64,000 nucleotides of DNA, from positions 1 through 64,000 of the IMG/VR virus record IMGVR_UViG_3300047496_000213. One strand, written 5' to 3'. The position numbers and the translations under genes were made by a program. Below, piece after piece: positions 1-64,000 of this stretch. The notes beneath the pieces are model-generated. The model was not told where the DNA came from and searched no databases. It saw only the letters and a program-made list of their open reading frames with translations. Position 1 is the first letter of the stretch. Each line of letters begins with the position of its first letter. This DNA is from a virus.

Positions 1-143
1 TACATTATCCGTAGACCATTGACTAATTTCCGAAGGCATAATTGGATATTGAAGATAAAGGCTTTCTTTATCTTCGCGAACCAACGCCAGGGTAATCATT
101 TTTCCACTAAATTCTGTTAATTCTACGTCTAAAAAAAAAACAT
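1..143 (-). pseudogene. 5' part of a DEDDh 3'-5' exoribonuclease-like gene (Rv2179c-like), out of frame at a T10 run; runs off the window
   Basis: SD GGAGG, ATG at 143, then T10 gives MFFF-stop. The other frame reads LDVELTEFSGKMITLALVRED...SQWSTDNV (D-x-E motif). Confidence 0.55.
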
Positions 144-227
144 ATTTCCTCCAATAAAGATAAATAGAAGTGGTTCGCGATGCTACCAACATCCAACCAC
201 ACTAAACCTAATGAGGAGGATCAGCAT

Positions 228-1289
228 ATGTCTATTTATGACATTTTATCAACAAAAACACACAATGAACATTACCTTAAGAGGTATATAGAATTTATAA
301 AAAAATGTCAATTACGAAAATTACCAGAAAATTATTATGTTGAAAAGCATCATATATGTCCGAAAGCTTCCGATTTGTTTCCAGAATATGCCTCGTTTAA
401 ACAACATCCTTGGAATAAAATCATATTGACAGCAAGAGAACATTTTATAGCTCATTGGATGTTGTGGAAAAGCTTTGGAAAAAGCCAGTGTTTTGCTTTT
501 TATTCTATGAAACATCAGAATAACATTTCTTTAAATTCGAAAGTTTATGCTAAATTGCGAGAAGAGCACAGACTTTTATTGAAAAATAGAATCGTGTCAG
601 AAGAAACAAAAAATAAAATGCGTAAACCAAAGCCAGAAAATTTTGGTCAAAAAATTAGTAAAGCTTTAACCGGAAAATCTAAAACTCCAGAACATAATAG
701 AAAAATATCAGAAAGTAAAAAAGGGATTTGTGTTAATAGCGAGAAACACAACGCTAATTTAAAAATTATAATGAGAGGGGCTGGGAATCCTATGTTTGGT
801 AGAACACAAACAGAAGAAGCAAAAAATCTTATACGAAATAAAGCATTAGGAAGAACGCATTCTGACGAAACCAAGTCCTTGATAGGAAAGTTTTCATTGG
901 GTAGACAGCATTTCAATGATGGGGTCAAAAACTTTTTCTTATATTCCGAAAATGCTATCGGATTACGTGTCGGTCAAATTAAAAAAGAAAAACCTGAATT
1001 AACTCAAAAAATATTAAAAGAAATACTCGACTATCATCAACATACTGGAACATTCATTTGGAAAAAAGGAAAAAAGAAATACGGCACGTCAGCGGGTTTT
1101 TTGAATAGCAAAGGACAGATGGTAATTAAATATAATGGAAAAGAATATTTGCTGCATAGATTGGCTTGGTTATATATTTTTGGAGAGTTTCCTCCAAGAT
1201 TTATAAAACACATAAATGGTATTTGTCATGATAATCGTATTGATAATTTGCGTCTTTCTTATGGTCCTGTCTCAGGCGATCAAACCTGA
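228..1289 (+). CDS. Homing endonuclease (N-terminal HNH-type domain, NUMOD3 repeats, C-terminal HNH)
   Basis: EKHHICPK...LTAREHFIAH motif; repeats SEETKNKM, HNRKISES, HSDETKSLI; LLHRLAWLY...HINGICHDNRIDNL. SD GAGGAGG precedes the ATG at 228. Confidence 0.85.
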   Translation: MSIYDILSTKTHNEHYLKRYIEFIKKCQLRKLPENYYVEKHHICPKASDLFPEYASFKQHPWNKIILTAREHFIAHWMLWKSFGKSQCFAFYSMKHQNNISLNSKVYAKLREEHRLLLKNRIVSEETKNKMRKPKPENFGQKISKALTGKSKTPEHNRKISESKKGICVNSEKHNANLKIIMRGAGNPMFGRTQTEEAKNLIRNKALGRTHSDETKSLIGKFSLGRQHFNDGVKNFFLYSENAIGLRVGQIKKEKPELTQKILKEILDYHQHTGTFIWKKGKKKYGTSAGFLNSKGQMVIKYNGKEYLLHRLAWLYIFGEFPPRFIKHINGICHDNRIDNLRLSYGPVSGDQT

Positions 1290-1296
1290 GACAGGA
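1265..1296. terminator. Hairpin between convergent genes
   Basis: tcctgtctcagg-N8-cctgagacagga, a perfect 12-bp stem. Confidence 0.7.
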
Positions 1297-1302
1297 TAGT
1301 AG

Positions 1303-1980
1303 CTAGTTTTTCTTGACTTCCTTGACAGCAAAATCGTCCTTATATTTCGAGAACATCGCCTGGGAAATGTGTTCGAAAGTAACCACGATGCGCGTAAACA
1401 GGAATTGATAGATGCGGGTGATTGGATCGTTAATTAACGTCCAAATTCCACTGGCAGGCCAGTAGCTCATCCAGAATATTATTTTTCCTTTATTATGGTT
1501 TGCGCTTGGAGGAAGCATGTTATTGCTTTTTGCTGACTTTAAGAAGCGAGCACGCCACGTATCGGTAGGATCAGGATTTGGGACTTCTTTTTCGGTTTTC
1601 GAAAGTCCTTCCCAATGCGACGTTTTCTTTAATGGAACCACTTCATCATTGATTGGTCCTTCGTATTTCAACCATTCCGCTCGGAATGTTTCATAACGAT
1701 CACGTGCTTTGAGCACATAAAAAAACCACTTGATGAAACCCCAGATAATACCAAGCACCAGATAGCCGCCAATATATTCGGCAATGGCAACAGGATTATG
1801 GATCGCCCAAGGAATAATTCCTTTGTTTCCAAAGAAATAAAGAAGAGCACCAGTTACAATGATGGTAAGTACTGCTCCAATAGATTTTTCATTCTCCACG
1901 AATGCTATGAGAATGAAAAATGACAATAACGACACTATATAAAATGGGATAGTGCCGAAGGCCAATAGTGCAAAAAGCAT
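1303..1980 (-). CDS. Membrane protein, hypothetical
   Basis: 3-4 hydrophobic segments, 225-aa ORF. Confidence 0.7.
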   Translation of the reverse strand: MLFALLAFGTIPFYIVSLLSFFILIAFVENEKSIGAVLTIIVTGALLYFFGNKGIIPWAIHNPVAIAEYIGGYLVLGIIWGFIKWFFYVLKARDRYETFRAEWLKYEGPINDEVVPLKKTSHWEGLSKTEKEVPNPDPTDTWRARFLKSAKSNNMLPPSANHNKGKIIFWMSYWPASGIWTLINDPITRIYQFLFTRIVVTFEHISQAMFSKYKDDFAVKEVKKN

Positions 1981-2448
1981 GTCTGACTTTCAGATTAGGG
2001 TTGAAACAGCCGTAAGTCTCGCATAGGGAAACACCAAAAGTCAATCAAAATTTGTTGACAAAAAATCTCTTTCATTCTAAGGGAGGTTTCCCAGAAAACT
2101 TATTTGAGTTCTTTTTTCTCATAGATATTAATGGATTTCTTTCTAGGAGAAAGTTTAACTATTGACACAATTTCTATTTCATCAGCTAAATCTTCTCCGC
2201 TAATATCTCTTATGAAAGAGATAATTTGGTTTTTAGCCACATCTTCATTTGGAGCATAAGTATGCCATAGATTATCTTTGGCCAGCGAATATTTAGCAAT
2301 CATATCTAAAAACTTTGGCGGAAAATTATCTATTTTCGCACCGAAAATCTTGTCTTTTGATCTATCCATCCCCACCGTATACCCTGTGATTGTTATGAGC
2401 GTCAATGGGGATAAATAAATGAAATTTACGACATGATGGATCAAACTG

Positions 2449-2772
2449 ATGCGAGAATATATAGATTTGATTTTAATTTTTGAAGCTGTTGGGGATATCG
2501 AGAAAAAAGGTTCAGATAAAAGAGATGCTTTTCAAAAATTGGAAGATTTGATCAACCATCCTAATACTGAGCCAAATATTAAAAATATAGCTCAACGGAA
2601 ATTAGATTACTTGAAATCTAAATTAGCAGCCGAAAAAAAGTCGTCTCCAAACGAAATTTTGTCAATGTTTCATGATTTTTTTGAAGTAATTAATAAATTT
2701 TGTGGAATAGGAAATAATCGATATAAATTTAAGTCTTTGCAATCCATCAAAAGTAAGAATATTTCAATATAG
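2449..2772 (+). CDS. Hypothetical protein with MRE..FE N-terminal peptide and DUF2786-like helical motif; possibly frameshift-truncated
   Basis: MREYIDLILIFEA; KLEDLINHPNTEPNIKNIAQRKL; coding-like sequence continues in another frame to about 2885. Confidence 0.5.
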   Translation: MREYIDLILIFEAVGDIEKKGSDKRDAFQKLEDLINHPNTEPNIKNIAQRKLDYLKSKLAAEKKSSPNEILSMFHDFFEVINKFCGIGNNRYKFKSLQSIKSKNISI

Positions 2773-2932
2773 ATACTAATTTATCTATTATGAATATTTT
2801 AGATAATATGACTGACGAAGAAAATGATAAAATACTTTGGGACATGGCTAAAAATTATCTGATCCAAAACTTTTTGCTTGACTGATGTTCAATTCATGAT
2901 ATCTTACAAATATAGTCATTCAGGAGATAATA

Positions 2933-4228
2933 ATGCGCGCTCGTGAGATTATTGTTGAAAATCAAACTGGACTTTCTGAACAAGCGTTCGTTATGCTGCA
3001 AAAGCTTCGTAAGGGTATGGCGGCTTCTTTGAAAGCCGTGACCCTTGCGGAAATCTTCACCGTCATTCCCGGCTGGACCATCACCAAAAGTAAGTTCATG
3101 AAACCAAGCGATGGTGGTTGGATTCTTAAGGAATTGCCGGGTTCGAATTACAAGGTTTATAAGAAAATAAACGATGGCCGAATCCATTATTCAGCCAGCG
3201 TTTTAGAAGAAATTGAAGGCAATGATCACTACAATGTGGGTTGGCGGGGCCGCGATATTGAGAAGAAAGATCATTTGGTCAACGTAATTTTTCCGGCCCT
3301 TCAAAAGCTTTCGCAAGCCAAAGCCGGTAAGGTTCAAATTGTTGATCTGACGATTCATGAATATGTTGAAAACCGTCGCGATACGGTTGATGTTTCGTTT
3401 TTGCTCATGGTTCAATGCAACGGGTTCCTAATCACGTCTCCCGATCCCGATGGTCAAGCCTATGAAGTTTACGGCGATTATAAGAACGGCGCCATCGATC
3501 CTCATACTTTTGAAATGTTTTTTCATTGGGCGGTCGAAAATACAAACCTAATGGAAAGCATCCTGACCGTTCTTCATATGGAACCCCACGAAAAGAAGGT
3601 AGATTACGCTCAAGTTCGTTATGTGCCGCCTCCCACCGCCAGCGAAGAAGCAAAGCGCGTCTATAATCTTCTGGTTGAAATGACTAACGGTATTCGCGCC
3701 GAACAAAAGATCAACTTTATTAAGAATCTTAATGCTGTTTGCGACCGCTTTGAAAAGCTGGTGGCTAGCGATGATATGCGTGCGGACGAATATCGTAAAA
3801 TGAATCCTATCATCAATCATGCTTTCAATGTTCGTAAGGGTGTGAACACTCGCGAACCAAATTGGGAAGAAATTATTGAAAAGGATGCTGAACGTTCGGT
3901 TACTGAAATCCAAAACATGTTCGTTTACAAGAATACCCGTAAGCTGGCTTCTATCCTTACCGCCAAGGGCAACATGAATGAACCAGAAATCCTTGATCTC
4001 AACTGTAATCGAGGTATGATCATGGGTTCTATAAAGTTCACCTTCACTGATGGATCGTCCTTTGTGGTGGATAACAGCATTGTCCAATCTTCGATGCCGG
4101 ATAGTTTGGGCCGCTATACTTACTTCTACAGGTTCCCCACAACATTCCATGGCGTTGTGATGCCTGATGGTAGTAAGATGGGTCAACCTTCTGAGGAACG
4201 AATGAACGAAATTTTCGTTAAAGCGTAA
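2933..4228 (+). CDS. Hypothetical jumbo-phage protein, putative virion internal protein
   Basis: SD AGGAG; N-terminus MRAREIIVE; 431-aa ORF. Confidence 0.7.
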   Translation: MRAREIIVENQTGLSEQAFVMLQKLRKGMAASLKAVTLAEIFTVIPGWTITKSKFMKPSDGGWILKELPGSNYKVYKKINDGRIHYSASVLEEIEGNDHYNVGWRGRDIEKKDHLVNVIFPALQKLSQAKAGKVQIVDLTIHEYVENRRDTVDVSFLLMVQCNGFLITSPDPDGQAYEVYGDYKNGAIDPHTFEMFFHWAVENTNLMESILTVLHMEPHEKKVDYAQVRYVPPPTASEEAKRVYNLLVEMTNGIRAEQKINFIKNLNAVCDRFEKLVASDDMRADEYRKMNPIINHAFNVRKGVNTREPNWEEIIEKDAERSVTEIQNMFVYKNTRKLASILTAKGNMNEPEILDLNCNRGMIMGSIKFTFTDGSSFVVDNSIVQSSMPDSLGRYTYFYRFPTTFHGVVMPDGSKMGQPSEERMNEIFVKA

Positions 4229-4296
4229 TAAATCTCTTGACCAAATAAAAAAATGCTGTAAAGTATACTTGTAAACCGACACAAGGAGATTTACCT

Positions 4297-4530
4297 ATGA
4301 CCAAGTTTTCTTTGATTGACAATGATAATGGCGTTTGCACATATAAGTGCAATGACACCAACGAAGTTTCTCAGTTTCGCGCCCATCCTACTGAACCTTT
4401 TGAATGGATCATCATGGGTGGTGATTACGACACCGCGTTTCGCATTATCGAAGCGTATATTACCCAGGGCATGAAGCAACATCAATATGCAGGCGGTTTC
4501 GAAGAAGCCGTTCGCGAATTGTCGATTTAA
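4297..4530 (+). CDS. Hypothetical early protein
   Basis: TTGACC promoter near 4237; SD AGGAG. Confidence 0.7.
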   Translation: MTKFSLIDNDNGVCTYKCNDTNEVSQFRAHPTEPFEWIIMGGDYDTAFRIIEAYITQGMKQHQYAGGFEEAVRELSI

Positions 4531-4543
4531 GGGAAGAAGTCCA

Positions 4544-4936
4544 ATGAACCAAGAAAATGCTCTTAAGTTTGCTATGTCGGACGCGGCGATTGTCGCCGCT
4601 GTTCGGCTCTTACAAGAAGCAAGTGGATACGTTCTTATCGTGCATCGTCGCACTGTTGAGCAAATGGCGGAACTTGTTCCGGATGCTCTGGTGATGACAG
4701 TTCAAGAACTGTCCAACGATATGGAAAAAATGGAAGAAACTCGTCCGATCATTCTGACGAATTTTTCGGATTTTATTTACTTCCCCTACGACAATCAACA
4801 GGTTGAAAATCTCGAAGTAGTGGAAGCGGTCTATTTTACTCGATATGGAAAAAGTTTGATTATCGTGCCGGTTCCTGACGTGAGTATTTACAGTCGTCCG
4901 AACATGATTTTTTTGAATAAATCTGCTCAAATCTAA
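4544..4936 (+). CDS. Hypothetical protein
   Basis: ORF in operon, probable start MNQEN. Confidence 0.6.
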   Translation: MNQENALKFAMSDAAIVAAVRLLQEASGYVLIVHRRTVEQMAELVPDALVMTVQELSNDMEKMEETRPIILTNFSDFIYFPYDNQQVENLEVVEAVYFTRYGKSLIIVPVPDVSIYSRPNMIFLNKSAQI

Positions 4937-5277
4937 TGAGCAACGTTCAACGCCGGAAGCTTTCGCGCGCTCTGTGGAACAAGTTTCGCGAGTTGGGCGG
5001 CTATGAAATCGATATTGAGGCTGATCATTTAGGTAAGCGATATGAAGTTAATAAGTTCGGTTTCTATGTTCGCGGCGAAGAAGATACTTTGAAGAGTATC
5101 CGCAAGCGGCTAGTAACTCGTCTTCAAACTGAAGAAGAATTTACAGTCGTCATTGATGAAAAGTTGAGAACAGTCACCGTTTCTAGAAGTGATCGCCAAG
5201 CCTACGCCGTAATTGGAGATGTATTTGGCACCCCCCATGAAGGAGAATTTGTAATTAGCATAGGAGTATATTTATGA
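4936..5277 (+). CDS. Hypothetical protein
   Basis: TAATG coupling with the upstream gene. Confidence 0.6.
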   Translation: MSNVQRRKLSRALWNKFRELGGYEIDIEADHLGKRYEVNKFGFYVRGEEDTLKSIRKRLVTRLQTEEEFTVVIDEKLRTVTVSRSDRQAYAVIGDVFGTPHEGEFVISIGVYL

Positions 5278-5594
5278 GAAGGAAACTTATAGAATACTAT
5301 ATAATTAAACATAGACAGTGGCGTAAACGTATTGCCAAAAAGCAAAGCAATCATTGTTATTATTGTTCTACGACATTTGACGACAATAATTTGCAACTAC
5401 GATGCACACTTGATCATTTTCTGCCAATTTCTTTGGGTGGCATTGATGATAGAAAAAATACCGTAGCTGCTTGTTTTCGTTGTAATAATCGGAAAGACAA
5501 TCTTCATCCAAAAGATTTTCCGGCATCAGACGAATTTTCAGAAAATTATCAAAAACGTTTATATAAACTGTATGATTTTAAAAGACTCGTTTGA
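5274..5594 (+). CDS. HNH endonuclease
   Basis: CYYC...TLDHFLPISLGG...NTVAACFRCNNRK. Confidence 0.9.
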   Translation: MRRKLIEYYIIKHRQWRKRIAKKQSNHCYYCSTTFDDNNLQLRCTLDHFLPISLGGIDDRKNTVAACFRCNNRKDNLHPKDFPASDEFSENYQKRLYKLYDFKRLV

Positions 5595-6720
5595 TCGATT
5601 GAACGCGATCAGCGGGAAGTCTGAATTCGGATTCACCTAAAAGATATTCATCGGTCTGTTCTAATCTGACTTCACAGGCTAGAACACCGATATCTTTTTG
5701 CTCGCGATCTCTCATAATTTCCACTAATCGTTTTACTCCTATGAAAACAGGATTAACTCGAATTTTTGAGTGAGCCAGATAGTAGGAATACAGCATGACG
5801 ACATCTTCTGGTGTCTTGACCCAATCGAACCCAGGATGGCCGCCATGCTGCTTTGCTAATCGTTCCTCAATACCTTCTGCTTGACCCCAACGAATAATGG
5901 TTCTGGCTGTTAGTTCTCCATGAGCAATAGCCCAAATGTCTTTGAAACAGCGCATGATGTTACGAGCTATTTCTATATCGTGAGTGAACGATATGGTGGT
6001 CTGCTCTCCAAAATTACCGAGGCCAACCCGTTCCACTGGTTTTTCTGATGAAAAGCCAGTTTCCAAAATCTCATTACAAAATGCGGTAGCGTGATAAAGA
6101 GTTTCTTGTTCTTCATGATCTGGACGATAGTTCCCATGATAACTTGATCCAAGAATTTTATCGATTACGGTCAATTTTCTTTTTATAAGCTCGAATACTT
6201 TTTTAGCAGAATCAATAGCATGTTTCATCATTCTGAAACCTTTTAGAAGACCCATAGCTTGGACATATTCTTCATCTTGTAGATTGTCAGGATCGCCTTC
6301 TTTGTAGCCATATTTGACGGCGCCAGCTTCGGCATTTTCAAAATTACTTAATTCTAGAAATGGTTCCATGTAAGAGAATGTTCCAAGAATATATTTCCAA
6401 TGATTCTTTCCAAATTGTAGATACGCTTTAATATTATCAATAAGCCTATCTATTGGAACATTTCTTTCTAAAAAATATTCTTTGGTATACAGTAAGTTAT
6501 TATATAAAATATTACTGCCACCATCCCAAAAATTTTCATCATAAGACAACCACATATCAAGCATTTTTTCGCCATCTCTGGTATTATTTTTTTCTATAAT
6601 AGCAGTAGCTTCTTGAATTTCTTGTTTTATAGCAACAAGGTCTTTGACGCGATTCTTCAAAAATAAAGGAAGATTACGCGGCCTGTTTTCAATAGCTTCA
6701 TTTATTTCATGAAAACGCAT
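5578..6720 (-). CDS. ADP-ribosyltransferase-like protein, putative virion internal protein
   Basis: Probable start MRFHEINEA, coupled to the upstream stop; LYHAT, GLG, ISFTHD and GESEFR motifs. Confidence 0.6.
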   Translation of the reverse strand: MRFHEINEAIENRPRNLPLFLKNRVKDLVAIKQEIQEATAIIEKNNTRDGEKMLDMWLSYDENFWDGGSNILYNNLLYTKEYFLERNVPIDRLIDNIKAYLQFGKNHWKYILGTFSYMEPFLELSNFENAEAGAVKYGYKEGDPDNLQDEEYVQAMGLLKGFRMMKHAIDSAKKVFELIKRKLTVIDKILGSSYHGNYRPDHEEQETLYHATAFCNEILETGFSSEKPVERVGLGNFGEQTTISFTHDIEIARNIMRCFKDIWAIAHGELTARTIIRWGQAEGIEERLAKQHGGHPGFDWVKTPEDVVMLYSYYLAHSKIRVNPVFIGVKRLVEIMRDREQKDIGVLACEVRLEQTDEYLLGESEFRLPADRVQSIKRVF

Positions 6721-7502
6721 TACGGAAGGTGTTGCCAAACGTATCCCGCAACCGCATCTGTCACTATCATTTTTCGATAACCTTTTTTGATCTTAGTTTG
6801 GAATATTTTTTCACCATCGTTAAGGCTATCTATCATTTTGGTAGACAATCTGCCTTGATATTTACCCCAACATACGAAATATTCATTTCGTTTAGAGTCA
6901 TAATATACTCCATATACTTTGTCGTGATTGTTTTCGGCATCTTGTAATCTTGCAAAATAATACAATGTTATGTTTTTGTATTGTGGACCAGCCGCATTTG
7001 GTGCTTCATCGTAATCATTATTTGATGTGTTATTGTAATTTTTGTTTGAATTTTTTGACGATTTTTCAGATTTCTTTGCATTATCTTTTTTGGCTTGCTC
7101 TTCTTCACGTTTTCTACGAAGTTCGGCAGCGGCGGCTTCTCTGGCTTCACGTTCGCGTTGACGTTTTTCTCGTTCTTGTGCTTCTTTGCGCCAATTTCCG
7201 GTTTCTTCCCGGTTCATACCAGCACTAGATTGCCCGCTACCATTTTTGATGGCTTCGAACCGTTGTAAGAAAGTCTTTTTGGTCGCATCTGACATATTTT
7301 CTGCTTCTGCGTTGGCTTTGATTTCAAAACGTTTCATAGCTTCACGCGCAGCGGCCTTCTCTCCTTCTGTTCCCCCTCGGTCAATGAGGGCCTTGATACC
7401 TCTAGCTCTAGATAAAAACGATTCGGTATCAAATTCGAGAAGGATACCTTCTGAAACGATTTGATAGATTTCCATAAGTTGGATATGATCGCGGATATTC
7501 AT
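6720..7502 (-). CDS. WGR-domain protein with N-terminal DUF2786-like helix and coiled coil
   Basis: HDKVYGVY...FVCWGKYQG...KIKKGY (WGR); RGGTEGEKAAAREA; TATAAATA 5 nt upstream of the ATG. Confidence 0.75.
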   Translation of the reverse strand: MNIRDHIQLMEIYQIVSEGILLEFDTESFLSRARGIKALIDRGGTEGEKAAAREAMKRFEIKANAEAENMSDATKKTFLQRFEAIKNGSGQSSAGMNREETGNWRKEAQEREKRQREREAREAAAAELRRKREEEQAKKDNAKKSEKSSKNSNKNYNNTSNNDYDEAPNAAGPQYKNITLYYFARLQDAENNHDKVYGVYYDSKRNEYFVCWGKYQGRLSTKMIDSLNDGEKIFQTKIKKGYRKMIVTDAVAGYVWQHLP

Positions 7503-7556
7503 TTGACTATTTATAAAACATCTTGACTTTTGCGTGGCATTTTTTCATCATGTAAG

Positions 7557-8009
7557 ATGATGTATGATATCACCGATAAAGAAGAGCGCGCCGCCCAAAT
7601 GGTGGCGACAGTTTGTCAAAATTTATTGATGTATGGCGCAATAGATCGCACCAAAAATCTATACTCCAATTATGCAATAGTTATGGGCTTACGTCTCGAT
7701 TGCTATTCAGAAAATAAGATTGAAGATATTGTCATAGATACTCAGTTAAAGAAATCGTTACGCCCTATACCAAGACATATGATATTCTATACACTTTTTA
7801 CTAAAAACTGGACAGCGGATATTTTATACGACGCGCGAGGTTATTTATACTTTCCAGACATTTCATCGTCAGATCAAAAAAATATAAAATGGGGGGGATA
7901 TTATCATTGTTTGCTTCGTTTTAGAGTAACGGATCAAGATGCATTCAATAAAGATATGTCTATATTGAAAATGATAGACGATTGGGAAGATCATATACGT
8001 ATAGAATAA
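7557..8009 (+). CDS. Hypothetical early protein
   Basis: TTGACT upstream; ORF. Confidence 0.55.
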   Translation: MMYDITDKEERAAQMVATVCQNLLMYGAIDRTKNLYSNYAIVMGLRLDCYSENKIEDIVIDTQLKKSLRPIPRHMIFYTLFTKNWTADILYDARGYLYFPDISSSDQKNIKWGGYYHCLLRFRVTDQDAFNKDMSILKMIDDWEDHIRIE

Positions 8010-8016
8010 ATATAAT

Positions 8017-8676
8017 ATGCTTGAAGAAACGCATCTTCCCCTTCGTAAAGGAACTATATCTAACTCTCGCGGAGTATATAGTGCTTTCATCGTAGTCATG
8101 AGCCCAATGAATTTTCTCAAGTTGACTACTGACGAATATGCTTTCCGGCAAATTCAAGACGATGTTGAAGACAACTATCAAAGTGGACAGCATGCAGAAT
8201 ACCAACAACAAGGCAATTATGAACTTCCATATCTGATTATCGATTATTACTCTGGAAAAGTTATAGGGCACGAAGGCAGACATCGCGCCATGATGATTCT
8301 AAAAGAAGGCGGATCACGTTTTCCATGTTCTATAGAATGTAGACAACCTAAAATATGGGAAGTAAAATATTACGAATATGCAGATGATGACATGCATTCA
8401 CAAAGATTTACGAGTTCAGAAAAAGCCAGGGAATTCAGAGATTCGTTATATGCTGCAAATTTTGACAGTATAGATGAATTATACGATAATATAACTACCG
8501 AAATGGTTGGTGGCGGCTATATGCGTGGCTCTCCACGATCCAAAGGCTGGGATTATGACGCTTGGACTGTAGCTGACTTTCCAAAGTTTTTAGAAAGTCA
8601 ATTTACTTCAGTAAAAGTTCCCGCAACTGCTATGAGAATTGGATTAGTCAAAGGATATAGTCACTTTAACAGATGA
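8017..8676 (+). CDS. ParB/sulfiredoxin-like domain protein
   Basis: PYLII...VIGHEGRHRAM motif; TAAATA 4 nt before the ATG. Confidence 0.7.
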   Translation: MLEETHLPLRKGTISNSRGVYSAFIVVMSPMNFLKLTTDEYAFRQIQDDVEDNYQSGQHAEYQQQGNYELPYLIIDYYSGKVIGHEGRHRAMMILKEGGSRFPCSIECRQPKIWEVKYYEYADDDMHSQRFTSSEKAREFRDSLYAANFDSIDELYDNITTEMVGGGYMRGSPRSKGWDYDAWTVADFPKFLESQFTSVKVPATAMRIGLVKGYSHFNR

Positions 8677-8834
8677 AATATATAACGGAAGCTGAATACA
8701 ATATAGGTATTGCATATATAGATAAACATTTTGATGAAATTCGTCCTATTGGTTCACCAGAAGGAGATTACTTTGAAATGATTATGTATGCAGTTATGGA
8801 TTATGAAGAAACCCATTATGATATAGCAGATTAG
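8673..8834 (+). CDS. 53-aa protein resembling the HigA antitoxin N-terminal domain (not in the ORF track)
   Basis: ATGA overlap with the upstream gene; MKYITEAEYNIGIAYIDKHFDEIRPIGSPEGDYFEMIMYAVMDYEETHYDIAD. Confidence 0.65.
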   Translation: MKYITEAEYNIGIAYIDKHFDEIRPIGSPEGDYFEMIMYAVMDYEETHYDIAD

Positions 8835-9838
8835 CTTACTGTATTATCATCATCATTGCGCTGAATCATGTATTGACGAATATCCAAGCGCAATTTAGGA
8901 TTACGGTTCGTTAAGTGTAGCAAACCATGATCGTCGGTTCGCAAGTCCTGATTCGGATCAAATTCGTTATCAACTATTACTGACCAACGTTCAACATACT
9001 TACGATTTGTCTTACGACCGTGCCAATGATGGTGAATCAAACCGTTGCAATAACCAAGATCACAGTTGACTATTTTGGAGGCATTTGAGCACCATTCCAA
9101 AGCATCTCTTTTATATGCCTCGGATGCGGCGCCATGGATACCAAACGCGGGCTGGTTGATAAATGCCCAAGCCATATGATAGTCAGAAGCTCCAATGATA
9201 GTCTTTTCGTAGAGCCCTCCAAGTTTCTCCCAAGTCGAACGCTTCATAGCCCAAGCATATCCTGTATGCCACTCACAACCGCCGTAAGCATGACTGAATT
9301 TAATTCCATGATTAAAGCAATAGGCAAAACTTCTAACCACTTCTCGTTTGTCGGGAGTTGGAAAAGTTAATGGATGACCATTAGGATCAAGATCAACAGC
9401 GCGCGCCCACATCTGAACAACCTCGTATCGATTTAACTTATACATCGTTTCGACTGCGATATTAGAATTGAAAAACGTAAGATCGGTATCGATCCAAGCG
9501 AAATATTCGGCATCTGGATAAAGTTTTATAGCATTTTTGATGCCAAGATTTATTAGATTTTCCTTTTGAAAGAACTCGCTATCGGTTCTAAGTTGAAGAT
9601 GATGCGGATTGTGATGGTCAGTAATTTGGAAGGGTGAGTGTTTACCAACTACTAATTCCACTTCATGTAAAGTAATTCCTAGACTTTGCATGTGTTCTCG
9701 AAATTGAAGGTAGTTTGCTAATGGTTTGTGAAAGCGATTGAAGTTAAAGTAGACAGCAATTACATGTAAATTTGCGGGGTTGTCGATAGACGTAGGAGTC
9801 GTTTTAGGAACGAGAGCTTCGAAGATTTTTTCGACCAT
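8831..9838 (-). CDS. Glycosyltransferase-like protein (GT-A fold)
   Basis: QKENLINLG, AWIDTD (DxD), GYAWA, GGLYE, HHWHG. Confidence 0.7.
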   Translation of the reverse strand: MVEKIFEALVPKTTPTSIDNPANLHVIAVYFNFNRFHKPLANYLQFREHMQSLGITLHEVELVVGKHSPFQITDHHNPHHLQLRTDSEFFQKENLINLGIKNAIKLYPDAEYFAWIDTDLTFFNSNIAVETMYKLNRYEVVQMWARAVDLDPNGHPLTFPTPDKREVVRSFAYCFNHGIKFSHAYGGCEWHTGYAWAMKRSTWEKLGGLYEKTIIGASDYHMAWAFINQPAFGIHGAASEAYKRDALEWCSNASKIVNCDLGYCNGLIHHHWHGRKTNRKYVERWSVIVDNEFDPNQDLRTDDHGLLHLTNRNPKLRLDIRQYMIQRNDDDNTVS

Positions 9839-9923
9839 GGATGACCTTAATGGGAAGAAGATTTTATGCTATTTAGTCTAACAAAATCTTCCACTTCTAG
9901 CCAATTTAAAATATTGTCAAGCT

Positions 9924-11048
9924 TTAATTATTATTTTTGTCATAATCAATTTGACGGAATTTTGAGTAAGCAAGTTCAAGCAATCTTTGATGAAATTCTT
10001 GATAATGGTCGAAAGATTTTCTAAACATTTGTTCATGTTTCTTGAAATCATCGAAGTTTATGGTATCCAAAATCTTCACAGGAAATCGTTTCATCCCAGA
10101 TGTATAATCCGAATGCTCGCTAACTTTACCGAATCGTGGATCGACATACTTAACATCTTCTGGATCGACATAGAAAGGCACGCCTTCGCTGGCGCAATAA
10201 GACAGCGCATAAGTCATCATCATTCGTTTTATTTTGTCATTATCGCCACCAAATTGAACTAAAATACCCTTTCCATGTGGCACTCTTACCAAACATACAC
10301 CAAGGACCATTTTTTCTATCCAGTATTCGTCGGTATCATTGCCGGTATTCTTATAAATGTCCTTCAATTTTTTATCGTATAACACACAATCGTTATCACC
10401 GACATAGAGCATCCAATCTTTTGGATCATGTGTGGCATAATTTGCTGTTGATTTAGTTTGACGTATATCTACTTTTGCGCTGTTGATAATCTCTTTGGCT
10501 CTCTTTACAGACATTTTTCCAGATTGAACCATCTTTGTATACAATCCAGATTTCATCGCATTTCTAACCATTTCACGATATACTTTTTGGAATGTTCTAT
10601 AACCAGCGGAAGTGAACCCGCCAGATGTTTTAGTTGGTTCTAGTTCCCATGCAATTTTTCCGAGAATTGGGCCTAAGCCGAAGCCTCTATATTCTTGAGC
10701 CACTATGTATAATACACAACCCCATTCGTCCTGTAATGTTGCTACACATTGGTCGTTATCATCAAATATAGCAAAAGTATAGTCTTTACTATATGGTTTC
10801 ATTCGGTTTCTAAGTGGTTCTGGTCTTTGTCTTATTTCTAATTTTACACCGTTGATCTTTATAGTCTTAATTAATTTGGTATAATTGGATTTTTTAATAT
10901 ACTCTCCTAGTCCCGCTATTGATGCTCCACGTTCATAAGCAGTATCAGGATGCCATTTTCCGTTTTGACCAACAATCTGATAATATTCATCGAACGTCAA
11001 CAATGCTGGATTAAGCTGTTCTTTTTCAAAAAGGTCGATGATATGCAT
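9924..11048 (-). CDS. GNAT-like domain protein, putative virion internal protein
   Basis: VAQEYRGFGLG acetyl-CoA motif; SGGFTSAG; N-terminus MHIIDLFE; TATAAATA 5 nt upstream. Confidence 0.65.
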   Translation of the reverse strand: MHIIDLFEKEQLNPALLTFDEYYQIVGQNGKWHPDTAYERGASIAGLGEYIKKSNYTKLIKTIKINGVKLEIRQRPEPLRNRMKPYSKDYTFAIFDDNDQCVATLQDEWGCVLYIVAQEYRGFGLGPILGKIAWELEPTKTSGGFTSAGYRTFQKVYREMVRNAMKSGLYTKMVQSGKMSVKRAKEIINSAKVDIRQTKSTANYATHDPKDWMLYVGDNDCVLYDKKLKDIYKNTGNDTDEYWIEKMVLGVCLVRVPHGKGILVQFGGDNDKIKRMMMTYALSYCASEGVPFYVDPEDVKYVDPRFGKVSEHSDYTSGMKRFPVKILDTINFDDFKKHEQMFRKSFDHYQEFHQRLLELAYSKFRQIDYDKNNN

Positions 11049-11100
11049 TTATATATTTATAGTTGCTTGACAAAAACTCTAAATATGCGATTATACTTTC

Positions 11101-11439
11101 ATGACCAAACAAAACCCATACGACGTGAATTATCCTGGAAAATTCGAAACGGCCTTTGCCGGTTTCGATGATGGATTTTTTGCGTTTCGTTTGGTCCTTG
11201 GCGATCATAAAGGTCTTGACGCATGCATGTTCCAGATGGAAGTTAGCCAATGGCTTTTTGACAATGCCCAAGGCAAGTGGTATATGGGAAATGGGTTTCC
11301 CTATGAGGATCATCCTAAGATGAACTTATATAACCCTGCCCATACTGATTATTTTGTCCTGTTTGATCAATTCGTGGACGTAGTTGCTTTCGAAGATCAG
11401 TTTCCGGTTAACGGATTATCGCCTTCTATGTTGGTCTGA
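11101..11439 (+). CDS. Hypothetical early protein
   Basis: TTGACA promoter directly upstream. Confidence 0.65.
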   Translation: MTKQNPYDVNYPGKFETAFAGFDDGFFAFRLVLGDHKGLDACMFQMEVSQWLFDNAQGKWYMGNGFPYEDHPKMNLYNPAHTDYFVLFDQFVDVVAFEDQFPVNGLSPSMLV

Positions 11440-11453
11440 GGTTCTGATGTTCT

Positions 11454-12080
11454 ATGAGCTTACATGCTAAAAATTATTTTCGACTCAAAAATCCAGAAGG
11501 TTTGTTTTGGGATGGAGAAATTTCTAAGAATAAATATCCAACTTTTTCGAAAGATGGCGAATTAATTTACAATATAGAAGCATTAAATAATAAACTTTCT
11601 AGATATGAATTATTTAGATTGTATTTTCCTTCTGTGCCAAAATTGACAACTGTTTCCTACGTAGTTGGAATTATTGAAGAACAAGAAAAGGAATCAATAA
11701 TATCAGAGGCAAAAATACAATCAGCACGTATTGAGTTTTTGCAACCGAATAAATCATATTATGGTTCTCTTTCTCGCTTTCTAAATAATGGAATAGATAG
11801 AGACGCTTTAACAAACTTATTGAGTCATCCTGAATGTAATGAATTTTTATTCATGGGTTTTGCTAAACCAACAACATTGACGGATGAAGAAAAAAACTCA
11901 ATAATATCAAGCTTAGATCGACCTTGTGTCTACCATGATTCTGTGGCTGTTCGTTCCATGAAAGACCTAATTTATTTCAAAATAGTTGTGGGAGATCGTT
12001 TTAAAACGTATATGGATTTGTATAAAAATCCATTTCCTATGCTTACCAAACAGCAGCAAAAAATCCACAACCCTACTTGA
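11454..12080 (+). CDS. Hypothetical protein
   Basis: 208-aa ORF; SD GAGG. Confidence 0.65.
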   Translation: MSLHAKNYFRLKNPEGLFWDGEISKNKYPTFSKDGELIYNIEALNNKLSRYELFRLYFPSVPKLTTVSYVVGIIEEQEKESIISEAKIQSARIEFLQPNKSYYGSLSRFLNNGIDRDALTNLLSHPECNEFLFMGFAKPTTLTDEEKNSIISSLDRPCVYHDSVAVRSMKDLIYFKIVVGDRFKTYMDLYKNPFPMLTKQQQKIHNPT

Positions 12081-12105
12081 CTATTATGGAAGTTAGGGAT
12101 ACAAT
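12077..12105 (+). promoter_or_regulatory. Sigma70-type promoter of ileS, probably leaderless
   Basis: TTGACT-17 nt-TACAAT, ATG 5 nt downstream, no SD. Confidence 0.65.
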
Positions 12106-12110
12106 TTTTC

Positions 12111-14891
12111 ATGACCAGAGATTATAAAGAAACGCTGTTTTTACCAACTACCTCATTTTCCCTTCAAGGCACGAAGGATGAAAATATGGTAAGATCGAGC
12201 TTTGACTATTCACCAACGGTTAATCCCGATTTCGTTTTGCATGATGGCCCTCCATATGCCAACGGCGACATTCATATGGGGCATGCTTTAAACAAAATCT
12301 TGAAAGATATGGTTGTTCAATCTCAGCGTGGGCTTGGAAAATCTGTTGAATACAGGCCGGGATGGGATTGCCACGGCTTGCCAATTGAATCACAAGTCGA
12401 AAAAGAACTTCTGGAACAAGGTATCGCAAAGAACGATCTTTCGGTGATGGATTTCCGCTCGCGTTGCAGAGAATATGCAATGTCGTGGGTGGAAACACAA
12501 AAGAAACAATTTCAGTCACTAGGCGTTAGAGCAGATTGGGATAATCCTTATTTGACGATGAATTTCAAAACTGAAGCGACAATCGTTTCGAAGTTTCATA
12601 GTATGCTTATGCGTAACTGTGTTTATCGTGGAACAAAACCAGTTCAATGGAGCACTGTTGAACAAACGGCGTTGGCTGAAGCCGAAGTAGATTACAAAAA
12701 TCTGAAAACACGATCTGTTTATGTTGCCTACACTATCGGCACAGATACAGAATGGATGCAGAATACTCGTGTTTTGATCTGGACTACTACACCATGGACG
12801 CTTCCCGCTAGTGCGGCAGTGGCCTTTAATCCAGATTTAGAATACGGCATCTATGAAGTTGTCGAAGTGGATAATGAAGCAAAATGTAAGCCGGGTGATC
12901 GCTTTATCCTAGCTGATGCTCGCGCAGAAGCGGTTATGACTGATATTCACGTTGATCGTTACACGTGGTTAGGCGCGACTGATCCTAGATTTTTGGTTGT
13001 TCGTCACCCCTTATATAAAGAAAATGAGGCGTTTGTTGCTGGCATTCCGTTGCTTCCTGGCAAGCATGTTACGGACGAAGCTGGAACCGGCTTGGTTCAT
13101 ACCGCGCCTGATCATGGACAAGAAGACTTCGCTTGCTGGAATGCTAGTAATCAAGGTGAATATCCTGTAGCTATCGGGCCGGATGGTGTGTATCTGGATT
13201 GGGTTCCGTATTTTGCCGGTCTGAATGTCTTGAATCAGACGCCAAAGGGCGAATATATTTTTGAATTCACCAACGCCAAAATCATCAAAGCGTTGGAAGA
13301 TGCTGGCAATTTGGTTGGCGTAAACAATCTGGTGCATTCTTATCCGCATTCTTGGCGTTCGAAGGCGCCGTTGGTCTATCGCGTCACTCCACAATGGTTC
13401 TTGCGCCTCAAAGATACACGCGAATTGGCTGTTAAACTTCTAGATAATGTGAAATTTTATCCAGAAAGTTCAAAAAATCGTCTTGTCGCATCGGTTGAAA
13501 ACCGTCCAGATTGGTTGCTAAGTCGGCAACGAGTTTGGGGGACGCCTATGGCAGTATTTCTGAACAATGTTAGTGGTGATGTTCTTCATTGTTGGGAGTT
13601 GAACGACAAAATCGCCAAGGTTTTCGCTGAAGAAGGCGGGGATGCTTGGTGGAAATATAGCACGTCGGAATGGTTCGCTGGTATCGATGCGATTTCTCAT
13701 CTTGATCCAAATCATTATGAAAAGGTTAACGACGTTCTCGACGTTTGGTTTGATTCCGGTTGCAGTTTCCATTTCATCGACAAGAAGCCAGACCTTTGTA
13801 TTGAAGGCTCTGATCAGCATAGAGGCTGGTATGGAAGCGCGTTGTTCGTTGGTCTGAATCACAATGTCAAGGCGCCCTGGAAGGCTCTGATGACGCATGG
13901 CTTTGTTCTCGACAAGAACGGCATCAAAATGTCTAAGAGTGCGGGGAATGTCGTTAATCCTCTGGTCGAAGCCAAAAAATACGGAACCGATGTTATTCGT
14001 ATGTGGGCGGCCATGAGTGATTACACGCAAGACATGCGTGTTGGTGATCAAATCCTCAAGACGACTTCCGAACAATATCGCAAGCTTCGGAATACGCTGC
14101 GCTATCTGGTCAGCAATCTGCAAGGATATGAGTTTGGAAAGTTCAAATCTGAGTTTGATTTTCCATTAGAAACGCATGTTTTATATCTTCTTGAATCCTT
14201 AGAAGAAAAAATTCGTCTGGCCTATTCCGAATACCGTTTCAATGACGTAATGCGTGATATCATGCAGTTTTGCAATAATGATTTGTCTGCGTTCTATTTC
14301 GATATCCGTAAAGACATGCTTTATTGTGATGCAGAGACTTCGGAAAATCGGCAAGCTTGCCTGGAAACCCTTTCGCGTGTTTTTGATTGTCTTACTTCTT
14401 GGCTTATGCCGATCCTTCCCTTTGCCGCTACCGAAGCTCGCCAACTGGTAGGACGTCCGGTAGATTCTGTTTTTGCTATGGCTCCGAATGTATCTCCGTG
14501 GGAATATGCGAACGAAAAACAATGGGCTGTTGTTCGCTCGACCATCAAGAATGTAAATGAAGCGTTGGAAGAAAAACGCAAGGCTAAAGAAATCGGCGGT
14601 GCTTTGGAAGCGAATGTTTTGGTATTCCTTCCTAAGGATGATTTCGCGGAGTTTTGTGATGGAGTAGATTTGCGTAATCAAGCGGTTGATTTCTTCAGAA
14701 CAAGTCAGGCGACCATCTTCGAATCTGTTGATGATTCGGTAAAAGTGGAAGTCTATAAAGCACAAGGTAATAAGTGTGCTCGTTCTTGGAAAATTCTTAC
14801 AGAAGTAGGGACAGATTCAGCGTATCCTGATTTGTCTCTGCGTGATGCGGAGGCGGTTAGACAATGGGATTTAAAAAATGGGTCGTTATAA
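12111..14891 (+). CDS. ileS: Isoleucyl-tRNA synthetase (bacterial type 1)
   Basis: HDGPPYANGDIHMGH, PGWDCHGLPIE, WTTTPWTLP (editing), EGSDQHRGW, KMSKS. Confidence 0.97.
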   Translation: MTRDYKETLFLPTTSFSLQGTKDENMVRSSFDYSPTVNPDFVLHDGPPYANGDIHMGHALNKILKDMVVQSQRGLGKSVEYRPGWDCHGLPIESQVEKELLEQGIAKNDLSVMDFRSRCREYAMSWVETQKKQFQSLGVRADWDNPYLTMNFKTEATIVSKFHSMLMRNCVYRGTKPVQWSTVEQTALAEAEVDYKNLKTRSVYVAYTIGTDTEWMQNTRVLIWTTTPWTLPASAAVAFNPDLEYGIYEVVEVDNEAKCKPGDRFILADARAEAVMTDIHVDRYTWLGATDPRFLVVRHPLYKENEAFVAGIPLLPGKHVTDEAGTGLVHTAPDHGQEDFACWNASNQGEYPVAIGPDGVYLDWVPYFAGLNVLNQTPKGEYIFEFTNAKIIKALEDAGNLVGVNNLVHSYPHSWRSKAPLVYRVTPQWFLRLKDTRELAVKLLDNVKFYPESSKNRLVASVENRPDWLLSRQRVWGTPMAVFLNNVSGDVLHCWELNDKIAKVFAEEGGDAWWKYSTSEWFAGIDAISHLDPNHYEKVNDVLDVWFDSGCSFHFIDKKPDLCIEGSDQHRGWYGSALFVGLNHNVKAPWKALMTHGFVLDKNGIKMSKSAGNVVNPLVEAKKYGTDVIRMWAAMSDYTQDMRVGDQILKTTSEQYRKLRNTLRYLVSNLQGYEFGKFKSEFDFPLETHVLYLLESLEEKIRLAYSEYRFNDVMRDIMQFCNNDLSAFYFDIRKDMLYCDAETSENRQACLETLSRVFDCLTSWLMPILPFAATEARQLVGRPVDSVFAMAPNVSPWEYANEKQWAVVRSTIKNVNEALEEKRKAKEIGGALEANVLVFLPKDDFAEFCDGVDLRNQAVDFFRTSQATIFESVDDSVKVEVYKAQGNKCARSWKILTEVGTDSAYPDLSLRDAEAVRQWDLKNGSL

Positions 14892-14948
14892 TTCTAGAAT
14901 AAAAAAGACGCGATCATTTTCAAAATGTTTTGGCATGAATTGGAATGA
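14892..14948 (+). pseudogene. C-terminal remnant of an FKMFW-family gene
   Basis: Reads F*NKKDAIIFKMFWHELE* immediately after the ileS stop. Confidence 0.6.
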
Positions 14949-14951
14949 ATA

Positions 14952-15341
14952 ATGAACGATCTTCTAGATAGAATTATTTTTAGGCAGGGGTTCAATGATG
15001 TGGTGTGCTCTCCTTGGAGAGTTATCATCGATCTTCATGATACCTCACTACTATCGCTATTCAAATATTTAACAAAAACAAAAGAATTTATGGTTGAATA
15101 TCCAATATTGAAGATCAATACTTTTGATCCAAAAATATTGGAAGATGTTTATTCTTACCAATATCGTAATGTAATTTTTCCGAAGTATAATTTTACCGTT
15201 ACTTATTCAAAGGAAACTATTGATTGGATATCACATAATTGTTCAACGAGTTCATGGGTGATGTGGCGCGACAGATTAAGAGTCTATATAGAAGACATAA
15301 AAGAAGCGGCATTGTTCAAAATGTTTTGGGAGGAAACATGA
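14952..15341 (+). CDS. Small FKMFW-family protein
   Basis: Ends EAALFKMFWEET. Confidence 0.7.
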   Translation: MNDLLDRIIFRQGFNDVVCSPWRVIIDLHDTSLLSLFKYLTKTKEFMVEYPILKINTFDPKILEDVYSYQYRNVIFPKYNFTVTYSKETIDWISHNCSTSSWVMWRDRLRVYIEDIKEAALFKMFWEET

Positions 15342-15568
15342 GTGAGAAGTTTCCTCATAAAGTACAAATATCACGCGTAGCAAGTAATGGCTCTTATGGT
15401 GAGTATATACGATACATAGACCGTAAAGAAAAAATATACCAATGGATTGAAGTTAATATTGGTATCCGTGGAGATACTGATAATCCATGTTGGATAGAAG
15501 ATCGTCCAAATTTATTTGCATTTTCGGATAAAAAAAACGCAACCCTATTCAAAATGTTTTGGGGCTGA
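15338..15568 (+). CDS. Small FKMFW-family protein
   Basis: SD GGAGG, ATGA overlap; ends FAFSDKKNATLFKMFWG. Confidence 0.75.
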   Translation: MSEKFPHKVQISRVASNGSYGEYIRYIDRKEKIYQWIEVNIGIRGDTDNPCWIEDRPNLFAFSDKKNATLFKMFWG

Positions 15569-15570
15569 AA

Positions 15571-15813
15571 ATGAAAGTATATCTTAATAGTTTTCCTATA
15601 TGGACTCCTCCCGGTAATCCGGTTATTGAACCAAACTGGGTAGGAGGCAAATATCCTCATACAGCAGAAGGTTTGCGTATAAGACGGGATGTCATAAGAT
15701 GGTGTGAAGATAATTTACATTTTAAATCTAAATTGCAGAAAAATGATGAAGGTTATTATATAGAATTCCCAAATAAAAATGATGCGGCTTTGTTCAAACT
15801 ATTTTGTTTTTAG
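15571..15813 (+). CDS. Small FKMFW-family protein
   Basis: Ends IEFPNKNDAALFKLFCF. Confidence 0.75.
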   Translation: MKVYLNSFPIWTPPGNPVIEPNWVGGKYPHTAEGLRIRRDVIRWCEDNLHFKSKLQKNDEGYYIEFPNKNDAALFKLFCF

Positions 15814-15814
15814 A

Positions 15815-16144
15815 ATGTTAACGTACAACTTCCATGAAGAGGAATATATTGAAGATGGCCTTTATGGGCCTTTATATAATAACATACCATTTAGTCACTC
15901 ATTAGAGGATGAATATTTGCCATATTGGATACCTTTTAAAGAAGATTATTTTATAGAAGATTATAATTTTATTTCTTATGAAACACATGAAGAAATACGA
16001 AAGTGGTTGTTAGATAATATCGGTCCAGAATTAATCTATAGTTATCAAATTTTACATGGAGTGTACGAATGGAGATCATATTATGATGGATGTCGGTTTA
16101 AAAATAAAAATGATGCCGCTTTGTTCAAACTATTCTGGTGCTAA
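15815..16144 (+). CDS. Small FKMFW-family protein
   Basis: Ends FKNKNDAALFKLFWC. Confidence 0.75.
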   Translation: MLTYNFHEEEYIEDGLYGPLYNNIPFSHSLEDEYLPYWIPFKEDYFIEDYNFISYETHEEIRKWLLDNIGPELIYSYQILHGVYEWRSYYDGCRFKNKNDAALFKLFWC

Positions 16145-16151
16145 ATAATGC

Positions 16152-16793
16152 ATGTTTTCAATGCGTCATTTTATAAACTTAACGGATTCATATCAAGATG
16201 ATTCTAATAAAATTGACGCTAAATCTTTGGAAGATAACATAAACCTTGATTTTTCTGGATTTGAGAAAGAAAATAAACAGCTATCTTCTGAATATATAGT
16301 TGATGATAAGGAAATACAAAAGGCTATAAAGCATTATACTCATGCATCATCTATCAATGATGAATTGATACGAGCTAATGGTAATATAGATAAACTGCCA
16401 ACAGATTTTCGAACAGAATACAATCTGTTAATGAAGCTAGAAGGCAATCTTCAAGAAAATCATCATGTCTATAGTGGTACAGGAACTTTCAATCCTCTTG
16501 ATGTAGTGGTAGATAATGTATTCAATACTCCAGCTTTTTTAAGTACCTCTTTAAGTATAAAAGTCGCCGTCAAAACAGACAATTTTAGACGAAAAGATTC
16601 CGATGAAGATCATATCATCCATTTATTTCTTCCTAAAGGATTTACAGGCGGTTTTTATATAGCTCCTTATTCCTATGATCCAGAAGAACTGGAATTCCTA
16701 ATATTTCCAAATGAAAAATTTCGTCATATTGGAGATCAAAAATTAGAATTAGATGGTGTTCATAGAATAATACATAGTTTTAAACCTGTTTGA
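16152..16793 (+). CDS. ADP-ribosyltransferase (Alt/VIP2-like)
   Basis: IKHYT...SINDEL, VYSG, FLSTS, EELEFLI; TAAATA 4 nt upstream. Confidence 0.85.
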   Translation: MFSMRHFINLTDSYQDDSNKIDAKSLEDNINLDFSGFEKENKQLSSEYIVDDKEIQKAIKHYTHASSINDELIRANGNIDKLPTDFRTEYNLLMKLEGNLQENHHVYSGTGTFNPLDVVVDNVFNTPAFLSTSLSIKVAVKTDNFRRKDSDEDHIIHLFLPKGFTGGFYIAPYSYDPEELEFLIFPNEKFRHIGDQKLELDGVHRIIHSFKPV

Positions 16794-16988
16794 TTTTAAC
16801 TCCACGCATTTTTCCAATATTTTCGTAAATTTCAGAGTTTGGCAGTTTTGCCTCCCAATGAGAAAAATATGGAAATGCGGGAATCTACAAGAATTTATAG
16901 GAAATTGGATTCTTATAATAATTTAAAGTATAGATTTAAGTATTTGTAAATTTTATTAAATAATATTCATATATTATTGGAGAATTCT

Positions 16989-17861
16989 ATGAGAAAAAAT
17001 TACGGTTGGTTAGCGGATAGACCCGATCCCCGAGATTTATATTACGCTGATGTACATTCTCCTTTGGCATTAGCTCGTAAATTTGGAATTGTAGTAAATC
17101 CTCATATTGACGTTCAAAATCCAATAGTTCCCGTAACGCCTATTCATGCAAATCCGGTTGGTCTTGGTACAGATGGTCTTCCTTTATCTGTTAGCCTTCG
17201 TTCTGAAATGCCTGCGGTCTTCGATCAATCTACTTTGGGAGCATGTGTTGCTCATTCGACTTGCGCGATGTTTCAATTTGCTCATGGAGCCACTAAAACT
17301 ATTGAACAAAATTATAGCAGACTTTCTCTTTATTATCAGGCTCGTTTAATGGAAGGAACGCAAAATTCTGACTCAGGATGTATAAATAGAGACGCAATTT
17401 CGGTATGCGCTCAAAAAGGGGTAGGGCTTGAGATAGATTTTCCATATGATGTCACCAAATATATGATTGCACCCCCTCAGAAAGAGCTTGAAGAAGGATT
17501 AGAAAATAAAGCTATTGAATATTCAAGGCTCGTATCTAGATCAGATTTTAGAAATTGTTTGGCTCAAGGTCATCCTTTTATCGTAGGCATAACCATTTTT
17601 GGTAGTTTCGAAAGCAACGAAGTAGCAAAAACAGGTATAGTTCCTATGCCACAATATGGTGAACAAATGCTCGGCGGACATTCTGTTTGTGTCGTCGGTT
17701 ATGATAATAACTACAAAAGTATGGGCGAATATTACGAAGTAAGAAATTCTTGGGGTCCTAATTGGGGCGATCAAGGATATTTCTGGCTCCCAGCCGCTTA
17801 TCTTGAACCAACTGGCAATAATCAAAATTTGGCAAGCGATTTCTGGTGCATAAGACGCTAA
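16989..17861 (+). CDS. Papain-like cysteine protease (peptidase C1)
   Basis: DQSTLGACVAH (Q, C), GGHSV (H), VRNSWGPNWGDQGY (N). Confidence 0.92.
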   Translation: MRKNYGWLADRPDPRDLYYADVHSPLALARKFGIVVNPHIDVQNPIVPVTPIHANPVGLGTDGLPLSVSLRSEMPAVFDQSTLGACVAHSTCAMFQFAHGATKTIEQNYSRLSLYYQARLMEGTQNSDSGCINRDAISVCAQKGVGLEIDFPYDVTKYMIAPPQKELEEGLENKAIEYSRLVSRSDFRNCLAQGHPFIVGITIFGSFESNEVAKTGIVPMPQYGEQMLGGHSVCVVGYDNNYKSMGEYYEVRNSWGPNWGDQGYFWLPAAYLEPTGNNQNLASDFWCIRR

Positions 17862-17919
17862 CATCAATATAATTAACTAAATACTTTATATATGGAGTTA
17901 ATCCAAATATGGAGAAGTT

Positions 17920-18385
17920 ATGAGTAAAATTTCTGAAATGGAAACGGCGTTGGCCGAGTTGGAAAAAGAAAAAAATAGTAAAATTCATGAATTACCAGTA
18001 ATTTTAGTTCCAGACAAAATTGGATATGTTCGTAGAAATAATAGCGAAGCCATTTTTTGTAATTAAGTTGTCTGGAATAGAAAATATATACACATTTTTT
18101 CCTGTTGAAGAACAATATGTTTCCAAGTTTACTATGGAACCTCAGAAATATGAATTTGAGTATGAAATGGAAACTTCGCGTTTCGCTGAAATAGTTCAAT
18201 GGATTGATTCTCAATCAGGAGCAGAAAAATGGTCAGTAAATCAAAAAGTTTTTAGAAAATTTGTGCAGTTTCATGGAAATATATGTGCTACTTCGTCAGT
18301 ATTTTCAGAAATTGAAAAAGTTTTAACTGTTTTTAGTTTTTCTTGTGATAAAGCAACTACATTATTTAAGATGTTTCAGACATGA
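17920..18385 (+). pseudogene. FKMF-family gene split by a frameshift in a T6 run at 18053-18058; paralogue of 18717..19169
   Basis: The upstream frame MSKISEM...LPVILVPDKIGYVRRNNSEAIF aligns with LPVILTPEAVGYSRDGENNTIY. The downstream frame continues VIKLSG...ATTLFKMFQT. Confidence 0.65.
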
Positions 18386-18720
18386 TCGATGATGTAATTG
18401 AAATGTTTCGGGCTACGCAAAAGGTCGAAGAAAAACAACATCTGATAGCGAACAATCCGATGGAAAGTAGATCATCGGTTGATCAACCGTTTGAGGTTCA
18501 ATATGCAAATCTCCATGGGCTAACAGAGTATAGCAGCATACAAGAAACAATGTATCGTGCGGCTATTTGGATAACGGATCAATTGCCAACAGCAAAATGG
18601 TCTGTAAGAATTGAGGAAATCAGAAACGCAAAAGTAGTAGACCGTATAGAACAAACGAATATTTACATAGCGTTTGATACCGCAGAAGCTGCCACTCTAT
18701 TTAAGGTGTTTCAGACATGA
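18382..18720 (+). CDS. Small FKMF-family protein
   Basis: W...KWSV...AFDTAEAATLFKVFQT. Confidence 0.75.
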   Translation: MIDDVIEMFRATQKVEEKQHLIANNPMESRSSVDQPFEVQYANLHGLTEYSSIQETMYRAAIWITDQLPTAKWSVRIEEIRNAKVVDRIEQTNIYIAFDTAEAATLFKVFQT

Positions 18721-19169
18721 TCGATGAAATTGCTAATATGTTTTCTGCTATGCAGAAAGCGGAAGAAAAAAAGAGATTACAGTTAGAACAAGAAAGCCGA
18801 CTTCCGGTTATATTAACACCAGAAGCAGTAGGTTATTCGCGAGATGGTGAAAATAATACTATATACATTATTAGACTTACTGGTAAAGGAAAACCTCCGA
18901 ACCTGAAATCCAATCTAAAAATAGAAGAAAAATTAGCTCAACACTTTACTATTGAAGAACAAAATTTTGAAGTCGAGTATAAAACACAAATGTCTAACGA
19001 GCAGTTTTTAGAAGCAGTAGAATGGATAAATTCTCAATTAGCATCAAAGTGGTCGGTCTTACAAAAAACTTTCTTAAATCCTGGAAGAACTATGATAGAA
19101 AAAACAACAACATATTTTAGTTTTTCTACATCGAAGGATGCTGCTCTTTTCAAAATGTTTCATACCTGA
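18717..19169 (+). CDS. Small FKMF-family protein
   Basis: W...KWSV...FSFSTSKDAALFKMFHT. Confidence 0.75.
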   Translation: MIDEIANMFSAMQKAEEKKRLQLEQESRLPVILTPEAVGYSRDGENNTIYIIRLTGKGKPPNLKSNLKIEEKLAQHFTIEEQNFEVEYKTQMSNEQFLEAVEWINSQLASKWSVLQKTFLNPGRTMIEKTTTYFSFSTSKDAALFKMFHT

Positions 19170-19204
19170 GTGATATATTTAATTTAAGATAGAACAATAT
19201 TTGT

Positions 19205-19317
19205 ACATAGGATTCGACACGGCCGTAGATGTATTATGTAGTTGTTCGTGGACAAGCCACTACGATTCTTAATTGAATGTCGCCCCACGAGGTGTACCTC
19301 TTGAGTTGCTTGGTCGT
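19205..19317. ncRNA. Candidate structured non-coding RNA
   Basis: GC-enriched intergenic island with stems cggccg/tggtcg, gtagt/actac, gtgg/ccac and gaggt/acctc, followed by a terminator. Confidence 0.3.
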
Positions 19318-19357
19318 AAAAGGTCCCTGGTTCGCTAATGCGGATCAGGGACCTTTT
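19318..19357 (+). terminator. Rho-independent terminator
   Basis: aaaaggtccctggttcgc-taat-gcggatcagggaccttttg. Confidence 0.8.
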
Positions 19358-19394
19358 GTTTGACAACACAATTCGCCGCCTATAAGTGGGTTTT

Positions 19395-19994
19395 ATGAGC
19401 AGAACAGAACTTTTCATTCTAGGTGGACCCGAGCCGGGTGAACTTGGATCAACCAGCAACTCTTGGCGCGGTGGTATGTATGTCTGGAACGAGATAGCCA
19501 AAAAGTATTTTGGCCTTGAAGGTTTCCCGATGTTCGATCAGAGCAAACAAAATGCCATCTGGAATGCCTCTTTTCCTGAAATGACGTTGGCCGAACACAT
19601 AGTTCTAATGACTACGATGGATAGAGCAACTGTTAAGACTTCGGATTGTGAAGCAATTGCCGTCGCGTTTGAAGAATACTTCAATATGTATCCGTCCAGT
19701 AGTCTTTATGAGCAAGCTCAACTCTTGAGAAGTGTCGTCGTTCATCCTGAAGCAATTATCGCCTGGAATCAAACTTCTGTTTCAGAGTTTTGGGGGATGC
19801 GTTTTGAATATGATGAAGGCACTGATGACGAAGATGAGAATGCGGAAGGTGATTACGTCTTCTATGATCCTTCGACACAAGACAAACATTTTGATGCATA
19901 CGCTGCTGCATTAACAAAATATAGGAAATGGCATGAACCAAAATCTGAGCCCGAACCCACACAATATATGGGGATTCTGCGAACTCTAATTTGA
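19395..19994 (+). CDS. Hypothetical early protein, paralogue A
   Basis: TTGACA upstream; shares NSWRG.MYVW and WNASFPEMTLAEHIVLMTTMD with the next gene. Confidence 0.8.
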   Translation: MSRTELFILGGPEPGELGSTSNSWRGGMYVWNEIAKKYFGLEGFPMFDQSKQNAIWNASFPEMTLAEHIVLMTTMDRATVKTSDCEAIAVAFEEYFNMYPSSSLYEQAQLLRSVVVHPEAIIAWNQTSVSEFWGMRFEYDEGTDDEDENAEGDYVFYDPSTQDKHFDAYAAALTKYRKWHEPKSEPEPTQYMGILRTLI

Positions 19995-20024
19995 CAAAAA
20001 ATCACTCATAGGTTATAAAACAGT

Positions 20025-20558
20025 ATGAGCCGTACTGAAATTTATGCCCTTGGTGGAGCACACAATGGTCTTATTGACGAAGTAAGAAATAGCTGGCGAG
20101 GTGCAATGTATGTCTGGGATGACATCGCCAAACGCTACTTAGGATTTAAAACTTTCTTCTCTTTAAATGAAGAGGATCAAAAGAAAGTATGGAATGCATC
20201 ATTTCCAGAGATGACTTTAGCAGAGCACATAGTTCTTATGACAACTATGGATAATGCAACCGTTAAAATTTATGATGTTGAGGCGGTTGCTTCCGCATTT
20301 GAAGAATATGGAAAAAATCATCCCAATAGCAGTTTCGTTGAACAAGCTGAAATTTTAAGAAACTCTTTGCAAACTACATCATCAAATCCATTTCGAGTTA
20401 TAGCTTGGAACCAGACTTCGGTATCCGAGTTCTGGGGAGAAAAAAATGATGGAGATGGTAACTACACTTATTACGACCCAGATACACAAGATAAGCATTT
20501 TGATGCCTATACAGCAGCGATAGAAAATTATAAAAAATTACATGAAACAAAATCATAA
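20025..20558 (+). CDS. Hypothetical early protein, paralogue B
   Basis: Own TTGACA-17-TATAAA promoter 5 nt before the ATG; tandem duplicate of the previous gene. Confidence 0.8.
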   Translation: MSRTEIYALGGAHNGLIDEVRNSWRGAMYVWDDIAKRYLGFKTFFSLNEEDQKKVWNASFPEMTLAEHIVLMTTMDNATVKIYDVEAVASAFEEYGKNHPNSSFVEQAEILRNSLQTTSSNPFRVIAWNQTSVSEFWGEKNDGDGNYTYYDPDTQDKHFDAYTAAIENYKKLHETKS

Positions 20559-20616
20559 AAAACACTAAATACAGGAATATATTGAACATTTAGTCTACAT
20601 TTAGTATAAATACAGT

Positions 20617-21924
20617 ATGAAAATCTTCAACGCACTCCTTCTTTTGATCACGGCTGGTCTCATTTCGACTATTGCCGCATACATGTCCATTTATGGAATG
20701 TTGGCTCTTTTTCCTACTGGTGGTCTCATCATCGCTTTGATGATGGGTTTCCTTGAATTTGGAAAACTGGTTAATGCCGCTTGGATTCACTCGAACTGGC
20801 GTAGCACAAACGTATCCAGATTGCATAAAACGTATCTGGTTGCCGCTGTCGCATCCTTGATGGTCATTACTTCCATGGGTATTTATGGCTTCCTGGCTAA
20901 ATCTCATTTGGAGCAAACCGGTCCAGAGGGTAATATTCAGGTTCAGATCGATCAAAAGAATCAAGAAATGGCTCCTTTGATCTCGCAGAGAGATCAATTG
21001 TTAAAAGAACAGCAAAGTTCTAATGCTGTTATAAATGGATTATTGCAGTCGAATCAGGCTAAAGGCGCCGGAAAATTCCTTAAGGGGCAGCAAAGCGCAA
21101 ATTCTGGTTTGCAAGCCAAAATCGATGCTGTTGATGCTCAAATCAATCAGAAAAATACTGAACTTGTTCCCTTGAAGTTGAAGGTCAATGAAGTAGAGTC
21201 AAAGCTTGGGCCTATGAAATACGTGGGTAAATTATTTGGCTTCAAGGATTCTGAAAATGCTGTTCAGATGGTCATTGTAATTTTGATTTTCGTATTTGAT
21301 CCCTTGGCTGTCGTCATGCTTATTTCTGGCACAATTACATGGCATGAATTTTTGGAAGAACGCCGTAATAAAAAAAGTACAGCCACGTTGAACCAGTATG
21401 TTGTTCCTACCCAAATTAATCCAGAAGTTACTTCAACACCAATCGAAGAGCCTTTTTGGAAAACTCTTGGCTTTGAAAGTGAAAAAGATAAACATGAATA
21501 TGAAGAAAAACTTCGTGGTTCAAAAGTAGCACCAGAAATAGTTCCAGAAATAGTTCCAGAAGTGATTCCAGAAATAGTTCCAGAAGTGATTCCAGAAATA
21601 GTTCCAGAAGTGATTCCAGAAATAGTTCCAGAAGTGATTCCTGAAGTGGTAATTGAACCGGTTGCGCCTAAACCTTTATGGAATGCTGGTCGATCCGTTG
21701 CATCGGAAGTTCCTGAAACTCGAATTGTTGATTATGGTCCAGTTTCTACTAAAACCGATGATCGTAAATACGCTACTTTACAAACAGAGGCGGAACTTGA
21801 AGAAAAGAAAAACCCTGTTGATTTGAGAGATCAGTTGGTTGCTCTTCTAGAAAAGAATCCAGCACTATTAGCAGATATTATGGCGGCTATTGACGAAGCC
21901 AAAACAGCTAGGGAATCAATCTGA
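20617..21924 (+). CDS. Membrane-anchored coiled-coil protein with PEIV/PEVI repeats
   Basis: 3 N-terminal TM helices, Q-rich coiled coil, VFDPLAV TM segment; TATAAATA 4 nt upstream. Confidence 0.8.
   Translation: MKIFNALLLLITAGLISTIAAYMSIYGMLALFPTGGLIIALMMGFLEFGKLVNAAWIHSNWRSTNVSRLHKTYLVAAVASLMVITSMGIYGFLAKSHLEQTGPEGNIQVQIDQKNQEMAPLISQRDQLLKEQQSSNAVINGLLQSNQAKGAGKFLKGQQSANSGLQAKIDAVDAQINQKNTELVPLKLKVNEVESKLGPMKYVGKLFGFKDSENAVQMVIVILIFVFDPLAVVMLISGTITWHEFLEERRNKKSTATLNQYVVPTQINPEVTSTPIEEPFWKTLGFESEKDKHEYEEKLRGSKVAPEIVPEIVPEVIPEIVPEVIPEIVPEVIPEIVPEVIPEVVIEPVAPKPLWNAGRSVASEVPETRIVDYGPVSTKTDDRKYATLQTEAELEEKKNPVDLRDQLVALLEKNPALLADIMAAIDEAKTARESI
21532..21651 (+). repeat. In-frame 12-bp tandem repeat (about 10 units)
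   Basis: Alternating ccagaaatagtt / ccagaagtgatt. Confidence 0.9.
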
Positions 21925-22497
21925 AGATGACCCTCGTTGAAGAAATGGATCATTAATCACAAATTCATTTCCTCGTTTCATGTAATTTTTTTCATGTAAA
22001 TCGAAACCGATACTGTCATTTTTGTTAGCATAATCGATCAATCCTCTAAAGGTCATCAGTAGATTCTTCAAATCTGGATTCTTTTCTATAAATTTGTCAA
22101 TTTTTGGATTGTTTATATCGTGATACATGAATAATAATGGAGCAATTCGGCGCCATTCTTGAGACGTAAGTGGTGTTAGTTCTTCTGCTCGCACCATTCG
22201 ATAGTCTTTATTGATTTTTACGCTGTTTCCTCTAAACTTCGGAAGACATGGGCTTTTATGCGTCTGACAATAATTCAAAAAATATTGAAATGGTGTATCA
22301 GAAGCTAAGAAAATTTTGACTACTAAATTGGGGTTGGTTTTATACGCAAACAATCTGCTCTGTGATCCCATGCCTATATACTCAAAACCTTTTTCTTCCA
22401 TGTATTCAACTATACTTGTATCCCATGGCATTGGAGCGACCATAGCTAATTTTCTAGCACGATCACTTTTTATTCCGTAAAGTTCATGAAGTTTCAT
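21916..22497 (-). CDS. Protein-kinase-like fold protein, putative virion internal protein
   Basis: YIGMGSQSRLF (Gly loop), VVKIF, DLHEKNYM, INDP; TAAATA 5 nt upstream. Confidence 0.75.
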   Translation of the reverse strand: MKLHELYGIKSDRARKLAMVAPMPWDTSIVEYMEEKGFEYIGMGSQSRLFAYKTNPNLVVKIFLASDTPFQYFLNYCQTHKSPCLPKFRGNSVKINKDYRMVRAEELTPLTSQEWRRIAPLLFMYHDINNPKIDKFIEKNPDLKNLLMTFRGLIDYANKNDSIGFDLHEKNYMKRGNEFVINDPFLQRGSSSD

Positions 22498-22509
22498 ATG
22501 ATTATTTAA

Positions 22510-23334
22510 TTATTTACTTATAATTGCGCGCGGAAATGAAATTCCTTCTAAATTGAATATTTTTTCTTTTCGCTCAAGATGAATAGTAGAATCTTTGTAA
22601 AGCCATTTTTTAAATTCTTGAATATCTTGTTGTTTTCCTATACGTAAATCACTCATTTCTGTATATTTTCTGTCTCGTATGAATGTTTTACACGGCAAAT
22701 ATTTTGCCATTTCATCTAAAAAAGTCCTCGTTCCTATTATAGAAATGCCCAATCGTTCAGTTCTCTTTACTTTAAATATGCTCCCGTCCGCATCAAAATA
22801 TCCTCTCACAAAATGATTTATCAAATGTTTTGGAACGGTATTTTGAGAAGGCATCGTAAGCGTTTTGCTTTTAGCTTGTGGACACCCTTTTTCTGCTAAT
22901 GCTTGACTAATGTGTTTACCAAATAGTGCGAATACATAGGTTTCAGAACGTGCATAACCATCGGCTGTTCGTTTTTTCTGATTTAATATGTGAAATGGAT
23001 GATTACTTTCCATAGCTGTTCTGATTTTATCAAGAATTTCGTAATCAGTAATTCTTATGGCTATATTGTTCTTGTTTTCATAATTATAACCATCTCCGTA
23101 ATAAAATCCAAGAACATATGCTTTTTGTTCGGTATCTATATTATCAAAAAAATGTATATTATACTTATAAGTTGAACAAGATTCACTCAAAGTTCTACGA
23201 TTTACTGATAATATATCTAAACATCTGCCTACGGTAGGAGAAGATACATTAAATTTTTCAGATATTTCGGCTAATGTTGATCCATTTTTATACATTTGGA
23301 CAACTTCGTTAGTATGTTTTTCTAATTTACGCAT
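22510..23334 (-). CDS. LAGLIDADG homing endonuclease with N-terminal HTH
   Basis: AYVLGFYYGDG and HFVRGYFDADGS. Confidence 0.9.
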   Translation of the reverse strand: MRKLEKHTNEVVQMYKNGSTLAEISEKFNVSSPTVGRCLDILSVNRRTLSESCSTYKYNIHFFDNIDTEQKAYVLGFYYGDGYNYENKNNIAIRITDYEILDKIRTAMESNHPFHILNQKKRTADGYARSETYVFALFGKHISQALAEKGCPQAKSKTLTMPSQNTVPKHLINHFVRGYFDADGSIFKVKRTERLGISIIGTRTFLDEMAKYLPCKTFIRDRKYTEMSDLRIGKQQDIQEFKKWLYKDSTIHLERKEKIFNLEGISFPRAIISK

Positions 23335-23367
23335 AATGTATTTATCTAAACCATACTGGACCGGCGT

Positions 23368-23895
23368 TTATAACGATTTTCGTTGTTCTTTTATGGCTGC
23401 ACTCATGTCACTTAAATGCCATGCAGTCACCTTGATGGATCGATTTAAATGCTTGCACACTATTCCTTTAAGATGCGGATTTCTTATATGAGGAAATCTA
23501 ACTTCTGGAATGATCGCGGCATCAAGTTGAGTTAAGATATACTGTGAGCCCCAAAATTTAAAACTAGGGCACGGACAGTGGACACGTATGTTCGACCCCC
23601 AAAGTAACAATCTTGCGACTTCTGGTGCCGTTAAAGATAAATCTCGTTTTTGCTCTTCCCAATCTACCCATTGAATATAAGTATTCCATCCGTTATAAGA
23701 ATTTGGAACAAAATACTTCATTGTGTCACCTTTAATGCCAACAATTTTTACATATTTTATTAGCGGAGCATAGTCACGGTGAGGAAGATTATTCGGATTG
23801 ATTTCCGCCATGAAATCTTTATAGGTTGCCTCATCCAAGATCGGAGGAACGTGATCCTCAAAATAGGCATGTAGGTGGGGATGAATATGATCCAT
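23368..23895 (-). CDS. SWIM-type zinc-finger protein
   Basis: VHCPCPSFKFWG...GIVCKHL. Confidence 0.7.
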   Translation of the reverse strand: MDHIHPHLHAYFEDHVPPILDEATYKDFMAEINPNNLPHRDYAPLIKYVKIVGIKGDTMKYFVPNSYNGWNTYIQWVDWEEQKRDLSLTAPEVARLLLWGSNIRVHCPCPSFKFWGSQYILTQLDAAIIPEVRFPHIRNPHLKGIVCKHLNRSIKVTAWHLSDMSAAIKEQRKSL

Positions 23896-23906
23896 CGACT
23901 ATTTAT

Positions 23907-24331
23907 TCAATCTTCATCTGATTCATCGCCAAACCAATCTTCATCTGATTCATCGCCAAACTTTGAATAGTTTGAATCTGTTACATCTACGGTTGATTCA
24001 TCATCTCGTTGTGCTAAAATACGAAACTCGCCGAGTCTTTGTATATTTTGATTATGATAAATTGCTGGAATTATTTCATCATTTATATATGTTTCATCGT
24101 ATTCATAAGCATGATGTAACATAAGGTAAACTCTTACATTATATCTCTTGCCAGAATATTGTGCTCCGATAAAAGCGGTTGGATATTTCGGATCGATTTC
24201 ATTAACATAGGCTTGATTTATTTGTTCGTGCGTCGCTAAATTAGACTTCCGTGATAATAACCGTCATTGAAACCTTTTGGTAAAGAAACTCTATTTCTCA
24301 ACGTTTCTACAAGGTTGATCCACTCGCGCAT
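23907..24331 (-). pseudogene. Disrupted ART-like gene, paralogue of 24833..25396
   Basis: TATAAATA-gtgg-ATG, MREWINLVE...YYHGS, then a frame change near 24245; continues into the 23907..24122 ORF, which ends in a duplicated FGDESDED. Confidence 0.6.
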
Positions 24332-24418
24332 CCACTATTTATAATGATAAAAACTCTTGACTAAAAATCTTTCTTGAGATAGCCTTGGATTATCGAAACC
24401 ATTTTAAAGGAGATAAAA

Positions 24419-24760
24419 ATGCGCAATAGTTTGAATCGTAAGCCTTCGCCGCTTAGTGTTTGGCGGGCTCAATATAACTATGTCAGTTCCCAGATTCGCA
24501 AGACGAAGGATGCGAATAAGTCTGGAAGCAAGGCAGTGGCCAATTTGGAATGTTTCATTAATCTGGAAGTTGGTGGTGGTTATACGCCTGCTCAAATTGA
24601 ACTCTTCTTGCGCTTGATTCGCCTTGTGAAGGACAATGCCACCAATCAACGAAATGTTATCTATCTTCGCAAGGAAGCTCGTCGCTTGATGGGAACGCGC
24701 GCGTCGGCTCGCGATCTTGCCCGCGCTATGTGGCAATCAAACCAGCGCGGTTCTATTTAA
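24419..24760 (+). CDS. Hypothetical basic early protein
   Basis: TTGACT promoter, SD AGGAG, terminator downstream. Confidence 0.75.
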   Translation: MRNSLNRKPSPLSVWRAQYNYVSSQIRKTKDANKSGSKAVANLECFINLEVGGGYTPAQIELFLRLIRLVKDNATNQRNVIYLRKEARRLMGTRASARDLARAMWQSNQRGSI

Positions 24761-24762
24761 AT

Positions 24763-24796
24763 TTCTGGGGCCGGTAATACGGCCCCAGAACCTTTT
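24763..24796 (+). terminator. Rho-independent terminator
   Basis: ttctggggccg-gtaata-cggccccagaa-cctttt. Confidence 0.75.
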
Positions 24797-24832
24797 ATTA
24801 TTGAAATCGTTCGTATGCATTATAAATAATGA

Positions 24833-25396
24833 ATGCGCGAGTGGATTAATCTTTTCGAAGACCCAAGGATCAATCATCCTAAGAGAATTAATACGGCTGA
24901 ATCCGAAGGTTTTGACACTAGCAAAATTTGGTATCATGGCTCTGGTAAAACTTTCACTAAGTTCAAAGAACCTGACGATAAAGGGATAAATGAGCTTGGT
25001 ATTGGTGTTTATCTTACCAGCGAAAAATATTTAGCTAATACATGGGCTCGCCGAGGCGGAAAAATATACGAATGTTTCATAAAGCCAGGAGATATTTACG
25101 ATTTCTCTAAACCATTGACTCCCGCAGTTATAAATCGTCTTCATACGGGTCATTCAAAATTCATGGAAAATCGTTATGGACCCAAATCCGCATATTCTCT
25201 TAAATCTTTTATGAATATTTTGAGAAATAAAACCGACCGTCAAACAAACAAAACTTATCTGCATCCTGATGCCAATAAATTATTGAATTTGTCTGGTTAT
25301 ATCGGAGCTATCGATCATCGTAGTCAGATACCGGGCCAAATTGTCATTTTTGATCCACGAAATGTTTTCATATTACGTCGGCTTCCCGGTGAATAA
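24833..25396 (+). CDS. ADP-ribosyltransferase-like protein (polyvalent-protein type)
   Basis: WYHGS, LGIGVYLT, GYIG, QIVIFDP; TATAAATA 4 nt upstream; N-terminus MREWINLFE. Confidence 0.75.
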   Translation: MREWINLFEDPRINHPKRINTAESEGFDTSKIWYHGSGKTFTKFKEPDDKGINELGIGVYLTSEKYLANTWARRGGKIYECFIKPGDIYDFSKPLTPAVINRLHTGHSKFMENRYGPKSAYSLKSFMNILRNKTDRQTNKTYLHPDANKLLNLSGYIGAIDHRSQIPGQIVIFDPRNVFILRRLPGE

Positions 25397-25462
25397 TCGT
25401 TTGATAAACTAAAAATTGATGATATATGTAGGGTCAATTTTTTGTCCAACAAGGGTTTTGAA

Positions 25463-26137
25463 ATGTCTTCCGAAGCGGTTATTGTTCTAGAAGCTGGAAC
25501 GGTCGTAGATCGTTCAAAGCTAGCATCTATGTCGAATGAAAAAATTGCTGAGATTATGGCTGATCTGTATAAGACTCCCGATGCCCGCGTCGTTTTCACG
25601 GATAACGCTGCTCGTTTTTTCAGCGTTGATTCGGTGTTGGCCGCATTGGAGACTGATACTGCGCCGCATCTTGATTTGTTGCTTGCATATAATTCTTTGC
25701 AACTGGCTTCCGAAGATTTGGCGGCCGTTGAGCGTTCCATGCGTGTTAAGAAATATGTCAGAGATACTATCAAGGAACGTATAAAGTCTAGTTTGCCTCT
25801 TTACGTTTTTGAGACTGTTCCTTCTGATTGGAATATTGATACGAACCTCACGATTACATCGAGAATCATTCGTCGAGTCAACAGAGGGGAATGGGAATCT
25901 TATTCCATCGGCGTGAAAACTTGTGAATCTCTGTGGCTGCATGTTGCTCCGCTTTGGGCAAAGCAAGTTCGCCACTTGGATACGTATTATGTTCGCGCCA
26001 GCGGTTATAATGAATCGACTCGCGCCACCGATACCAATGTTCAAATCGGTTGCCAAACGGTGCAACGCTATGAATTAGAGCAAGTAGCTCTCAAATTCGG
26101 CTGGGCCTTCCCAACGACTGCAACAACGGAGCAATAA
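25463..26137 (+). CDS. Hypothetical protein
   Basis: Long ORF with sigma70-like promoter upstream. Confidence 0.65.
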   Translation: MSSEAVIVLEAGTVVDRSKLASMSNEKIAEIMADLYKTPDARVVFTDNAARFFSVDSVLAALETDTAPHLDLLLAYNSLQLASEDLAAVERSMRVKKYVRDTIKERIKSSLPLYVFETVPSDWNIDTNLTITSRIIRRVNRGEWESYSIGVKTCESLWLHVAPLWAKQVRHLDTYYVRASGYNESTRATDTNVQIGCQTVQRYELEQVALKFGWAFPTTATTEQ

Positions 26138-26138
26138 T

Positions 26139-26429
26139 ATGAAGAAATTCTGGCTTTGGTCAAGTGTCGGTGTTGGTTCTATCGCTGTCTTTCTTTGGAT
26201 GACGGGAATTATCGGATGGACCGACAATGGTGCCACCAGACGAGCCCTGGCAGGGTCAGGATATACCAATGTCCAAATTAAGGGTTATCCCTTGTTTGGA
26301 ATTGGTTGTGATCATACTGACACCGTTCGAACCAAGTTCGAAGCTACTTCCTCTACCGGTGTCAAGATCACTGGTGTCGTTTGTAAGGGTTGGGGTTTTG
26401 GTAAAGCTTCAACCATTCGCACGTTCTGA
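26139..26429 (+). CDS. Small membrane-anchored phage protein
   Basis: N-terminal TM; GYTNVQIKGY..FGC...TKFEA...GVVCKG. Confidence 0.7.
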   Translation: MKKFWLWSSVGVGSIAVFLWMTGIIGWTDNGATRRALAGSGYTNVQIKGYPLFGIGCDHTDTVRTKFEATSSTGVKITGVVCKGWGFGKASTIRTF

Positions 26430-26482
26430 TCTATCGCGTAATGTTCAGATGTAAGGAGAATGGGAGTGCTCCCTTTTCTAAC

Positions 26483-27052
26483 ATGCAAACAACTTCTGAA
26501 AAAGTAATTGAAATATTAAAAAACAAACATCGGTTGGATACACGATATTTTTTTGGTAATTCAACAATAAATAAATCCTCAATTCAATATGCGGAAAAAA
26601 TAGCTGACGATTTGGCTAGAAACTGGAAACATTCATATGATAAAATCAAAAGAAGAACTTCGGTCCAACGAAATATTCGTATGATTTTATCAGAAGCGCA
26701 AAACCACAGATGTTGCTATTGTGGTTTTGCGTTTTCATATAGAGACATTTATGATAGTCGAGGAAAAAATAATATTAGAACCGCAACTTATGAACATGTA
26801 ATAAATGTATCAGATATTGAGTGCTCCAAAAATCAAAAACGAAAGTATCTCGATTTTTCTAATATAGCTATAGCCTGTAATTTATGTAACTCGATTAGAG
26901 CTAAAACGACGTTCGATGCCTATCAATTTTATGATTGGGTTCAAAATCATTTAGACATCATCCAATATATCGCAGATGGTAAAATTAAAGCAAATCGGAA
27001 AACAATGCTGCCATATTTTGGAAAAGAGTATTGTCGGCCAGGATTTAAGTGA
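26483..27052 (+). CDS. HNH-like protein
   Basis: SEAQNHRCCYCG...TYEHV...NIAIACNLCN. Confidence 0.75.
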   Translation: MQTTSEKVIEILKNKHRLDTRYFFGNSTINKSSIQYAEKIADDLARNWKHSYDKIKRRTSVQRNIRMILSEAQNHRCCYCGFAFSYRDIYDSRGKNNIRTATYEHVINVSDIECSKNQKRKYLDFSNIAIACNLCNSIRAKTTFDAYQFYDWVQNHLDIIQYIADGKIKANRKTMLPYFGKEYCRPGFK

Positions 27053-27984
27053 TGACCGATACTTATAAAATAGCGAAAACGCGTAAAAGATTGTTGGAAT
27101 CTCAAAATCATAGATGTGCTACCTGCACTAAATCTATAGAGTTTGATACATCTGGATGTATTGTTTTTAATAGACTGCAACCACGGACATATAATAATAG
27201 TGTTGCGTTATGTTTAGAATGCTCAAGTCGTCAAGGAATATATTCATCCTTGATGGAATATTATAATGATATGAATCGGTATAGTCAAAAAATAAAACCT
27301 GAGCAAAAAATATATCCAGATCATCCGAAGATAGTTATAACTAAATTAGCGAATTTGTGTTTAAAAAATAATATTCATTTTCAATATTGGGTTTTTAATA
27401 TGGAGAATTATAAGTATTGTCCACCTGAGTTTTTAGACGCGGTAGTTGAAGCATTATTCAGAAGACTTCAAAATAAATTAAGTATTGATGACGCTCTGTC
27501 AAAACGACGGAAAATGACTGTTTCTGAAGCACAAAATCATCGTTGTTGTTATTGTGGATATCGTTTCACACATGAAGAACCAGAAAATTCAGTAAGAAGT
27601 TGGTCATGGGAACATGTCGTTGATCGCAATGACAAAGAACGTGAACGCACACATGAATATGATAATTTGGTTATCGCTTGCCATTTGTGTAATTCTCTGA
27701 GAGGGAAAACACATTGGTCTGTCGAGATTTTTTATGATTGGATAAAAAATAATTTAGAATTTTTATATTCCTCGGCGGAAAATGAATGGAAAAATTTTGC
27801 TGATTTAGTTCATATAACTCAAATATACGCTATTGATAATGGACTTAACTGGGGAACTGAACGATTTTCTACTCAAGAATTATGGGTTCCTTGGCGGATA
27901 AGAAACTTGATTAATGCAGAAAGTCCTGATATAGAATGTCCAAGTTCCTCCATTCCAGGGGTGGATATGGAAGAGCCCGCGTAA
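27049..27984 (+). CDS. HNH-like protein with two Zn/HNH modules
   Basis: ESQNHRCATC and SEAQNHRCCYCG...WEHV...NLVIACHLCN. Confidence 0.75.
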   Translation: MMTDTYKIAKTRKRLLESQNHRCATCTKSIEFDTSGCIVFNRLQPRTYNNSVALCLECSSRQGIYSSLMEYYNDMNRYSQKIKPEQKIYPDHPKIVITKLANLCLKNNIHFQYWVFNMENYKYCPPEFLDAVVEALFRRLQNKLSIDDALSKRRKMTVSEAQNHRCCYCGYRFTHEEPENSVRSWSWEHVVDRNDKERERTHEYDNLVIACHLCNSLRGKTHWSVEIFYDWIKNNLEFLYSSAENEWKNFADLVHITQIYAIDNGLNWGTERFSTQELWVPWRIRNLINAESPDIECPSSSIPGVDMEEPA

Positions 27985-27986
27985 TG

Positions 27987-28018
27987 GAAAACCCTCATTT
28001 TAACGAATGAGGGTTTTC
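27987..28018. terminator. Rho-independent terminator
   Basis: gaaaaccctcatt-N6-aatgagggttttc. Confidence 0.75.
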
Positions 28019-28244
28019 TGTTGAATATTGAGTTATAATTCTAAAATATTATCGCTACCATAGTAATCAATGCGCCAAGCTATAATTTTATCTCCTTTTT
28101 CTAAGTTATCTTTTGCGGTAATTACATACATAATTTCTGCCTATGGCAAAATGTTTAACTACGATGGTTGTGCTCATCGTTTGAATCTTTATTTATCTTA
28201 TCTCTCTTGACAAGTCAATATATTGCTGATATTAATAAAATAAA

Positions 28245-28523
28245 ATGAAAAATGAAAATGAAATACAGATGGATTTTTATCAAAAATGTGCTAATCTCTT
28301 CGGGCTCGAAAGCGATTATAAGCCATTTCCCTACAGAAAAAGAACTCGCTGGAACAATCGTTCCGCTGGTAATGGCCGCTACGAAGGTAGAGGATTGATC
28401 AGAATGTTCTCTCCAACACTAATTATCGTCACTCTGCATAATCCAAAATTGACCGGACAATTCAAGTCTGGTGACGAAGCCTTATTGGCTATTGAACAAG
28501 CATTGGTAATAGCCAATGGCTAA
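28245..28523 (+). CDS. Hypothetical early protein
   Basis: TTGACA upstream; RTRWNNRSAGNGRY. Confidence 0.7.
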   Translation: MKNENEIQMDFYQKCANLFGLESDYKPFPYRKRTRWNNRSAGNGRYEGRGLIRMFSPTLIIVTLHNPKLTGQFKSGDEALLAIEQALVIANG

Positions 28524-29095
28524 GCCCAGCTAACTCCCATATTGTTCTGCTGAGCATAGTCTAATATTTTCATTAAAGTGCTGATGTATCGAGTAATTTG
28601 AGTGTCATCAACACCAAAATCTAGCATTTGCGGCCCTGTTGTTATTCTTGGAATATCACCGCTTCGATCAACTTTACGTTCGCCTTTGAATTCGGTTGGT
28701 TCTATTTGATAGGATTTAGTATCACCATTCATCAACCGGATTAGTCGTCTCTTAATGGTTGGTATTTCATTCGGCGGAATCCATCCCGAGTAGTCATCAC
28801 ACTCCACTCCCAACAAACTACATACGACTTGCATATTTCTATTGGAAACATTCATCATCGGAAAATTATATATTGTTTCTGTTTCAATTCCGGTTCCTTG
28901 ACAATACGGGCAAATATTTTTTCTACCGTAGAATTCACCATATTTTGTATCAGAGCACTCTGAACAAGGCTTTTCCATTTTCTCGGAACCATTTGGTGGA
29001 AAGTCGATATATTTTTCCCCATCTCTTATAGATAGCACGGCGGGATGAAAGTCTACACTTTCAGTTATCTGGATCGCATCAATAAAGTTTCTCAT
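28520..29095 (-). CDS. Zn-finger protein, putative virion internal protein
   Basis: CSEC...CPYCQGTG; N-terminus MRNFIDAIQITES; ATAAATA 6 nt upstream. Confidence 0.7.
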   Translation of the reverse strand: MRNFIDAIQITESVDFHPAVLSIRDGEKYIDFPPNGSEKMEKPCSECSDTKYGEFYGRKNICPYCQGTGIETETIYNFPMMNVSNRNMQVVCSLLGVECDDYSGWIPPNEIPTIKRRLIRLMNGDTKSYQIEPTEFKGERKVDRSGDIPRITTGPQMLDFGVDDTQITRYISTLMKILDYAQQNNMGVSWA

Positions 29096-29193
29096 AAAAA
29101 TTATTTATCTTATGCCTTGACGAATAATCGATTCGTGGTATCTTACAAATATAAGCGATCAACGGTATCGCATTCGCAAAGGAGATCAACATC

Positions 29194-30543
29194 ATGGAAA
29201 CCGAGACCCGTAGCATTTTCGAAATTCCCGCCGAGAATATGTCAAAGTTTCAAGAGCAAATGGTGAAGTTGTCAAAGAAATCAGTTCGTCTCATTGGCCT
29301 TCCCATCGCTCCCCTGGTCTTCAGCCACGAGACCCGCGAGATGGCGGACGGTCAAAAGCATCGCGTTTATAGTGTCATGCTGACTGCCCAAGTCCCTCAA
29401 CTGGAAGGCTGGACTTTCGTCGCTCGTCTCGATCACGCCAATGAAACCGGGACTGTTATTCGGATGGTTCCCAATACGGGCGTTGAACTTCCTGAACAAT
29501 ATCGCCACGCTAAGAATACCACGTGCGATCATTGCCGTGTTAATCGTTACCGGCGCGACACTTTTGTCATTCGTAATGATGAGACTGGTATCTTTAAGCA
29601 AGTCGGAAGCCAATGTCTGAAGGATTTCTTCGGTCATGACCCCTACAAGATTGCCAAGCTAGCCGAATTGCTTGGTTATGCCGATGAATGCGCTCGGGGC
29701 GCCACGCATTTCGATGGTCACGCCGACCTTCGTTTCATCGATCTGGAAGATTTTCTTAACTACGCCGCCCATTCTGTTCTTACTAACGGTTGGGTTTCTG
29801 GAAAGGCCGCTTTCGAAAATGAACGGCTGACTTCGACTCGGGAAAATGCTTCAATCATGATGCACATTGATTCCGAAGCTCGTCTTCGTGGCCGCTCTGC
29901 TGAAACTATCATCACCGAAGCTGACCGCGCTCTTGCCGCCGCCGCTCTGGAATGGGCACAAAGCCTTGGTGAAAAGTCTTCTCTGAACGATTACGAGCAT
30001 AACGTTCTCGTGATTGCCAATGCGACCATGATCGAGCCTCGCTCTATGGGTATCGCTGCTTCCATCGTCGGCGTTCATTACATGAATGTTCAACGGAGCC
30101 AACCTACGGTTTCTCGCACCGCCGAAATCAATAGTTTTCACAAGGTTGCAGAATTTCTCGCCGCCGCCAAGCCTAAGTTTCCGAAGATTCGCCTTCAACT
30201 GGAAGACAAGCGTCCTATCGTCCTTTCGGTGGCCGGTCCCGATGCTTCGTGCCCTGGTACGATCAACATCACTGATGGCGGTCCTTACGGATCGAATATT
30301 TGGTATGGCCGCGTTTCTCGGGATGGTAAGTGGACTCGCAGCAACAAGGTGGATCAATCCACAATGACCAGTCTCGTCACTCTCTTGACGGCTCTGGGTA
30401 ATGATCCGGCTGGCGTGGCCGCGTCTTACGGACATCTTACCGGCCATTGTTGCATGTGTAATAGGCCGTTGAGTGACGAGCGTAGCACCCGCATGGGTTA
30501 TGGGTCTACTTGTGCTAAGAAATGGAATTTGCCATATAATTAA
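29194..30543 (+). CDS. Zn-binding phage protein with C-terminal DUF6011-like domain
   Basis: CDHCRVNRYR...QVGSQCLKDF; CCMCNRPLSDERS..MGYGSTCAK. Confidence 0.75.
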   Translation: METETRSIFEIPAENMSKFQEQMVKLSKKSVRLIGLPIAPLVFSHETREMADGQKHRVYSVMLTAQVPQLEGWTFVARLDHANETGTVIRMVPNTGVELPEQYRHAKNTTCDHCRVNRYRRDTFVIRNDETGIFKQVGSQCLKDFFGHDPYKIAKLAELLGYADECARGATHFDGHADLRFIDLEDFLNYAAHSVLTNGWVSGKAAFENERLTSTRENASIMMHIDSEARLRGRSAETIITEADRALAAAALEWAQSLGEKSSLNDYEHNVLVIANATMIEPRSMGIAASIVGVHYMNVQRSQPTVSRTAEINSFHKVAEFLAAAKPKFPKIRLQLEDKRPIVLSVAGPDASCPGTINITDGGPYGSNIWYGRVSRDGKWTRSNKVDQSTMTSLVTLLTALGNDPAGVAASYGHLTGHCCMCNRPLSDERSTRMGYGSTCAKKWNLPYN

Positions 30544-31034
30544 CTACGAGAAATATGTTTCCAAGTTCTGTTATTTCTTATGTCACAGACAGAACTTGGA
30601 GATATTCCGTATAGCTTGGCTGTTTCTGTGGTAGAAATTTCCATTTTTAAAATATTTATAACATCTTTTTCGGACAATTTGGCATGACCGCCTCTTTCGC
30701 CTCGCGCCCAATTTGGTTCCTTATAAGGACGTATTATTCTTCTTCTTTCTGGAACCTGTAAAAATTTTAATTTTTTTCTTTCCAAAAATATTATGGCTCC
30801 GTCGTAAAGATAATTGTAGAATTGAATGGTAGTTTCCTTAGAAGTAAAATTAATATAATACGCTCTGTTGCCACATTTAATAGAATTTTTCATTGGTAGA
30901 ATACATTGTAAATCTTCAGCAAACTCCAAACTTGCCGTACAAATATTAGCTTTGCATAAAGGTTTTCCATCCATACGCCAAAACACACAACCATCGGCAT
31001 CAAACACGCCTCGTATAAAATGTTTCACTACCAT
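30540..31034 (-). pseudogene. 5'-truncated LAGLIDADG homing endonuclease with C-terminal HTH
   Basis: Only the second motif (HFIRGVFDADG) is present; GERGGHAKLSEKDV HTH; no plausible 5' half. Confidence 0.6.
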
Positions 31035-31065
31035 ATAAAATAAAATGCTTGACTTAATCCTCACG

Positions 31066-31113
31066 CATGATAATATTTTCTTATAATTTCATGATAATAT
31101 TTTCTTATAATTT
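31066..31113. repeat. 24-bp tandem duplication overlapping an early promoter
   Basis: catgataatattttcttataattt x2, downstream of TTGACT. Confidence 0.85.
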
Positions 31114-31125
31114 ATGGAGAAACGT

Positions 31126-31323
31126 ATGTCCAAGAAAACTCTGAATGAAAGAATTCTTGAGGCCGATTTTTGGGGCAACAAATACCTTGGGGATTTCAAC
31201 GAACTGGTTGAATCTGGCTATCCTGAATCTGGTTCTAAAGCGCAAAAGCTTTACGGTAAGGGTCAATTCTGGCTTGATCGATATAACCTTCTCACTGGAA
31301 ATGGCGAGAAGGAGCCAAAGTAA
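31126..31323 (+). CDS. Hypothetical protein
   Basis: SD GGAG, start MSKKTL. Confidence 0.65.
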   Translation: MSKKTLNERILEADFWGNKYLGDFNELVESGYPESGSKAQKLYGKGQFWLDRYNLLTGNGEKEPK

Positions 31324-31958
31324 TGACCGCGCAAATCATTGATCAGGAAACTATCGACAAGGTAATCAACGGCGTAGACTATGGTAAGAAGCCACGGTTG
31401 CTCGCCCGCTCTCCGGAATATATTTTGATTTGGATTCCCACCCAGATGATAGCAATCAAGCGTAAGATTACCCGCGAGACAATTACTATTTGTGCGGTCG
31501 CGAGGCTGTCAGGAGCGGTCTTTTTAAACCATGCTACCGCGATAGATAAAATCTTTGGAAAGGGTTCCTACGTCCTTCTGGCGCCGAATAAAACGGTAGT
31601 TTTTGACGACTGCAAGCCATGGTCGATTTATGGAAATGAAGTTCCGATTGGCCCCCACAATTTCGGATATTCGGCCGAGATGGAAAAGAAAGTCATTCGT
31701 GACCGGCTGAAGGCTGAAGGTATAACAGATGAAACCGCGCTGCATTTTGCCGTGGAAACCGCCTATATCGAGGCTCATAAAAACGACTTAACCCTTCGTG
31801 AGCGTCAGGATATTTGGATGGCTAACTTTGTTAAAAAATCCCAAGAACCTAAACCGGTTATTTTCACAAAAGAAGAAATTGAATTTCTAAAAGATCATTT
31901 TGATATGGCGAATGATCCGACAGCACAAAGCATTTTGGCCAAAGTTAGGAAGCTATGA
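31323..31958 (+). CDS. Hypothetical protein
   Basis: TAATG coupling. Confidence 0.65.
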   Translation: MTAQIIDQETIDKVINGVDYGKKPRLLARSPEYILIWIPTQMIAIKRKITRETITICAVARLSGAVFLNHATAIDKIFGKGSYVLLAPNKTVVFDDCKPWSIYGNEVPIGPHNFGYSAEMEKKVIRDRLKAEGITDETALHFAVETAYIEAHKNDLTLRERQDIWMANFVKKSQEPKPVIFTKEEIEFLKDHFDMANDPTAQSILAKVRKL

Positions 31959-32323
31959 TGGACACAAAAGCGGGTTATCTTCTCAAGATCAATACATGGG
32001 AAAATGATCTTGACTACGAAACCACCACCGAACTTAATGGTTTAACGGCTGATGAGGTTAATTTCTATCTCGATATTGCCTTTTTATTTCATAAGAACAA
32101 AAATCATAGACCGGGTGGATATGGTAATAGCGACATAAGTTCCAATTCGGATAATCTTTACGAAGAGATTGACGCTATAATCGAACTTGCCAAGGTTAAA
32201 GGTGTAACCATTCCTAAGAAGTGGGTAGTTGATCCGGAATTTGATTATCGAGTGTTCGATAGTTTCCAAGTTCTGTTTTCTCCAGAACCGATTAAGGACG
32301 TAACCGAAACTTTTTTCAGATAA
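31955..32323 (+). CDS. Hypothetical protein
   Basis: ATGA coupling; INTWENDLD motif. Confidence 0.6.
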   Translation: MMDTKAGYLLKINTWENDLDYETTTELNGLTADEVNFYLDIAFLFHKNKNHRPGGYGNSDISSNSDNLYEEIDAIIELAKVKGVTIPKKWVVDPEFDYRVFDSFQVLFSPEPIKDVTETFFR

Positions 32324-32404
32324 TATGAACCTGTGTCACGATATAAAGTCTAAATTGTGTGATACAATCAAGCTATAATAACCAATCTTACATAGGAGAA
32401 TATA

Positions 32405-33094
32405 ATGAACAATCTTGAAAACATTAAGAACCGCATTCGTGCTCTTAGTGAGATGACTGTAACCAATGGTTGTTCTGAAGCGGAATCCTTGACTGCCATT
32501 AATATGGTGGGAAAATTGCTTGCCAAATATAATTTGAGCATGACGGAATGTGAACTTCGCGAAGAACTTTGTGAAACTTCATCAATTCATACTGGGTCCA
32601 AGCATTCTACGGGTATTGCTTTTGCTGTCGTTGGAATTGGAGAATTCACGGACTGCAAGGTTTGGACTTCTCGATCTTCTACGCAAGTTTCCTATAATTT
32701 TTTTGGACAAAAGTCTGATGTAGAAATGGCGTTGTATCTTTATCGTGTCATGGTCATGGCCATGACGACAGAACTTATGGCATTTAAAATGTCTTCTATT
32801 TACAATGGGTCAAAAAGTAAGAGGGGAGCATCATCTAATTTTTTGAAGGGTATGGGTATTCGAATTTCCAATCGTTTGAAGGAAATGAAGAATCAAACGA
32901 CGTTCAATGAAATTGACTCTCGCGGCAATGCTCTTATGGTTCTCAAAAGCCAACTGGTTAATCAGCAATTTTCCACGTTAGATTTAAAACTTCGTAGCAA
33001 TAAGTCAATTTTGGTTGGTAATGATGCGTTCTTTGCTGGTAGTTCTGCCGGAAATCGAGTAAACATTTCTAGGCCCATTGATAATAGAGGATGA
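32405..33094 (+). CDS. DUF2786/DUF7168-like protein
   Basis: IRALSEMTVTNGCSEAES...KLLAKYNLS; FFGQKSDVEMA. Confidence 0.75.
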   Translation: MNNLENIKNRIRALSEMTVTNGCSEAESLTAINMVGKLLAKYNLSMTECELREELCETSSIHTGSKHSTGIAFAVVGIGEFTDCKVWTSRSSTQVSYNFFGQKSDVEMALYLYRVMVMAMTTELMAFKMSSIYNGSKSKRGASSNFLKGMGIRISNRLKEMKNQTTFNEIDSRGNALMVLKSQLVNQQFSTLDLKLRSNKSILVGNDAFFAGSSAGNRVNISRPIDNRG

Positions 33095-33100
33095 ATTCGA

Positions 33101-33499
33101 ATGAATCTTGTCGGCGCGAAAATTGAAGAAATTGTTGGTATTATCAACTACATTTCCAAAAATGGAGAATGGAAAAAAGTTAATGAATATTGGTTAATGA
33201 CTGGTTCTATTGCCGGAATAAATTTAACAGTAAGACAAAAATATTATGACACAAGACTTATTAGTATTTCTATATTAGGCAGCGGATGGTTAGTTTCTTT
33301 TGCCGTAAACAAACGAAGACCACATACCTTTCCCGCTGATAAAATTTCAGTAGATTGTTTCCTTGTTCTCCCCCTCGTATCCTTTACGGACGAGACGTAT
33401 CTCGAAAAATTTTGTTTACATTCTGAATGCGTATTAAGTCCAGAACTGTTTAAAACACAAATGTCATTATTAAGGCTGTTTAATAGCGAATGGAGTTGA
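33101..33499 (+). CDS. Hypothetical protein
   Basis: ORF with SD GAGG. Confidence 0.55.
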   Translation: MNLVGAKIEEIVGIINYISKNGEWKKVNEYWLMTGSIAGINLTVRQKYYDTRLISISILGSGWLVSFAVNKRRPHTFPADKISVDCFLVLPLVSFTDETYLEKFCLHSECVLSPELFKTQMSLLRLFNSEWS

Positions 33500-33548
33500 C
33501 TTATTTTCGAATTATGATAAATTATATCATATTCGAAGGAGAAATATT

Positions 33549-33737
33549 ATGTCCAAACGCTCCAATGCTCAAGATAAACGCCGCCAAGTCCGCCGGGCTT
33601 TGAACTCTGCCCCTGAATTCTTCGGTCGTCTCGGAAATAGTCGTGCTCGAAATATCGGTTATGGTTCTGGCCTGTCATCGTCTTACATCAAAGATACTTC
33701 TAAACGTAAGTATAATGATCATCTTGGTGACAACTAA
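33549..33737 (+). CDS. Small basic protein
   Basis: TTGACT promoter, SD AAGGAG. Confidence 0.6.
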   Translation: MSKRSNAQDKRRQVRRALNSAPEFFGRLGNSRARNIGYGSGLSSSYIKDTSKRKYNDHLGDN

Positions 33738-34108
33738 TGGCTTTTTCATGCTGGCTAATTTCTGAAGAAAGTCGCGCGATGCTGTTGGCGCGCTTTCCTC
33801 CTAAGTTTCCTGATGTGATCGCTCATCACATCACTTCGTCTATTGGGAACATCAAGTTCCTTAACCCGCCTCCCGAAGCCACAATCAAGGTCATCGGGTA
33901 TTCTACGGATGACGAAGGTTTGGAAGCGTTGGTAGTCAGTATTGATGACACCCAAGTAAATTCTAATGGAAAGATATTTCATATCACTTGGTCATTGGAT
34001 CGAAATCTTGGGTATAAGCCTATGCATTCCGCCAATATCATTGCTGAATTTGGTTGGCAACCAATTGATCCTATTCAAATAAAAGGGATACCATCAGTAT
34101 TCAATTAA
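33737..34108 (+). CDS. 2H phosphoesterase-like protein
   Basis: Two HxT motifs: AHHITS and FHITWS. Confidence 0.7.
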   Translation: MAFSCWLISEESRAMLLARFPPKFPDVIAHHITSSIGNIKFLNPPPEATIKVIGYSTDDEGLEALVVSIDDTQVNSNGKIFHITWSLDRNLGYKPMHSANIIAEFGWQPIDPIQIKGIPSVFN

Positions 34109-34113
34109 CATAG

Positions 34114-34150
34114 CTTATCGTAGAAATCTACTTATCGTAGAAATCTACTT
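34114..34150. repeat. 17-bp tandem duplication directly upstream of a late promoter
   Basis: cttatcgtagaaatcta x2, then ggATAAATA. Confidence 0.85.
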
Positions 34151-34180
34151 GGATAAATACTATTTTTAAAGTAGGTTTTT

Positions 34181-34672
34181 ATGAGCGGACCCTATAATTT
34201 TTTGACTGGATGCCCACCTGGATTATTCACTGGTTATAAGCTTGATGATACTAATTCTGGGCTAACGACCGTTACGCCTCCTGGATCGTTAGATATTGAT
34301 AATGGTCCAATTCCTGGCTACGTGATTAGCATTCCAGGCCGATACTTCTTTCATGCACAAGTAAGTTTTTTCGCTAATGTGGGAGAACCATTTGCTATAT
34401 CGGCGCAAGTTTCGATCATTATGGTTCGAGACGGTAGTTTACTTCGAAGAGTAGCAGCATGTAATTCTGGTTTCATGGTTGGAAATTCTATAAATGATAT
34501 TTCATTATATACCAATTTCACAGTTGAAGCGAGCACATATCAACTCATGGAAGTTGGCGATATGGTTTTTGTTCATGTTCTTGATTTGTTCCCTGATACT
34601 GGACCATCAAGCTACATCAAAGTCAATCTAGCCGATCCTGAAAATAGTTTTTTTGAAGGGTATAAGGTTTAA
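34181..34672 (+). CDS. C1q/TNF-like beta-sandwich protein, probably structural
   Basis: PGRYFFHAQV, LMEVGDMVFV, SFFEGYKV. Confidence 0.6.
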   Translation: MSGPYNFLTGCPPGLFTGYKLDDTNSGLTTVTPPGSLDIDNGPIPGYVISIPGRYFFHAQVSFFANVGEPFAISAQVSIIMVRDGSLLRRVAACNSGFMVGNSINDISLYTNFTVEASTYQLMEVGDMVFVHVLDLFPDTGPSSYIKVNLADPENSFFEGYKV

Positions 34673-34674
34673 TT

Positions 34675-35703
34675 ATGGTTGATAACATTTATATTACAAA
34701 TAATGGACCAGATATGGCCAATTCTGGTAGTATTTACATACCTCCGAATGAAGTGGGTAGTAATGCAATAAATTATTCTTATGTTTTAAAGTCTGGTTCT
34801 ACGATGACTGGTCCATTGCATCTTAATGCGGACCCTACATATTCAGATGAAGCCGCAACTAAGAATTATGTAGATAATGCGGTATCAAATGCCAGTTCTA
34901 ATTCTAATGTAACTTCTGTTGCATTTAAAATTCAGTCTCTATACAGAACTTCTTCTCTACTATTTGATGGCAATTCCAGTGTTTATATATCTAATTTAAA
35001 TGCAAATGATACAAATTTTTATACTTTTTCTGCATGGTATCAGCAATTTGAGGATTTAACCAATAGCACATCCAATGTTCTTTTTACTTCTGGACCAACC
35101 GGAACAGAGCAATATGGAGAAGATGCCATGGATTTAAATTTCTTAGCATTAGCTCCACCAGAAGAAGGTTGGACCGCGTATGCTGGAAATTATAGTGGAT
35201 ATTTGGATTCATATATTCAGATGGATAATGCTGGTTCTTTTCAAGGAAATTCGGGAGTATGGCATCACGTTTTTCTTGCTGCCGATTTGACGGGGATGCA
35301 CAATTTAAAAATATATGTTGATGGTGTCGATGAAACTCAATCCATTAGCGGCGGGGGTTCTACGGCTACCATCAATATTAATGGTAATAAATTTCAAGTA
35401 GGTAGTGATGATTTCGGAAATAATTTTAATGGATTATTAGCAGAAGTATGGTTTGATACGAGCAGTTTTTTTGAAGAGGATGGAACTATTTCTCCATATA
35501 CTCTCTCGTTATTCAGAGACCCGACTCTTAATATTCCAGTTTATCTTGGTCCAGATGGCTCATATCCAAGTGGTTTGCAACCTGCTGTATATCTTAGATG
35601 TGAAAATTGTAATCTTGGAACATTTTTATTAAATTTGGGTTATGGTGGCAATTTTGTTTCTAGTGGTAGTTTAGAAACTAGAAACGGTCCAACTTCTTTT
35701 TAA
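34675..35703 (+). CDS. Fibre/adhesin-like protein with LamG (concanavalin A-like) domain
   Basis: GSTMTGPL.LNADPT...AATKNYVD fibre motif; TFSAW, WHHV, KIYVDG, FNGLLAEV. Confidence 0.75.
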   Translation: MVDNIYITNNGPDMANSGSIYIPPNEVGSNAINYSYVLKSGSTMTGPLHLNADPTYSDEAATKNYVDNAVSNASSNSNVTSVAFKIQSLYRTSSLLFDGNSSVYISNLNANDTNFYTFSAWYQQFEDLTNSTSNVLFTSGPTGTEQYGEDAMDLNFLALAPPEEGWTAYAGNYSGYLDSYIQMDNAGSFQGNSGVWHHVFLAADLTGMHNLKIYVDGVDETQSISGGGSTATININGNKFQVGSDDFGNNFNGLLAEVWFDTSSFFEEDGTISPYTLSLFRDPTLNIPVYLGPDGSYPSGLQPAVYLRCENCNLGTFLLNLGYGGNFVSSGSLETRNGPTSF

Positions 35704-35712
35704 GGAACTAAT

Positions 35713-36540
35713 ATGATACCAATAGTGACAGCATTTTTTGATATTGGACGAGGAACTTGGCCTAATGGTGGTGGTCGATACGGAACTGCCGATTCTCTTC
35801 GACTAAATGTTCCTACTTCAGAATATATAGAAAGATTTACCTATCTATGCAAATTGCAAAATGACATAGTAATTTATACCTCTTCCGATTTGGCTCCTCG
35901 TATTAAAGCTATATGTGATGCTTCTATTGGTAAACGCACGATCATAGAGGTAGATTTTCATAATGATTTTGCTGTTAATAGGCAACAAATTCAGCAAGTA
36001 ATGGATGCACCTACGTTTAAGGATAAGATTAATCCTTTGAAATTATTCAAGCCAGAATATTGGAGTGCTGATTACGTATTGGTTACAATGTTAAAGGCAC
36101 ATTTTGTTGCTGATGCTGTTAGTAAAAATTTGGTTCAGGGTGATAATATTGCTTGGATTGATTTTGGGTATTGTCGTTCTGAAAAAACTATAAATGGTTT
36201 GACTTCTTGGAATCATGCCTTTGATCCGACAAAAATTCATATGTTTAATTGTTTAGATGTTAAGGCAGAGGCAACTCTTGATGAAGCGGAAGCACATGTT
36301 CTTGAGATGGCTGCAAATGACTATGTAGCTATTTTTGGAGCCGCTGTCATAGCACCAGCAGATAAATGGACAGTATTAGAATTAGATATGATTCAATCTT
36401 TGGGCTGGTTGATGTCTAATGGTCTTGTGGATGATGATCAGTCTCTCTGGTTAAATGCTTATTATCGTCATCAGGAAGATTTCGAATTGCATAAAATTTC
36501 ATTTATTCGTCCGTTTAGACTGTTTATCGATTTCGATTAA
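35713..36540 (+). CDS. HtrL/YibB (WlaTC) family glycosyltransferase
   Basis: IVTAFFDIGRGTW, PEYWSADYVLV, AWIDFGYCR, DDDQ. Confidence 0.85.
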   Translation: MIPIVTAFFDIGRGTWPNGGGRYGTADSLRLNVPTSEYIERFTYLCKLQNDIVIYTSSDLAPRIKAICDASIGKRTIIEVDFHNDFAVNRQQIQQVMDAPTFKDKINPLKLFKPEYWSADYVLVTMLKAHFVADAVSKNLVQGDNIAWIDFGYCRSEKTINGLTSWNHAFDPTKIHMFNCLDVKAEATLDEAEAHVLEMAANDYVAIFGAAVIAPADKWTVLELDMIQSLGWLMSNGLVDDDQSLWLNAYYRHQEDFELHKISFIRPFRLFIDFD

Positions 36541-36564
36541 GTTGATAATATCTATAAATACGTC

Positions 36565-37230
36565 ATGCGCTATGTTGAAATAATTTCCGAAGGCCGCGAT
36601 GCTCCGTTATTTCGTGGGTATAAAGATAAAGAATTCGCCATCAAGGCTATTGAAGATAATGAAATAGTTGGATCAACTACTCAAAGATTTTGGCCAGACG
36701 GAAAACGTAGAAAAGATAATGAACCGGATTATCAGAGTTCTTATTGGATGAAGGGCGCCAGTTTCACCAGAGATTTTAATTATGCGGCTTCTTGGGGTTG
36801 TGTCGTATTAGAAATAGATCAAATAATACTTACACAACGAACAAAAATTATGCCTTTAAATTGGGGTTATAGTATCCCTAGTGGTAATGATCATAAAAGA
36901 GAGCGGGAAGAATTCGCTATAACAAAGAAAACACCAGACACATACAATGATATAGATGCAGATGGGGAAGAAATTCCGACAAAGTTCAACTACAAAAGGT
37001 TCTCCAAACCAGAAGGCGCGATTAAAAATCTTGATAAGATGCTTTTGGGAATATATGTTGATTGGCGAAAAATGGATCATCCAGAGAAAATAAAAATTTT
37101 ACTCGATCACCCAAAATTTAAAGGATTATACAAAATACGCGACAAAACCGCCATTTTACTTCCTAGAAACATAGTAATTACTCCAGAAGATGTTAAGAAA
37201 TACTGGGATACATGGAAACTAGGCGATTAG
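36565..37230 (+). CDS. ADP-ribosyltransferase-like protein, putative virion internal protein
   Basis: MRYVEIISEG, PLFRG, ASFTRD, EREE; TATAAATA 4 nt upstream. Confidence 0.6.
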   Translation: MRYVEIISEGRDAPLFRGYKDKEFAIKAIEDNEIVGSTTQRFWPDGKRRKDNEPDYQSSYWMKGASFTRDFNYAASWGCVVLEIDQIILTQRTKIMPLNWGYSIPSGNDHKREREEFAITKKTPDTYNDIDADGEEIPTKFNYKRFSKPEGAIKNLDKMLLGIYVDWRKMDHPEKIKILLDHPKFKGLYKIRDKTAILLPRNIVITPEDVKKYWDTWKLGD

Positions 37231-37461
37231 TCAATGCGGCGCGCCGTAGGCTAGGCGCGACATTGCTGTAGTTACCGGGATAATGGTCCAGCACATCCTT
37301 TCGTTTAAGTTTCTAAAGGTTGTTGTTAAATAAAGCGTGTGTTTAATTCCAGTTCGTTGTGTTTCTAGTCGGGCGGATATTTGCGCCGCTCTTTTATTAG
37401 AAAATTGCCACCCGTGTTCCTCTGTTTTATTTATCATCGTAAAAAATGGCGCGTTGCTCAT
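37231..37461 (-). CDS. Hypothetical protein
   Basis: SD GGAG; TTGACG upstream. Confidence 0.55.
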   Translation of the reverse strand: MSNAPFFTMINKTEEHGWQFSNKRAAQISARLETQRTGIKHTLYLTTTFRNLNERMCWTIIPVTTAMSRLAYGAPH

Positions 37462-37551
37462 AGTTTAAACTCTCCCTGTTTAACTCTCAAAACGTTATAG
37501 CGGTGGGGCTATCAGCCGTCAAGACGCATTTCGCCATGACGGAGTAATGCA

Positions 37552-37860
37552 TTACGGCAGGGTTCTGGATTGCAGGCTCACAAAATGAGTCATCGGGAAA
37601 AACAATCGCATTAACGTCCTGTCTCTTTCCAAGTCAAATGTAAAAGAACCGTATTTTTCACTGAAAACCATGATACCTTTACAATTAATCTCACACCATT
37701 TCCGTATCTCTTCGAGAGATTCACGAGTATAGAATTTTTCATTCAATAATTTTTGATGCTCTGGGTTATATGTTCCCAACCAATATAGACGCGCATTCGG
37801 ATACATTCCATATCTCTGTTCAAGTTCTATAATGGGATGCTCATACCAAAATTTAGCCAT
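37552..37860 (-). CDS. Distant FKMFW-family protein
   Basis: IRKWCEINCKG...FTFDLERDRTLMRLFF. Confidence 0.6.
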   Translation of the reverse strand: MAKFWYEHPIIELEQRYGMYPNARLYWLGTYNPEHQKLLNEKFYTRESLEEIRKWCEINCKGIMVFSEKYGSFTFDLERDRTLMRLFFPMTHFVSLQSRTLP

Positions 37861-38437
37861 TCAAAAAGTCCAGTTCCCATTCAATGTTAAAAATAGCTTG
37901 GTCATTCATTTTGGTCATAACGTTGAAGATTGGGTTCTTCTTGAAGTTTTTCAAAAAAGTTGACCTACCAATCACAAATGCTTCTCGTCCGTAATGAGAA
38001 TATTCTTTCCAAATATCGCCACTATATTTCTGATAGGTTTCTAGAGGCTTAGAAAAGATCGCTAAATCAGCATCATTCATGAAAGGCCAAAGAGGGTCGC
38101 CACTTACGTAATTTTGATGGTCTTTTGTGCCCAATACAAGCCCTACAGGGCGCGTCATCCGAGAATGAGCCATCAGAGCCTCGGCACTTTTTTCTTCGCC
38201 CCCTGGTCCCATTAAATAATCATGTAGAAAAAATGCCAGCTTGAGAATGGATCGTTCTTTTTCAGTTAATGAACTACCTAGAATATCAATAGTCTCAAAG
38301 CCTAACCGCAAATGTGAAAGATCATGATAGAAACGATTTTTTTCAGAATACGCCGCGACTACTTTATGAAATAAAGGCCAATTGAACGGCAAGCATAGCT
38401 CTATATGAATATCTCTCCATTGATGTAAAAAATACAT
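37853..38437 (-). CDS. HD-domain phosphohydrolase
   Basis: RFYHDLSH, FFLHDY, EEKSA, DADLAI. Confidence 0.85.
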   Translation of the reverse strand: MYFLHQWRDIHIELCLPFNWPLFHKVVAAYSEKNRFYHDLSHLRLGFETIDILGSSLTEKERSILKLAFFLHDYLMGPGGEEKSAEALMAHSRMTRPVGLVLGTKDHQNYVSGDPLWPFMNDADLAIFSKPLETYQKYSGDIWKEYSHYGREAFVIGRSTFLKNFKKNPIFNVMTKMNDQAIFNIEWELDFLNG

Positions 38438-38721
38438 TAACGTTTCCTGCGATTACTTAGGCGACTACTGTCAACGAAATCTAATGGTTTATTTTTTACC
38501 CATTTGACGAAATTTTGAATATCAGGATGACATAAAAGCTTGTCAATCGTGTTATAAATTCTCGCCAGTTCGTTTTCAGAAAAGGTAGAATGAATTTTCT
38601 TGTGGCAAACCGTATGAAGATTTACCGTTGGTCCATTTTTACCACCTTTTAATTTTGGGATCAAATGATGTTTGTCGGCTGATCCAGGCACGATGTCTCG
38701 TTCACAAAGAGGGCAATTCAT
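38437..38721 (-). CDS. Small HNH protein (YisB-like)
   Basis: CPLCER...HHLIPK..GG...LHTVCHKKIH. Confidence 0.85.
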   Translation of the reverse strand: MNCPLCERDIVPGSADKHHLIPKLKGGKNGPTVNLHTVCHKKIHSTFSENELARIYNTIDKLLCHPDIQNFVKWVKNKPLDFVDSSRLSNRRKR

Positions 38722-38744
38722 GTCTGTGTTTCTCTATTTTCATG

Positions 38745-39473
38745 TCAAGCGTGTTTTGTTCTTCCGACATATTTCTCTATCATAGCCAAAGCCAATTCCA
38801 TGTTGTAACGAGCGTCATTACCCCCACAATGAGGGTTAGGCGCCGCTACACCAAAAGAAGCCGCTAAATCGCTCAAAGATTTCCCTTCCATATCATCGGT
38901 TACGACCGAAACTAAGTGTGTATCCAGCACCGGTTTTTCCGGGATATCTGCGCCAAGAATTTGCAAATATCCAATGTCATATTTAATACTATGGCCGACA
39001 TAATAATGGCATTTATTTGCCATATCATGCACTTTTTGCAATAAAATATTTAGCGGAAGATTTTTAGTTCGACCGAAATCAAACTTTATCCTTCTAGCTT
39101 CAGCATCAATTCGCTTTAAATTGACACTTACAAAACCATCGGCAATACTATAAGTCGTCAATCCAACTTCTTGGAAACCATGTCGAGCGTTTTGTTCAAC
39201 GTCAAAAGAAAGAATCATCATACCATCATTTAAAATCTGAGCAATATTGCTCAGACGGTTATGCTGGTCAGCGATCCTATCGAGACGCGCTTGACGTTTC
39301 TTCATGAACGTAGCATGAAGACGCAAAACTCCTAGAAATTTGTCAATTCTAGCTTTCTTTTCGTAATATTCAGGGTAATCAAGTTCGATCCCATGCGGCC
39401 CTTCAGGGAACTTCGCACGAAACATCACACCTAAAACCTTCTTAGCCCGACTCTCAATAGCAGCGAGATTCAT
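38745..39473 (-). CDS. DEDDh 3'-5' exonuclease
   Basis: SFDVE, VGHSIKYDI, LDT, PHCGGNDA. Confidence 0.8.
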   Translation of the reverse strand: MNLAAIESRAKKVLGVMFRAKFPEGPHGIELDYPEYYEKKARIDKFLGVLRLHATFMKKRQARLDRIADQHNRLSNIAQILNDGMMILSFDVEQNARHGFQEVGLTTYSIADGFVSVNLKRIDAEARRIKFDFGRTKNLPLNILLQKVHDMANKCHYYVGHSIKYDIGYLQILGADIPEKPVLDTHLVSVVTDDMEGKSLSDLAASFGVAAPNPHCGGNDARYNMELALAMIEKYVGRTKHA

Positions 39474-39510
39474 AATATTATATCCTTTCTATTAAGAAAT
39501 TAACATAATA

Positions 39511-39737
39511 CTATAAGTTGTCAAGAGATTGTATTAGAAAAATGCTCTGTAAATAAGTATGAAGAGTATTTACATTGCGAAAAGCTTTAACTTTTTTGGA
39601 ATCTTGCTTAGTATGATTAGATGAAGCACTTAAAAGTTATATTCAAATCGGGAGAAAAATCTCATTTTGATTAGGATATTAAGCTTGTCAACGTAATTTG
39701 ATTCTTCGGAAGTCATCTCTATTTGGTTTGATGGCAT
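39511..39737 (-). pseudogene. Frameshifted paralogue of 39737..40108
   Basis: EESNYVDKLNILIKM ~ EENQVKNLNLFLKM; other frame AFRNVNTLHTYLQSI ~ HFRTIDKAHSYVQSL. Confidence 0.5.
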
Positions 39738-40108
39738 CAGAACCTTTCTTGTTGTTTGATTAATAAGCTCTGAACGTATGAATGTGCTTTATCTATTGTT
39801 CGGAAATGTCTTGTATTCATCTGAATTTTATATGTTTCTAATTTCCAGTATATATTGTATCTATTCTCAAATCTAATTTTGGCAACGTGAAAGGGCTTTC
39901 TTCCAGGTTCGAATAAGACTTCATAATTTTTGTCAAGATCATACATTTTCAAAAACAGATTCAAATTTTTTACCTGATTTTCCTCACGCTTCGTCATCGC
40001 CGTCTTGGCGTGCGTCTTTACACGTGGAAACTCTGGCTCATCGTCTATTTCTGAGAGATGGATGTCATAAACCGCTTTTTTGTATGAAAGATTAAGGGAC
40101 TTGCTCAT
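39737..40108 (-). CDS. Hypothetical protein
   Basis: ORF in operon. Confidence 0.55.
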   Translation of the reverse strand: MSKSLNLSYKKAVYDIHLSEIDDEPEFPRVKTHAKTAMTKREENQVKNLNLFLKMYDLDKNYEVLFEPGRKPFHVAKIRFENRYNIYWKLETYKIQMNTRHFRTIDKAHSYVQSLLIKQQERF

Positions 40109-40361
40109 TGGTTTGATTTTGATAGAATATGCAAATTCTATTCACATGATCTTCTAATTTAGGTAAATCCTCGTAAGAATATAAAACGAATCTGATCATT
40201 AATTGGTAATGATAGATAAAATCTATTCCAGCAGTTCGTCTACTAACAGACTTTAAAAGTATTCCAGCAGTTCGTCTACTGGTAACAGACTTTAAAAGTA
40301 AACTTTCAGTCAAGTTATGATTATGCAAGTCAAATATAACCGCTTGCACATCATACGACAT
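40092..40361 (-). CDS. Hypothetical protein with internal duplication of about 36 bp
   Basis: LLKSVTSRRTAGI / LLKSVSRRTAGI. Confidence 0.5.
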   Translation of the reverse strand: MSYDVQAVIFDLHNHNLTESLLLKSVTSRRTAGILLKSVSRRTAGIDFIYHYQLMIRFVLYSYEDLPKLEDHVNRICIFYQNQTNEQVP

Positions 40362-40533
40362 TTAACTAATACACTTGCTGGTGAATATAAAGAAAATGGA
40401 CCCCGTAGGCCCCCAAAAATTCTTGTTTCCTTGATCAGCATAAAGCGAACATCGGAAAACTCAGGGACCGGCAAATTTGAAAATCCGCAAGTTTCGTTCC
40501 AGCTACCCATTTTCGTTCTCTTTTCGAATCATG

Positions 40534-41592
40534 TCATTTCACCAACTTGTTAGGGATAACCTCTTGGAAAGTCCAATGCCCAACGCTACCTTTACCATGC
40601 GGAGCGGTTTGAACGTGACCTTTACGGACGAACTTGCCAACTGACGTTCTGAATTTTCCATAAGGAAACTCTTCAGCCAAACGAACGACATAGCCTTCGC
40701 GCGTATGCCAATCTTTTTTGCTATCATACAATTTGCGAATGATAACTTCATCCCAAATTCCATCATACAGCACAGGAACCGGCGTGATCCCTAAAAGATC
40801 AAACCAAACCAGTGTTTCATCCCATGAAAGGCATATATTCTTTTCGTTCCAGATTGAGAAACCCATGAAATAGGTTGTTAGATTGTCGTAGCCAATTGAA
40901 TGCTTGGCAAAGAGATTTTCGCCACACACTCGAAATCCGCCTGGAATATCTCCACAAATCTGACCCCAGAAATTTTTAACCCAAGCACGAGATGGATGAC
41001 TTTTTCCGTCAATTGACCGAGCATGGAAATAATCGGTATAAAGAGACGAATTTTCTCCATCCATTTTTTCTGTTACGATCACGCGCTTACCAACAAAAGT
41101 TTCAACCGATTCCAACTTGCGGTCGTCATCGGTAAGACCTTCACTCCAAGGCAAATGCATAGAACGTGGATATTTGGTGTAGGGGCTGTAAAGATCAAGA
41201 ACGTTACCTTGTTCCAAAACCTTTTGAACGCTTTCATCGAAAAACAGTGGACCCTTCAGCCGCCTCCCATCGGCAAGAACAACGTCTCCCCATTTGGTAT
41301 AAATTTGATCATCGTAAAGATGACTTGGGAGAACAATTTTTGTGATACCAGCGGCGGCGCGAGCCTCTTCAACTGAAATATTCGTTTGTTCACATAAAAT
41401 ATGACAAAGCTCACAGACAGATATTCCAACATTTTCGAAATAACCACCGAATTCGTGTTCTGCCTGAAACAAGCGACGTTCAATCACATGGTGGACGACA
41501 ATATTTTCTATTGATTTACAAAAGACACACTTATACCCATCCCGTTTAAGGCAGGTTTCTCTAAAAACATCTCTGGTCAAAAGCTTGTTCAT
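40534..41592 (-). CDS. ATP-dependent RNA ligase (Rnl2-like) with N-terminal HNH-like Zn domain
   Basis: TKYPR, TEKMDGEN, CGENL, EGYVVR, GKFVR; N-terminal CVFC..HHVIERR..CELCH. Confidence 0.85.
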   Translation of the reverse strand: MNKLLTRDVFRETCLKRDGYKCVFCKSIENIVVHHVIERRLFQAEHEFGGYFENVGISVCELCHILCEQTNISVEEARAAAGITKIVLPSHLYDDQIYTKWGDVVLADGRRLKGPLFFDESVQKVLEQGNVLDLYSPYTKYPRSMHLPWSEGLTDDDRKLESVETFVGKRVIVTEKMDGENSSLYTDYFHARSIDGKSHPSRAWVKNFWGQICGDIPGGFRVCGENLFAKHSIGYDNLTTYFMGFSIWNEKNICLSWDETLVWFDLLGITPVPVLYDGIWDEVIIRKLYDSKKDWHTREGYVVRLAEEFPYGKFRTSVGKFVRKGHVQTAPHGKGSVGHWTFQEVIPNKLVK

Positions 41593-41606
41593 ATTAGCAT
41601 TGTATA

Positions 41607-42767
41607 TTAGTTTTTATTTTCTGCAAGGATTTTTTGGTGCCGTACCAAAATCGTTGCCCATTCAATAAATGTGTTCTCGTCAAAATTCATTTTCATTTTG
41701 TTTATATTTTTATGAATCCATTGAACATTTCCTTCAATATATCCGATTGATGAGTCGATTCTATCTAATGAAGCGGTATATCTGTCTCTACAAGTTTTTC
41801 CAAAATTAAGTTCAACACCACTTAAATTACATAATCGTTTTTGCGCTTCAAATAAATCCCAAGCATATTCTATGGAAATATCAAAATCTAACTTTCTATT
41901 GAGAGCACTAATTTTAGTAAGGTCCCATCTACTACCATAAATCTCTCTATAACCAGTAAATGTTTTTAGTCCGCCCTTGTTAACATTAGCTAATAAGTGT
42001 GGTGATATTCTTGTTTCATAGTCAATATGTTTTATAATAATTTGTGGTTTCTTATAATTAGAGATCAAACTACACCATTCAATAAATGTGTTCTCGTCCA
42101 AATTCATTTTCATTTTGTTTATATTTTTATGAATCCATTGAACATTTCCTTCAATATATCCGATTGATGAGTCGATTCTATCTAAGGACGCTGTTTTAAT
42201 ATCATTATCTCTTATATTAAAAAATAGTTCTTTATTTGTATAAACACATTTTCTGTTTTGTGCTTCAAATAAATTCCAAGCATATTCTATGGAAATATCA
42301 AAATCTATATTTCTCTTTTTTGCTCCAAATATAATTCTACTCCAATCTCCAGCATATATCTCTTTATATCCCTTTTTGGTCCCAACCATAGGAGAATAAA
42401 GCTCTTTGTGAAATAAACAATCTCTTTTACCACAGGTTTTTGTTTCACCATTTTTTAAGGCGTTATAACCAACGTTGAATATGTTCCCACAATTACATTT
42501 TGCCGTAGCCTCCCATCTTCTATACTTTTCATTATATACACATCCCAAAATAAAAGAATGCGGCAAATCTATTTTTATTTCAGGACAATTTCTATTTTTC
42601 AAAAATTTTCGTCTTTGTGATGTATCTATTTCAAGTATTTCTAATGATCTTTTTAAAGTAGTCCATCGAATTTTCATTATCTTACAGATTTCTTGTTGAC
42701 TGCATTCTTTATTATATAAATCTTTAATTTCCTCTAATTCTCTTTCCGATATTTCTCTGACTGGCAT
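41607..42767 (-). CDS. Homing endonuclease with duplicated C-terminal nuclease module
   Basis: AKCNCGN; ASLDRIDSSIGYIEGNVQWIHKNINKMK occurs twice. Confidence 0.8.
   Translation of the reverse strand: MPVREISERELEEIKDLYNKECSQQEICKIMKIRWTTLKRSLEILEIDTSQRRKFLKNRNCPEIKIDLPHSFILGCVYNEKYRRWEATAKCNCGNIFNVGYNALKNGETKTCGKRDCLFHKELYSPMVGTKKGYKEIYAGDWSRIIFGAKKRNIDFDISIEYAWNLFEAQNRKCVYTNKELFFNIRDNDIKTASLDRIDSSIGYIEGNVQWIHKNINKMKMNLDENTFIEWCSLISNYKKPQIIIKHIDYETRISPHLLANVNKGGLKTFTGYREIYGSRWDLTKISALNRKLDFDISIEYAWDLFEAQKRLCNLSGVELNFGKTCRDRYTASLDRIDSSIGYIEGNVQWIHKNINKMKMNFDENTFIEWATILVRHQKILAENKN
41658..42185. repeat. Two 111-bp near-identical direct repeats (41658-41768 and 42075-42185)
   Basis: One mismatch on visual alignment. 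Confidence 0.85.
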
Positions 42768-42902
42768 ACGTATTCCTTTCCTTAAAAGGTTATTTATCTA
42801 AAATGACAAAAATGTTTGCAACTACTATCATCTGGTTTTAATGTAAAAAATTTCTGCATATAAATACTTTGTGGATGATCCACTGTTCAGGCAAGAAAAC
42901 TA

Positions 42903-43142
42903 ATGGAGATAATTGATTTCCCAGGTTCGGCACCAAAAGCAATCCAGATTTCGGATCATAAACTATCTGTCGGTCCTTTAAAATTTTCTTGTGATTGTGG
43001 TAGCGTTGCTCACCTAAGTTTTTCTGGGACAATAATTTATCGGTATATAGATTTTTATTGCTCTTCATGTGGAACAAACTATAAAATTACAAATCCAGCG
43101 TTTAAGAGACCGGAGCCCACACGCCCCGGTAAGGCTAAATAA
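42903..43142 (+). CDS. Small Zn-ribbon protein
   Basis: CDCG...CSSCG; TATAAATA upstream. Confidence 0.65.
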   Translation: MEIIDFPGSAPKAIQISDHKLSVGPLKFSCDCGSVAHLSFSGTIIYRYIDFYCSSCGTNYKITNPAFKRPEPTRPGKAK

Positions 43143-43170
43143 TATAAAGTAATACAGGAAAAAATGTATA

Positions 43171-43524
43171 ATGTTTGATGTGCCAGGGTTTAATACATCG
43201 TCTATGACAGATGATGAATTGATGACTAAGCAACTTCTTTTAAGTCAAAGATTAGTTGTAGCAAATAGATTTGGCTCTGGTGATATGATTATGCAATTAT
43301 CAAACCTAATTCAATCTGTTGAAGCAGAACGCAGAGATCGTATGCTTCACAATATATTTAAATATCAACAAAAAATATTTCCGGAAATTATTGAAACTGA
43401 ACCTGATCTTGTTGTGGTTCCTGTAGATACCGACGAGGAATCTCATAAAAAGATGATTCAACGAAAGCGAATTGTAAAAGAACGAATTGTTAAAAGTTCT
43501 ATGCCTACTAGAAACGAAGGATAA
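43171..43524 (+). CDS. Hypothetical jumbo-phage protein
   Basis: ORF; SD AGGA. Confidence 0.65.
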   Translation: MFDVPGFNTSSMTDDELMTKQLLLSQRLVVANRFGSGDMIMQLSNLIQSVEAERRDRMLHNIFKYQQKIFPEIIETEPDLVVVPVDTDEESHKKMIQRKRIVKERIVKSSMPTRNEG

Positions 43525-43529
43525 TCCCT

Positions 43530-44207
43530 ATGATAGATGATGAAGATGACGATGATTCTGAAATTTTTTCCCATTTTGTTTTTTCGGTTAAATTGATAAG
43601 AATGATAGACAACATGTTATTTCCCTCCAAAATTAGATTTAAAATGGAAATAATCCCAATGGGCACTGATGATATTGACAAAATATTTAACAAAATGAAA
43701 TTTTGGATCGATAAAGTAGCTAATAATAGTATTGTATTTTCTAATATAAATGCTAACGCTATAGAAATGTTCATAAATCAAACAGCATCTAAACCTCGTA
43801 TAAACAATTCAATAATTTTAACACCCGAAGAACCTAATGATCAGCATTTGGCCGTTATTTTTCAAGCAAAGATGCAAGCATTGGCTGGTCAAAATTTAAT
43901 TTTTGGACCAGTAGAAATTCGTTCAGATAATCAGTTAGGGCTAGAATTTACATTTGTGGGCAATGCGAATCATGTTTTGCCGACAATGGATAAATGGGTC
44001 GGGGAACGTAGCTATTTTGCAGAGCCATGGTGGAATAGGGATGATGGTTCATCCTTAGATGTATTACCAACGCCTGATGCCGATTTAAATGACAAACCAT
44101 CTTTCGCATTTAATTTTGATTTCCTAGACAAAAAGTCTATACCCTTCAAGGATGTAGTCGTGCGTCCGGTTTTCAAACCGGTGGTCATCGATGGAGGCAA
44201 GGCTTGA
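43530..44207 (+). CDS. Hypothetical jumbo-phage protein
   Basis: PEEPNDQ and PWWNRDD motifs; precedes the DnaE fragment. Confidence 0.7.
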   Translation: MIDDEDDDDSEIFSHFVFSVKLIRMIDNMLFPSKIRFKMEIIPMGTDDIDKIFNKMKFWIDKVANNSIVFSNINANAIEMFINQTASKPRINNSIILTPEEPNDQHLAVIFQAKMQALAGQNLIFGPVEIRSDNQLGLEFTFVGNANHVLPTMDKWVGERSYFAEPWWNRDDGSSLDVLPTPDADLNDKPSFAFNFDFLDKKSIPFKDVVVRPVFKPVVIDGGKA

Positions 44208-44731
44208 CATTACGTCATGTTGATCAATGGGGGCGGACCAGTTTTGACCCAAATACTATTATCGATCTTCTGTTTAAAGGCGTTGATATATCGTCAGTGT
44301 TAGCTATAGATGATCCTCTAATCACTGAATACAATAAATGGTGTGAATATTTCGATAAAAAAGATTATTTGATTGAAAAACCAGCCATAATCGATAGGAC
44401 ACCAGAAGAAGAACATGAGTTACGATCTTCTCAATGGAATATTGATGATGATATCAAACAAATCGACGTGCGGAAATTTCTTTTGTCCGAGTTTTGTAAA
44501 ACTCAAGAGCAAATAGATCGCGTAAACCTAGAAATGGATTTGTATGAAGAAAGGGAACTTATCCCATTACTTCAGTTAATGATGTTTTTGGTAGATCGTT
44601 TTCGCCAAAATAACGTAATTTGGGGAGTTGGTAGAGGGTCGAGTGTAGCTTCCTATGTTCTTTTTCTTATACGTGTTCACCATATAGATAGTCTCAAATA
44701 TAAATTGGATGTTCTTGACTTTTTGAAATAA
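44204..44731 (+). CDS. Stand-alone DNA polymerase III alpha-subunit-like fragment
   Basis: RVNLEM...WGVGRGSSVASYVLFLIRVHHIDSLKYKL. Confidence 0.8.
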   Translation: MTLRHVDQWGRTSFDPNTIIDLLFKGVDISSVLAIDDPLITEYNKWCEYFDKKDYLIEKPAIIDRTPEEEHELRSSQWNIDDDIKQIDVRKFLLSEFCKTQEQIDRVNLEMDLYEERELIPLLQLMMFLVDRFRQNNVIWGVGRGSSVASYVLFLIRVHHIDSLKYKLDVLDFLK

Positions 44732-44738
44732 ATAATTG

Positions 44739-45425
44739 ATGCGCGAGTTTATTGATATTGTTGAAAGCCTGAATGAAGACTTTGAAGTCAATCATCCTCT
44801 GATTGCTTATCATGCTACTCATGAGCCACAAGGCTTAATTCTAAAAAACCGAATGGTCAGAAGTATGGATAGCATGGGAACATGGCTTTGTTCCAGTAAA
44901 GAAATGGTAACATATACTTTTGGTCCAAATGTCGAAGCCTATGAGCTTCCTCACGGAAGATATTTACATGCTAGACAAAACCAATCCATAGAAGTTCTTC
45001 TTACTTGTCTACCTATAATCGAAAAAGTATTTGGTAAAGAGGTATCCGATCATTTGATGCAATATCCTTTTACGCCAGAAAACAGAAAATTCTTTTATCA
45101 AACAAATCGACGCGCAAGAGAATACGAAAAAATGGCTAAAAAAAAATCAGGAGTATTGAGTTATAGCCATAAAGAATATTTGAAATATAAATATCCAGAT
45201 CAGTTTATAAGATGGAAAAATCTTGAAAAGACCTATCAGTATAATAGCGAAATAGCACGTTCTAAAGAATATTGTTCAGCATTTAGAGCTTTTATTTCTC
45301 AACATTATAAAGGAATTGCATGGATTGGGAATGTTGGTTGGGATAGTTGGCCAAAAGCAGTCAATATATATTTGGTATTTCATGATGAAGACTTGACACC
45401 AATTATTCAAGAACCAATAAAATAA
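44739..45425 (+). CDS. ADP-ribosyltransferase-like protein, putative virion internal protein
   Basis: MREFIDIVESLNED, AYHAT, MGTWLCS, YKGI, IYLVF; ATAAATA 4 nt upstream. Confidence 0.55.
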   Translation: MREFIDIVESLNEDFEVNHPLIAYHATHEPQGLILKNRMVRSMDSMGTWLCSSKEMVTYTFGPNVEAYELPHGRYLHARQNQSIEVLLTCLPIIEKVFGKEVSDHLMQYPFTPENRKFFYQTNRRAREYEKMAKKKSGVLSYSHKEYLKYKYPDQFIRWKNLEKTYQYNSEIARSKEYCSAFRAFISQHYKGIAWIGNVGWDSWPKAVNIYLVFHDEDLTPIIQEPIK

Positions 45426-45952
45426 TGCGCCAGTTTATGAAAATCGTTGAAAGTAATGTAAATCTTGAAACAGTCGCTCGAATGTTAAACAAAGATTTAG
45501 AAGGCGGCGGTTATGATGTGGTAATGCAATACATTCGAATGGATAATGATCGTGATCCATATGATGATACTGAAATACCAGACGAAGACGCGTTAGTTGC
45601 AGCGTGGTGTGAAGAAAAAGTCGCACAAGAATATCGTAATTTGCAATGGATGTTTCAGCAAAATGGAGGCAAGTTGAAGGTTTGGCGAGAGATTACTGCG
45701 CCGGAAGATTGGAAAATTGATTCGAGACATCCTGGAATATTTTGGTCTTGGGACAAAGCAGCGGCAGAAGCCCATTGGGGTGATTTTGGTAATAATCATG
45801 TAAGATGGCTCATTGAAGCTATCGTTGCGGTTAATGATGTAGATTGGCCACATACAATTGTTCAGAATGCTAATCCAGATTATTCAGATGAATGTGAAAT
45901 TCGATTAATTCCTAATAGACCAATTAATATTATTTCATATTGGCAAGACTAA
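45425..45952 (+). CDS. ADP-ribosyltransferase-like protein, putative virion internal protein
   Basis: MRQFMKIVES, VWREI, GIFWSWD, DECEIRL. Confidence 0.6.
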   Translation: MRQFMKIVESNVNLETVARMLNKDLEGGGYDVVMQYIRMDNDRDPYDDTEIPDEDALVAAWCEEKVAQEYRNLQWMFQQNGGKLKVWREITAPEDWKIDSRHPGIFWSWDKAAAEAHWGDFGNNHVRWLIEAIVAVNDVDWPHTIVQNANPDYSDECEIRLIPNRPINIISYWQD

Positions 45953-46041
45953 ATCACGAAGATAGTAAAAACACGGCGAAAAAATTGGATTACTTGAAGT
46001 GGAAGATAAATAACATTGGATATAAAGTTCAGGAGAACACA

Positions 46042-46374
46042 ATGATAGTAAAGACAATGCGGGGTAAGACTCTGGATATGGGGCGTTTAATTGCTCAAAA
46101 CGATACTGCTATTGCCCTTGGAAATGCTAACATGAATGCTCGGGGCGATATCATAGACAGAAAAGGGCAAGTTGTTAGGAAACGCGAAGATACGGCCCAT
46201 GAATATTTTAAGGGAAATCCAAACTCAGTTAAACAGGTTGCTCTTCGTGATATTTCATCGGAAGTTTTCGTGACGCCCGCACAAGCTGCTGCCAATTTAC
46301 AAGCTCAACAAAATGTAACTTCCGTGGTACTATCCCCGCCGAAGAAAAGAAAAATAGAGGATAGAGAACTATAA
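46042..46374 (+). CDS. Hypothetical jumbo-phage protein
   Basis: KTMRGKTLDMGRL...ALGNANMNARGD; SD AGGAG. Confidence 0.75.
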   Translation: MIVKTMRGKTLDMGRLIAQNDTAIALGNANMNARGDIIDRKGQVVRKREDTAHEYFKGNPNSVKQVALRDISSEVFVTPAQAAANLQAQQNVTSVVLSPPKKRKIEDREL

Positions 46375-46397
46375 ACAAGAATTAAGGAGATTTCTAA

Positions 46398-46712
46398 ATG
46401 AATTTAACATCTATTCTAAGTTGGTTGGAGACAAGGCTTGCAGAACGATCCACTTGGGTCGGCCTTATTACGCTTGCGGCTTCTTTTGGCGTATCAATCA
46501 GTCCTGCTAATGCTCAACTGATCGAAGTTGTTGGTGCTGCTATTGCTGGTGGTATCATGGTATTTTCCAAAGACAAAAATATTGACGCTGCTATCGCGGC
46601 TGCTTTAGAAGAATTTGCAAAAAACTTAACGGATTCTTCTTCACCTTCGAAAAATTCTGTAATTACTGCACCTGCCGTTGAAGCTGCCGTTGCCAAAACG
46701 AATGCTAAGTAA
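46398..46712 (+). CDS. Holin-like small membrane protein
   Basis: RLAERSTWVGL followed by two TM helices. Confidence 0.55.
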   Translation: MNLTSILSWLETRLAERSTWVGLITLAASFGVSISPANAQLIEVVGAAIAGGIMVFSKDKNIDAAIAAALEEFAKNLTDSSSPSKNSVITAPAVEAAVAKTNAK

Positions 46713-46715
46713 AAG

Positions 46716-46748
46716 AAAAAGGATCGGTTCTCCGGTCCTTTTTTTTTG
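46716..46748 (+). terminator. Rho-independent terminator
   Basis: aaaaaggatcgg-ttct-ccggtcc followed by a long T run. Confidence 0.8.
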
Positions 46749-46804
46749 ACATTTTGATCCCCCGCCATGTAAGATACGGAATAATAAGTTTTTAGGTATA
46801 AATT

Positions 46805-47179
46805 ATGGCGTTGACTTCGATTAAAGGTAATTTTACACCAATCGGTGATAAAGTTCTTGTTTCTAATCTTGAACATGGCGATACAGTCACGAAAGCTGGT
46901 ATCATTATTACTGATGACAATCTTACTAATAGAGGTATCCGTTCCAGATGGGGCAAAGTATGGGCGATTGGTCCAAAGGTTAAAGATATTGCAGTTGGCC
47001 AATGGATTCTTATAGAACATGGTCGATGGACTCAAAAAATTAAAATTGAGACTGCTGAAGAAAACGTAGACGTTTGGAGCGTTGAATATCCTAAAAGTGT
47101 TTTGGCTGTCAGTGATGAAAAACCAGACTCTACCGCCACTTCCATTCCGGGTTTAGAATTCCAAACTCGTAAACGATAA
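46805..47179 (+). CDS. groES: Co-chaperonin GroES-like protein
   Basis: PIGDKVLV...TKAGIII...GKVWAIGP. Confidence 0.85.
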   Translation: MALTSIKGNFTPIGDKVLVSNLEHGDTVTKAGIIITDDNLTNRGIRSRWGKVWAIGPKVKDIAVGQWILIEHGRWTQKIKIETAEENVDVWSVEYPKSVLAVSDEKPDSTATSIPGLEFQTRKR

Positions 47180-47337
47180 TGTTGCTTTATTTATTGCCTT
47201 ATCGAGTGGTTTCTTTCTATGGAGAACCTACGAGCGAAATGGGAATACGCTCCAAGCGAAACTAATTGCTAACGGCTCCCAAGAGCACAATAACTGACTT
47301 AACGTGCTCTTGAGAGCACATCACATTAGGAAAATAT

Positions 47338-49398
47338 ATGACCGTTGAGTTATGGTACGAAAAATATCGTCCTAAAACAATTGATGAATATGTATGGAAA
47401 GACCTCAACCAAAAACACAAAGTTGAAGAATGGATTGCTGCTGGAGCTACCCCGCATGTTCTATTTTCTGGTAGTACCGGAACCGGAAAAGCCCAACCTT
47501 TAAGCAGTAAAGTTCTTACACCTAAAGGATGGGTATTGATGCAAGATTTACAATTAGGAGATATTGTAGTAACTCCTTCTGGTAGAAACGCACCAATTAT
47601 AGGTATTTTTCCACAAGGGTTAAAAACGGTTTACCAAATAGTTTTTGATGATGGTAAAACGACGCAAGCATGTGCGGAGCACTTGTGGGAAGTAAAACAT
47701 AGTGATTGGAGAAAAAAATCAAAAAACGAAAACTATGGTATTAGAGTATTACCTACAGATAGTTTAGAAGACAAACTACAAAAATTAAGTTTAATAAAAA
47801 CTAATCACCGTTTAGGTATTAGATTATGTGAACCTGTTGATTTTAGTACGGAAAACAATCTTCCTATTCATCCATATGTATTAGGTTGTCTACTTGGTGA
47901 CGGTTGTTTAACCGAAGAAGGTTCTATAAGAATTTCAAGTGCAGATGAAGAATTATTAACTAAATTTGAAAGTCTGCTTCCAGAAGGATTGAGATTAAGC
48001 CAATGTGGGCAATATGATTATCGTATAATCGGCAAAAATGGTTTTAATTTTCTCCGGAAAAACAAGAAAGGTATTTTTTGCAATCCGTTAAAAATAGCAT
48101 TGAACGATTTAGGGCTTATTGGTACATATTCTCATACCAAATTCATTCCAGAAGGGTATAAATATGCACCACTTAATGCCCGAAAAGAGCTACTTATGGG
48201 CTTAATGGATACTGATGGTACGGTTTGTTCTGACAATTCTATAACTCATAGAGGCGGCGGCGCACTGTCGTATTGTTCAGTCAGCCAAACATTGAGTAAA
48301 GATGTTCAAGAATTGGTTTGGTCTCTTGGCGGAATCGCTAAAATCACTATCAAAACACCAAGTTATACATATAAAAAAGAAAAAAAACTTGGGCGTCTAG
48401 CGTATTCGGTTAATATTAGAATGAAAAATCCAGAACAAGTCTTTTCGCTATCGAGAAAAATAAAGAAATGTCCCGAAAAATATCAATATAAAGGATCGAT
48501 TTGTAATAATATTAAAAGCATTACGGCTCTTGATGAAAAAGTGGAAATGCAGTGTATAATGATAGATGATCCAGAACATTTATATATTACAGATGACTAT
48601 ATTCCCACTCATAATACGGCATTGGCCGAACTTTTAATGAAGGAACTTGGTATTCCTAAAGGCGATATTCTTAAAAAGAATGCTAGTAAAGAACGTCGTA
48701 TTGATGATTTACAAAATTCAATAGTAAATTTTGCTTCTACTTGGGCTTTAAATGATACAGGTTTTAAATATGTAATTTTGGATGAAGCCGATACTCTTTC
48801 TCCACTTTCACAGAAATTTCTCCGTGGGGAAATGGATAAATTTGAAGCAAGTTGTAGGTTTATTTTTACTTGCAATTATCCAAAAGATATTACCGATCCT
48901 ATTCTTGGTCGGGTTCAAGAAATGAAGTTTCATGCTCTAGATCGTAATGAATGTATTGTTCGGGCTGGAGAAATTCTTACTGTAGAAAATGTAGAATTTG
49001 ATATAGAAGATTTAATGAAGTATGTTGAGATAACTTATCCAAATCTTCGAAAATGTATTGGGCTTCTTCAGCAAAATACCGTTAGAGGAAAACTCAATCC
49101 ACCCCCACCCCCAGAAGAAATAACTACGAATAAAGATTATCTTCTAGAAGCTATTGTATGTTTTCGCCAAAACAAAATTTTAGAAGGACGGAAACTTATA
49201 ATAGAAAAAGCTAAATTTGAAGAATATCCAGACATCTATAGGTATTTCTATAAAAATTTAGATTTATGGGGCGATCAAAAACTACAAGATGAAGCTCTAT
49301 TAATTATTAGTAGAGGGTTGATAGATCATAGCATTTGTGCCGATAGCGAAATAAATTTGAGTGCAACGTTATGTCGTTTAGGTAGATTATTAAGGTAA
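47338..49398 (+). CDS. RFC-type clamp-loader subunit containing an intein
   Basis: WYEKYRPKT, GSTGTGK|T Walker A, VILDEADTL, CRFIFTCNY. Confidence 0.92.
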   Translation: MTVELWYEKYRPKTIDEYVWKDLNQKHKVEEWIAAGATPHVLFSGSTGTGKAQPLSSKVLTPKGWVLMQDLQLGDIVVTPSGRNAPIIGIFPQGLKTVYQIVFDDGKTTQACAEHLWEVKHSDWRKKSKNENYGIRVLPTDSLEDKLQKLSLIKTNHRLGIRLCEPVDFSTENNLPIHPYVLGCLLGDGCLTEEGSIRISSADEELLTKFESLLPEGLRLSQCGQYDYRIIGKNGFNFLRKNKKGIFCNPLKIALNDLGLIGTYSHTKFIPEGYKYAPLNARKELLMGLMDTDGTVCSDNSITHRGGGALSYCSVSQTLSKDVQELVWSLGGIAKITIKTPSYTYKKEKKLGRLAYSVNIRMKNPEQVFSLSRKIKKCPEKYQYKGSICNNIKSITALDEKVEMQCIMIDDPEHLYITDDYIPTHNTALAELLMKELGIPKGDILKKNASKERRIDDLQNSIVNFASTWALNDTGFKYVILDEADTLSPLSQKFLRGEMDKFEASCRFIFTCNYPKDITDPILGRVQEMKFHALDRNECIVRAGEILTVENVEFDIEDLMKYVEITYPNLRKCIGLLQQNTVRGKLNPPPPPEEITTNKDYLLEAIVCFRQNKILEGRKLIIEKAKFEEYPDIYRYFYKNLDLWGDQKLQDEALLIISRGLIDHSICADSEINLSATLCRLGRLLR
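47491..48615 (+). mobile_element. Class-3-type intein (375 aa) with LAGLIDADG endonuclease
   Basis: Starts AQPL and ends THN/T; W (HLW), C (MQCI), T (THN) triad; LGCLLGDG and LMGLMDTDG. Confidence 0.88.
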
Positions 49399-49403
49399 TT
49401 ATT

Positions 49404-49835
49404 ATGAATTTTTTCAAGTTATTCAGAAGACCACCAGACTACATTGTAGGTGATATATCTGATCCTTATTTGAAGCGTTGGTGGATAGTTCCTCGAAACA
49501 AATATTTAAATATTTATTTGCACCATTTTTTAAGATCAGATGATGATAGAGCCTTACACGATCATATGTACGATAATGTAAGCATTTTGCTACATGGAGC
49601 ATATAATGAGCAAAAGACTAACGGAAAACGATATATTAAAGCTCCTAATATTATTTTCAGAAAAGCGGCAACTTTACATCGTATAGAATTGATTGATAAC
49701 TGTTCTACTTGGACTCTTTTCATTACCGGACCAAGATATAGAGAATGGGGATTTTCTTGTCCTCAAGGATGGAGGCCATGGCAAAAATTTGTGGACATGA
49801 ATAATCCCGGTCTGCGAGGCCCTGGATGCGATTAA
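49404..49835 (+). CDS. Cupin-like phage protein
   Basis: IYLHHFLRSDDDRALHDH...HRIEL...WTLFITGP. Confidence 0.75.
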   Translation: MNFFKLFRRPPDYIVGDISDPYLKRWWIVPRNKYLNIYLHHFLRSDDDRALHDHMYDNVSILLHGAYNEQKTNGKRYIKAPNIIFRKAATLHRIELIDNCSTWTLFITGPRYREWGFSCPQGWRPWQKFVDMNNPGLRGPGCD

Positions 49836-49887
49836 TATAGTAAGTTCAATTTAGCTTTGATATATTTTAGAAAATAAGGAAAATAAA

Positions 49888-50271
49888 ATGACAAATTTAA
49901 TTGATAAATATAATCGCAATCGTCCGTTTTTGATGATTACTCGGTTAGCTCATGTGGCTAAAGGCGTAAGAACAGAAATTCGTGGATGGGATAAGAAATC
50001 TGAGAACACTAGAATTGAAGAAAATCATAGAATTATTGATCGCGTTAACGATACACACATGCGAGATGCCGTAGTAATTATAGATGTTGTTAAGAATGTT
50101 TGTGTTAAAAATGCGATGACAGATTCTCCAGATAATGAAGTTATATCGTATTTTTTACAAAAATATAAAGAAGATGTCTCCAAATCATTGAATTCATGGG
50201 CAACATTAAAGGCACAGGAAAAAGCCAAACAAATTCCGGAACCATCTATTGATGGTGTTTATGGTGTGTAA
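49888..50271 (+). CDS. Hypothetical protein
   Basis: SD AAGGA; ORF. Confidence 0.7.
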   Translation: MTNLIDKYNRNRPFLMITRLAHVAKGVRTEIRGWDKKSENTRIEENHRIIDRVNDTHMRDAVVIIDVVKNVCVKNAMTDSPDNEVISYFLQKYKEDVSKSLNSWATLKAQEKAKQIPEPSIDGVYGV

Positions 50272-50960
50272 TGAAAGTTATATTGACAGATATTGATGAT
50301 ACAATTCTGCAATTTTCACATCATTTTGAGAATTGGGCGCGTAATAAAAAAGGTTATAATCTAAATAGTAGAATGAGAGAAATTGGTAGTTTATCGGATG
50401 CTATAGGATGTGACCGAGAAACTATTGATGATCTTATATTAGAATTTTCTGAAGATCATAGCGAGTTTGGTATTTTGACGCCTGAAAAAGACGCTCTTTA
50501 TATATTACCTATCTTGCATAAAATGGGATATCAATTTGTCGCTATTTCTGCTTGTATTCATGGGCCTGAAGTTACCGCCATAAGGCGTAAAAATCTAGAA
50601 ACAGCCTTCGGTTTCAAGTGGCTCGGAATCCACTGTGTGGGCCTTAAACAATCAAAAGAAATACAATTAAGCGCCCATGATACAGCTTATTGGGTTGAAG
50701 ATAATTTGGCGCACGCCTTAGTTGGTGCTCAAGTTGGCCACAAGACTTTCTTACTGGATCGTCCGTATAATCAAGGTGAATTACCAGACGGTAATCCGAT
50801 GAGAGTGAAATCTTGGCACAACATTTTCGAAGAAATCGTTAGGAACGAACCTAAGATAAGTATTACTGATACGGATTTGGTTATTACTAATCCGGTTCCT
50901 CATGCATCCGTTCCAACGATGCCGACAGGAAAATATAAGACGTTTAATATTAGGAGCTAA
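50271..50960 (+). CDS. HAD-family 5'-nucleotidase-like protein
   Basis: ILTDIDDT, WVEDN, DRPYN. Confidence 0.8.
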   Translation: MKVILTDIDDTILQFSHHFENWARNKKGYNLNSRMREIGSLSDAIGCDRETIDDLILEFSEDHSEFGILTPEKDALYILPILHKMGYQFVAISACIHGPEVTAIRRKNLETAFGFKWLGIHCVGLKQSKEIQLSAHDTAYWVEDNLAHALVGAQVGHKTFLLDRPYNQGELPDGNPMRVKSWHNIFEEIVRNEPKISITDTDLVITNPVPHASVPTMPTGKYKTFNIRS

Positions 50961-50964
50961 GGCG

Positions 50965-51150
50965 ATGAAAAGAATGAGTATTGATCAACAACTTCTAGAA
51001 AATGAACGAAGACTACGAAAAGTCAGAGACAATAATTATGTTCAAATCCATATCAAAAAAGCATTACAGCATCTTGATTCCGATAAAGTTATGGTGAAAA
51101 CAAAGCTATTGGAAGCATTAGAAGAGTTAGAAAAATGTATGGTGAACTAA
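50965..51150 (+). CDS. Small hypothetical protein
   Basis: SD AGGAG; 61 aa. Confidence 0.5.
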   Translation: MKRMSIDQQLLENERRLRKVRDNNYVQIHIKKALQHLDSDKVMVKTKLLEALEELEKCMVN

Positions 51151-51701
51151 CTGTCATTACAGGTCCGATGTTCAGTTCTAAGACCACAGAACTTTTGAAA
51201 AGAATATTGTGGGCTAAAAATGGTGAAAATAAAGAAGTCTTAGTAATCAAACCAGCTTTTGATGATCGTTATTCTATAACTAAAATAGTTTCACACGATG
51301 GTTTAAGTGTTGATGCAGAATCAATTACATCATGGGCAAATATTTATGAATCCGCTTTATTTGCGGATATGATTTTTATCGATGAACTTCAGTTTTTTTG
51401 CGAACCATATTTTTCTGGAGATATAATTCAAGAAGTAATTAATCTTTTGAAGCAAGGTAAAACTGTTATAGCTAACGGACTAGATATGGATTTTGAAGGA
51501 AATGCTTTTCCTATAACAAAAACACTATTTACTATGGCTGATAATGCAATAAAACTTAGGTCTAATTGTGTTATTTGTGGTAAAAATGCAACAAAAACTT
51601 ATAAGAAGAAACTTTCATATGAACAGCAAGTTGAATTAGGTTCTAGTGATTTGTATGAGGCCCGCTGCAATAAACATTGGTATGGTATAGTCGAGTTTTG
51701 A
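51135..51701 (+). CDS. tdk: Thymidine kinase
   Basis: GPMFSSKTTELL, FIDELQF, GLDMDF, CVICG, YEARC. Confidence 0.95.
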   Translation: MYGELTVITGPMFSSKTTELLKRILWAKNGENKEVLVIKPAFDDRYSITKIVSHDGLSVDAESITSWANIYESALFADMIFIDELQFFCEPYFSGDIIQEVINLLKQGKTVIANGLDMDFEGNAFPITKTLFTMADNAIKLRSNCVICGKNATKTYKKKLSYEQQVELGSSDLYEARCNKHWYGIVEF

Positions 51702-51790
51702 GACAATAAAACACCATATATGAAAGTTTTTTGGTGATCCTAAATACTTTTCGAGAGCGGTTAAATTAACTCTAACTCGGAGATCACACA

Positions 51791-52573
51791 GTGGCAAGAA
51801 ACATTGCTAAACGGGCATCAAGACCTAACCCAAGAGAAGAACGAAACACACCAGAATATAGAAGAAAGCGAGACAATATAGTCAACTTTGACGAAGCCGC
51901 CTCAAAAAGCTACCGTCGCAAAAAAGTTGAACTACTTCCACGAAATCTCGCTCAAGAAAATTACCTTGATTTATTAGAAAATCCTGACAAAAATATCGTC
52001 ATAGCAATGGGTCCTGCTGGAACCGGTAAAACTTTATTGGCAACATTATTTGCCATTCAAGAACTTCAAGCTGGAAATGTAGAAAAAATTATTGTTACCC
52101 GCCCTTTGGTGGCAACTGGAGAAAACATTGGGGCTCTTCCTGGTGACCTAATTGCAAAACTTTCGGTCTGGGCAATTCCGATTTTAGATATATTCAAGGA
52201 ATACTATTCTATTGCTACTGTAAAAAAACTTTTAGAAGATGAAACTCTTGAGTTAGCTTCACTAGGTTTGATGAGAGGTAGATCACTAAAAAACGCAATT
52301 GTGATAGGGGATGAAATGCAAAATGGAACTCCAGATCAATTTAAAAATCTGTTGACTCGTATTTCTGATGTAGGAAATACAAAAATGATTATAACAGGTG
52401 ATATAAATCAGCATGATCGTGGTTTTGCTGAAAACGGTCTGAAGGATTTCGTAGAACGTTTAGAAAAAAATCCGAATTGTGCAAATAGAATTGGTTTAGT
52501 TAAATTTTCTACAGGTGATGTAGAACGGCATCCTGTTATTGCTCAAGTATTGAAATTATATGGAGAAAATTAA
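51791..52573 (+). CDS. phoH: PhoH-family ATPase
   Basis: GPAGTGKT, VTRP, MRGRSL, DEMQN, TGDINQHD, VERHP. Confidence 0.95.
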   Translation: MARNIAKRASRPNPREERNTPEYRRKRDNIVNFDEAASKSYRRKKVELLPRNLAQENYLDLLENPDKNIVIAMGPAGTGKTLLATLFAIQELQAGNVEKIIVTRPLVATGENIGALPGDLIAKLSVWAIPILDIFKEYYSIATVKKLLEDETLELASLGLMRGRSLKNAIVIGDEMQNGTPDQFKNLLTRISDVGNTKMIITGDINQHDRGFAENGLKDFVERLEKNPNCANRIGLVKFSTGDVERHPVIAQVLKLYGEN

Positions 52574-52616
52574 GCTCTCGTAAGTATCAAAATACAAATA
52601 AAATACTACTTTACAG

Positions 52617-52669
52617 GCCATAATGATTCTTTAGGTAATTACTTATTGATTAGAAAGAACCATTATGGC
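52617..52669. terminator. Hairpin between convergent genes
   Basis: gccataatgattcttt...aaagaaccattatggc. Confidence 0.5.
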
Positions 52670-52723
52670 TGGAAGAAAAACAAAAATTACTGTCGTTATT
52701 ACTGATCCGGTTTCATTCGGAAT

Positions 52724-53194
52724 TTAAAGTTCTTGATGGGCTCGCGCCCTTAGACGATAAATTTCGTGAATGTATTCCCATTCTGTCAGAGTTGTATTCG
52801 TTGGATCGTGTTTTCCGATTTTGTGCGTCAGCACCGCAACCCCTGTATCATAAAGAGCCTTTCGAAATGCTTCGTTCTGGTCGAAGCATGCGTCATACGC
52901 CTTCGAAATGAGGTTGTGATATTTCTTGGACAAGCGCGGGTAGGGTTTCCCCCGCCAATATAAGGTTTGCGTCTCCTTCCAGGCATTTCCGAGTTGGCCG
53001 ACCTTAAATGCGTCGTAGCCATGGAGGGCCGCAATCATTTCCTGTTCCTCAAGCCCTTCTTGCTTAATCGACTGAATCCACCCTTCAAAAGCACCGCACT
53101 GGACACCATCTAACTTGAATGGATATGGAAACAGGTTTGAAAGGGCGGTTCCGAGACCACCATTTTTATAACCCAGATCGATGATTTCGGTCAT
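52724..53194 (-). CDS. NADAR-family ADP-ribosylhydrolase (T4 gp30.3-like)
   Basis: ALSNLFPYPFKLDGVQCGAFEGWIQSIK...TLYWRG...QNEAFRKAL...TLTEWEY. Confidence 0.85.
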   Translation of the reverse strand: MTEIIDLGYKNGGLGTALSNLFPYPFKLDGVQCGAFEGWIQSIKQEGLEEQEMIAALHGYDAFKVGQLGNAWKETQTLYWRGKPYPRLSKKYHNLISKAYDACFDQNEAFRKALYDTGVAVLTHKIGKHDPTNTTLTEWEYIHEIYRLRARAHQEL

Positions 53195-53373
53195 TATAAT
53201 ATCTTTCTTGCTTGGTTAGAGAGGGGTTAGACGGCTCTTCGCAGAGAGGAACAAGAGAGATTATATCCTTTTTTCAACTTTTTTCAACTTTTTTTCGTTT
53301 GTGCTGTTGACTTATCATAGGGAGAGAGTATTTAGGAATCTCTCCCTGTAGCTGCTTAACAAAAGGAACCTTC

Positions 53374-53931
53374 ATGACGCAGCCAAACGAAGGCGGAAAC
53401 GCCGAATCTACCCACCTTGATCGGGTGGTTACGCTAACAGCGGCTTATGTCGCTGGGAATACCGTTCGGGCTGGTGAACTTGGCGAAATTGTCGCTTTGT
53501 TCGCTACGGCTCTACGTGGCCTGGACGCGCCCATCGTTCCGGAAGTTATTCCGGAAGAGCCTAAGGTATCGATCAAGAAGTCGATTACACCCGACTATCT
53601 GATCTGCCTGGATGACGGAATGCGCTTCAAGTCGCTGAAGCGTCACCTGTCCACACTCGGTATGACTCCGGACGAATATCGTGCGAAGTGGGGCCTGGAC
53701 AAGGACTATCCGATGGTTGCTCCATCTTACAGTGAAGCTCGGTCCACTCTCGCAAAGACGGCTGGCCTGGGTCGCAAGCGTTCGGATGAAACCGTTGCTC
53801 CTGCCGTAGCGGAAACTCCCGCTGCCGCCGTAGCGGAAACTTCCGCGCCGGTGACTGAGACGGTTGCTGAAACCCCGGCGCCCAAGGCTCCGAAGGGTAA
53901 GAAGGCCGCCAAGGAAACGGTTGAAGCGTAA
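53374..53931 (+). CDS. mucR: Ros/MucR-family zinc-finger regulator with Ala/Pro/Lys-rich tail
   Basis: SIKKSITPDYLICLDDGMRFKSLKRHL..LGMTPDEYRAKWGL..DYPMVAPSYS..RS.LAK.AGLG. Confidence 0.93.
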   Translation: MTQPNEGGNAESTHLDRVVTLTAAYVAGNTVRAGELGEIVALFATALRGLDAPIVPEVIPEEPKVSIKKSITPDYLICLDDGMRFKSLKRHLSTLGMTPDEYRAKWGLDKDYPMVAPSYSEARSTLAKTAGLGRKRSDETVAPAVAETPAAAVAETSAPVTETVAETPAPKAPKGKKAAKETVEA

Positions 53932-53949
53932 TTTACGCTTCAATTTCCT

Positions 53950-53984
53950 AAAAAAAGGGTCGCTGGAAACAGCGACCCTTTTTT
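53950..53984 (+). terminator. Rho-independent terminator
   Basis: aaaaaagggtcgctg-gaaa-cagcgacccttttt. Confidence 0.9.
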
Positions 53985-53997
53985 ATTTCTTTTCATA

Positions 53998-54026
53998 TTG
54001 ACAAAAACTTCAAAAAGATATAAATA
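53998..54026 (+). promoter_or_regulatory. Overlapping sigma70-type and T4-late-type promoter of the NAD operon
   Basis: TTGACA-17 nt-TAAATA, with the -10 inside a perfect TATAAATA. Confidence 0.6.
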
Positions 54027-54084
54027 GATTTTAACGGTTACGGGATAGACCCATTTACCGGCCATAGCATCTGTAGGAGCTACG

Positions 54085-55338
54085 ATGACCATTAATGAAG
54101 CGCAATTGCGCTATGATCTTGCGGTATTTATCGGGAGATTTCAAATTTTTCATAATGGTCATCTTCATGTAATCGAAGAAGCTCTACAAAAAGCTCGAAC
54201 AGTTCTAATCATTATCGGTTCTGCCAACGAAGCACGGAAGCCTGACCGTTTGCCTTTTACGGCTGATGAACGTCGGGAAATGATTATTAATAGTATTTCA
54301 GATACGAAATATCAGTGGCGATCTGTCACCGAAACGGAAAAAACCGTTTACGCGCAATCTATAGATATTTCGGATCGTGAGCGCGTCTTTATAAAGTATG
54401 CCGAAGATTTTAGTAATATGACGCTTTGGACAGAGCAAATTCAACGACTGGTAGAAGAAACAGTTAATAATTTGACTGATTCTAGATTGTTTGAAAAAGC
54501 AAAGATTACTTTGATTGGTCATGCTAAGGATAATTCAAGTTTTTATTTGAAGGCTTTCCCTCAATGGGATTCCATAAATGTTGAACAAAAACATATTCTT
54601 TCGGCCACGGATATTCGAAATGATTATTTCAAAGATTGGAACAATATCGATGAATATTGGAATCGATGGTATACATATGTTGTTCCAACTATCCCAAAAG
54701 GAACTCTGAGTTTTCTTAATAAATTCAGATCGACTGAATTTTATACAGAAATTTGCAAAGAACTTCGTTTCATGGAAACCTACTTGGCTCAATGGGATTC
54801 CGTTCCTTATAAGCCAAATTTCCTCACTGTGGATAATGTTGTTATCCAAAGCGGATTTATCCTTTTGATTCAGCGAAAGTCTTATCCTGGCAAAGATTTG
54901 TGGGCACTTCCTGGTGGACATCTGGAACAAGATGAAACTGTCGAGCAAGGAACTCTTCGTGAATTGAGAGAAGAAACAAAGCTGAAAGTACCGGAATCAG
55001 TCCTAAAAGGCAGTATTGTCGCCACAAAATATTTCGATAATCCTTATCGGTCTACGCGGCGTAGAACACTAACGTTTGCCACTTTATTTCATCTTAACCC
55101 AAAGGTTCCGGAACGTATCTTAAGCGTGAAGACGGATGGAACACCAAATACATTTTCTGAGACGGAAGAAGCTTATCGGAAGCGTGTAAAGGAAGCTTTA
55201 CGCTTGCCTCGTGTTACTGCGGCGGATGATGCTAAAAAAGCTAAATGGGTTCGTTTGGACGAGATTCGTCGGGATCAAATGATGGAAGATCATTTTTCCA
55301 TCATTCAAACAATGAAGGCAATGATTAAAGAAGATTGA
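54085..55338 (+). CDS. nadM: Bifunctional NMN/NaMN adenylyltransferase - Nudix ADP-ribose pyrophosphatase
   Basis: FIGRFQIFHNGH (HxGH), LSATDIR; Nudix box GGHLEQDETVEQGTLRELREETKL. Confidence 0.93.
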   Translation: MTINEAQLRYDLAVFIGRFQIFHNGHLHVIEEALQKARTVLIIIGSANEARKPDRLPFTADERREMIINSISDTKYQWRSVTETEKTVYAQSIDISDRERVFIKYAEDFSNMTLWTEQIQRLVEETVNNLTDSRLFEKAKITLIGHAKDNSSFYLKAFPQWDSINVEQKHILSATDIRNDYFKDWNNIDEYWNRWYTYVVPTIPKGTLSFLNKFRSTEFYTEICKELRFMETYLAQWDSVPYKPNFLTVDNVVIQSGFILLIQRKSYPGKDLWALPGGHLEQDETVEQGTLRELREETKLKVPESVLKGSIVATKYFDNPYRSTRRRTLTFATLFHLNPKVPERILSVKTDGTPNTFSETEEAYRKRVKEALRLPRVTAADDAKKAKWVRLDEIRRDQMMEDHFSIIQTMKAMIKED

Positions 55339-55426
55339 CAAATTTTTCTGGATTAACCTCTGGACAAATACGAAATATGTTGTATAAAGAATGTAAGAAA
55401 TCCCGTCATGGATGGAGAGTTATTAA

Positions 55427-56752
55427 ATGAATATAGATTTTGCTTATAGGGCTCATTCGCACTCATATAAAATTGATCCGATTATTCGATCACTTCTCGA
55501 TGTTGATTTCTATAAGTTGCTTATGCAGCAATTGGTTTATACCAATCATTATTTTACACGAGTTGAATACGCAATTATTAATCGCACTCTATCTGTTGAT
55601 TTGGCACAGGAAATTAATCGCGCGGAATTGCGGGAACAACTTGAATACTGTCGCACTCTTCGTTTTACTCCTTCTGAATTAATTTGGCTTACGGGTCAAA
55701 CTTTCTATGGACAAATGGGTATTTTTCACAAGAGTTATATTGATTATCTTAGAACTTTTCAGCTTCCTGAATTTGAATTGAGTAATGATCAAAATGTGTT
55801 TGATTTGAGATTTTCTGGAAGCTGGGTAGAAGTCAAGCTTTGGGAAATATTTGCAATTTCAATTATTAACGAAATGCGATATCGTGAAATTATGAAGAAA
55901 ATGTCCAAATCTCAACTAGACATTATGTATGCTCGTGCCAAAGTTAGACTTTATGACAAGCTCGAAATTCTTTCTAATATTGAAGGGCTTAACCTAACCG
56001 ATTTTGGAACGCGCCGCCGTCATAGTTTTCTGTGGCAAGAACATTGTGTCCTAACAGCAATGGAAGTTTTGGGTGATAAATTTACTGGAACTTCAAATGT
56101 TCACTTAGCAATGAAACATAATTTGGAAGCAAAGGGAACTAATGCTCATTCGCTTCCGATGGTTTTTGCCGCTTTGGCTAAAAATGATGAAGAACTGAAG
56201 CAATCTCAATACAAGGTTCTTCGTGAATGGGAAGAATTTTACAGAGGTAATATGTTGGTTTTCCTTCCCGATACCTTTGGAACGACTCAATTTCTTAGAA
56301 ATGCGCCGCCAATTTTAGCTCAAACTTGGGCTGGAGCTAGACCAGATTCAAAAGACCCAATTGTAGGTGGAGAAGAATTGATCAATTGGTGGAAGATGCA
56401 TGGCGTTAACCCACAAGAGAAACTTATAATTTTTTCGGATGGTCTAGATGTTAATCTTGATCGTCGTGATGCAATCAATATGGATAATGATATTCCAACT
56501 ATCCAAGAACATTTCAAAGATAGAGTTAAAGTTGGTTTTGGATGGGGGACAAATCTGACTAATGACTTTCGTTTTAATTCAGAAATGAAACCTATCAGCC
56601 TTGTCTGTAAAGTCGCCTCCGTTAACGGCAAACCGGCAGTTAAACTTTCTGACGTAAAATCAAAGGCTACGGGTGAAGCCGAAGAAGTTAAGCGATATCA
56701 AAGAGTCTTCGGAGAAGAGGGAATTGAGATAGGTCCAGTTCTTATTGTGTAA
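55427..56752 (+). CDS. pncB: Nicotinate phosphoribosyltransferase
   Basis: LLDVDFYKLLM, TDFGTRRRHS, GTSN, GTNAH, RPDS, FSDGL, GWGTNLTND. Confidence 0.93.
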   Translation: MNIDFAYRAHSHSYKIDPIIRSLLDVDFYKLLMQQLVYTNHYFTRVEYAIINRTLSVDLAQEINRAELREQLEYCRTLRFTPSELIWLTGQTFYGQMGIFHKSYIDYLRTFQLPEFELSNDQNVFDLRFSGSWVEVKLWEIFAISIINEMRYREIMKKMSKSQLDIMYARAKVRLYDKLEILSNIEGLNLTDFGTRRRHSFLWQEHCVLTAMEVLGDKFTGTSNVHLAMKHNLEAKGTNAHSLPMVFAALAKNDEELKQSQYKVLREWEEFYRGNMLVFLPDTFGTTQFLRNAPPILAQTWAGARPDSKDPIVGGEELINWWKMHGVNPQEKLIIFSDGLDVNLDRRDAINMDNDIPTIQEHFKDRVKVGFGWGTNLTNDFRFNSEMKPISLVCKVASVNGKPAVKLSDVKSKATGEAEEVKRYQRVFGEEGIEIGPVLIV

Positions 56753-56776
56753 ATTTCAGGACTGAAGGAATGGAAA

Positions 56777-57190
56777 ATGCCCCGACGCTCGTCTAATGTT
56801 CCTGTTATCAGTGAAACGAATGATGCCGTATTTTACGTCGTTCGGTTCATTGATGATGTATGGGATAGTGAATCCGAGATAGCCAATTATGCAGACGCGC
56901 TGGAAAAACAAGCTGCTGGCAAAAATCCATGGTTTCCAGCCAAAATTTCTCGGGTATTTGTAGAAAATGATATTAGAAAGATTGAATTCCAAAATGGATA
57001 TGCTCAACAAGACAATGATCGATCATTTCGTTTTGCTGAAATGTTCGTCAACTTTAAACAATTAAAGAAAATGTCATTCGGAGCAATTTTCCGAAATCTT
57101 TATTTTTTAAATTGGAAATTTTTACTATTACCATACCAGAACCACCACAAACCCTTGATGTATCATCTAAATCGTCATATCAAATCGTAG
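56777..57190 (+). CDS. Hypothetical protein within the NAD cluster
   Basis: ORF with purine-rich SD. Confidence 0.55.
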   Translation: MPRRSSNVPVISETNDAVFYVVRFIDDVWDSESEIANYADALEKQAAGKNPWFPAKISRVFVENDIRKIEFQNGYAQQDNDRSFRFAEMFVNFKQLKKMSFGAIFRNLYFLNWKFLLLPYQNHHKPLMYHLNRHIKS

Positions 57191-57225
57191 ATCAACAAAA
57201 ACTATTAAGTTAAGGAAAAAAGAAA

Positions 57226-57864
57226 ATGAAAACTGAAATTAAAGAAAACGATATTCTACTCATTATCGATCCGCAAATTGATTTTTGCGAAGGTGGAAAT
57301 CTGGCGGTGATTGGCGGCAATGCTATCATGTCGCTTATTGTGAAGATCGCTAAGAAATTCAAGAATGTGATCATCACTCAGGATTGGCACCCGGCGAATG
57401 CCAAGCAATTTGCAACAAACAATCCGGGTTCTACCGCGTTTTCGGTTCTCGAAAACTTTTATGGTCCTGGCACTGTGCAAGTTCTCTGGCCTCCGCATTG
57501 TATTCAAGGCTCTAAGGGCGCCGATTTCCATAAGATTCTGAACGCGGTTGTTCGCAAGGCGCAAGCTATCATTCGTAAGGGATATGATCCTGACATTGAT
57601 AGTCACTCGGCTTTCTTTGCCAATGACAAGAAGACGTCTACTGGTCTTGACGGCTACATTCGCAGTCGTGGTCTCACCGGTCGAATTTATATTGTCGGTC
57701 TGGCGTTTGATTATTGTGTTGGATATTCCGCGATTGATGCTCGCAATCTCGGATACGAAGTCACGGTGATCAAAAATGCTACGGCTTCGATTGCTCCGGA
57801 AACTGAAGCGGAAACGTTGAAGAAGTTCGCGGAACTTGGTATCGAAGTTATCGATTGGGAATAA
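57226..57864 (+). CDS. pncA: Nicotinamidase/pyrazinamidase
   Basis: IIDPQIDFCEGGNLAV, TQDWHP, WPPHC, IRKG, GLAFDYCV. Confidence 0.95.
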   Translation: MKTEIKENDILLIIDPQIDFCEGGNLAVIGGNAIMSLIVKIAKKFKNVIITQDWHPANAKQFATNNPGSTAFSVLENFYGPGTVQVLWPPHCIQGSKGADFHKILNAVVRKAQAIIRKGYDPDIDSHSAFFANDKKTSTGLDGYIRSRGLTGRIYIVGLAFDYCVGYSAIDARNLGYEVTVIKNATASIAPETEAETLKKFAELGIEVIDWE

Positions 57865-57869
57865 AAAAC

Positions 57870-58256
57870 GTGAAAAAGCCAGTTTCAAAGAATTATCTCT
57901 ATAAATATTATGAGAAAGAAACTTTTAGATTGACAAACATACCATACATGACGTTTATTCCAGAAAACGATCTCCTTCATACAACACCTCAATTTAAGTT
58001 TTATGAACTATGGAGAACTCGTGCTGATTTCATAGAATTGGAAATGAACTACAATTATGATCGTTATGTAATGCGTAATAAATCTCAAGAAAAAAGAGAT
58101 GAAATTGAAGAATATTATGCAAATAAAGTTAAGAAGTGGAAAATGAAAATTGGTACAACTGATGAAATGAAGAAGCAATTCGTTATTTATAAAATGTTCG
58201 AGGGAAGATCAGCGGCAGGTAATGCCGTTCTTGAGCAGGATGCTAAAGATGTTTGA
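57870..58256 (+). CDS. Hypothetical protein within the NAD cluster
   Basis: ORF; start uncertain. Confidence 0.5.
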   Translation: MKKPVSKNYLYKYYEKETFRLTNIPYMTFIPENDLLHTTPQFKFYELWRTRADFIELEMNYNYDRYVMRNKSQEKRDEIEEYYANKVKKWKMKIGTTDEMKKQFVIYKMFEGRSAAGNAVLEQDAKDV

Positions 58257-58412
58257 TAGCGGAGAAAATAGTCCAGAATGTTTCCACTGCGGCGATGCAG
58301 TCTGTGGAGGAAAAGAACGTGGTTGTGATGATTATTGGCTCTACCAGCTAATAAATCGTTGGAATATATTCAAATCAAGAGTATGGTTATTTTTAAAGAA
58401 AAGAGGGATGTA

Positions 58413-60251
58413 ATGACAAAAATTGCAATTCTACAACTTAATCCCATTGTGGGAGACCTTGCCGCGAACAAGGAGATGATTCTTGCATCTTATATTGAAG
58501 CAGCCAATTCCGGAGCCGATCTAGCAATTGCACCTGAATGTGTGCTGACCGGCTATCCAATTGAAGACCTAGTTCTTCGGTATTCGTTTATTACAGCGGC
58601 CCAAAAATTTTCTGATGAATTGTGCCAAGATGTTCTTGATAGTGGCTATTCAACTACTTTGATTTTCGGAACACCTCTTACGAGCGGAGATATCCGTAAT
58701 CGGTTCAATGCAGCAATTCTCATCGATCCACTTTCCAAGTCTTCGCCGGTCGATCCTCTGAATTTCTATCAAAGACAAACCGTCTACAAATATGAATTGC
58801 CGAACTATGGTGTATTCGATGAAAAGCGGGTCTTTCAACCCGGTCCACATTCACCATATACTGTTAGTTGGCGTGGGTATGTACTTGGTCTGATGATCTG
58901 TGAAGATTGTTGGTTTCCGGCTGTCACTCGTGAACTGTATGATCAGGGCGCCACAATACTGATCGCTATTAACGGTTCTCCTTTCGAATCTGGGAAGAAT
59001 CTTACTCGTCAAACGGTTGTAGCTGACCGTATCAAAGAAACCGGCTTACCCTTCGTATACGTCAATTTGGTTGGCGGACAAGATGAACTGGTTTTTGATG
59101 GTGGTTCTTTTGTGTATGATGGAAAACGGATCAATCAATTTCCATTCTTTGAAGAAGGAAATTTCTATTTTGATATCGAATTAGTTAAAGACACTCGCCG
59201 TTCGGACGGCGAACGCCTAATATTTCGTGATGATGGAATTTCGGTGGGTTGGATTAATCCTCCCATTCCTTTAGTCACGCTGGACAACTATATCTTTAGC
59301 GAACCATCTGGAATTGGCTCTATCTATAGAGCAACTGTTCTTGGAACACGAGATTACATGAGAAAGCAAGGCTTCAAGTCTGCTGTTATTGGTATGAGTG
59401 GTGGTATAGATAGTGCTATTGTGGCGGGGATTGCTTGTGATGCCATCGGGCCGGAAAACGTCCACCTTGTCCGATTGCCATCGAAATATTCCTCTCAACA
59501 TTCTTTAGATGACGCCTCAACGGCCACTGACAGGCTTGGCGCGTTGATGCGGACCATCACTATAGAACCGGTCGTAGATGCCCTCAGAGAGGCTTATGCG
59601 AACTCCTCAGACCATGGTTATTATCCGGAGTTCAATACCTATGATGGGGGCAATATCCCTACCAAAATTCGTAAATTGGCTGGCATTGCCGATGAAAACA
59701 TTCAAGCGCGTGCTCGTGGAACTATTTTAATGGCTATCTCAAATCAAGAGGGCCATTTGCTTTTAACTACGGGCAATCGTTCTGAAGTGTCGGTTGGATA
59801 TTCCACCCTTTATGGAGATATGAGTGGGGGTTTCAATCCAATTAAGGATTGCTATAAAACTACGGTTTGGGACCTTTGCCGCTGGCGCAATAATCTGACC
59901 ACATTGGAATTGCATGATTATAATTTTCTTGGCCATGCAGTTGATGTGGTTCCCGAAAGTATTATAGTAAAACCTCCATCGGCTGAACTTCGTCCTGATC
60001 AAAAAGACGAAGATAGTCTTCCTGCTTATCCGATTTTGGATGCTATTCTTAGTGGTATTCTTGACCAAGAACTTAGTTCGAAAGAAATTTCAGCAAATCT
60101 CAATTTAGACATCAATACAGTACAAAGGATTCGCAATTTGGTCGATCAAGCAGAATATAAGCGGAGACAAGCTGCGCCTGGAATCAAAATCAGTGGGAAG
60201 TTGTTTGGTCGTGAGCGTCGGTATCCTATTGTTAATAAATGGCGAGATTGA
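58413..60251 (+). CDS. nadE: Glutamine-dependent NAD+ synthetase
   Basis: Nitrilase triad (APE, YKYELPNY, ICEDCW); SGGIDS, ENIQARARG, TGNRSE, PSAELRPDQKDED. Confidence 0.95.
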   Translation: MTKIAILQLNPIVGDLAANKEMILASYIEAANSGADLAIAPECVLTGYPIEDLVLRYSFITAAQKFSDELCQDVLDSGYSTTLIFGTPLTSGDIRNRFNAAILIDPLSKSSPVDPLNFYQRQTVYKYELPNYGVFDEKRVFQPGPHSPYTVSWRGYVLGLMICEDCWFPAVTRELYDQGATILIAINGSPFESGKNLTRQTVVADRIKETGLPFVYVNLVGGQDELVFDGGSFVYDGKRINQFPFFEEGNFYFDIELVKDTRRSDGERLIFRDDGISVGWINPPIPLVTLDNYIFSEPSGIGSIYRATVLGTRDYMRKQGFKSAVIGMSGGIDSAIVAGIACDAIGPENVHLVRLPSKYSSQHSLDDASTATDRLGALMRTITIEPVVDALREAYANSSDHGYYPEFNTYDGGNIPTKIRKLAGIADENIQARARGTILMAISNQEGHLLLTTGNRSEVSVGYSTLYGDMSGGFNPIKDCYKTTVWDLCRWRNNLTTLELHDYNFLGHAVDVVPESIIVKPPSAELRPDQKDEDSLPAYPILDAILSGILDQELSSKEISANLNLDINTVQRIRNLVDQAEYKRRQAAPGIKISGKLFGRERRYPIVNKWRD

Positions 60252-60331
60252 AGAATGCGAACGTATTCGGTTGAATCAGGAGATGCCAGACCTTTGGTTT
60301 GTGTTTGAGGACTACAACGATTTTTTCATGT

Positions 60332-62167
60332 TTAAGATGATGTATTAGGGCTTGATGATTTATTTTCAATACGATCAATTATATGTTTACAGTATTTTGT
60401 AAAATAGCTTTTTTCAAAATTTTTCATAAATTCTATTAGTTTTGGTTTTAGTATTAAAATAGATTCTAATATCTTATCATTTGGAAAATCTCTAAAATAA
60501 GTGTCTATATAATTATAAAATTCTACGTCATCTATACTATTTATACACGCTTCAAATGATTCATTTGGATACAAAGAACATAAGTAACTTGAAAGAAAAT
60601 GACCGAATTGAATACGGAATTCCCTATCATTAACCTGAAACATCAACCATTTCGTTAGTTTTACTGCTCGTTCTGGTGTCATAATTTCTATTTGGACATG
60701 CCTGCCAAGAGACAAATATATGTTGACAAAATAATGAATATTGATATCGAATAGATAGACGGCAGCTTTCGGCATTTGCCTAATAAAGTAGTAAGAAAAC
60801 ACATCATATCTAGCTGGATTTAATCTTATTCCTTCAATAACTTCATCTTCTGTAAATTGAATATGTCGAATAGTATAACTATTAGGATAATTTTCTGAAG
60901 TACCGATGGCGTTTATAATTATTTTTCTAATTTCTGGAGTTGAACTAAAATCTAAATAAGGGGTAGCCTCAACTAAAGATGATATTTGCTCTGTTTTTGC
61001 ACTCTTAAATAATTGAGTTAGTTCTTCCTCATCTAATGGTATGCAAGATATAAAATTCCGATCATAATTTAAAATAATTGAAATATAGTTTTTCTTAAAA
61101 TAATCTTTAACATAATCTGGCATTTTCTCCCAATTCCAATTGTATACATCAGGAAACTTTTCCATTAATGCGAGTATTTCTTCTATTGTTAATTTTCCAG
61201 CATTAACAAATTTCATAAAAAAGTTAGGATTTTTCTCAACAAACGTAAAACTATTTGATGGTTTTGGGTTTATATTACGAATAGTCTCTAAAGGTTTAAT
61301 ACCTTTTATACTGAAAAATACTGCTTGAGTAGGCTCGTTAACATGAATTATGCCTTCATCGGCTCTATCTACGGCTCCCTCATATCCTAACATTCGAAAC
61401 AATTTTGCCCATTGAACGATATGATTGGTTTTCAATCCTTCAGACAAAATAGATTTTTTTGAAGTAAATCCTTCATAATACTCGTCTTCTTCGTCATTTG
61501 TATTTTCATAAGGATCGAAATGATTATCTACTGTGTTTTCTTGCGTATTGTTAATTATATTTTCCATGAAGAAAGCGGCGACGCGCGTAATATTCCAAAT
61601 CATTCCTCCATATGTTTGAACTAATGCGCGTTTAGAAATCTTTATAGGATCAAAAACCGGAATATTGTCAGCATATTTCAAGCCCATATTTTTCAGTATA
61701 TCAAAAATTTTAGCTATATCAGAAGTCATATCACTTCGAGAATAATTTTCTAAATCCAACATTCTTCCGGTTTCTTGAAAGACTTGAAGATACGGCTCGT
61801 CGCCAGAAAAAGGTACTTTACCATTATGCTCTAAAACATATTCAACTGGATAAGAATATATACCCAATGGGGTATTATCCCATGATGATTTAGGATTAAT
61901 ACCTAATTTCGCTCCTTTAGTATTTTTATCTTTAAAGCGAGATGGATCAATATATGTGTTCCCATATTGATGATTTTTCTGAAGATGTGTGTATTGGGCG
62001 TCTTCATGAGATTGTTTTCCTACATCTGTAGTATATGATACATATACATCTAAACGATTTTTATATTTTTGTAATTCTTCAAGGGCTGAACGTTTATAGT
62101 TAACGGAATTATTTCGTCTTAACTCCGTTAAGAATTTAGAACTTTCGAATAATTCAGACAAAAACAT
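60332..62167 (-). CDS. Large putative virion internal protein with ART-like N-terminal half and helical C-terminal half
   Basis: MFLSELFES; TPLGIYSYP; LGYEGAVD...GIIHVNEPTQAVFF; ATAAATA 4 nt upstream. Confidence 0.55.
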   Translation of the reverse strand: MFLSELFESSKFLTELRRNNSVNYKRSALEELQKYKNRLDVYVSYTTDVGKQSHEDAQYTHLQKNHQYGNTYIDPSRFKDKNTKGAKLGINPKSSWDNTPLGIYSYPVEYVLEHNGKVPFSGDEPYLQVFQETGRMLDLENYSRSDMTSDIAKIFDILKNMGLKYADNIPVFDPIKISKRALVQTYGGMIWNITRVAAFFMENIINNTQENTVDNHFDPYENTNDEEDEYYEGFTSKKSILSEGLKTNHIVQWAKLFRMLGYEGAVDRADEGIIHVNEPTQAVFFSIKGIKPLETIRNINPKPSNSFTFVEKNPNFFMKFVNAGKLTIEEILALMEKFPDVYNWNWEKMPDYVKDYFKKNYISIILNYDRNFISCIPLDEEELTQLFKSAKTEQISSLVEATPYLDFSSTPEIRKIIINAIGTSENYPNSYTIRHIQFTEDEVIEGIRLNPARYDVFSYYFIRQMPKAAVYLFDINIHYFVNIYLSLGRHVQIEIMTPERAVKLTKWLMFQVNDREFRIQFGHFLSSYLCSLYPNESFEACINSIDDVEFYNYIDTYFRDFPNDKILESILILKPKLIEFMKNFEKSYFTKYCKHIIDRIENKSSSPNTSS

Positions 62168-62233
62168 TATGTATTTATCTTGACTATATCATATAATTTG
62201 TTATCTTAATTTTAAGCTATTTGGTGATGGATT

Positions 62234-62467
62234 ATGACAAATGAAAAACTAAATGCTCTTGTGATGCATCTCATGAGTATCCTCGACTCTAATTCTAATA
62301 TAGGAATTACCGCACGAGCTACCCCAGAAGCAATAGAGCTATTGAAGGGAAGTGATAGTCCCTTTGCTGGTTATGTAATATCTTGTCTTGTTGAAAACGA
62401 TGAAGCTTCTCTTCATTATGATGATTGGGTTAAAAGAACAATTACTCGTTCTTTTAAGGAAGATTGA
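62234..62467 (+). CDS. Hypothetical early protein
   Basis: TTGACT promoter upstream. Confidence 0.55.
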   Translation: MTNEKLNALVMHLMSILDSNSNIGITARATPEAIELLKGSDSPFAGYVISCLVENDEASLHYDDWVKRTITRSFKED

Positions 62468-62472
62468 ATTTG

Positions 62473-64000
62473 TTACTTAAAATCTAAAACAAATTTTCGA
62501 CTTCCGCAGTCATAAATTCGATCATAACCTAATTGTTTCATGATTTCATGCCCTAGCATATTCTCTCCGTTTTCTACCAAATGTTGTATCTTATATTTTT
62601 GATATTTTTGACGGCTTTCTCTTTTTATTGCTTTATTTTGATTAAAATAGAAAAAACCAGCTTCAGATTTTTCAACTTCGGTAAAACCCATTTGTCTATA
62701 AAGATTACCTTTAGACCACCTTCTATCAGCATATGTAATTATTTTTTCTGGAGAATAATCTCTGATAAACTCTTTCATTATTTTGGACGCTAATCCAGCA
62801 TATGTTCTACCATCAGTAGAAAATCTATATATTTCAAATCCACTTTTATCATATCTTCCCTTTCCAAAAGTCATACTCCCAATCAAATTATTATTATGAA
62901 ATGCTCCATAATTAACAATTCCATATTGCCCCATTCCTTGAATATGAGTTTTTTCATAAAACCCTCGTGCCATATTTGACGGAATTTTGCGAATATCACA
63001 TTTACGCGCTCCAACACCTTTTTCTGATAATCCCAGTAAATGTTTTAGACGAGAGATAACGATTTCTTTTTTATAAAGCCATTCATCTTCAAATATAGTG
63101 ATAAGCTGATAACCAGCGTCTTCTACCATATTAATTTTATTATAGTGATAATTTTTATCTTTCTTTTGATCTGAATGCCAATAAAGTCCACAAAATTCTA
63201 TACCTATCTTTTTACTTTCTATTAAAATATCTATTTCTAATGGTTTTATTAACGTTCTATCAGACCCTTTATAATCAATTCCCCAAGTGTCAAGATACGC
63301 GCCGATTGCAGTTTCATATGATGATCTTGGTCGTTTTATGCCATACTTATCACAATATTTTCTAACAGTATCATATCCCATTTTCAAATCAATTGAGGCA
63401 TCTCTAATACTTGTTTTACACATATATTTTATGAATTCTTCTTTACTCTCTAAAAATTTACATAGTTCTAAAGAAAAATGTATTTGATTAAAATCTTTTC
63501 TTCCATATTTCCTAAAATTGGTATCAAGTATTTTTCTTTTTACTTCTGGATTTTTAGCAGGATTAGAATATCCAGTTTTTTCAAAATACTCTTTTGTCAT
63601 AGCTGCAAGTATCTCTGGATTTTCTAATGCTTTTTTTACACCATATTTCTCCAACAATGTTTCGGTAGCTTTATCTTGATACCTTTTAATTAAAAATGGA
63701 TTAGATATACCTGTTTGTTTTTCGAAGGCGGCCCGAGCTATATGCGTAGTATGTTCCACTCCGTATTTTTCTATATTAGTAGTTTTTATTTGTTCTTTAA
63801 TTTCTGGATCAGAAAGAGGGGAATAATATCCAGTTCTGTTAAACAACGTATTTTTGGCTTTCTCTTGAATTTCCTTAGACCCAAAAGGCGATTTTACGCC
63901 ATGATTTTTTAGATTCGTATTTTCTATTTTTTCTCTAATTTCAGGAATAGCCATAATATTTGATGCACCATATTTGGTGAGCAAAGTTTGTTCAGCCTTT
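62473..64000 (-). CDS. Hef-like homing endonuclease (KYG repeats plus PD-(D/E)xK domain); 5' end lies outside the window
   Basis: Repeated TN.EKYG units; LEIDI...IGIEFCGLYWHS; IFEDEW; TYADRRWSKG; DCG. Confidence 0.8.
   Translation of the reverse strand, partial: KAEQTLLTKYGASNIMAIPEIREKIENTNLKNHGVKSPFGSKEIQEKAKNTLFNRTGYYSPLSDPEIKEQIKTTNIEKYGVEHTTHIARAAFEKQTGISNPFLIKRYQDKATETLLEKYGVKKALENPEILAAMTKEYFEKTGYSNPAKNPEVKRKILDTNFRKYGRKDFNQIHFSLELCKFLESKEEFIKYMCKTSIRDASIDLKMGYDTVRKYCDKYGIKRPRSSYETAIGAYLDTWGIDYKGSDRTLIKPLEIDILIESKKIGIEFCGLYWHSDQKKDKNYHYNKINMVEDAGYQLITIFEDEWLYKKEIVISRLKHLLGLSEKGVGARKCDIRKIPSNMARGFYEKTHIQGMGQYGIVNYGAFHNNNLIGSMTFGKGRYDKSGFEIYRFSTDGRTYAGLASKIMKEFIRDYSPEKIITYADRRWSKGNLYRQMGFTEVEKSEAGFFYFNQNKAIKRESRQKYQKYKIQHLVENGENMLGHEIMKQLGYDRIYDCGSRKFVLDFK

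Follow-up and report, generated by a model that had tools for sequence, protein, structure and literature searches.

Short N-terminal leaders resembling T4 capsid-targeting propeptides on unrelated late proteins of an uncultured T4-related jumbo phage

Introduction

The principle of a head-loading tag is known from phage T4, where a short propeptide common to unrelated late proteins serves as a capsid targeting sequence, and the idea that diverse cargo may be united by the tag alone has already been stated for the T-even phages. In T4 (NC_000866), such propeptides begin ipII and ipIII (MKTYQEFIAE), Alt (MELITELFDE), gp68 (MLLIPE), and gp21 (MNEPQLLIE). Genetic work in T4 has assigned targeting to residues 4 and 7 and processing to residues 8 and 10 (PMC9026906). 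In the giant phages phiKZ and SPN3US, which belong to a different lineage, ejection proteins are likewise targeted to the head and then trimmed by the prohead protease; their propeptides span 80-160 residues, diverged paralogues can share an identical N-terminus, and the cuts fall at [AS]-x-E-type sites, A-x-E in SPN3US and S-x-E in phiKZ (PMC5694885). ART-PolyVal and GNAT domains have been proposed as injected effectors within polyvalent proteins, which are giant multidomain polypeptides (Iyer et al. 2017; PMC7824862). The gp55-dependent late promoters of T4 (TATAAATA) have their box at -13 to -6, and a CTAAATA variant is known from Aeh1 (PMC1524935).

Here we analyze positions 1 to 64,000 of the IMG/VR record IMGVR_UViG_3300047496_000213, a 64,000-nucleotide stretch that we call the window, where short leaders resembling the T4 propeptides precede otherwise unrelated proteins. 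As in the T4 tag, position 2 is basic, position 4 is aromatic, and the end is an [LI]-x-E suited to the gp21 protease; as in T4, there is a gp20/gp21/gp22-like/gp23 head module. Unlike T4 with MKTYQEFIAE, this phage has M-R-x-F-I-x-L-V-E and two further classes, and where T4 has a handful of tagged genes, we count about 15 or more over 64 kb, and a complete genome has about 50. The cargo, unlike that of T4, is not basic and is often enzymatic, with packaging and cleavage predicted from the genes. The targeting and trimming that we infer resemble those of phiKZ and SPN3US, but the leaders are only 8-12 residues long and carry the [LI]-x-E site of T4. The polyvalent-protein families recur here too, each domain forming a small protein of its own that is tagged individually.

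Results

The contig encodes a T4-type head module

The record, a contig of 81.8 kb, covers about 14% of the genome; its source is a T4-related jumbo phage whose full genome probably measures several hundred kb. The contig encodes a gp21-family protease (Peptidase_S77, E=9e-26; match to the T4 gp21 structure 5JBL), together with Gp23 and the gp20 portal (Portal_T4). In its gp23 capsid protein, L-x-E is conserved where T4 gp23 is cut at maturation, a site that we take to lie after E65. Exactly one S77 protease is found in each complete relative that has leaders. The head module, from portal to protease, includes leader genes at 74222-74854, 75028-75465, 77670-77912, and 78818-79651. In 74222-74854, the leader site is the only [LI]-x-E, and internal sites are few in most leader proteins. 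An acidic protein at 72805-73824 also has L-x-E sites at its start.

Leader sequences fall into three classes

Judged by sequence, the N-terminal leaders do form three recurrent classes: class A, M-R-x-[FWY]-I-x-[LI]-x-E; class B, M-[LF]-L-x-[DE]-L-F-E; and class C, M-R-[YWF]-x-E-I-x-E. All three terminate in [LI]-x-E, the cleavage site of T4-type prohead proteases. The features are given below; orthologues are those in G001, a complete relative of 499.6 kb.

2449-2772, plus strand: 107-aa ORF; class A leader with a 3-residue insertion (MREYIDLILIFE); no adjacent TAAATA; PSSM 12.8; no Pfam or PHROG match
2933-4228, plus strand: 431-aa ORF; MRAREIIVE, a weak class C-like leader fitting only M-[RK]-x(3-5)-[LI]-x-E; Shine-Dalgarno AGGAG; PSSM -6.3; no Pfam or PHROG family match
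5578-6720, minus strand: 380-aa ORF; class C leader MRFHEINE followed by A, an exact consensus fit; probably co-transcribed with box-bearing 6720-7502, whose stop overlaps its start
6720-7513, minus strand: 260-aa ORF; MNIRDHIQLME, with L-M-E at positions 9-11; TATAAATA 5 nt before ATG; no class model fits and the leader assignment is weak
8007-8676, plus strand: 219-aa late ORF; MLEETHLPL, a degenerate leader; TAAATA 4 nt before ATG; orthologue MLLCDLLE, class B-like, with box
8673-8834, plus strand: 53-aa ORF overlapping the stop of 8017-8676; MKYITE, with I-T-E at positions 4-6 resembling T4 Alt MELITE; leader status unsupported given a motif background of 15-28%
9924-11059, minus strand: 374-aa ORF; class B-like leader MHIIDLFE; TATAAATA 5 nt before ATG; orthologue of 9924-11048 keeps the box and lacks the leader
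16142-16793, plus strand: 213-aa ORF; MFS-MRHFINLTD, class A-like with a 3-residue offset and Asp replacing Glu; TAAATA 4 nt before the first ATG; weak PHROG match to a head maturation protease family, in its C-terminal part
20607-21924, plus strand: 435-aa late ORF, control; TAAATA box, no leader, hydrophobic N-terminus
21916-22508, minus strand: 193-aa kinase-like ORF (PHROG 15752 protein kinase, E=5e-7); MKLHELYG, a short L-H-E leader candidate; TAAATA 5 nt before ATG; orthologue MRIFELSRPD, with box
22510-23905, minus strand: two late ORFs, controls (22510-23334 and 23368-23895); TAAATA 4 nt before each ATG; no leader
23907-24341, minus strand: broken class A gene; TATAAATA, 4 nt, MREWINLVE; truncated or frameshifted, the frame from 24331 stopping after 31 codons and another carrying on to 23907
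24823-25396, plus strand: 187-aa ADP-ribosyltransferase (Pfam ART-PolyVal, E=1.2e-7, domain from residue 31); class A leader MREWINLFE; TATAAATA 4 nt before ATG; PSSM 25.4
28520-29107, minus strand: 191-aa ORF; class A leader with insertion (MRNFIDAIQITE); TAAATA 6 nt before ATG; PSSM 4.8
36555-37230, plus strand: 221-aa ORF; class C variant MRYVEIISE; TATAAATA 4 nt before ATG; no Pfam or PHROG family match
44729-45425, plus strand: 228-aa ORF; class A leader MREFIDIVE, with a second L-N-E at positions 11-13; ATAAATA 4 nt before ATG; PSSM 22.9
45425-45952, plus strand: 175-aa ORF; class A leader MRQFMKIVE; PSSM 12.8; probably co-transcribed with 44739-45425, whose stop overlaps its start; weak G001 match starts MRKWIALFE
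60332-62177, minus strand: 611-aa ORF; class B leader MFLSELFE; ATAAATA 4 nt before ATG; orthologue MFLQDLFE, with box
Beyond the window, 74222-74854, 75028-75465, and 78818-79651: further leader members
Beyond the window, 71625 and 74180: leader remnants

All 15 N-termini listed in the initial annotation are present where it had placed them and on the same strands. It had also called these ORFs otherwise unrelated, and an all-against-all BLASTP of the leader-bearing proteins indeed gave no match between any two. We estimate that at least 11 otherwise unrelated late proteins of the window carry a leader, and probably about 15 do.

The leaders are enriched over controls. A codon-pattern search for the class A core M-R-x-[FWY]-I-x-[LI]-[VIFM]-E finds it 7 times in the 81.8 kb record, but not in the reversed control or in 1.46 Mb of four relatives. 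With a leader PSSM trained on other genomes, 8/116 N-termini score above 0, compared to 0/493 internal Met positions. The motif as originally written is unspecific, however: 15% of internal windows contain loose [ILFM]-x-E with E at positions 4-12, as do 28% of other N-termini. Membership of MKYITE (8673), claimed on that motif, has no support above chance.

Across the leaders, the codons for Arg, Leu, Ile, Val, and Glu vary synonymously. The genes at 24833 and 78818 carry class A leaders, while their G001 orthologues carry class C. Given this synonymous variation and the swapping of leader classes between orthologues, selection has acted on the peptide and not on the DNA.

The leaders are add-ons ahead of complete, unrelated domains

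Behind the leader, the ART-PolyVal domain starts at about residue 30, Fe/Mn superoxide dismutase (SOD) at about 16-20, and nucleoside deoxyribosyltransferase at 24. GNAT domains are also found among the cargo, and ART-like proteins are the most frequent recognizable kind. The ART-PolyVal, GNAT, and kinase-like cargo proposed at the outset was confirmed, while the proposed WGR and Zn-finger proteins have no match. Unlike T4 internal proteins, the cargo is not basic (median pI 6.7 vs 6.7). The superoxide dismutase is a housekeeping-type enzyme whose use inside a capsid is not obvious.

A close parallel is the ADP-ribosyltransferase Alt of T4, which is packaged and has a short propeptide; here too an ART enzyme follows a short leader, although the ARTs are small (187 aa) and of the ART-PolyVal type. 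The Alt N-terminus MELITELFDE is near class B (M-L-L-x-D-L-F-E), but the bodies of Alt and the class B protein at 60332-62167 (611 aa) have no detectable similarity. The leader remnants have a counterpart in the truncated duplicates of the alt 5' end in T4 (alt.-1, alt.-2).

The 16142-16793 leader ends in Asp; in T4, Asp at P1 stops processing but not targeting (PMC9026906).

A late box lies directly against the start codon

Most leader genes are headed by a T4-type late box, (T/C)TAAATA. The initial annotation had noted TAAATA upstream of most of its ORFs, and it is indeed found on 10 of the 15. At 6720, 8673, and 45425, the gene comes second and its start overlaps the stop of the preceding gene, which bears a box; 2449 and 2933 have no box. 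Among ORFs of at least 30 aa, TAAATA stands 4-6 nt from the ATG in 22 and at 2, 3, or 7 nt in none. None of the 18 called box genes has a Shine-Dalgarno sequence, compared to 41/98 other genes. In contrast, all four T4 tag-gene starts that we examined have one, and the two T4 late boxes that can be seen, those of genes 22 and 24, stand 26-27 nt upstream.

TAAATA-N4-6-ATG is a general late-gene layout. In G001, TAAATA-N4/5-ATG precedes 91 genes, about half with leaders; the tail sheath, terminase, and virion structural genes have the box and no leader. Conversely, ordinary Shine-Dalgarno starts precede 6/29 class A leaders in G001. Promoter and leader therefore do not form a single portable cassette as had been suggested. 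Across IMG/VR, the box occurs with a class A leader at 65 loci, but at only 3 with a spacer of 8-10 nt; class B accounts for 15 loci and class C for 62, and the class C consensus is seen in 50 distinct IMG/VR N-termini. A scan of five cultured jumbo phages (Phosso, SCTP-2, RsoM2USA, Atu_ph07, and XacN1) did not find the box-plus-leader layout.

With the box only 4-6 nt ahead of the ATG and the Shine-Dalgarno sequence missing, late mRNAs are predicted to be leaderless. We infer that the late transcript starts at or next to the A of ATG and would be translated in that form, although by the T4 rule a 4-nt spacer would put +1 on the T of ATG. The box itself is that of gp55-dependent promoters, and the complete relatives have weak gp55-like matches. 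We found no account in the literature of T4-type late promoters with the box abutting the start codon.

Leaders mark virion proteins in a cultured relative

The head module of the cultured Agrobacterium jumbo phage Atu_ph07 is related (64% identity for the capsid protein, 53% for the protease, and 50% for the portal); of the window proteins, only two have a homologue in it. One of these homologues, that of 9924-11048, is gp377 (27% identity, E=2e-24 in a collection search), which was found in purified virions with 6 peptides. Many MS-detected virion proteins of Atu_ph07 start with M-[RK]-W-x-Q-L-x-E, MRLIDLLE, or MLLSELFD, the same leader types, on which the proteome paper (PMC6102473) is silent. 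These leaders are variants, with Leu where the window's group has Ile, and most lie behind Shine-Dalgarno starts.

We assigned the 140 MS-detected virion proteins (PMC6102473 Table S5) to Atu_ph07 ORFs by molecular weight, placing 139 in one monotone chain. PSSMs trained only on IMG/VR and G001 leaders, with a cut-off score of at least 6, picked 19 ORFs, of which 16 are virion proteins compared to 114/810 others (p=4e-11); counted by hand as families, the same picks give 6/9, and 14 of the leader-bearing virion proteins examined belong to one paralogue family. Three high-scoring ORFs were not detected in virions, and some entries of the virion list, among them ribonucleotide reductase and a RecA-like protein, are likely contaminants. 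The literal motif of the initial annotation does not separate virion from non-virion proteins (p=0.08). These data support the conclusion that a leader of one of these classes is a marker of MS-detected virion proteins in Atu_ph07.

Discussion

We think it likely that the leaders are T4-type capsid-targeting propeptides on unrelated late proteins, mostly expressed from genes with predicted leaderless mRNAs. By analogy with T4, the propeptide would dock its protein onto the prohead scaffolding core, the gp21-family serine protease of the phage would cut it off after the terminal [LI]-x-E, and the mature protein would remain in the head and exit with the DNA at infection. The likeness to the T4 capsid-targeting peptide, already proposed at the outset, holds for the N-terminal position, the [LI]-x-E end, the gp21-family protease, and the conserved capsid cleavage site.

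Alternatively, the leaders could mark prohead core or scaffold-type proteins that are degraded and expelled at maturation like T4 gp67, gp68, and gp22, a reading that fits the several leader genes between portal and protease, the site of T4 genes 67 and 68, as well as an 80-aa head-module leader protein that equals gp67 in length and post-portal position, and the acidic protein that begins with L-x-E sites. We consider this unlikely: among the leader proteins are many enzymes whose catalytic-type domains (ART, GNAT, SOD, kinase-like) are complete, most leader proteins have few internal [LI]-x-E sites, and mature Atu_ph07 virions yield such proteins at 15-60% coverage.

Similarly improbable is a tag for another late process (a ClpX- or BCS1-type AAA+ unfoldase or translocase, a degron, or a shared chaperone) with no head loading. 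One class of ClpX recognition signals resembles Met-basic-hydrophobic N-termini, as these leaders do, and many cargo proteins are potentially toxic enzymes that a degron would limit in the producing cell. ClpX-like and BCS1-like ATPases are present in relatives (PMC7824862; Atu_ph07 annotation), where a role in moving proteins into heads has been suggested for them (PMC7824862). Such a tag leaves unexplained the invariant [LI]-x-E ending, which equals a gp21-type site, the likeness to T4 propeptides, the virion presence of leader-positive Atu_ph07 ORFs, and the lack of leaders on tail and terminase late genes.

We give little credence to a DNA- or RNA-level need of leaderless genes (an initial transcribed sequence, a downstream box, or a recombination cassette) with a functionless peptide. 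The tight coupling of leader to box in IMG/VR and the truncated remnants at 24331, 71625, and 74180, suggestive of site turnover, favor it, but residues stay constant while codons vary, three peptide classes replace one another in orthologues, Shine-Dalgarno starts precede some G001 and most Atu_ph07 leaders, and about 40 of the 91 leaderless late genes of G001 have no leader.

Chance likeness among short N-termini is refuted for class A, B, and C members, where control counts are zero or near zero, although the background of the loose motif makes it possible individually for 8673, 2933, and 6720-7502.

If the leaders are capsid-targeting propeptides, as we favor, the principle of the head-loading tag is that of T4; what is new is the scale, the three tag types, and a promoter set directly against the start codon.

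Unrelated late proteins share three classes of leader peptide

Every N-terminus listed in the initial annotation is present at its assigned coordinate and strand. As claimed, the proteins that carry these leaders are otherwise unrelated; an all-against-all BLASTP found no similarity among them. The leaders are also far commoner than chance. In the 82 kb record we counted 7 occurrences of the codon pattern for M-R-x-[FWY]-I-x-[LI]-[VIFM]-E, which is absent from a reversed control and from 1.46 Mb of sequence from four related jumbo phages. Likewise, a position matrix (PSSM) trained on other genomes scored 8 of 116 called N-termini above zero, compared with 0 of 493 internal Met positions. While the peptides are real, the motif as first written is unspecific: 15% of internal windows and 28% of the remaining N-termini contain [ILFM]-x-E with its Glu in positions 4-12. 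The weak single members, MKYITE at 8673 and to a lesser degree 2933 and 6720-7502, are indistinguishable from chance.

We distinguish three leader classes. Class A is M-R-x-[FWY]-I-x-[LI]-x-E, in some copies with an extra residue ahead of the Glu; class B is M-[LF]-L-x-[DE]-L-F-E; and class C is M-R-[YWF]-x-E-I-x-E. All three terminate in [LI]-x-E, the type of site cut by prohead proteases. Across 150 leader proteins, M1, R2, and E9 alone are nearly invariant. Within class A, conservation is highest at aromatic residue 4, at the L/I of position 7 (P3), and at the Glu of position 9 (P1); the search pattern also permitted F and M at position 7, yet all 54 of 54 leaders have L or I there.

Leader classes of the gene starts listed initially (window positions)
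2449, 24331, 24833, 29095, 44739, 45425, and probably 16152: class A or class A variants
11048, 62167: class B
6720, 36565, and weakly 2933: class C or class C variants

Some leader genes are broken: the gene at 24331 has a stop after 31 codons, with reading resumed in another frame beyond the stop, and further remnants lie at 71625 and 74180. Gene decay, an assembly error, or a frameshift site could account for each of these three. The truncated 5' duplicates of alt in T4, alt.-1 and alt.-2, are analogous.

Leader remnants (intact late box and class A leader, then an early stop)
window 23907-24341, minus strand: 31 codons
contig 71611-71672, plus strand: 15 codons
contig 74070-74191, minus strand: 36 codons

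Late boxes abut the start codon

In 22 ORFs of 30 aa or more, the T4-type late promoter element TAAATA, usually as (T/A)ATAAATA, precedes the ATG by 4-6 nt; no spacers of 2, 3, or 7 nt were found among ORFs of this size. Shine-Dalgarno sequences are lacking in all 18 called genes that have the box and present in 41 of 98 other genes. Three genes on the initial list that lack a box (6720, 8673, 45425) begin on the stop codon of a box gene. As in gp55-type late promoters of T4-like phages, the (T/C)TAAATA box lies upstream of late and structural genes.

Given that the T4 late promoter, TATAAATA, spans -13 to -6 (PMC1524935), a box 4-6 nt from the ATG puts the A of the start codon at or beside +1, and leaderless late mRNAs are therefore predicted, with the transcript start placed by the T4 spacing. 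Box genes have the sequence features of leaderless mRNAs: an ATG start, no Shine-Dalgarno sequence, and a promoter that would place +1 on the start codon. T4 itself is organized differently; 26-27 nt separate its visible late boxes (genes 22 and 24) from the ATG, and the four starts of tagged genes that we read (ipI, ipII, ipIII, alt) all have Shine-Dalgarno sequences, unlike the box genes here. We found no literature description of a leaderless T4-type late promoter, nor any published description of these leaders, or of such a form of the T4 capsid-targeting system, in jumbo phages.

No gp55 homologue was found in the 81.8 kb fragment; three complete relatives each have one weak gp55-like match (E between 3e-6 and 7e-5). 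In Atu_ph07, a cultured Agrobacterium jumbo phage, gp694 is entered as 'unresolved' (PMC6102473, Table S3).

In the divergent intergenic regions at window positions 7508-7556, 11054-11100, 29102-29193, and 62172-62233, GTCAAG precedes the minus-strand late box. On the opposite strand this reads CTTGAC, a sigma70-like -35 element for the divergent plus-strand gene, and thus early-type and late-type promoters share very short spacers (5 of 18 box genes). IF3 discriminates against leaderless mRNAs, and its presence or absence in the leaderless group (genomes G000 and G001) may matter for this reason. Atu_ph07 has its own annotated translation initiation factor 3 and a ClpX-like ATPase (MF403008, 244-2066).

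The box is a general late signal and the leader marks a subset

Searching IMG/VR, we found 65 loci where a box is followed by a class A leader; a control with an 8-10 nt spacer yielded 3. Class B and class C account for 15 and 62 loci, respectively. The box plus class A hits lie on complete genomes of 415-608 kb or on fragments whose estimated full size is ~350-600 kb. Each complete leader-bearing genome encodes exactly one S77 protease; five mid-sized leader-bearing contigs, all of them 18-45% complete fragments, were too incomplete for a Peptidase_S77 search to be informative.

We scanned one complete relative, G001 (499.6 kb, 57% GC), in full. It contains 91 ORFs of at least 50 aa with TAAATA 4 or 5 nt from the ATG, other spacings being almost absent, and about half of these ORFs begin with a leader. 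The genes for the tail sheath, large terminase, and virion structural proteins have the box and no leader; conversely, 6 of 29 class A leaders sit behind ordinary starts. Because box and leader each occur alone, the box is a general late-gene signal and the leader the mark of a subset. These results argue against the single portable cassette of promoter plus signal proposed initially; a better description is a general late promoter, predicted to give leaderless mRNAs, together with three interchangeable tags for head loading.

Among cultured phages, tblastn with the cargo at 44739-45425 and with one IMG/VR cargo family found no match, and a 508-aa cargo family found only weak cyanophage matches; we therefore found no cultured phage with these exact leaders. 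A scan of five cultured jumbo relatives for a box followed by a leader found no instance of this layout, and PA5oct, GAP32, and one Vibrio phage lack the codon pattern of class A.

The phage encodes a T4-like head module

The first 64 kb of an 81,816-bp IMG/VR virus record of moss metagenome origin (CheckV completeness 14%) make up the window. Its head genes lie beyond the window.

Head genes of the contig
80357-81790, minus strand: portal protein (Portal_T4, Pfam E=6e-40)
70925-71560, minus strand: prohead protease of the gp21 family (Peptidase_S77, Pfam E=9e-26)
66593-67837, minus strand: coiled-coil scaffold-like gene
65359-66573, minus strand: Gp23 major capsid gene (Pfam E=9e-93)

The protease matches the solved structure of T4 gp21 (5JBL). 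By capsid protein, the nearest cultured phage is Sinorhizobium phage Phosso (78% identity), followed by PA5oct and Rak2-like jumbo phages (~66%) and Atu_ph07 (64%). An affinity to phiCbK-like Caulobacter phages, suggested by the RNA ligase, was dropped as horizontal transfer because the head genes place the phage near Phosso, PA5oct, and the Rak2-like phages. A megablast of 20 kb against the phage collection gave no match. No RNA runs contain the window sequence; the only runs that match are moss metagenomes, the probable source.

Auxiliary genes in the window encode an RNA ligase, NAD synthase, thymidine kinase, PhoH, a clamp loader with an intein, and a full-length class I tRNA synthetase of 926 aa (tRNA-synt_1 E=3e-117, with an anticodon-binding domain), probably isoleucyl-tRNA synthetase, which is kept in the 500 kb relative at 37% identity. 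There are also two small sets of tandem paralogues that lack the leader.

Other window features
12111-14891, plus strand: class I tRNA synthetase
18026-19169, plus strand: three tandem paralogues, 31-39% identity
19395-20558, plus strand: two tandem paralogues, 55% identity
47338-49398, plus strand: clamp-loader (gp44-like) gene split by an intein-like insert with a LAGLIDADG domain

Several traits are shared with the T4 system for targeting proteins to the head: a tag at the very N-terminus that is common to unrelated proteins, termination of this tag in [LI]-x-E, the site of T4 gp21, and a gp21-family protease encoded together with a gp20/gp23 head module. That T-even internal proteins have only the targeting sequence in common is already established (PMC3012670). 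The propeptides of T4 (NC_000866) are of the same type: MKTYQEFIAE in ipII and ipIII, MLLIPE in gp68, and MNEPQLLIE in gp21. Alt, which begins MELITELFDE, is close to class B, and gp68 is also near this class, although full-length Alt has no similarity to the protein at 60332-62167. The likeness to MKTYQEFIAE is one of type (a basic residue 2, an aromatic residue 4, and a hydrophobic-x-E end), since the leaders are too short for statistical alignment. In T4 genetics, residues 4 and 7 affect targeting and residues 8 and 10 affect processing (PMC9026906).

The capsid proteins of the window phage, G001, Phosso, and PA5oct have L-x-E aligned exactly at the cleavage position of T4 gp23. We take this maturation cleavage to fall after Glu65. 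The capsid N-terminus, M-x-K-L-F-E-S-x-W (contig 65359-66573, minus strand; records L003 and L004; Atu_ph07 gp215), is kept in these four phages and Atu_ph07 and resembles class B (x-D-L-F-E); class B tags may mimic the propeptide tip of the capsid protein itself.

Most leader proteins of a cultured relative are found in the virion

The published virion proteome of Atu_ph07 comprises 140 proteins (PMC6102473, Table S5). We assigned its entries to ORFs by molecular weight; 139 of 140 fall in one monotone chain along the genome, and five adjacent entries agree to 0.01 kDa. The literal pattern of the initial annotation is a poor marker of virion proteins (28% of the virion list vs 15%, p=0.08), and strict class regexes from the window phage matched only one Atu_ph07 ORF. 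Given the weak result with the literal pattern, we adopted class matrices, trained on IMG/VR and G001 leaders only, and ran all three on the 829 called Atu_ph07 ORFs. Of the 19 ORFs scoring at least 6, 16 are virion proteins, compared with 114 of 810 others (p=4e-11); a single paralogue family makes up 14 of the leader proteins examined, all mapped virion entries, and when families are counted by hand the result is 6 of 9 against a base rate of 16%.

The Atu_ph07 homologue of window gene 9924-11048 is the virion protein gp377 (6 peptides), and that of contig gene 77670-77912 is gp199. Among the other window proteins with Atu_ph07 homologues, capsid, protease, and portal aside, one is on the virion list (26139-26429, gp393); homologues of the metabolic and replication enzymes are not. 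In PA5oct, two structural proteins flagged by mass spectrometry near the head module start with leaders of this kind, MKINDIITE and MRFIE.

Paralogues of ~29-31 kDa form a tandem array, gp53-gp63, at ~39.5-50.6 kb of Atu_ph07 (MF403008), with gp408, gp482, and gp483 elsewhere; all were detected in virions by mass spectrometry. Members of the array all begin M-[RK]-W-x-Q-L-x-E and are labeled hypothetical proteins in the source paper. A Y-R-G motif soon after the leader in several of them suggests that they are Alt-like ADP-ribosyltransferases. Class A-like leaders (e.g. R-K-F-I-N-I-L-N-E-S) also occur 2-6 residues inside the annotated Met, behind Shine-Dalgarno starts, in Atu_ph07 gp33, gp206, and gp594, which belong to the virion proteome, and in Phosso (L003:14940-15518).

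Selection acts on the peptide, and its cargo is diverse

Leader copies differ freely in their Arg, Leu, Ile, Val, and Glu codons, and complete domains of unrelated folds begin after the leaders. Classes are exchanged between orthologues: the ADP-ribosyltransferase (ART) at 24833 and the head-module protein at 78818 have class A leaders here and class C leaders in G001. The class B leader of 60332-62167 is kept in G001; the G001 orthologue of 9924-11048 has no leader. These comparisons show that selection acts on the leader peptide.

Of the 150 distinct leader proteins, Pfam assigns 7 to Fe/Mn superoxide dismutase, 7 to ART-PolyVal, ~6 to GNAT acetyltransferase, and a few to other families, whereas at least 110 belong to no Pfam family. 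The WGR and Zn-finger cargo named initially found no Pfam or PHROG match at E<=0.01 among the proteins tested. Polyvalent proteins are very large multidomain polypeptides, whereas the ART-PolyVal protein here has 187 aa and a single domain. Cargo is not biased toward small, basic proteins: the proteins range from 53 to 611 aa, and the median pI of their mature parts, 6.7, is the same as that of other proteins. In this they differ from the basic IPI-III of T4, although small size and basic charge do not strictly define T4-type cargo. Superoxide dismutase and like enzymes are unexpected capsid contents, and some of the leader proteins from the head module may belong to the core and be degraded, not delivered.

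Discussion

Head loading is the best-supported reading of the leaders, and we consider it likely: the T4-like tags, the protease module, and the association with Atu_ph07 virions all favor this part of the initial proposal, while its single promoter-signal cassette does not stand. From the parallel with T4, we infer that leaders are removed and that cargo is injected into the host. On this reading, the capsid-targeting principle of T4 would take a new form here, with three tag classes plus a general late promoter predicted to give leaderless mRNAs.

Our confidence is evenly balanced on the broader proposal that, in an uncultured clade of T4-related phages of 350-600 kb, the genome sequence reveals which proteins are packaged and injected, with ~50 proteins per genome carrying one of three interchangeable tags of 8-10 residues and nearly all late genes leaderless, with a gp55-type box 4-5 nt before the ATG. 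If true, this would be an expression layout not described for T4-type phages, combined with a cargo system about an order of magnitude above that of T4. A late promoter that abuts the start codon in ~90 genes of a single genome would represent unusually systematic leaderless translation, given that Shine-Dalgarno sequences serve the other genes of the phage.

The recognizable cargo includes ADP-ribosyltransferases, acetyltransferases, kinase-like proteins, and superoxide dismutases; the majority of the cargo has no known family. If the tags act as in T4, they provide a sequence rule for listing the proteins that giant phages bring in with their DNA, and would turn an anonymous gene pool into ranked candidates for first-strike proteins of host takeover and counter-defence. 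The tags could also double as packaging handles in the engineering of large phage heads.

Follow-up and report, generated by a model that had tools for sequence, protein, structure and literature searches.

Phage proteins that neutralise toxin-antitoxin (TA) defences are few, and the antitoxin homologues known among them are type IV enzymes, such as the DarG-like AdfN. AdfN, a NADAR protein directed against DarTG1, was presented by its authors as the first antitoxin homologue from a lytic phage (PMC11825919), and a DarG2-like protein of a chimallivirus is another antitoxin homologue with a counter-defence role (PMC13309987). Both, like ICP1 Gp145, T4 Dmd and TifA, are toxin-neutralising proteins found without a toxin in lytic phages, and both are type IV enzymes and true antitoxin homologues, whereas Gp145, Dmd and TifA are unrelated binders. 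Type II antitoxins are considered difficult to recognise and too narrow in their specificity for borrowing, and a review of anti-TA strategies from November 2026 gives no type II-derived example (PMC13728456).

The type II antitoxins that matter here are those of the YgjM-type HigA family (E. coli K-12 HigA, PDB 5IFG, 6KMQ and 6JQ4; phage D6 orf72). According to a comparative structural study, E. coli HigA wraps HigB with two helices, carries its helix-turn-helix (HTH) domain at the C-terminus and dimerises via one helix (PMC7984235). In our comparison, E. coli HigA has ~20 extra N-terminal residues, and in the ~119-aa antitoxins of this type the two-helix hairpin is the only part that lies outside the HTH. 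A gene for a ~100-aa PF09907 HigB_toxin, a ribosome-dependent RNase, sits directly upstream of the antitoxin gene in 111 of 139 family loci. In one Halomonas locus (L028:1865-2569), higB-higA is followed by a slightly overlapping PRiA4_ORF3 gene (PF07929, E 7e-50), which may be a recurrent third gene in some modules of this kind.

The same toxin and antitoxin recur in PD-lambda-2, an experimentally validated abortive-infection system of E. coli (PMC9519451). Its A component is a PF09907 HigB (E 8e-41 for the toxin against PD-Lambda-2_A), and B opens with 119 positions made up of the YgjM-type N-domain followed by the HTH (D6_72-like antitoxins match PD-Lambda-2_B positions 1-119 at E 4e-43). 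The 402-position model of B continues into a C-terminal ImmA/IrrE peptidase, and A and C are its partners. In an unusual arrangement, B, the HigA-like Xre protein with a peptidase, is the toxic component and is neutralised by the HigB-like A (PMC9519451). In HigBAC, defence against lambda is driven by HigB toxins (bioRxiv 10.1101/2024.02.24.581848).

Here, we analysed a 64-kb stretch of viral DNA (hereafter the window), which is part of an 81.8-kb IMG/VR record with a CheckV completeness of ~14%. The public runs that contain the stretch are moss metagenomes only, with no RNA run among them, and a blastn search of positions 7000-12000 against phage records returned no match. The subject is ORF53, an intact reading frame of 53 codons whose position, parts and neighbours are listed in Table 1.

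Table 1. Location of ORF53, its parts and its surroundings, in window coordinates.
Feature	Position	Strand	Remarks
ORF53 CDS, 53 aa	8673..8834	+	ATG at 8673, TAG at 8832-8834; intact frame
Domain core, residues 5-52	8685..8828	+	gapless on family HMM positions 8-55 of 57
Predicted helix 1, residues 6-19	8688..8729	+	begins with conserved TE.EY; AlphaFold2
S-P-E-G-D motif, residues 28-32	8754..8768	+	loop / helix 2 junction; family signature [ST]PEGD
Predicted helix 2, residues 29-48	8757..8816	+	carries invariant YE..HY; AlphaFold2
Upstream gene, 219 aa	8017..8676	+	translationally coupled to ORF53; weak ParB_N-like lead; not HigB-like
Converging gene, 335 aa	8831..9838	-	glycosyltransferase-like match, weak
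Sigma70-like promoter match TTGACA-17-GATAAT, 11/12	8462..8490	+	inside upstream gene, ~180 nt before ORF53; consensus match only
Sigma70-like promoter match, 10/12	7461..7489	+	precedes co-oriented run 7530-8009, 8017-8676, 8673-8834; consensus match only

ORF53 is homologous to the N-terminal two-helix, non-HTH domain of YgjM-type HigA antitoxins, an assignment in which we place very high confidence. Among curated profiles it matches only phrog_10398 (E 2.3e-7, 31.9 bits, residues 5-51 on model positions 8-54 of 66; the PHROG library has no curated cut-off), and searches of Pfam, NCBIfam and the PDB sequences gave no meaningful match. We also assembled a family set of our own, in which 144 loci from genomes and viral contigs yielded 89 distinct full-length proteins, and built an HMM from their first 57 positions. 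Against this HMM, ORF53 scores 34.8 bits over 48 residues without gaps, while the best of 5000 shuffles of ORF53 reaches 10.4 bits; none of the other six-frame ORFs of the window (1021) is among the matches above the shuffles. Profile comparison by hhalign gives the pair a probability of 97.2% (E 4.1e-11). Three further comparisons point the same way: a tblastn search of 2.3 Gb found phage D6 orf72, labelled 'HigA family addiction module antitoxin' (34% identity, E 5e-3); the three nearest ESM Atlas clusters listed are short 'HigA family' or 'transcriptional regulator' proteins (best 0.91, with 201 shared features); and PD-Lambda-2_B positions 9-55 are weakly matched (E 0.034). D6 orf72 itself (119 aa) can be aligned from end to end with E. 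coli K-12 HigA (5IFG_B; E 8.7e-8); its first 66 residues match phrog_10398 at E 4e-40, and Pfam HTH_3 covers residues 63-115. The HigA N-terminal pattern given in the original prediction is a real one, in agreement with the consensus of the 89 distinct YgjM/D6_72-type N-domains (..PIRTExDYxAAL..V....FD.EP...TPEGD.FEV...LIEAYE.KHYPI), and the profile similarity to HigA families that it presupposed is present.

What ORF53 has in common with this family is an acidic helix-loop-helix with the motifs TE.EY, [ST]PEGD and YE..HY.I. There are 26 family columns conserved at ≥70%, ~20 of them inside the aligned core, and ORF53 is identical at 10 and falls in the same residue group at 15. The likeness has its limits, as overall identity is only ~30% and three near-invariant family residues are replaced (A by G12, L by I13 and L by A40). 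An AlphaFold2 model from a 17-sequence alignment shows a helical hairpin with a mean pLDDT of 91.5. When overlaid by VIA on residues 23-71 of the HigA chain from the E. coli HigBA complex (6kmq_B), the model aligns over 47 aa (Z 4.7, rmsd 2.5 Å) in the register predicted by the sequence alignment. Because the VIA score of E. coli HigA was tied with those of generic hairpins, we count this overlay only as consistency with homology. Foldseek returned nothing significant for either ORF53 model, as expected for a 53-aa hairpin.

ORF53 also lacks parts of a HigA system. It ends at family position 55 of 57 and the HTH_3 of D6 orf72 starts at residue 63, which bears out the earlier remark that the ORF stops where the HTH would start. 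An HMM of the HTH-containing C-domain finds nothing in any frame of the window, and we therefore rejected an HTH lying in another frame or past the ORF53 stop. In addition, there is no space for an HTH, since the last 4 nt of ORF53 are shared with the 3′ end of the 335-aa ORF that converges on it. In contrast to YgjM-type HigA, ORF53 thus has no C-terminal XRE HTH with which to bind DNA or to form an HTH-mediated dimer, and it has no adjacent HigB and resides in a lytic jumbo phage. The earlier statement that no cognate toxin is nearby can be extended to the entire 81.8-kb record, ~14% of the phage, where no RelE/HigB-family gene was found and the toxin Pfams PF09907, PF05015, PF05016 and PF05973 are all without a match; NADAR (PF08719) is likewise without a match on the record at E ≤ 0.01, and an HMM built from the family's own HigB partners has no match in the window. 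Set beside PD-lambda-2, ORF53 corresponds to nothing but the hairpin, and neither an HTH nor a peptidase nor partner genes of that system were found for it. Strictly speaking, ORF53 falls outside the HigA antitoxins, since it comes without HTH and without toxin partner. We regard it as a domain-only derivative, a variant of the phage-borne orphan antitoxin reduced to the N-domain. With regard to AdfN-like counter-defence, it is an antitoxin homologue whose toxin is absent from the record, which covers ~14% of the genome.

We propose that ORF53 may be a decoy antitoxin which binds a HigB-type toxin of the host and keeps it inactive. This is the best-supported reading of ORF53, and we hold it tentatively, at just short of an even chance. 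We infer the toxin binding, its timing, its target and the benefit to the phage as follows. Synthesis of ORF53 would begin early in infection through coupling to the upstream gene, with a sigma70-like promoter of its own perhaps contributing. The protein would then bind a host HigB-type toxin released from an ordinary HigBA pair once the host ceases to transcribe; alternatively, its target might be the HigB-like component of a PD-lambda-2-like defence. The bound toxin would stay inactive, and ORF53, having no HTH, would play no operator-binding role.

Several lines of evidence argue for such a decoy. The partner of the family is nearly always a PF09907 HigB, and the HigB/HigA pair forms the core of the validated PD-lambda-2 system. 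The two helices with which E. coli HigA reportedly wraps around HigB (PMC7984235) are putatively those of the same hairpin. ORF53 keeps the acidity of the family, with a net charge of -10 and a pI of 4.15, where the family N-domains average -6.6 and the HigB partners average +3.8 with a pI of 9.25. The excision of the domain is clean, as none of the frames retains a trace of an HTH, and the gene is codon-adapted, long resident and still intact. Lastly, AdfN and the DarG2-like protein provide precedents for orphan-antitoxin counter-defence in lytic and jumbo phages. Other considerations count against it. In type II systems, an antitoxin generally works only on its cognate toxin (PMC11825919). 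In PD-lambda-2 it is A that neutralises the toxic B, so that sequestering A could harm the phage rather than help it. The three changed near-invariant residues and the missing Shine-Dalgarno motif also weigh against a decoy, as does the small share (~14%) of the phage genome that is available.

A more specific proposal, that a minimal, DNA-binding-free decoy made from a type II antitoxin silences PF09907 HigB toxins, among them the HigB-like component of PD-lambda-2-type defences, seems to us possible rather than probable. If true, ORF53 would be the first counter-defence protein derived from a type II antitoxin in a lytic phage, and a lead to a PD-lambda-2 inhibitor. It would differ from AdfN-like counter-defence in being a type II antitoxin cut to its binding domain, and a hairpin-only HigA of this kind would alter the view that such antitoxins are poor material for borrowing. 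It would also mean that type II antitoxins can be pared to a decoy, provide a sequence signature for finding further decoys, and serve as a probe for defences based on PF09907 HigB such as PD-lambda-2. ORF53 would likewise constitute a natural test of whether the hairpin alone suffices to neutralise HigB.

We also looked for relatives of ORF53 and for other HTH-less copies. Single-sequence searches returned only ORF53 itself (5.8 billion clusters near its length, longer lengths, and phmmer against 1.84 billion representatives), and the IMG/VR scan contained no orthologue. Searching IMG/VR with a degenerate DNA pattern for PEGD...YE..HY recovered only D6-like copies and full-length prophage higA genes. 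In the metagenome scan, only four full-length bacterial higA genes (L196-L199) share the APIGSPEGD of ORF53, and two of the four are preceded by HigB. Because these nearest metagenome relatives are full-length bacterial higA genes, the likely history is that a bacterial YgjM-type higA was captured and its HTH then lost.

Front halves of HigA without an HTH also occur elsewhere. Nine D6/P1-like phage-plasmid contigs (L125-L133, positions 1501-1701 in each) carry a 66-aa truncation of D6 orf72, ~90% identical and with no HTH remnant. This is the form that phrog_10398 models, and it adjoins an unrelated, intact PF05015 HigB / HigA pair. Given the ~90% identity and the unrelated live pair next to them, these forms look like recent truncations. 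They cover the same domain as ORF53, likewise without the HTH, whereas ORF53 is old, divergent and codon-adapted. A further AT-rich contig of 170,951 bp (IMGVR_UViG_3300037484_000374; L145:1498-1707) encodes a toxin-less 69-aa HigA front half that is 46% identical to D6 orf72 and ends 13 positions into the HTH. Its GC content of 46.7% is foreign to the locus (35.4%), so this copy looks recently acquired. Short HigA fragments are, moreover, numerous in enterobacteria. The orf72 HigA of full-length D6 is an orphan too, as no PF09907 toxin adjoins it.

Against this background, ORF53 might be a neutral relic, the front half of a captured higA from which HTH and toxin were deleted and which is open by chance and functionless. 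The 66-aa D6/P1-like forms and the many enterobacterial fragments illustrate that HTH-less front halves arise by decay, and ORF53 itself lacks a Shine-Dalgarno motif and detectable orthologues and has changed at three near-invariant positions. We nevertheless consider a relic unlikely. With a GC content of 29.6% and a GC3 of 16.7% in a window of 37.4% GC, ORF53 is fully ameliorated, and its codon adaptation index (0.82, the best of the six frames) exceeds that of the phage's long ORFs (0.715 ± 0.048). Such codon adaptation and low GC suggest that ORF53 has long resided in an AT-rich phage genome while staying open, and an unselected frame of 53 codons should have broken. The match to the conserved columns (10 of 26 identical, 15 in the same residue group) and the acidity have also been kept. 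Finally, the limits of ORF53 are those of the domain, with no HTH debris, in contrast to the foreign GC and HTH stub of the L145 copy. Taken from composition and conservation, this evidence favours ORF53 being a maintained phage gene.

The immediate surroundings of ORF53 raise another explanation. The start of ORF53 and the TGA stop of the 219-aa ORF share the ATGA at 8673-8676 (+), so the coupling to the preceding gene that had been proposed is borne out by the coordinates. We found no Shine-Dalgarno motif within the 20 nt before the ORF53 start, and translation therefore probably relies on this coupling. The description of the upstream gene as ParB-like fared less well: it has no match in Pfam, PHROG or NCBIfam, and what stands is a weak lead from Atlas clusters in which 17-23% of the members are ParB_N. 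The IMG/VR scan yielded no relatives of this gene. We also considered the 219-aa protein as a hidden HigB and rejected it, as hhalign against the PF09907 HigB alignment gave a probability of 0.4%. The 219-aa protein contains G-H-E-G-R-H-R-A, and its Atlas leads are ParB_N-like or plasmid fertility-inhibition-like and structurally weak (TM under 0.5).

ORF53 could accordingly be a re-used hairpin that partners the coupled 219-aa protein, for example as inhibitor or chaperone of a ParB/Srx-like enzyme, in a two-gene module of a new kind with the hig-like order of effector first and binder second. With an ATGA overlap and no Shine-Dalgarno motif, the two proteins should be made by coupled synthesis in about equal amounts, the order of the genes resembles that of higBA, and the weak ParB_N-like leads are all that the upstream protein offers. 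However, the upstream protein has no HigB/RelE similarity, as the hhalign probability above indicates, and T4-like phages show many ATGA overlaps, whatever the functions of the genes involved. On balance we regard such a partnership as quite unlikely.

The incompleteness of the record leads to a further reading, in which ORF53 would be the antitoxin or immunity partner of a HigB/RelE-like RNase that the phage encodes in the unseen 86% of its genome. Such an RNase might serve to shut off the host or to attack other phages, and would need restraint. The limited extent of the record (81.8 kb, ~14% complete by CheckV) speaks for it, but the two genes lie side by side in 111 of 139 family loci, which makes a split pair atypical, and the record holds no RelE-superfamily gene. 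We judge this reading very unlikely, and the decoy directed at a host toxin remains the one that we prefer.

The original prediction had suggested from the MKYITE-A start that ORF53 may be virion-packaged. A reading of ORF53 as capsid-targeted cargo, which would enter the virion by means of an N-terminal M..I.E leader (here M-K-Y-I-T-E) and reach the host along with the injected DNA, is not supported and seems highly improbable, since I-TE-EY opens helix 1 and is a conserved feature of bacterial HigA N-domains, so that HigA homology explains it with no need for packaging, since cleavage after E6 would take off the start of that helix, and since the late-promoter motif TATAAATA is absent from the + strand in 7000-8700, upstream of the 7530-8834 gene run, where only sigma70-like sites occur.

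Other genes of the window are mentioned here for completeness. A 106-aa HNH endonuclease (5274-5594, +; Pfam HNH_5, E 2e-10) is probably a free-standing homing-type nuclease. The 386-aa ORF at 5578-6738 (-) matches the T4 RIIA.1-like PF24210 weakly at its N-terminus, with an E of 0.002 that lies below the cut-off. Further downstream, a 926-aa ORF (12111-14891, +) has a sequence that looks like that of an isoleucyl-tRNA synthetase.
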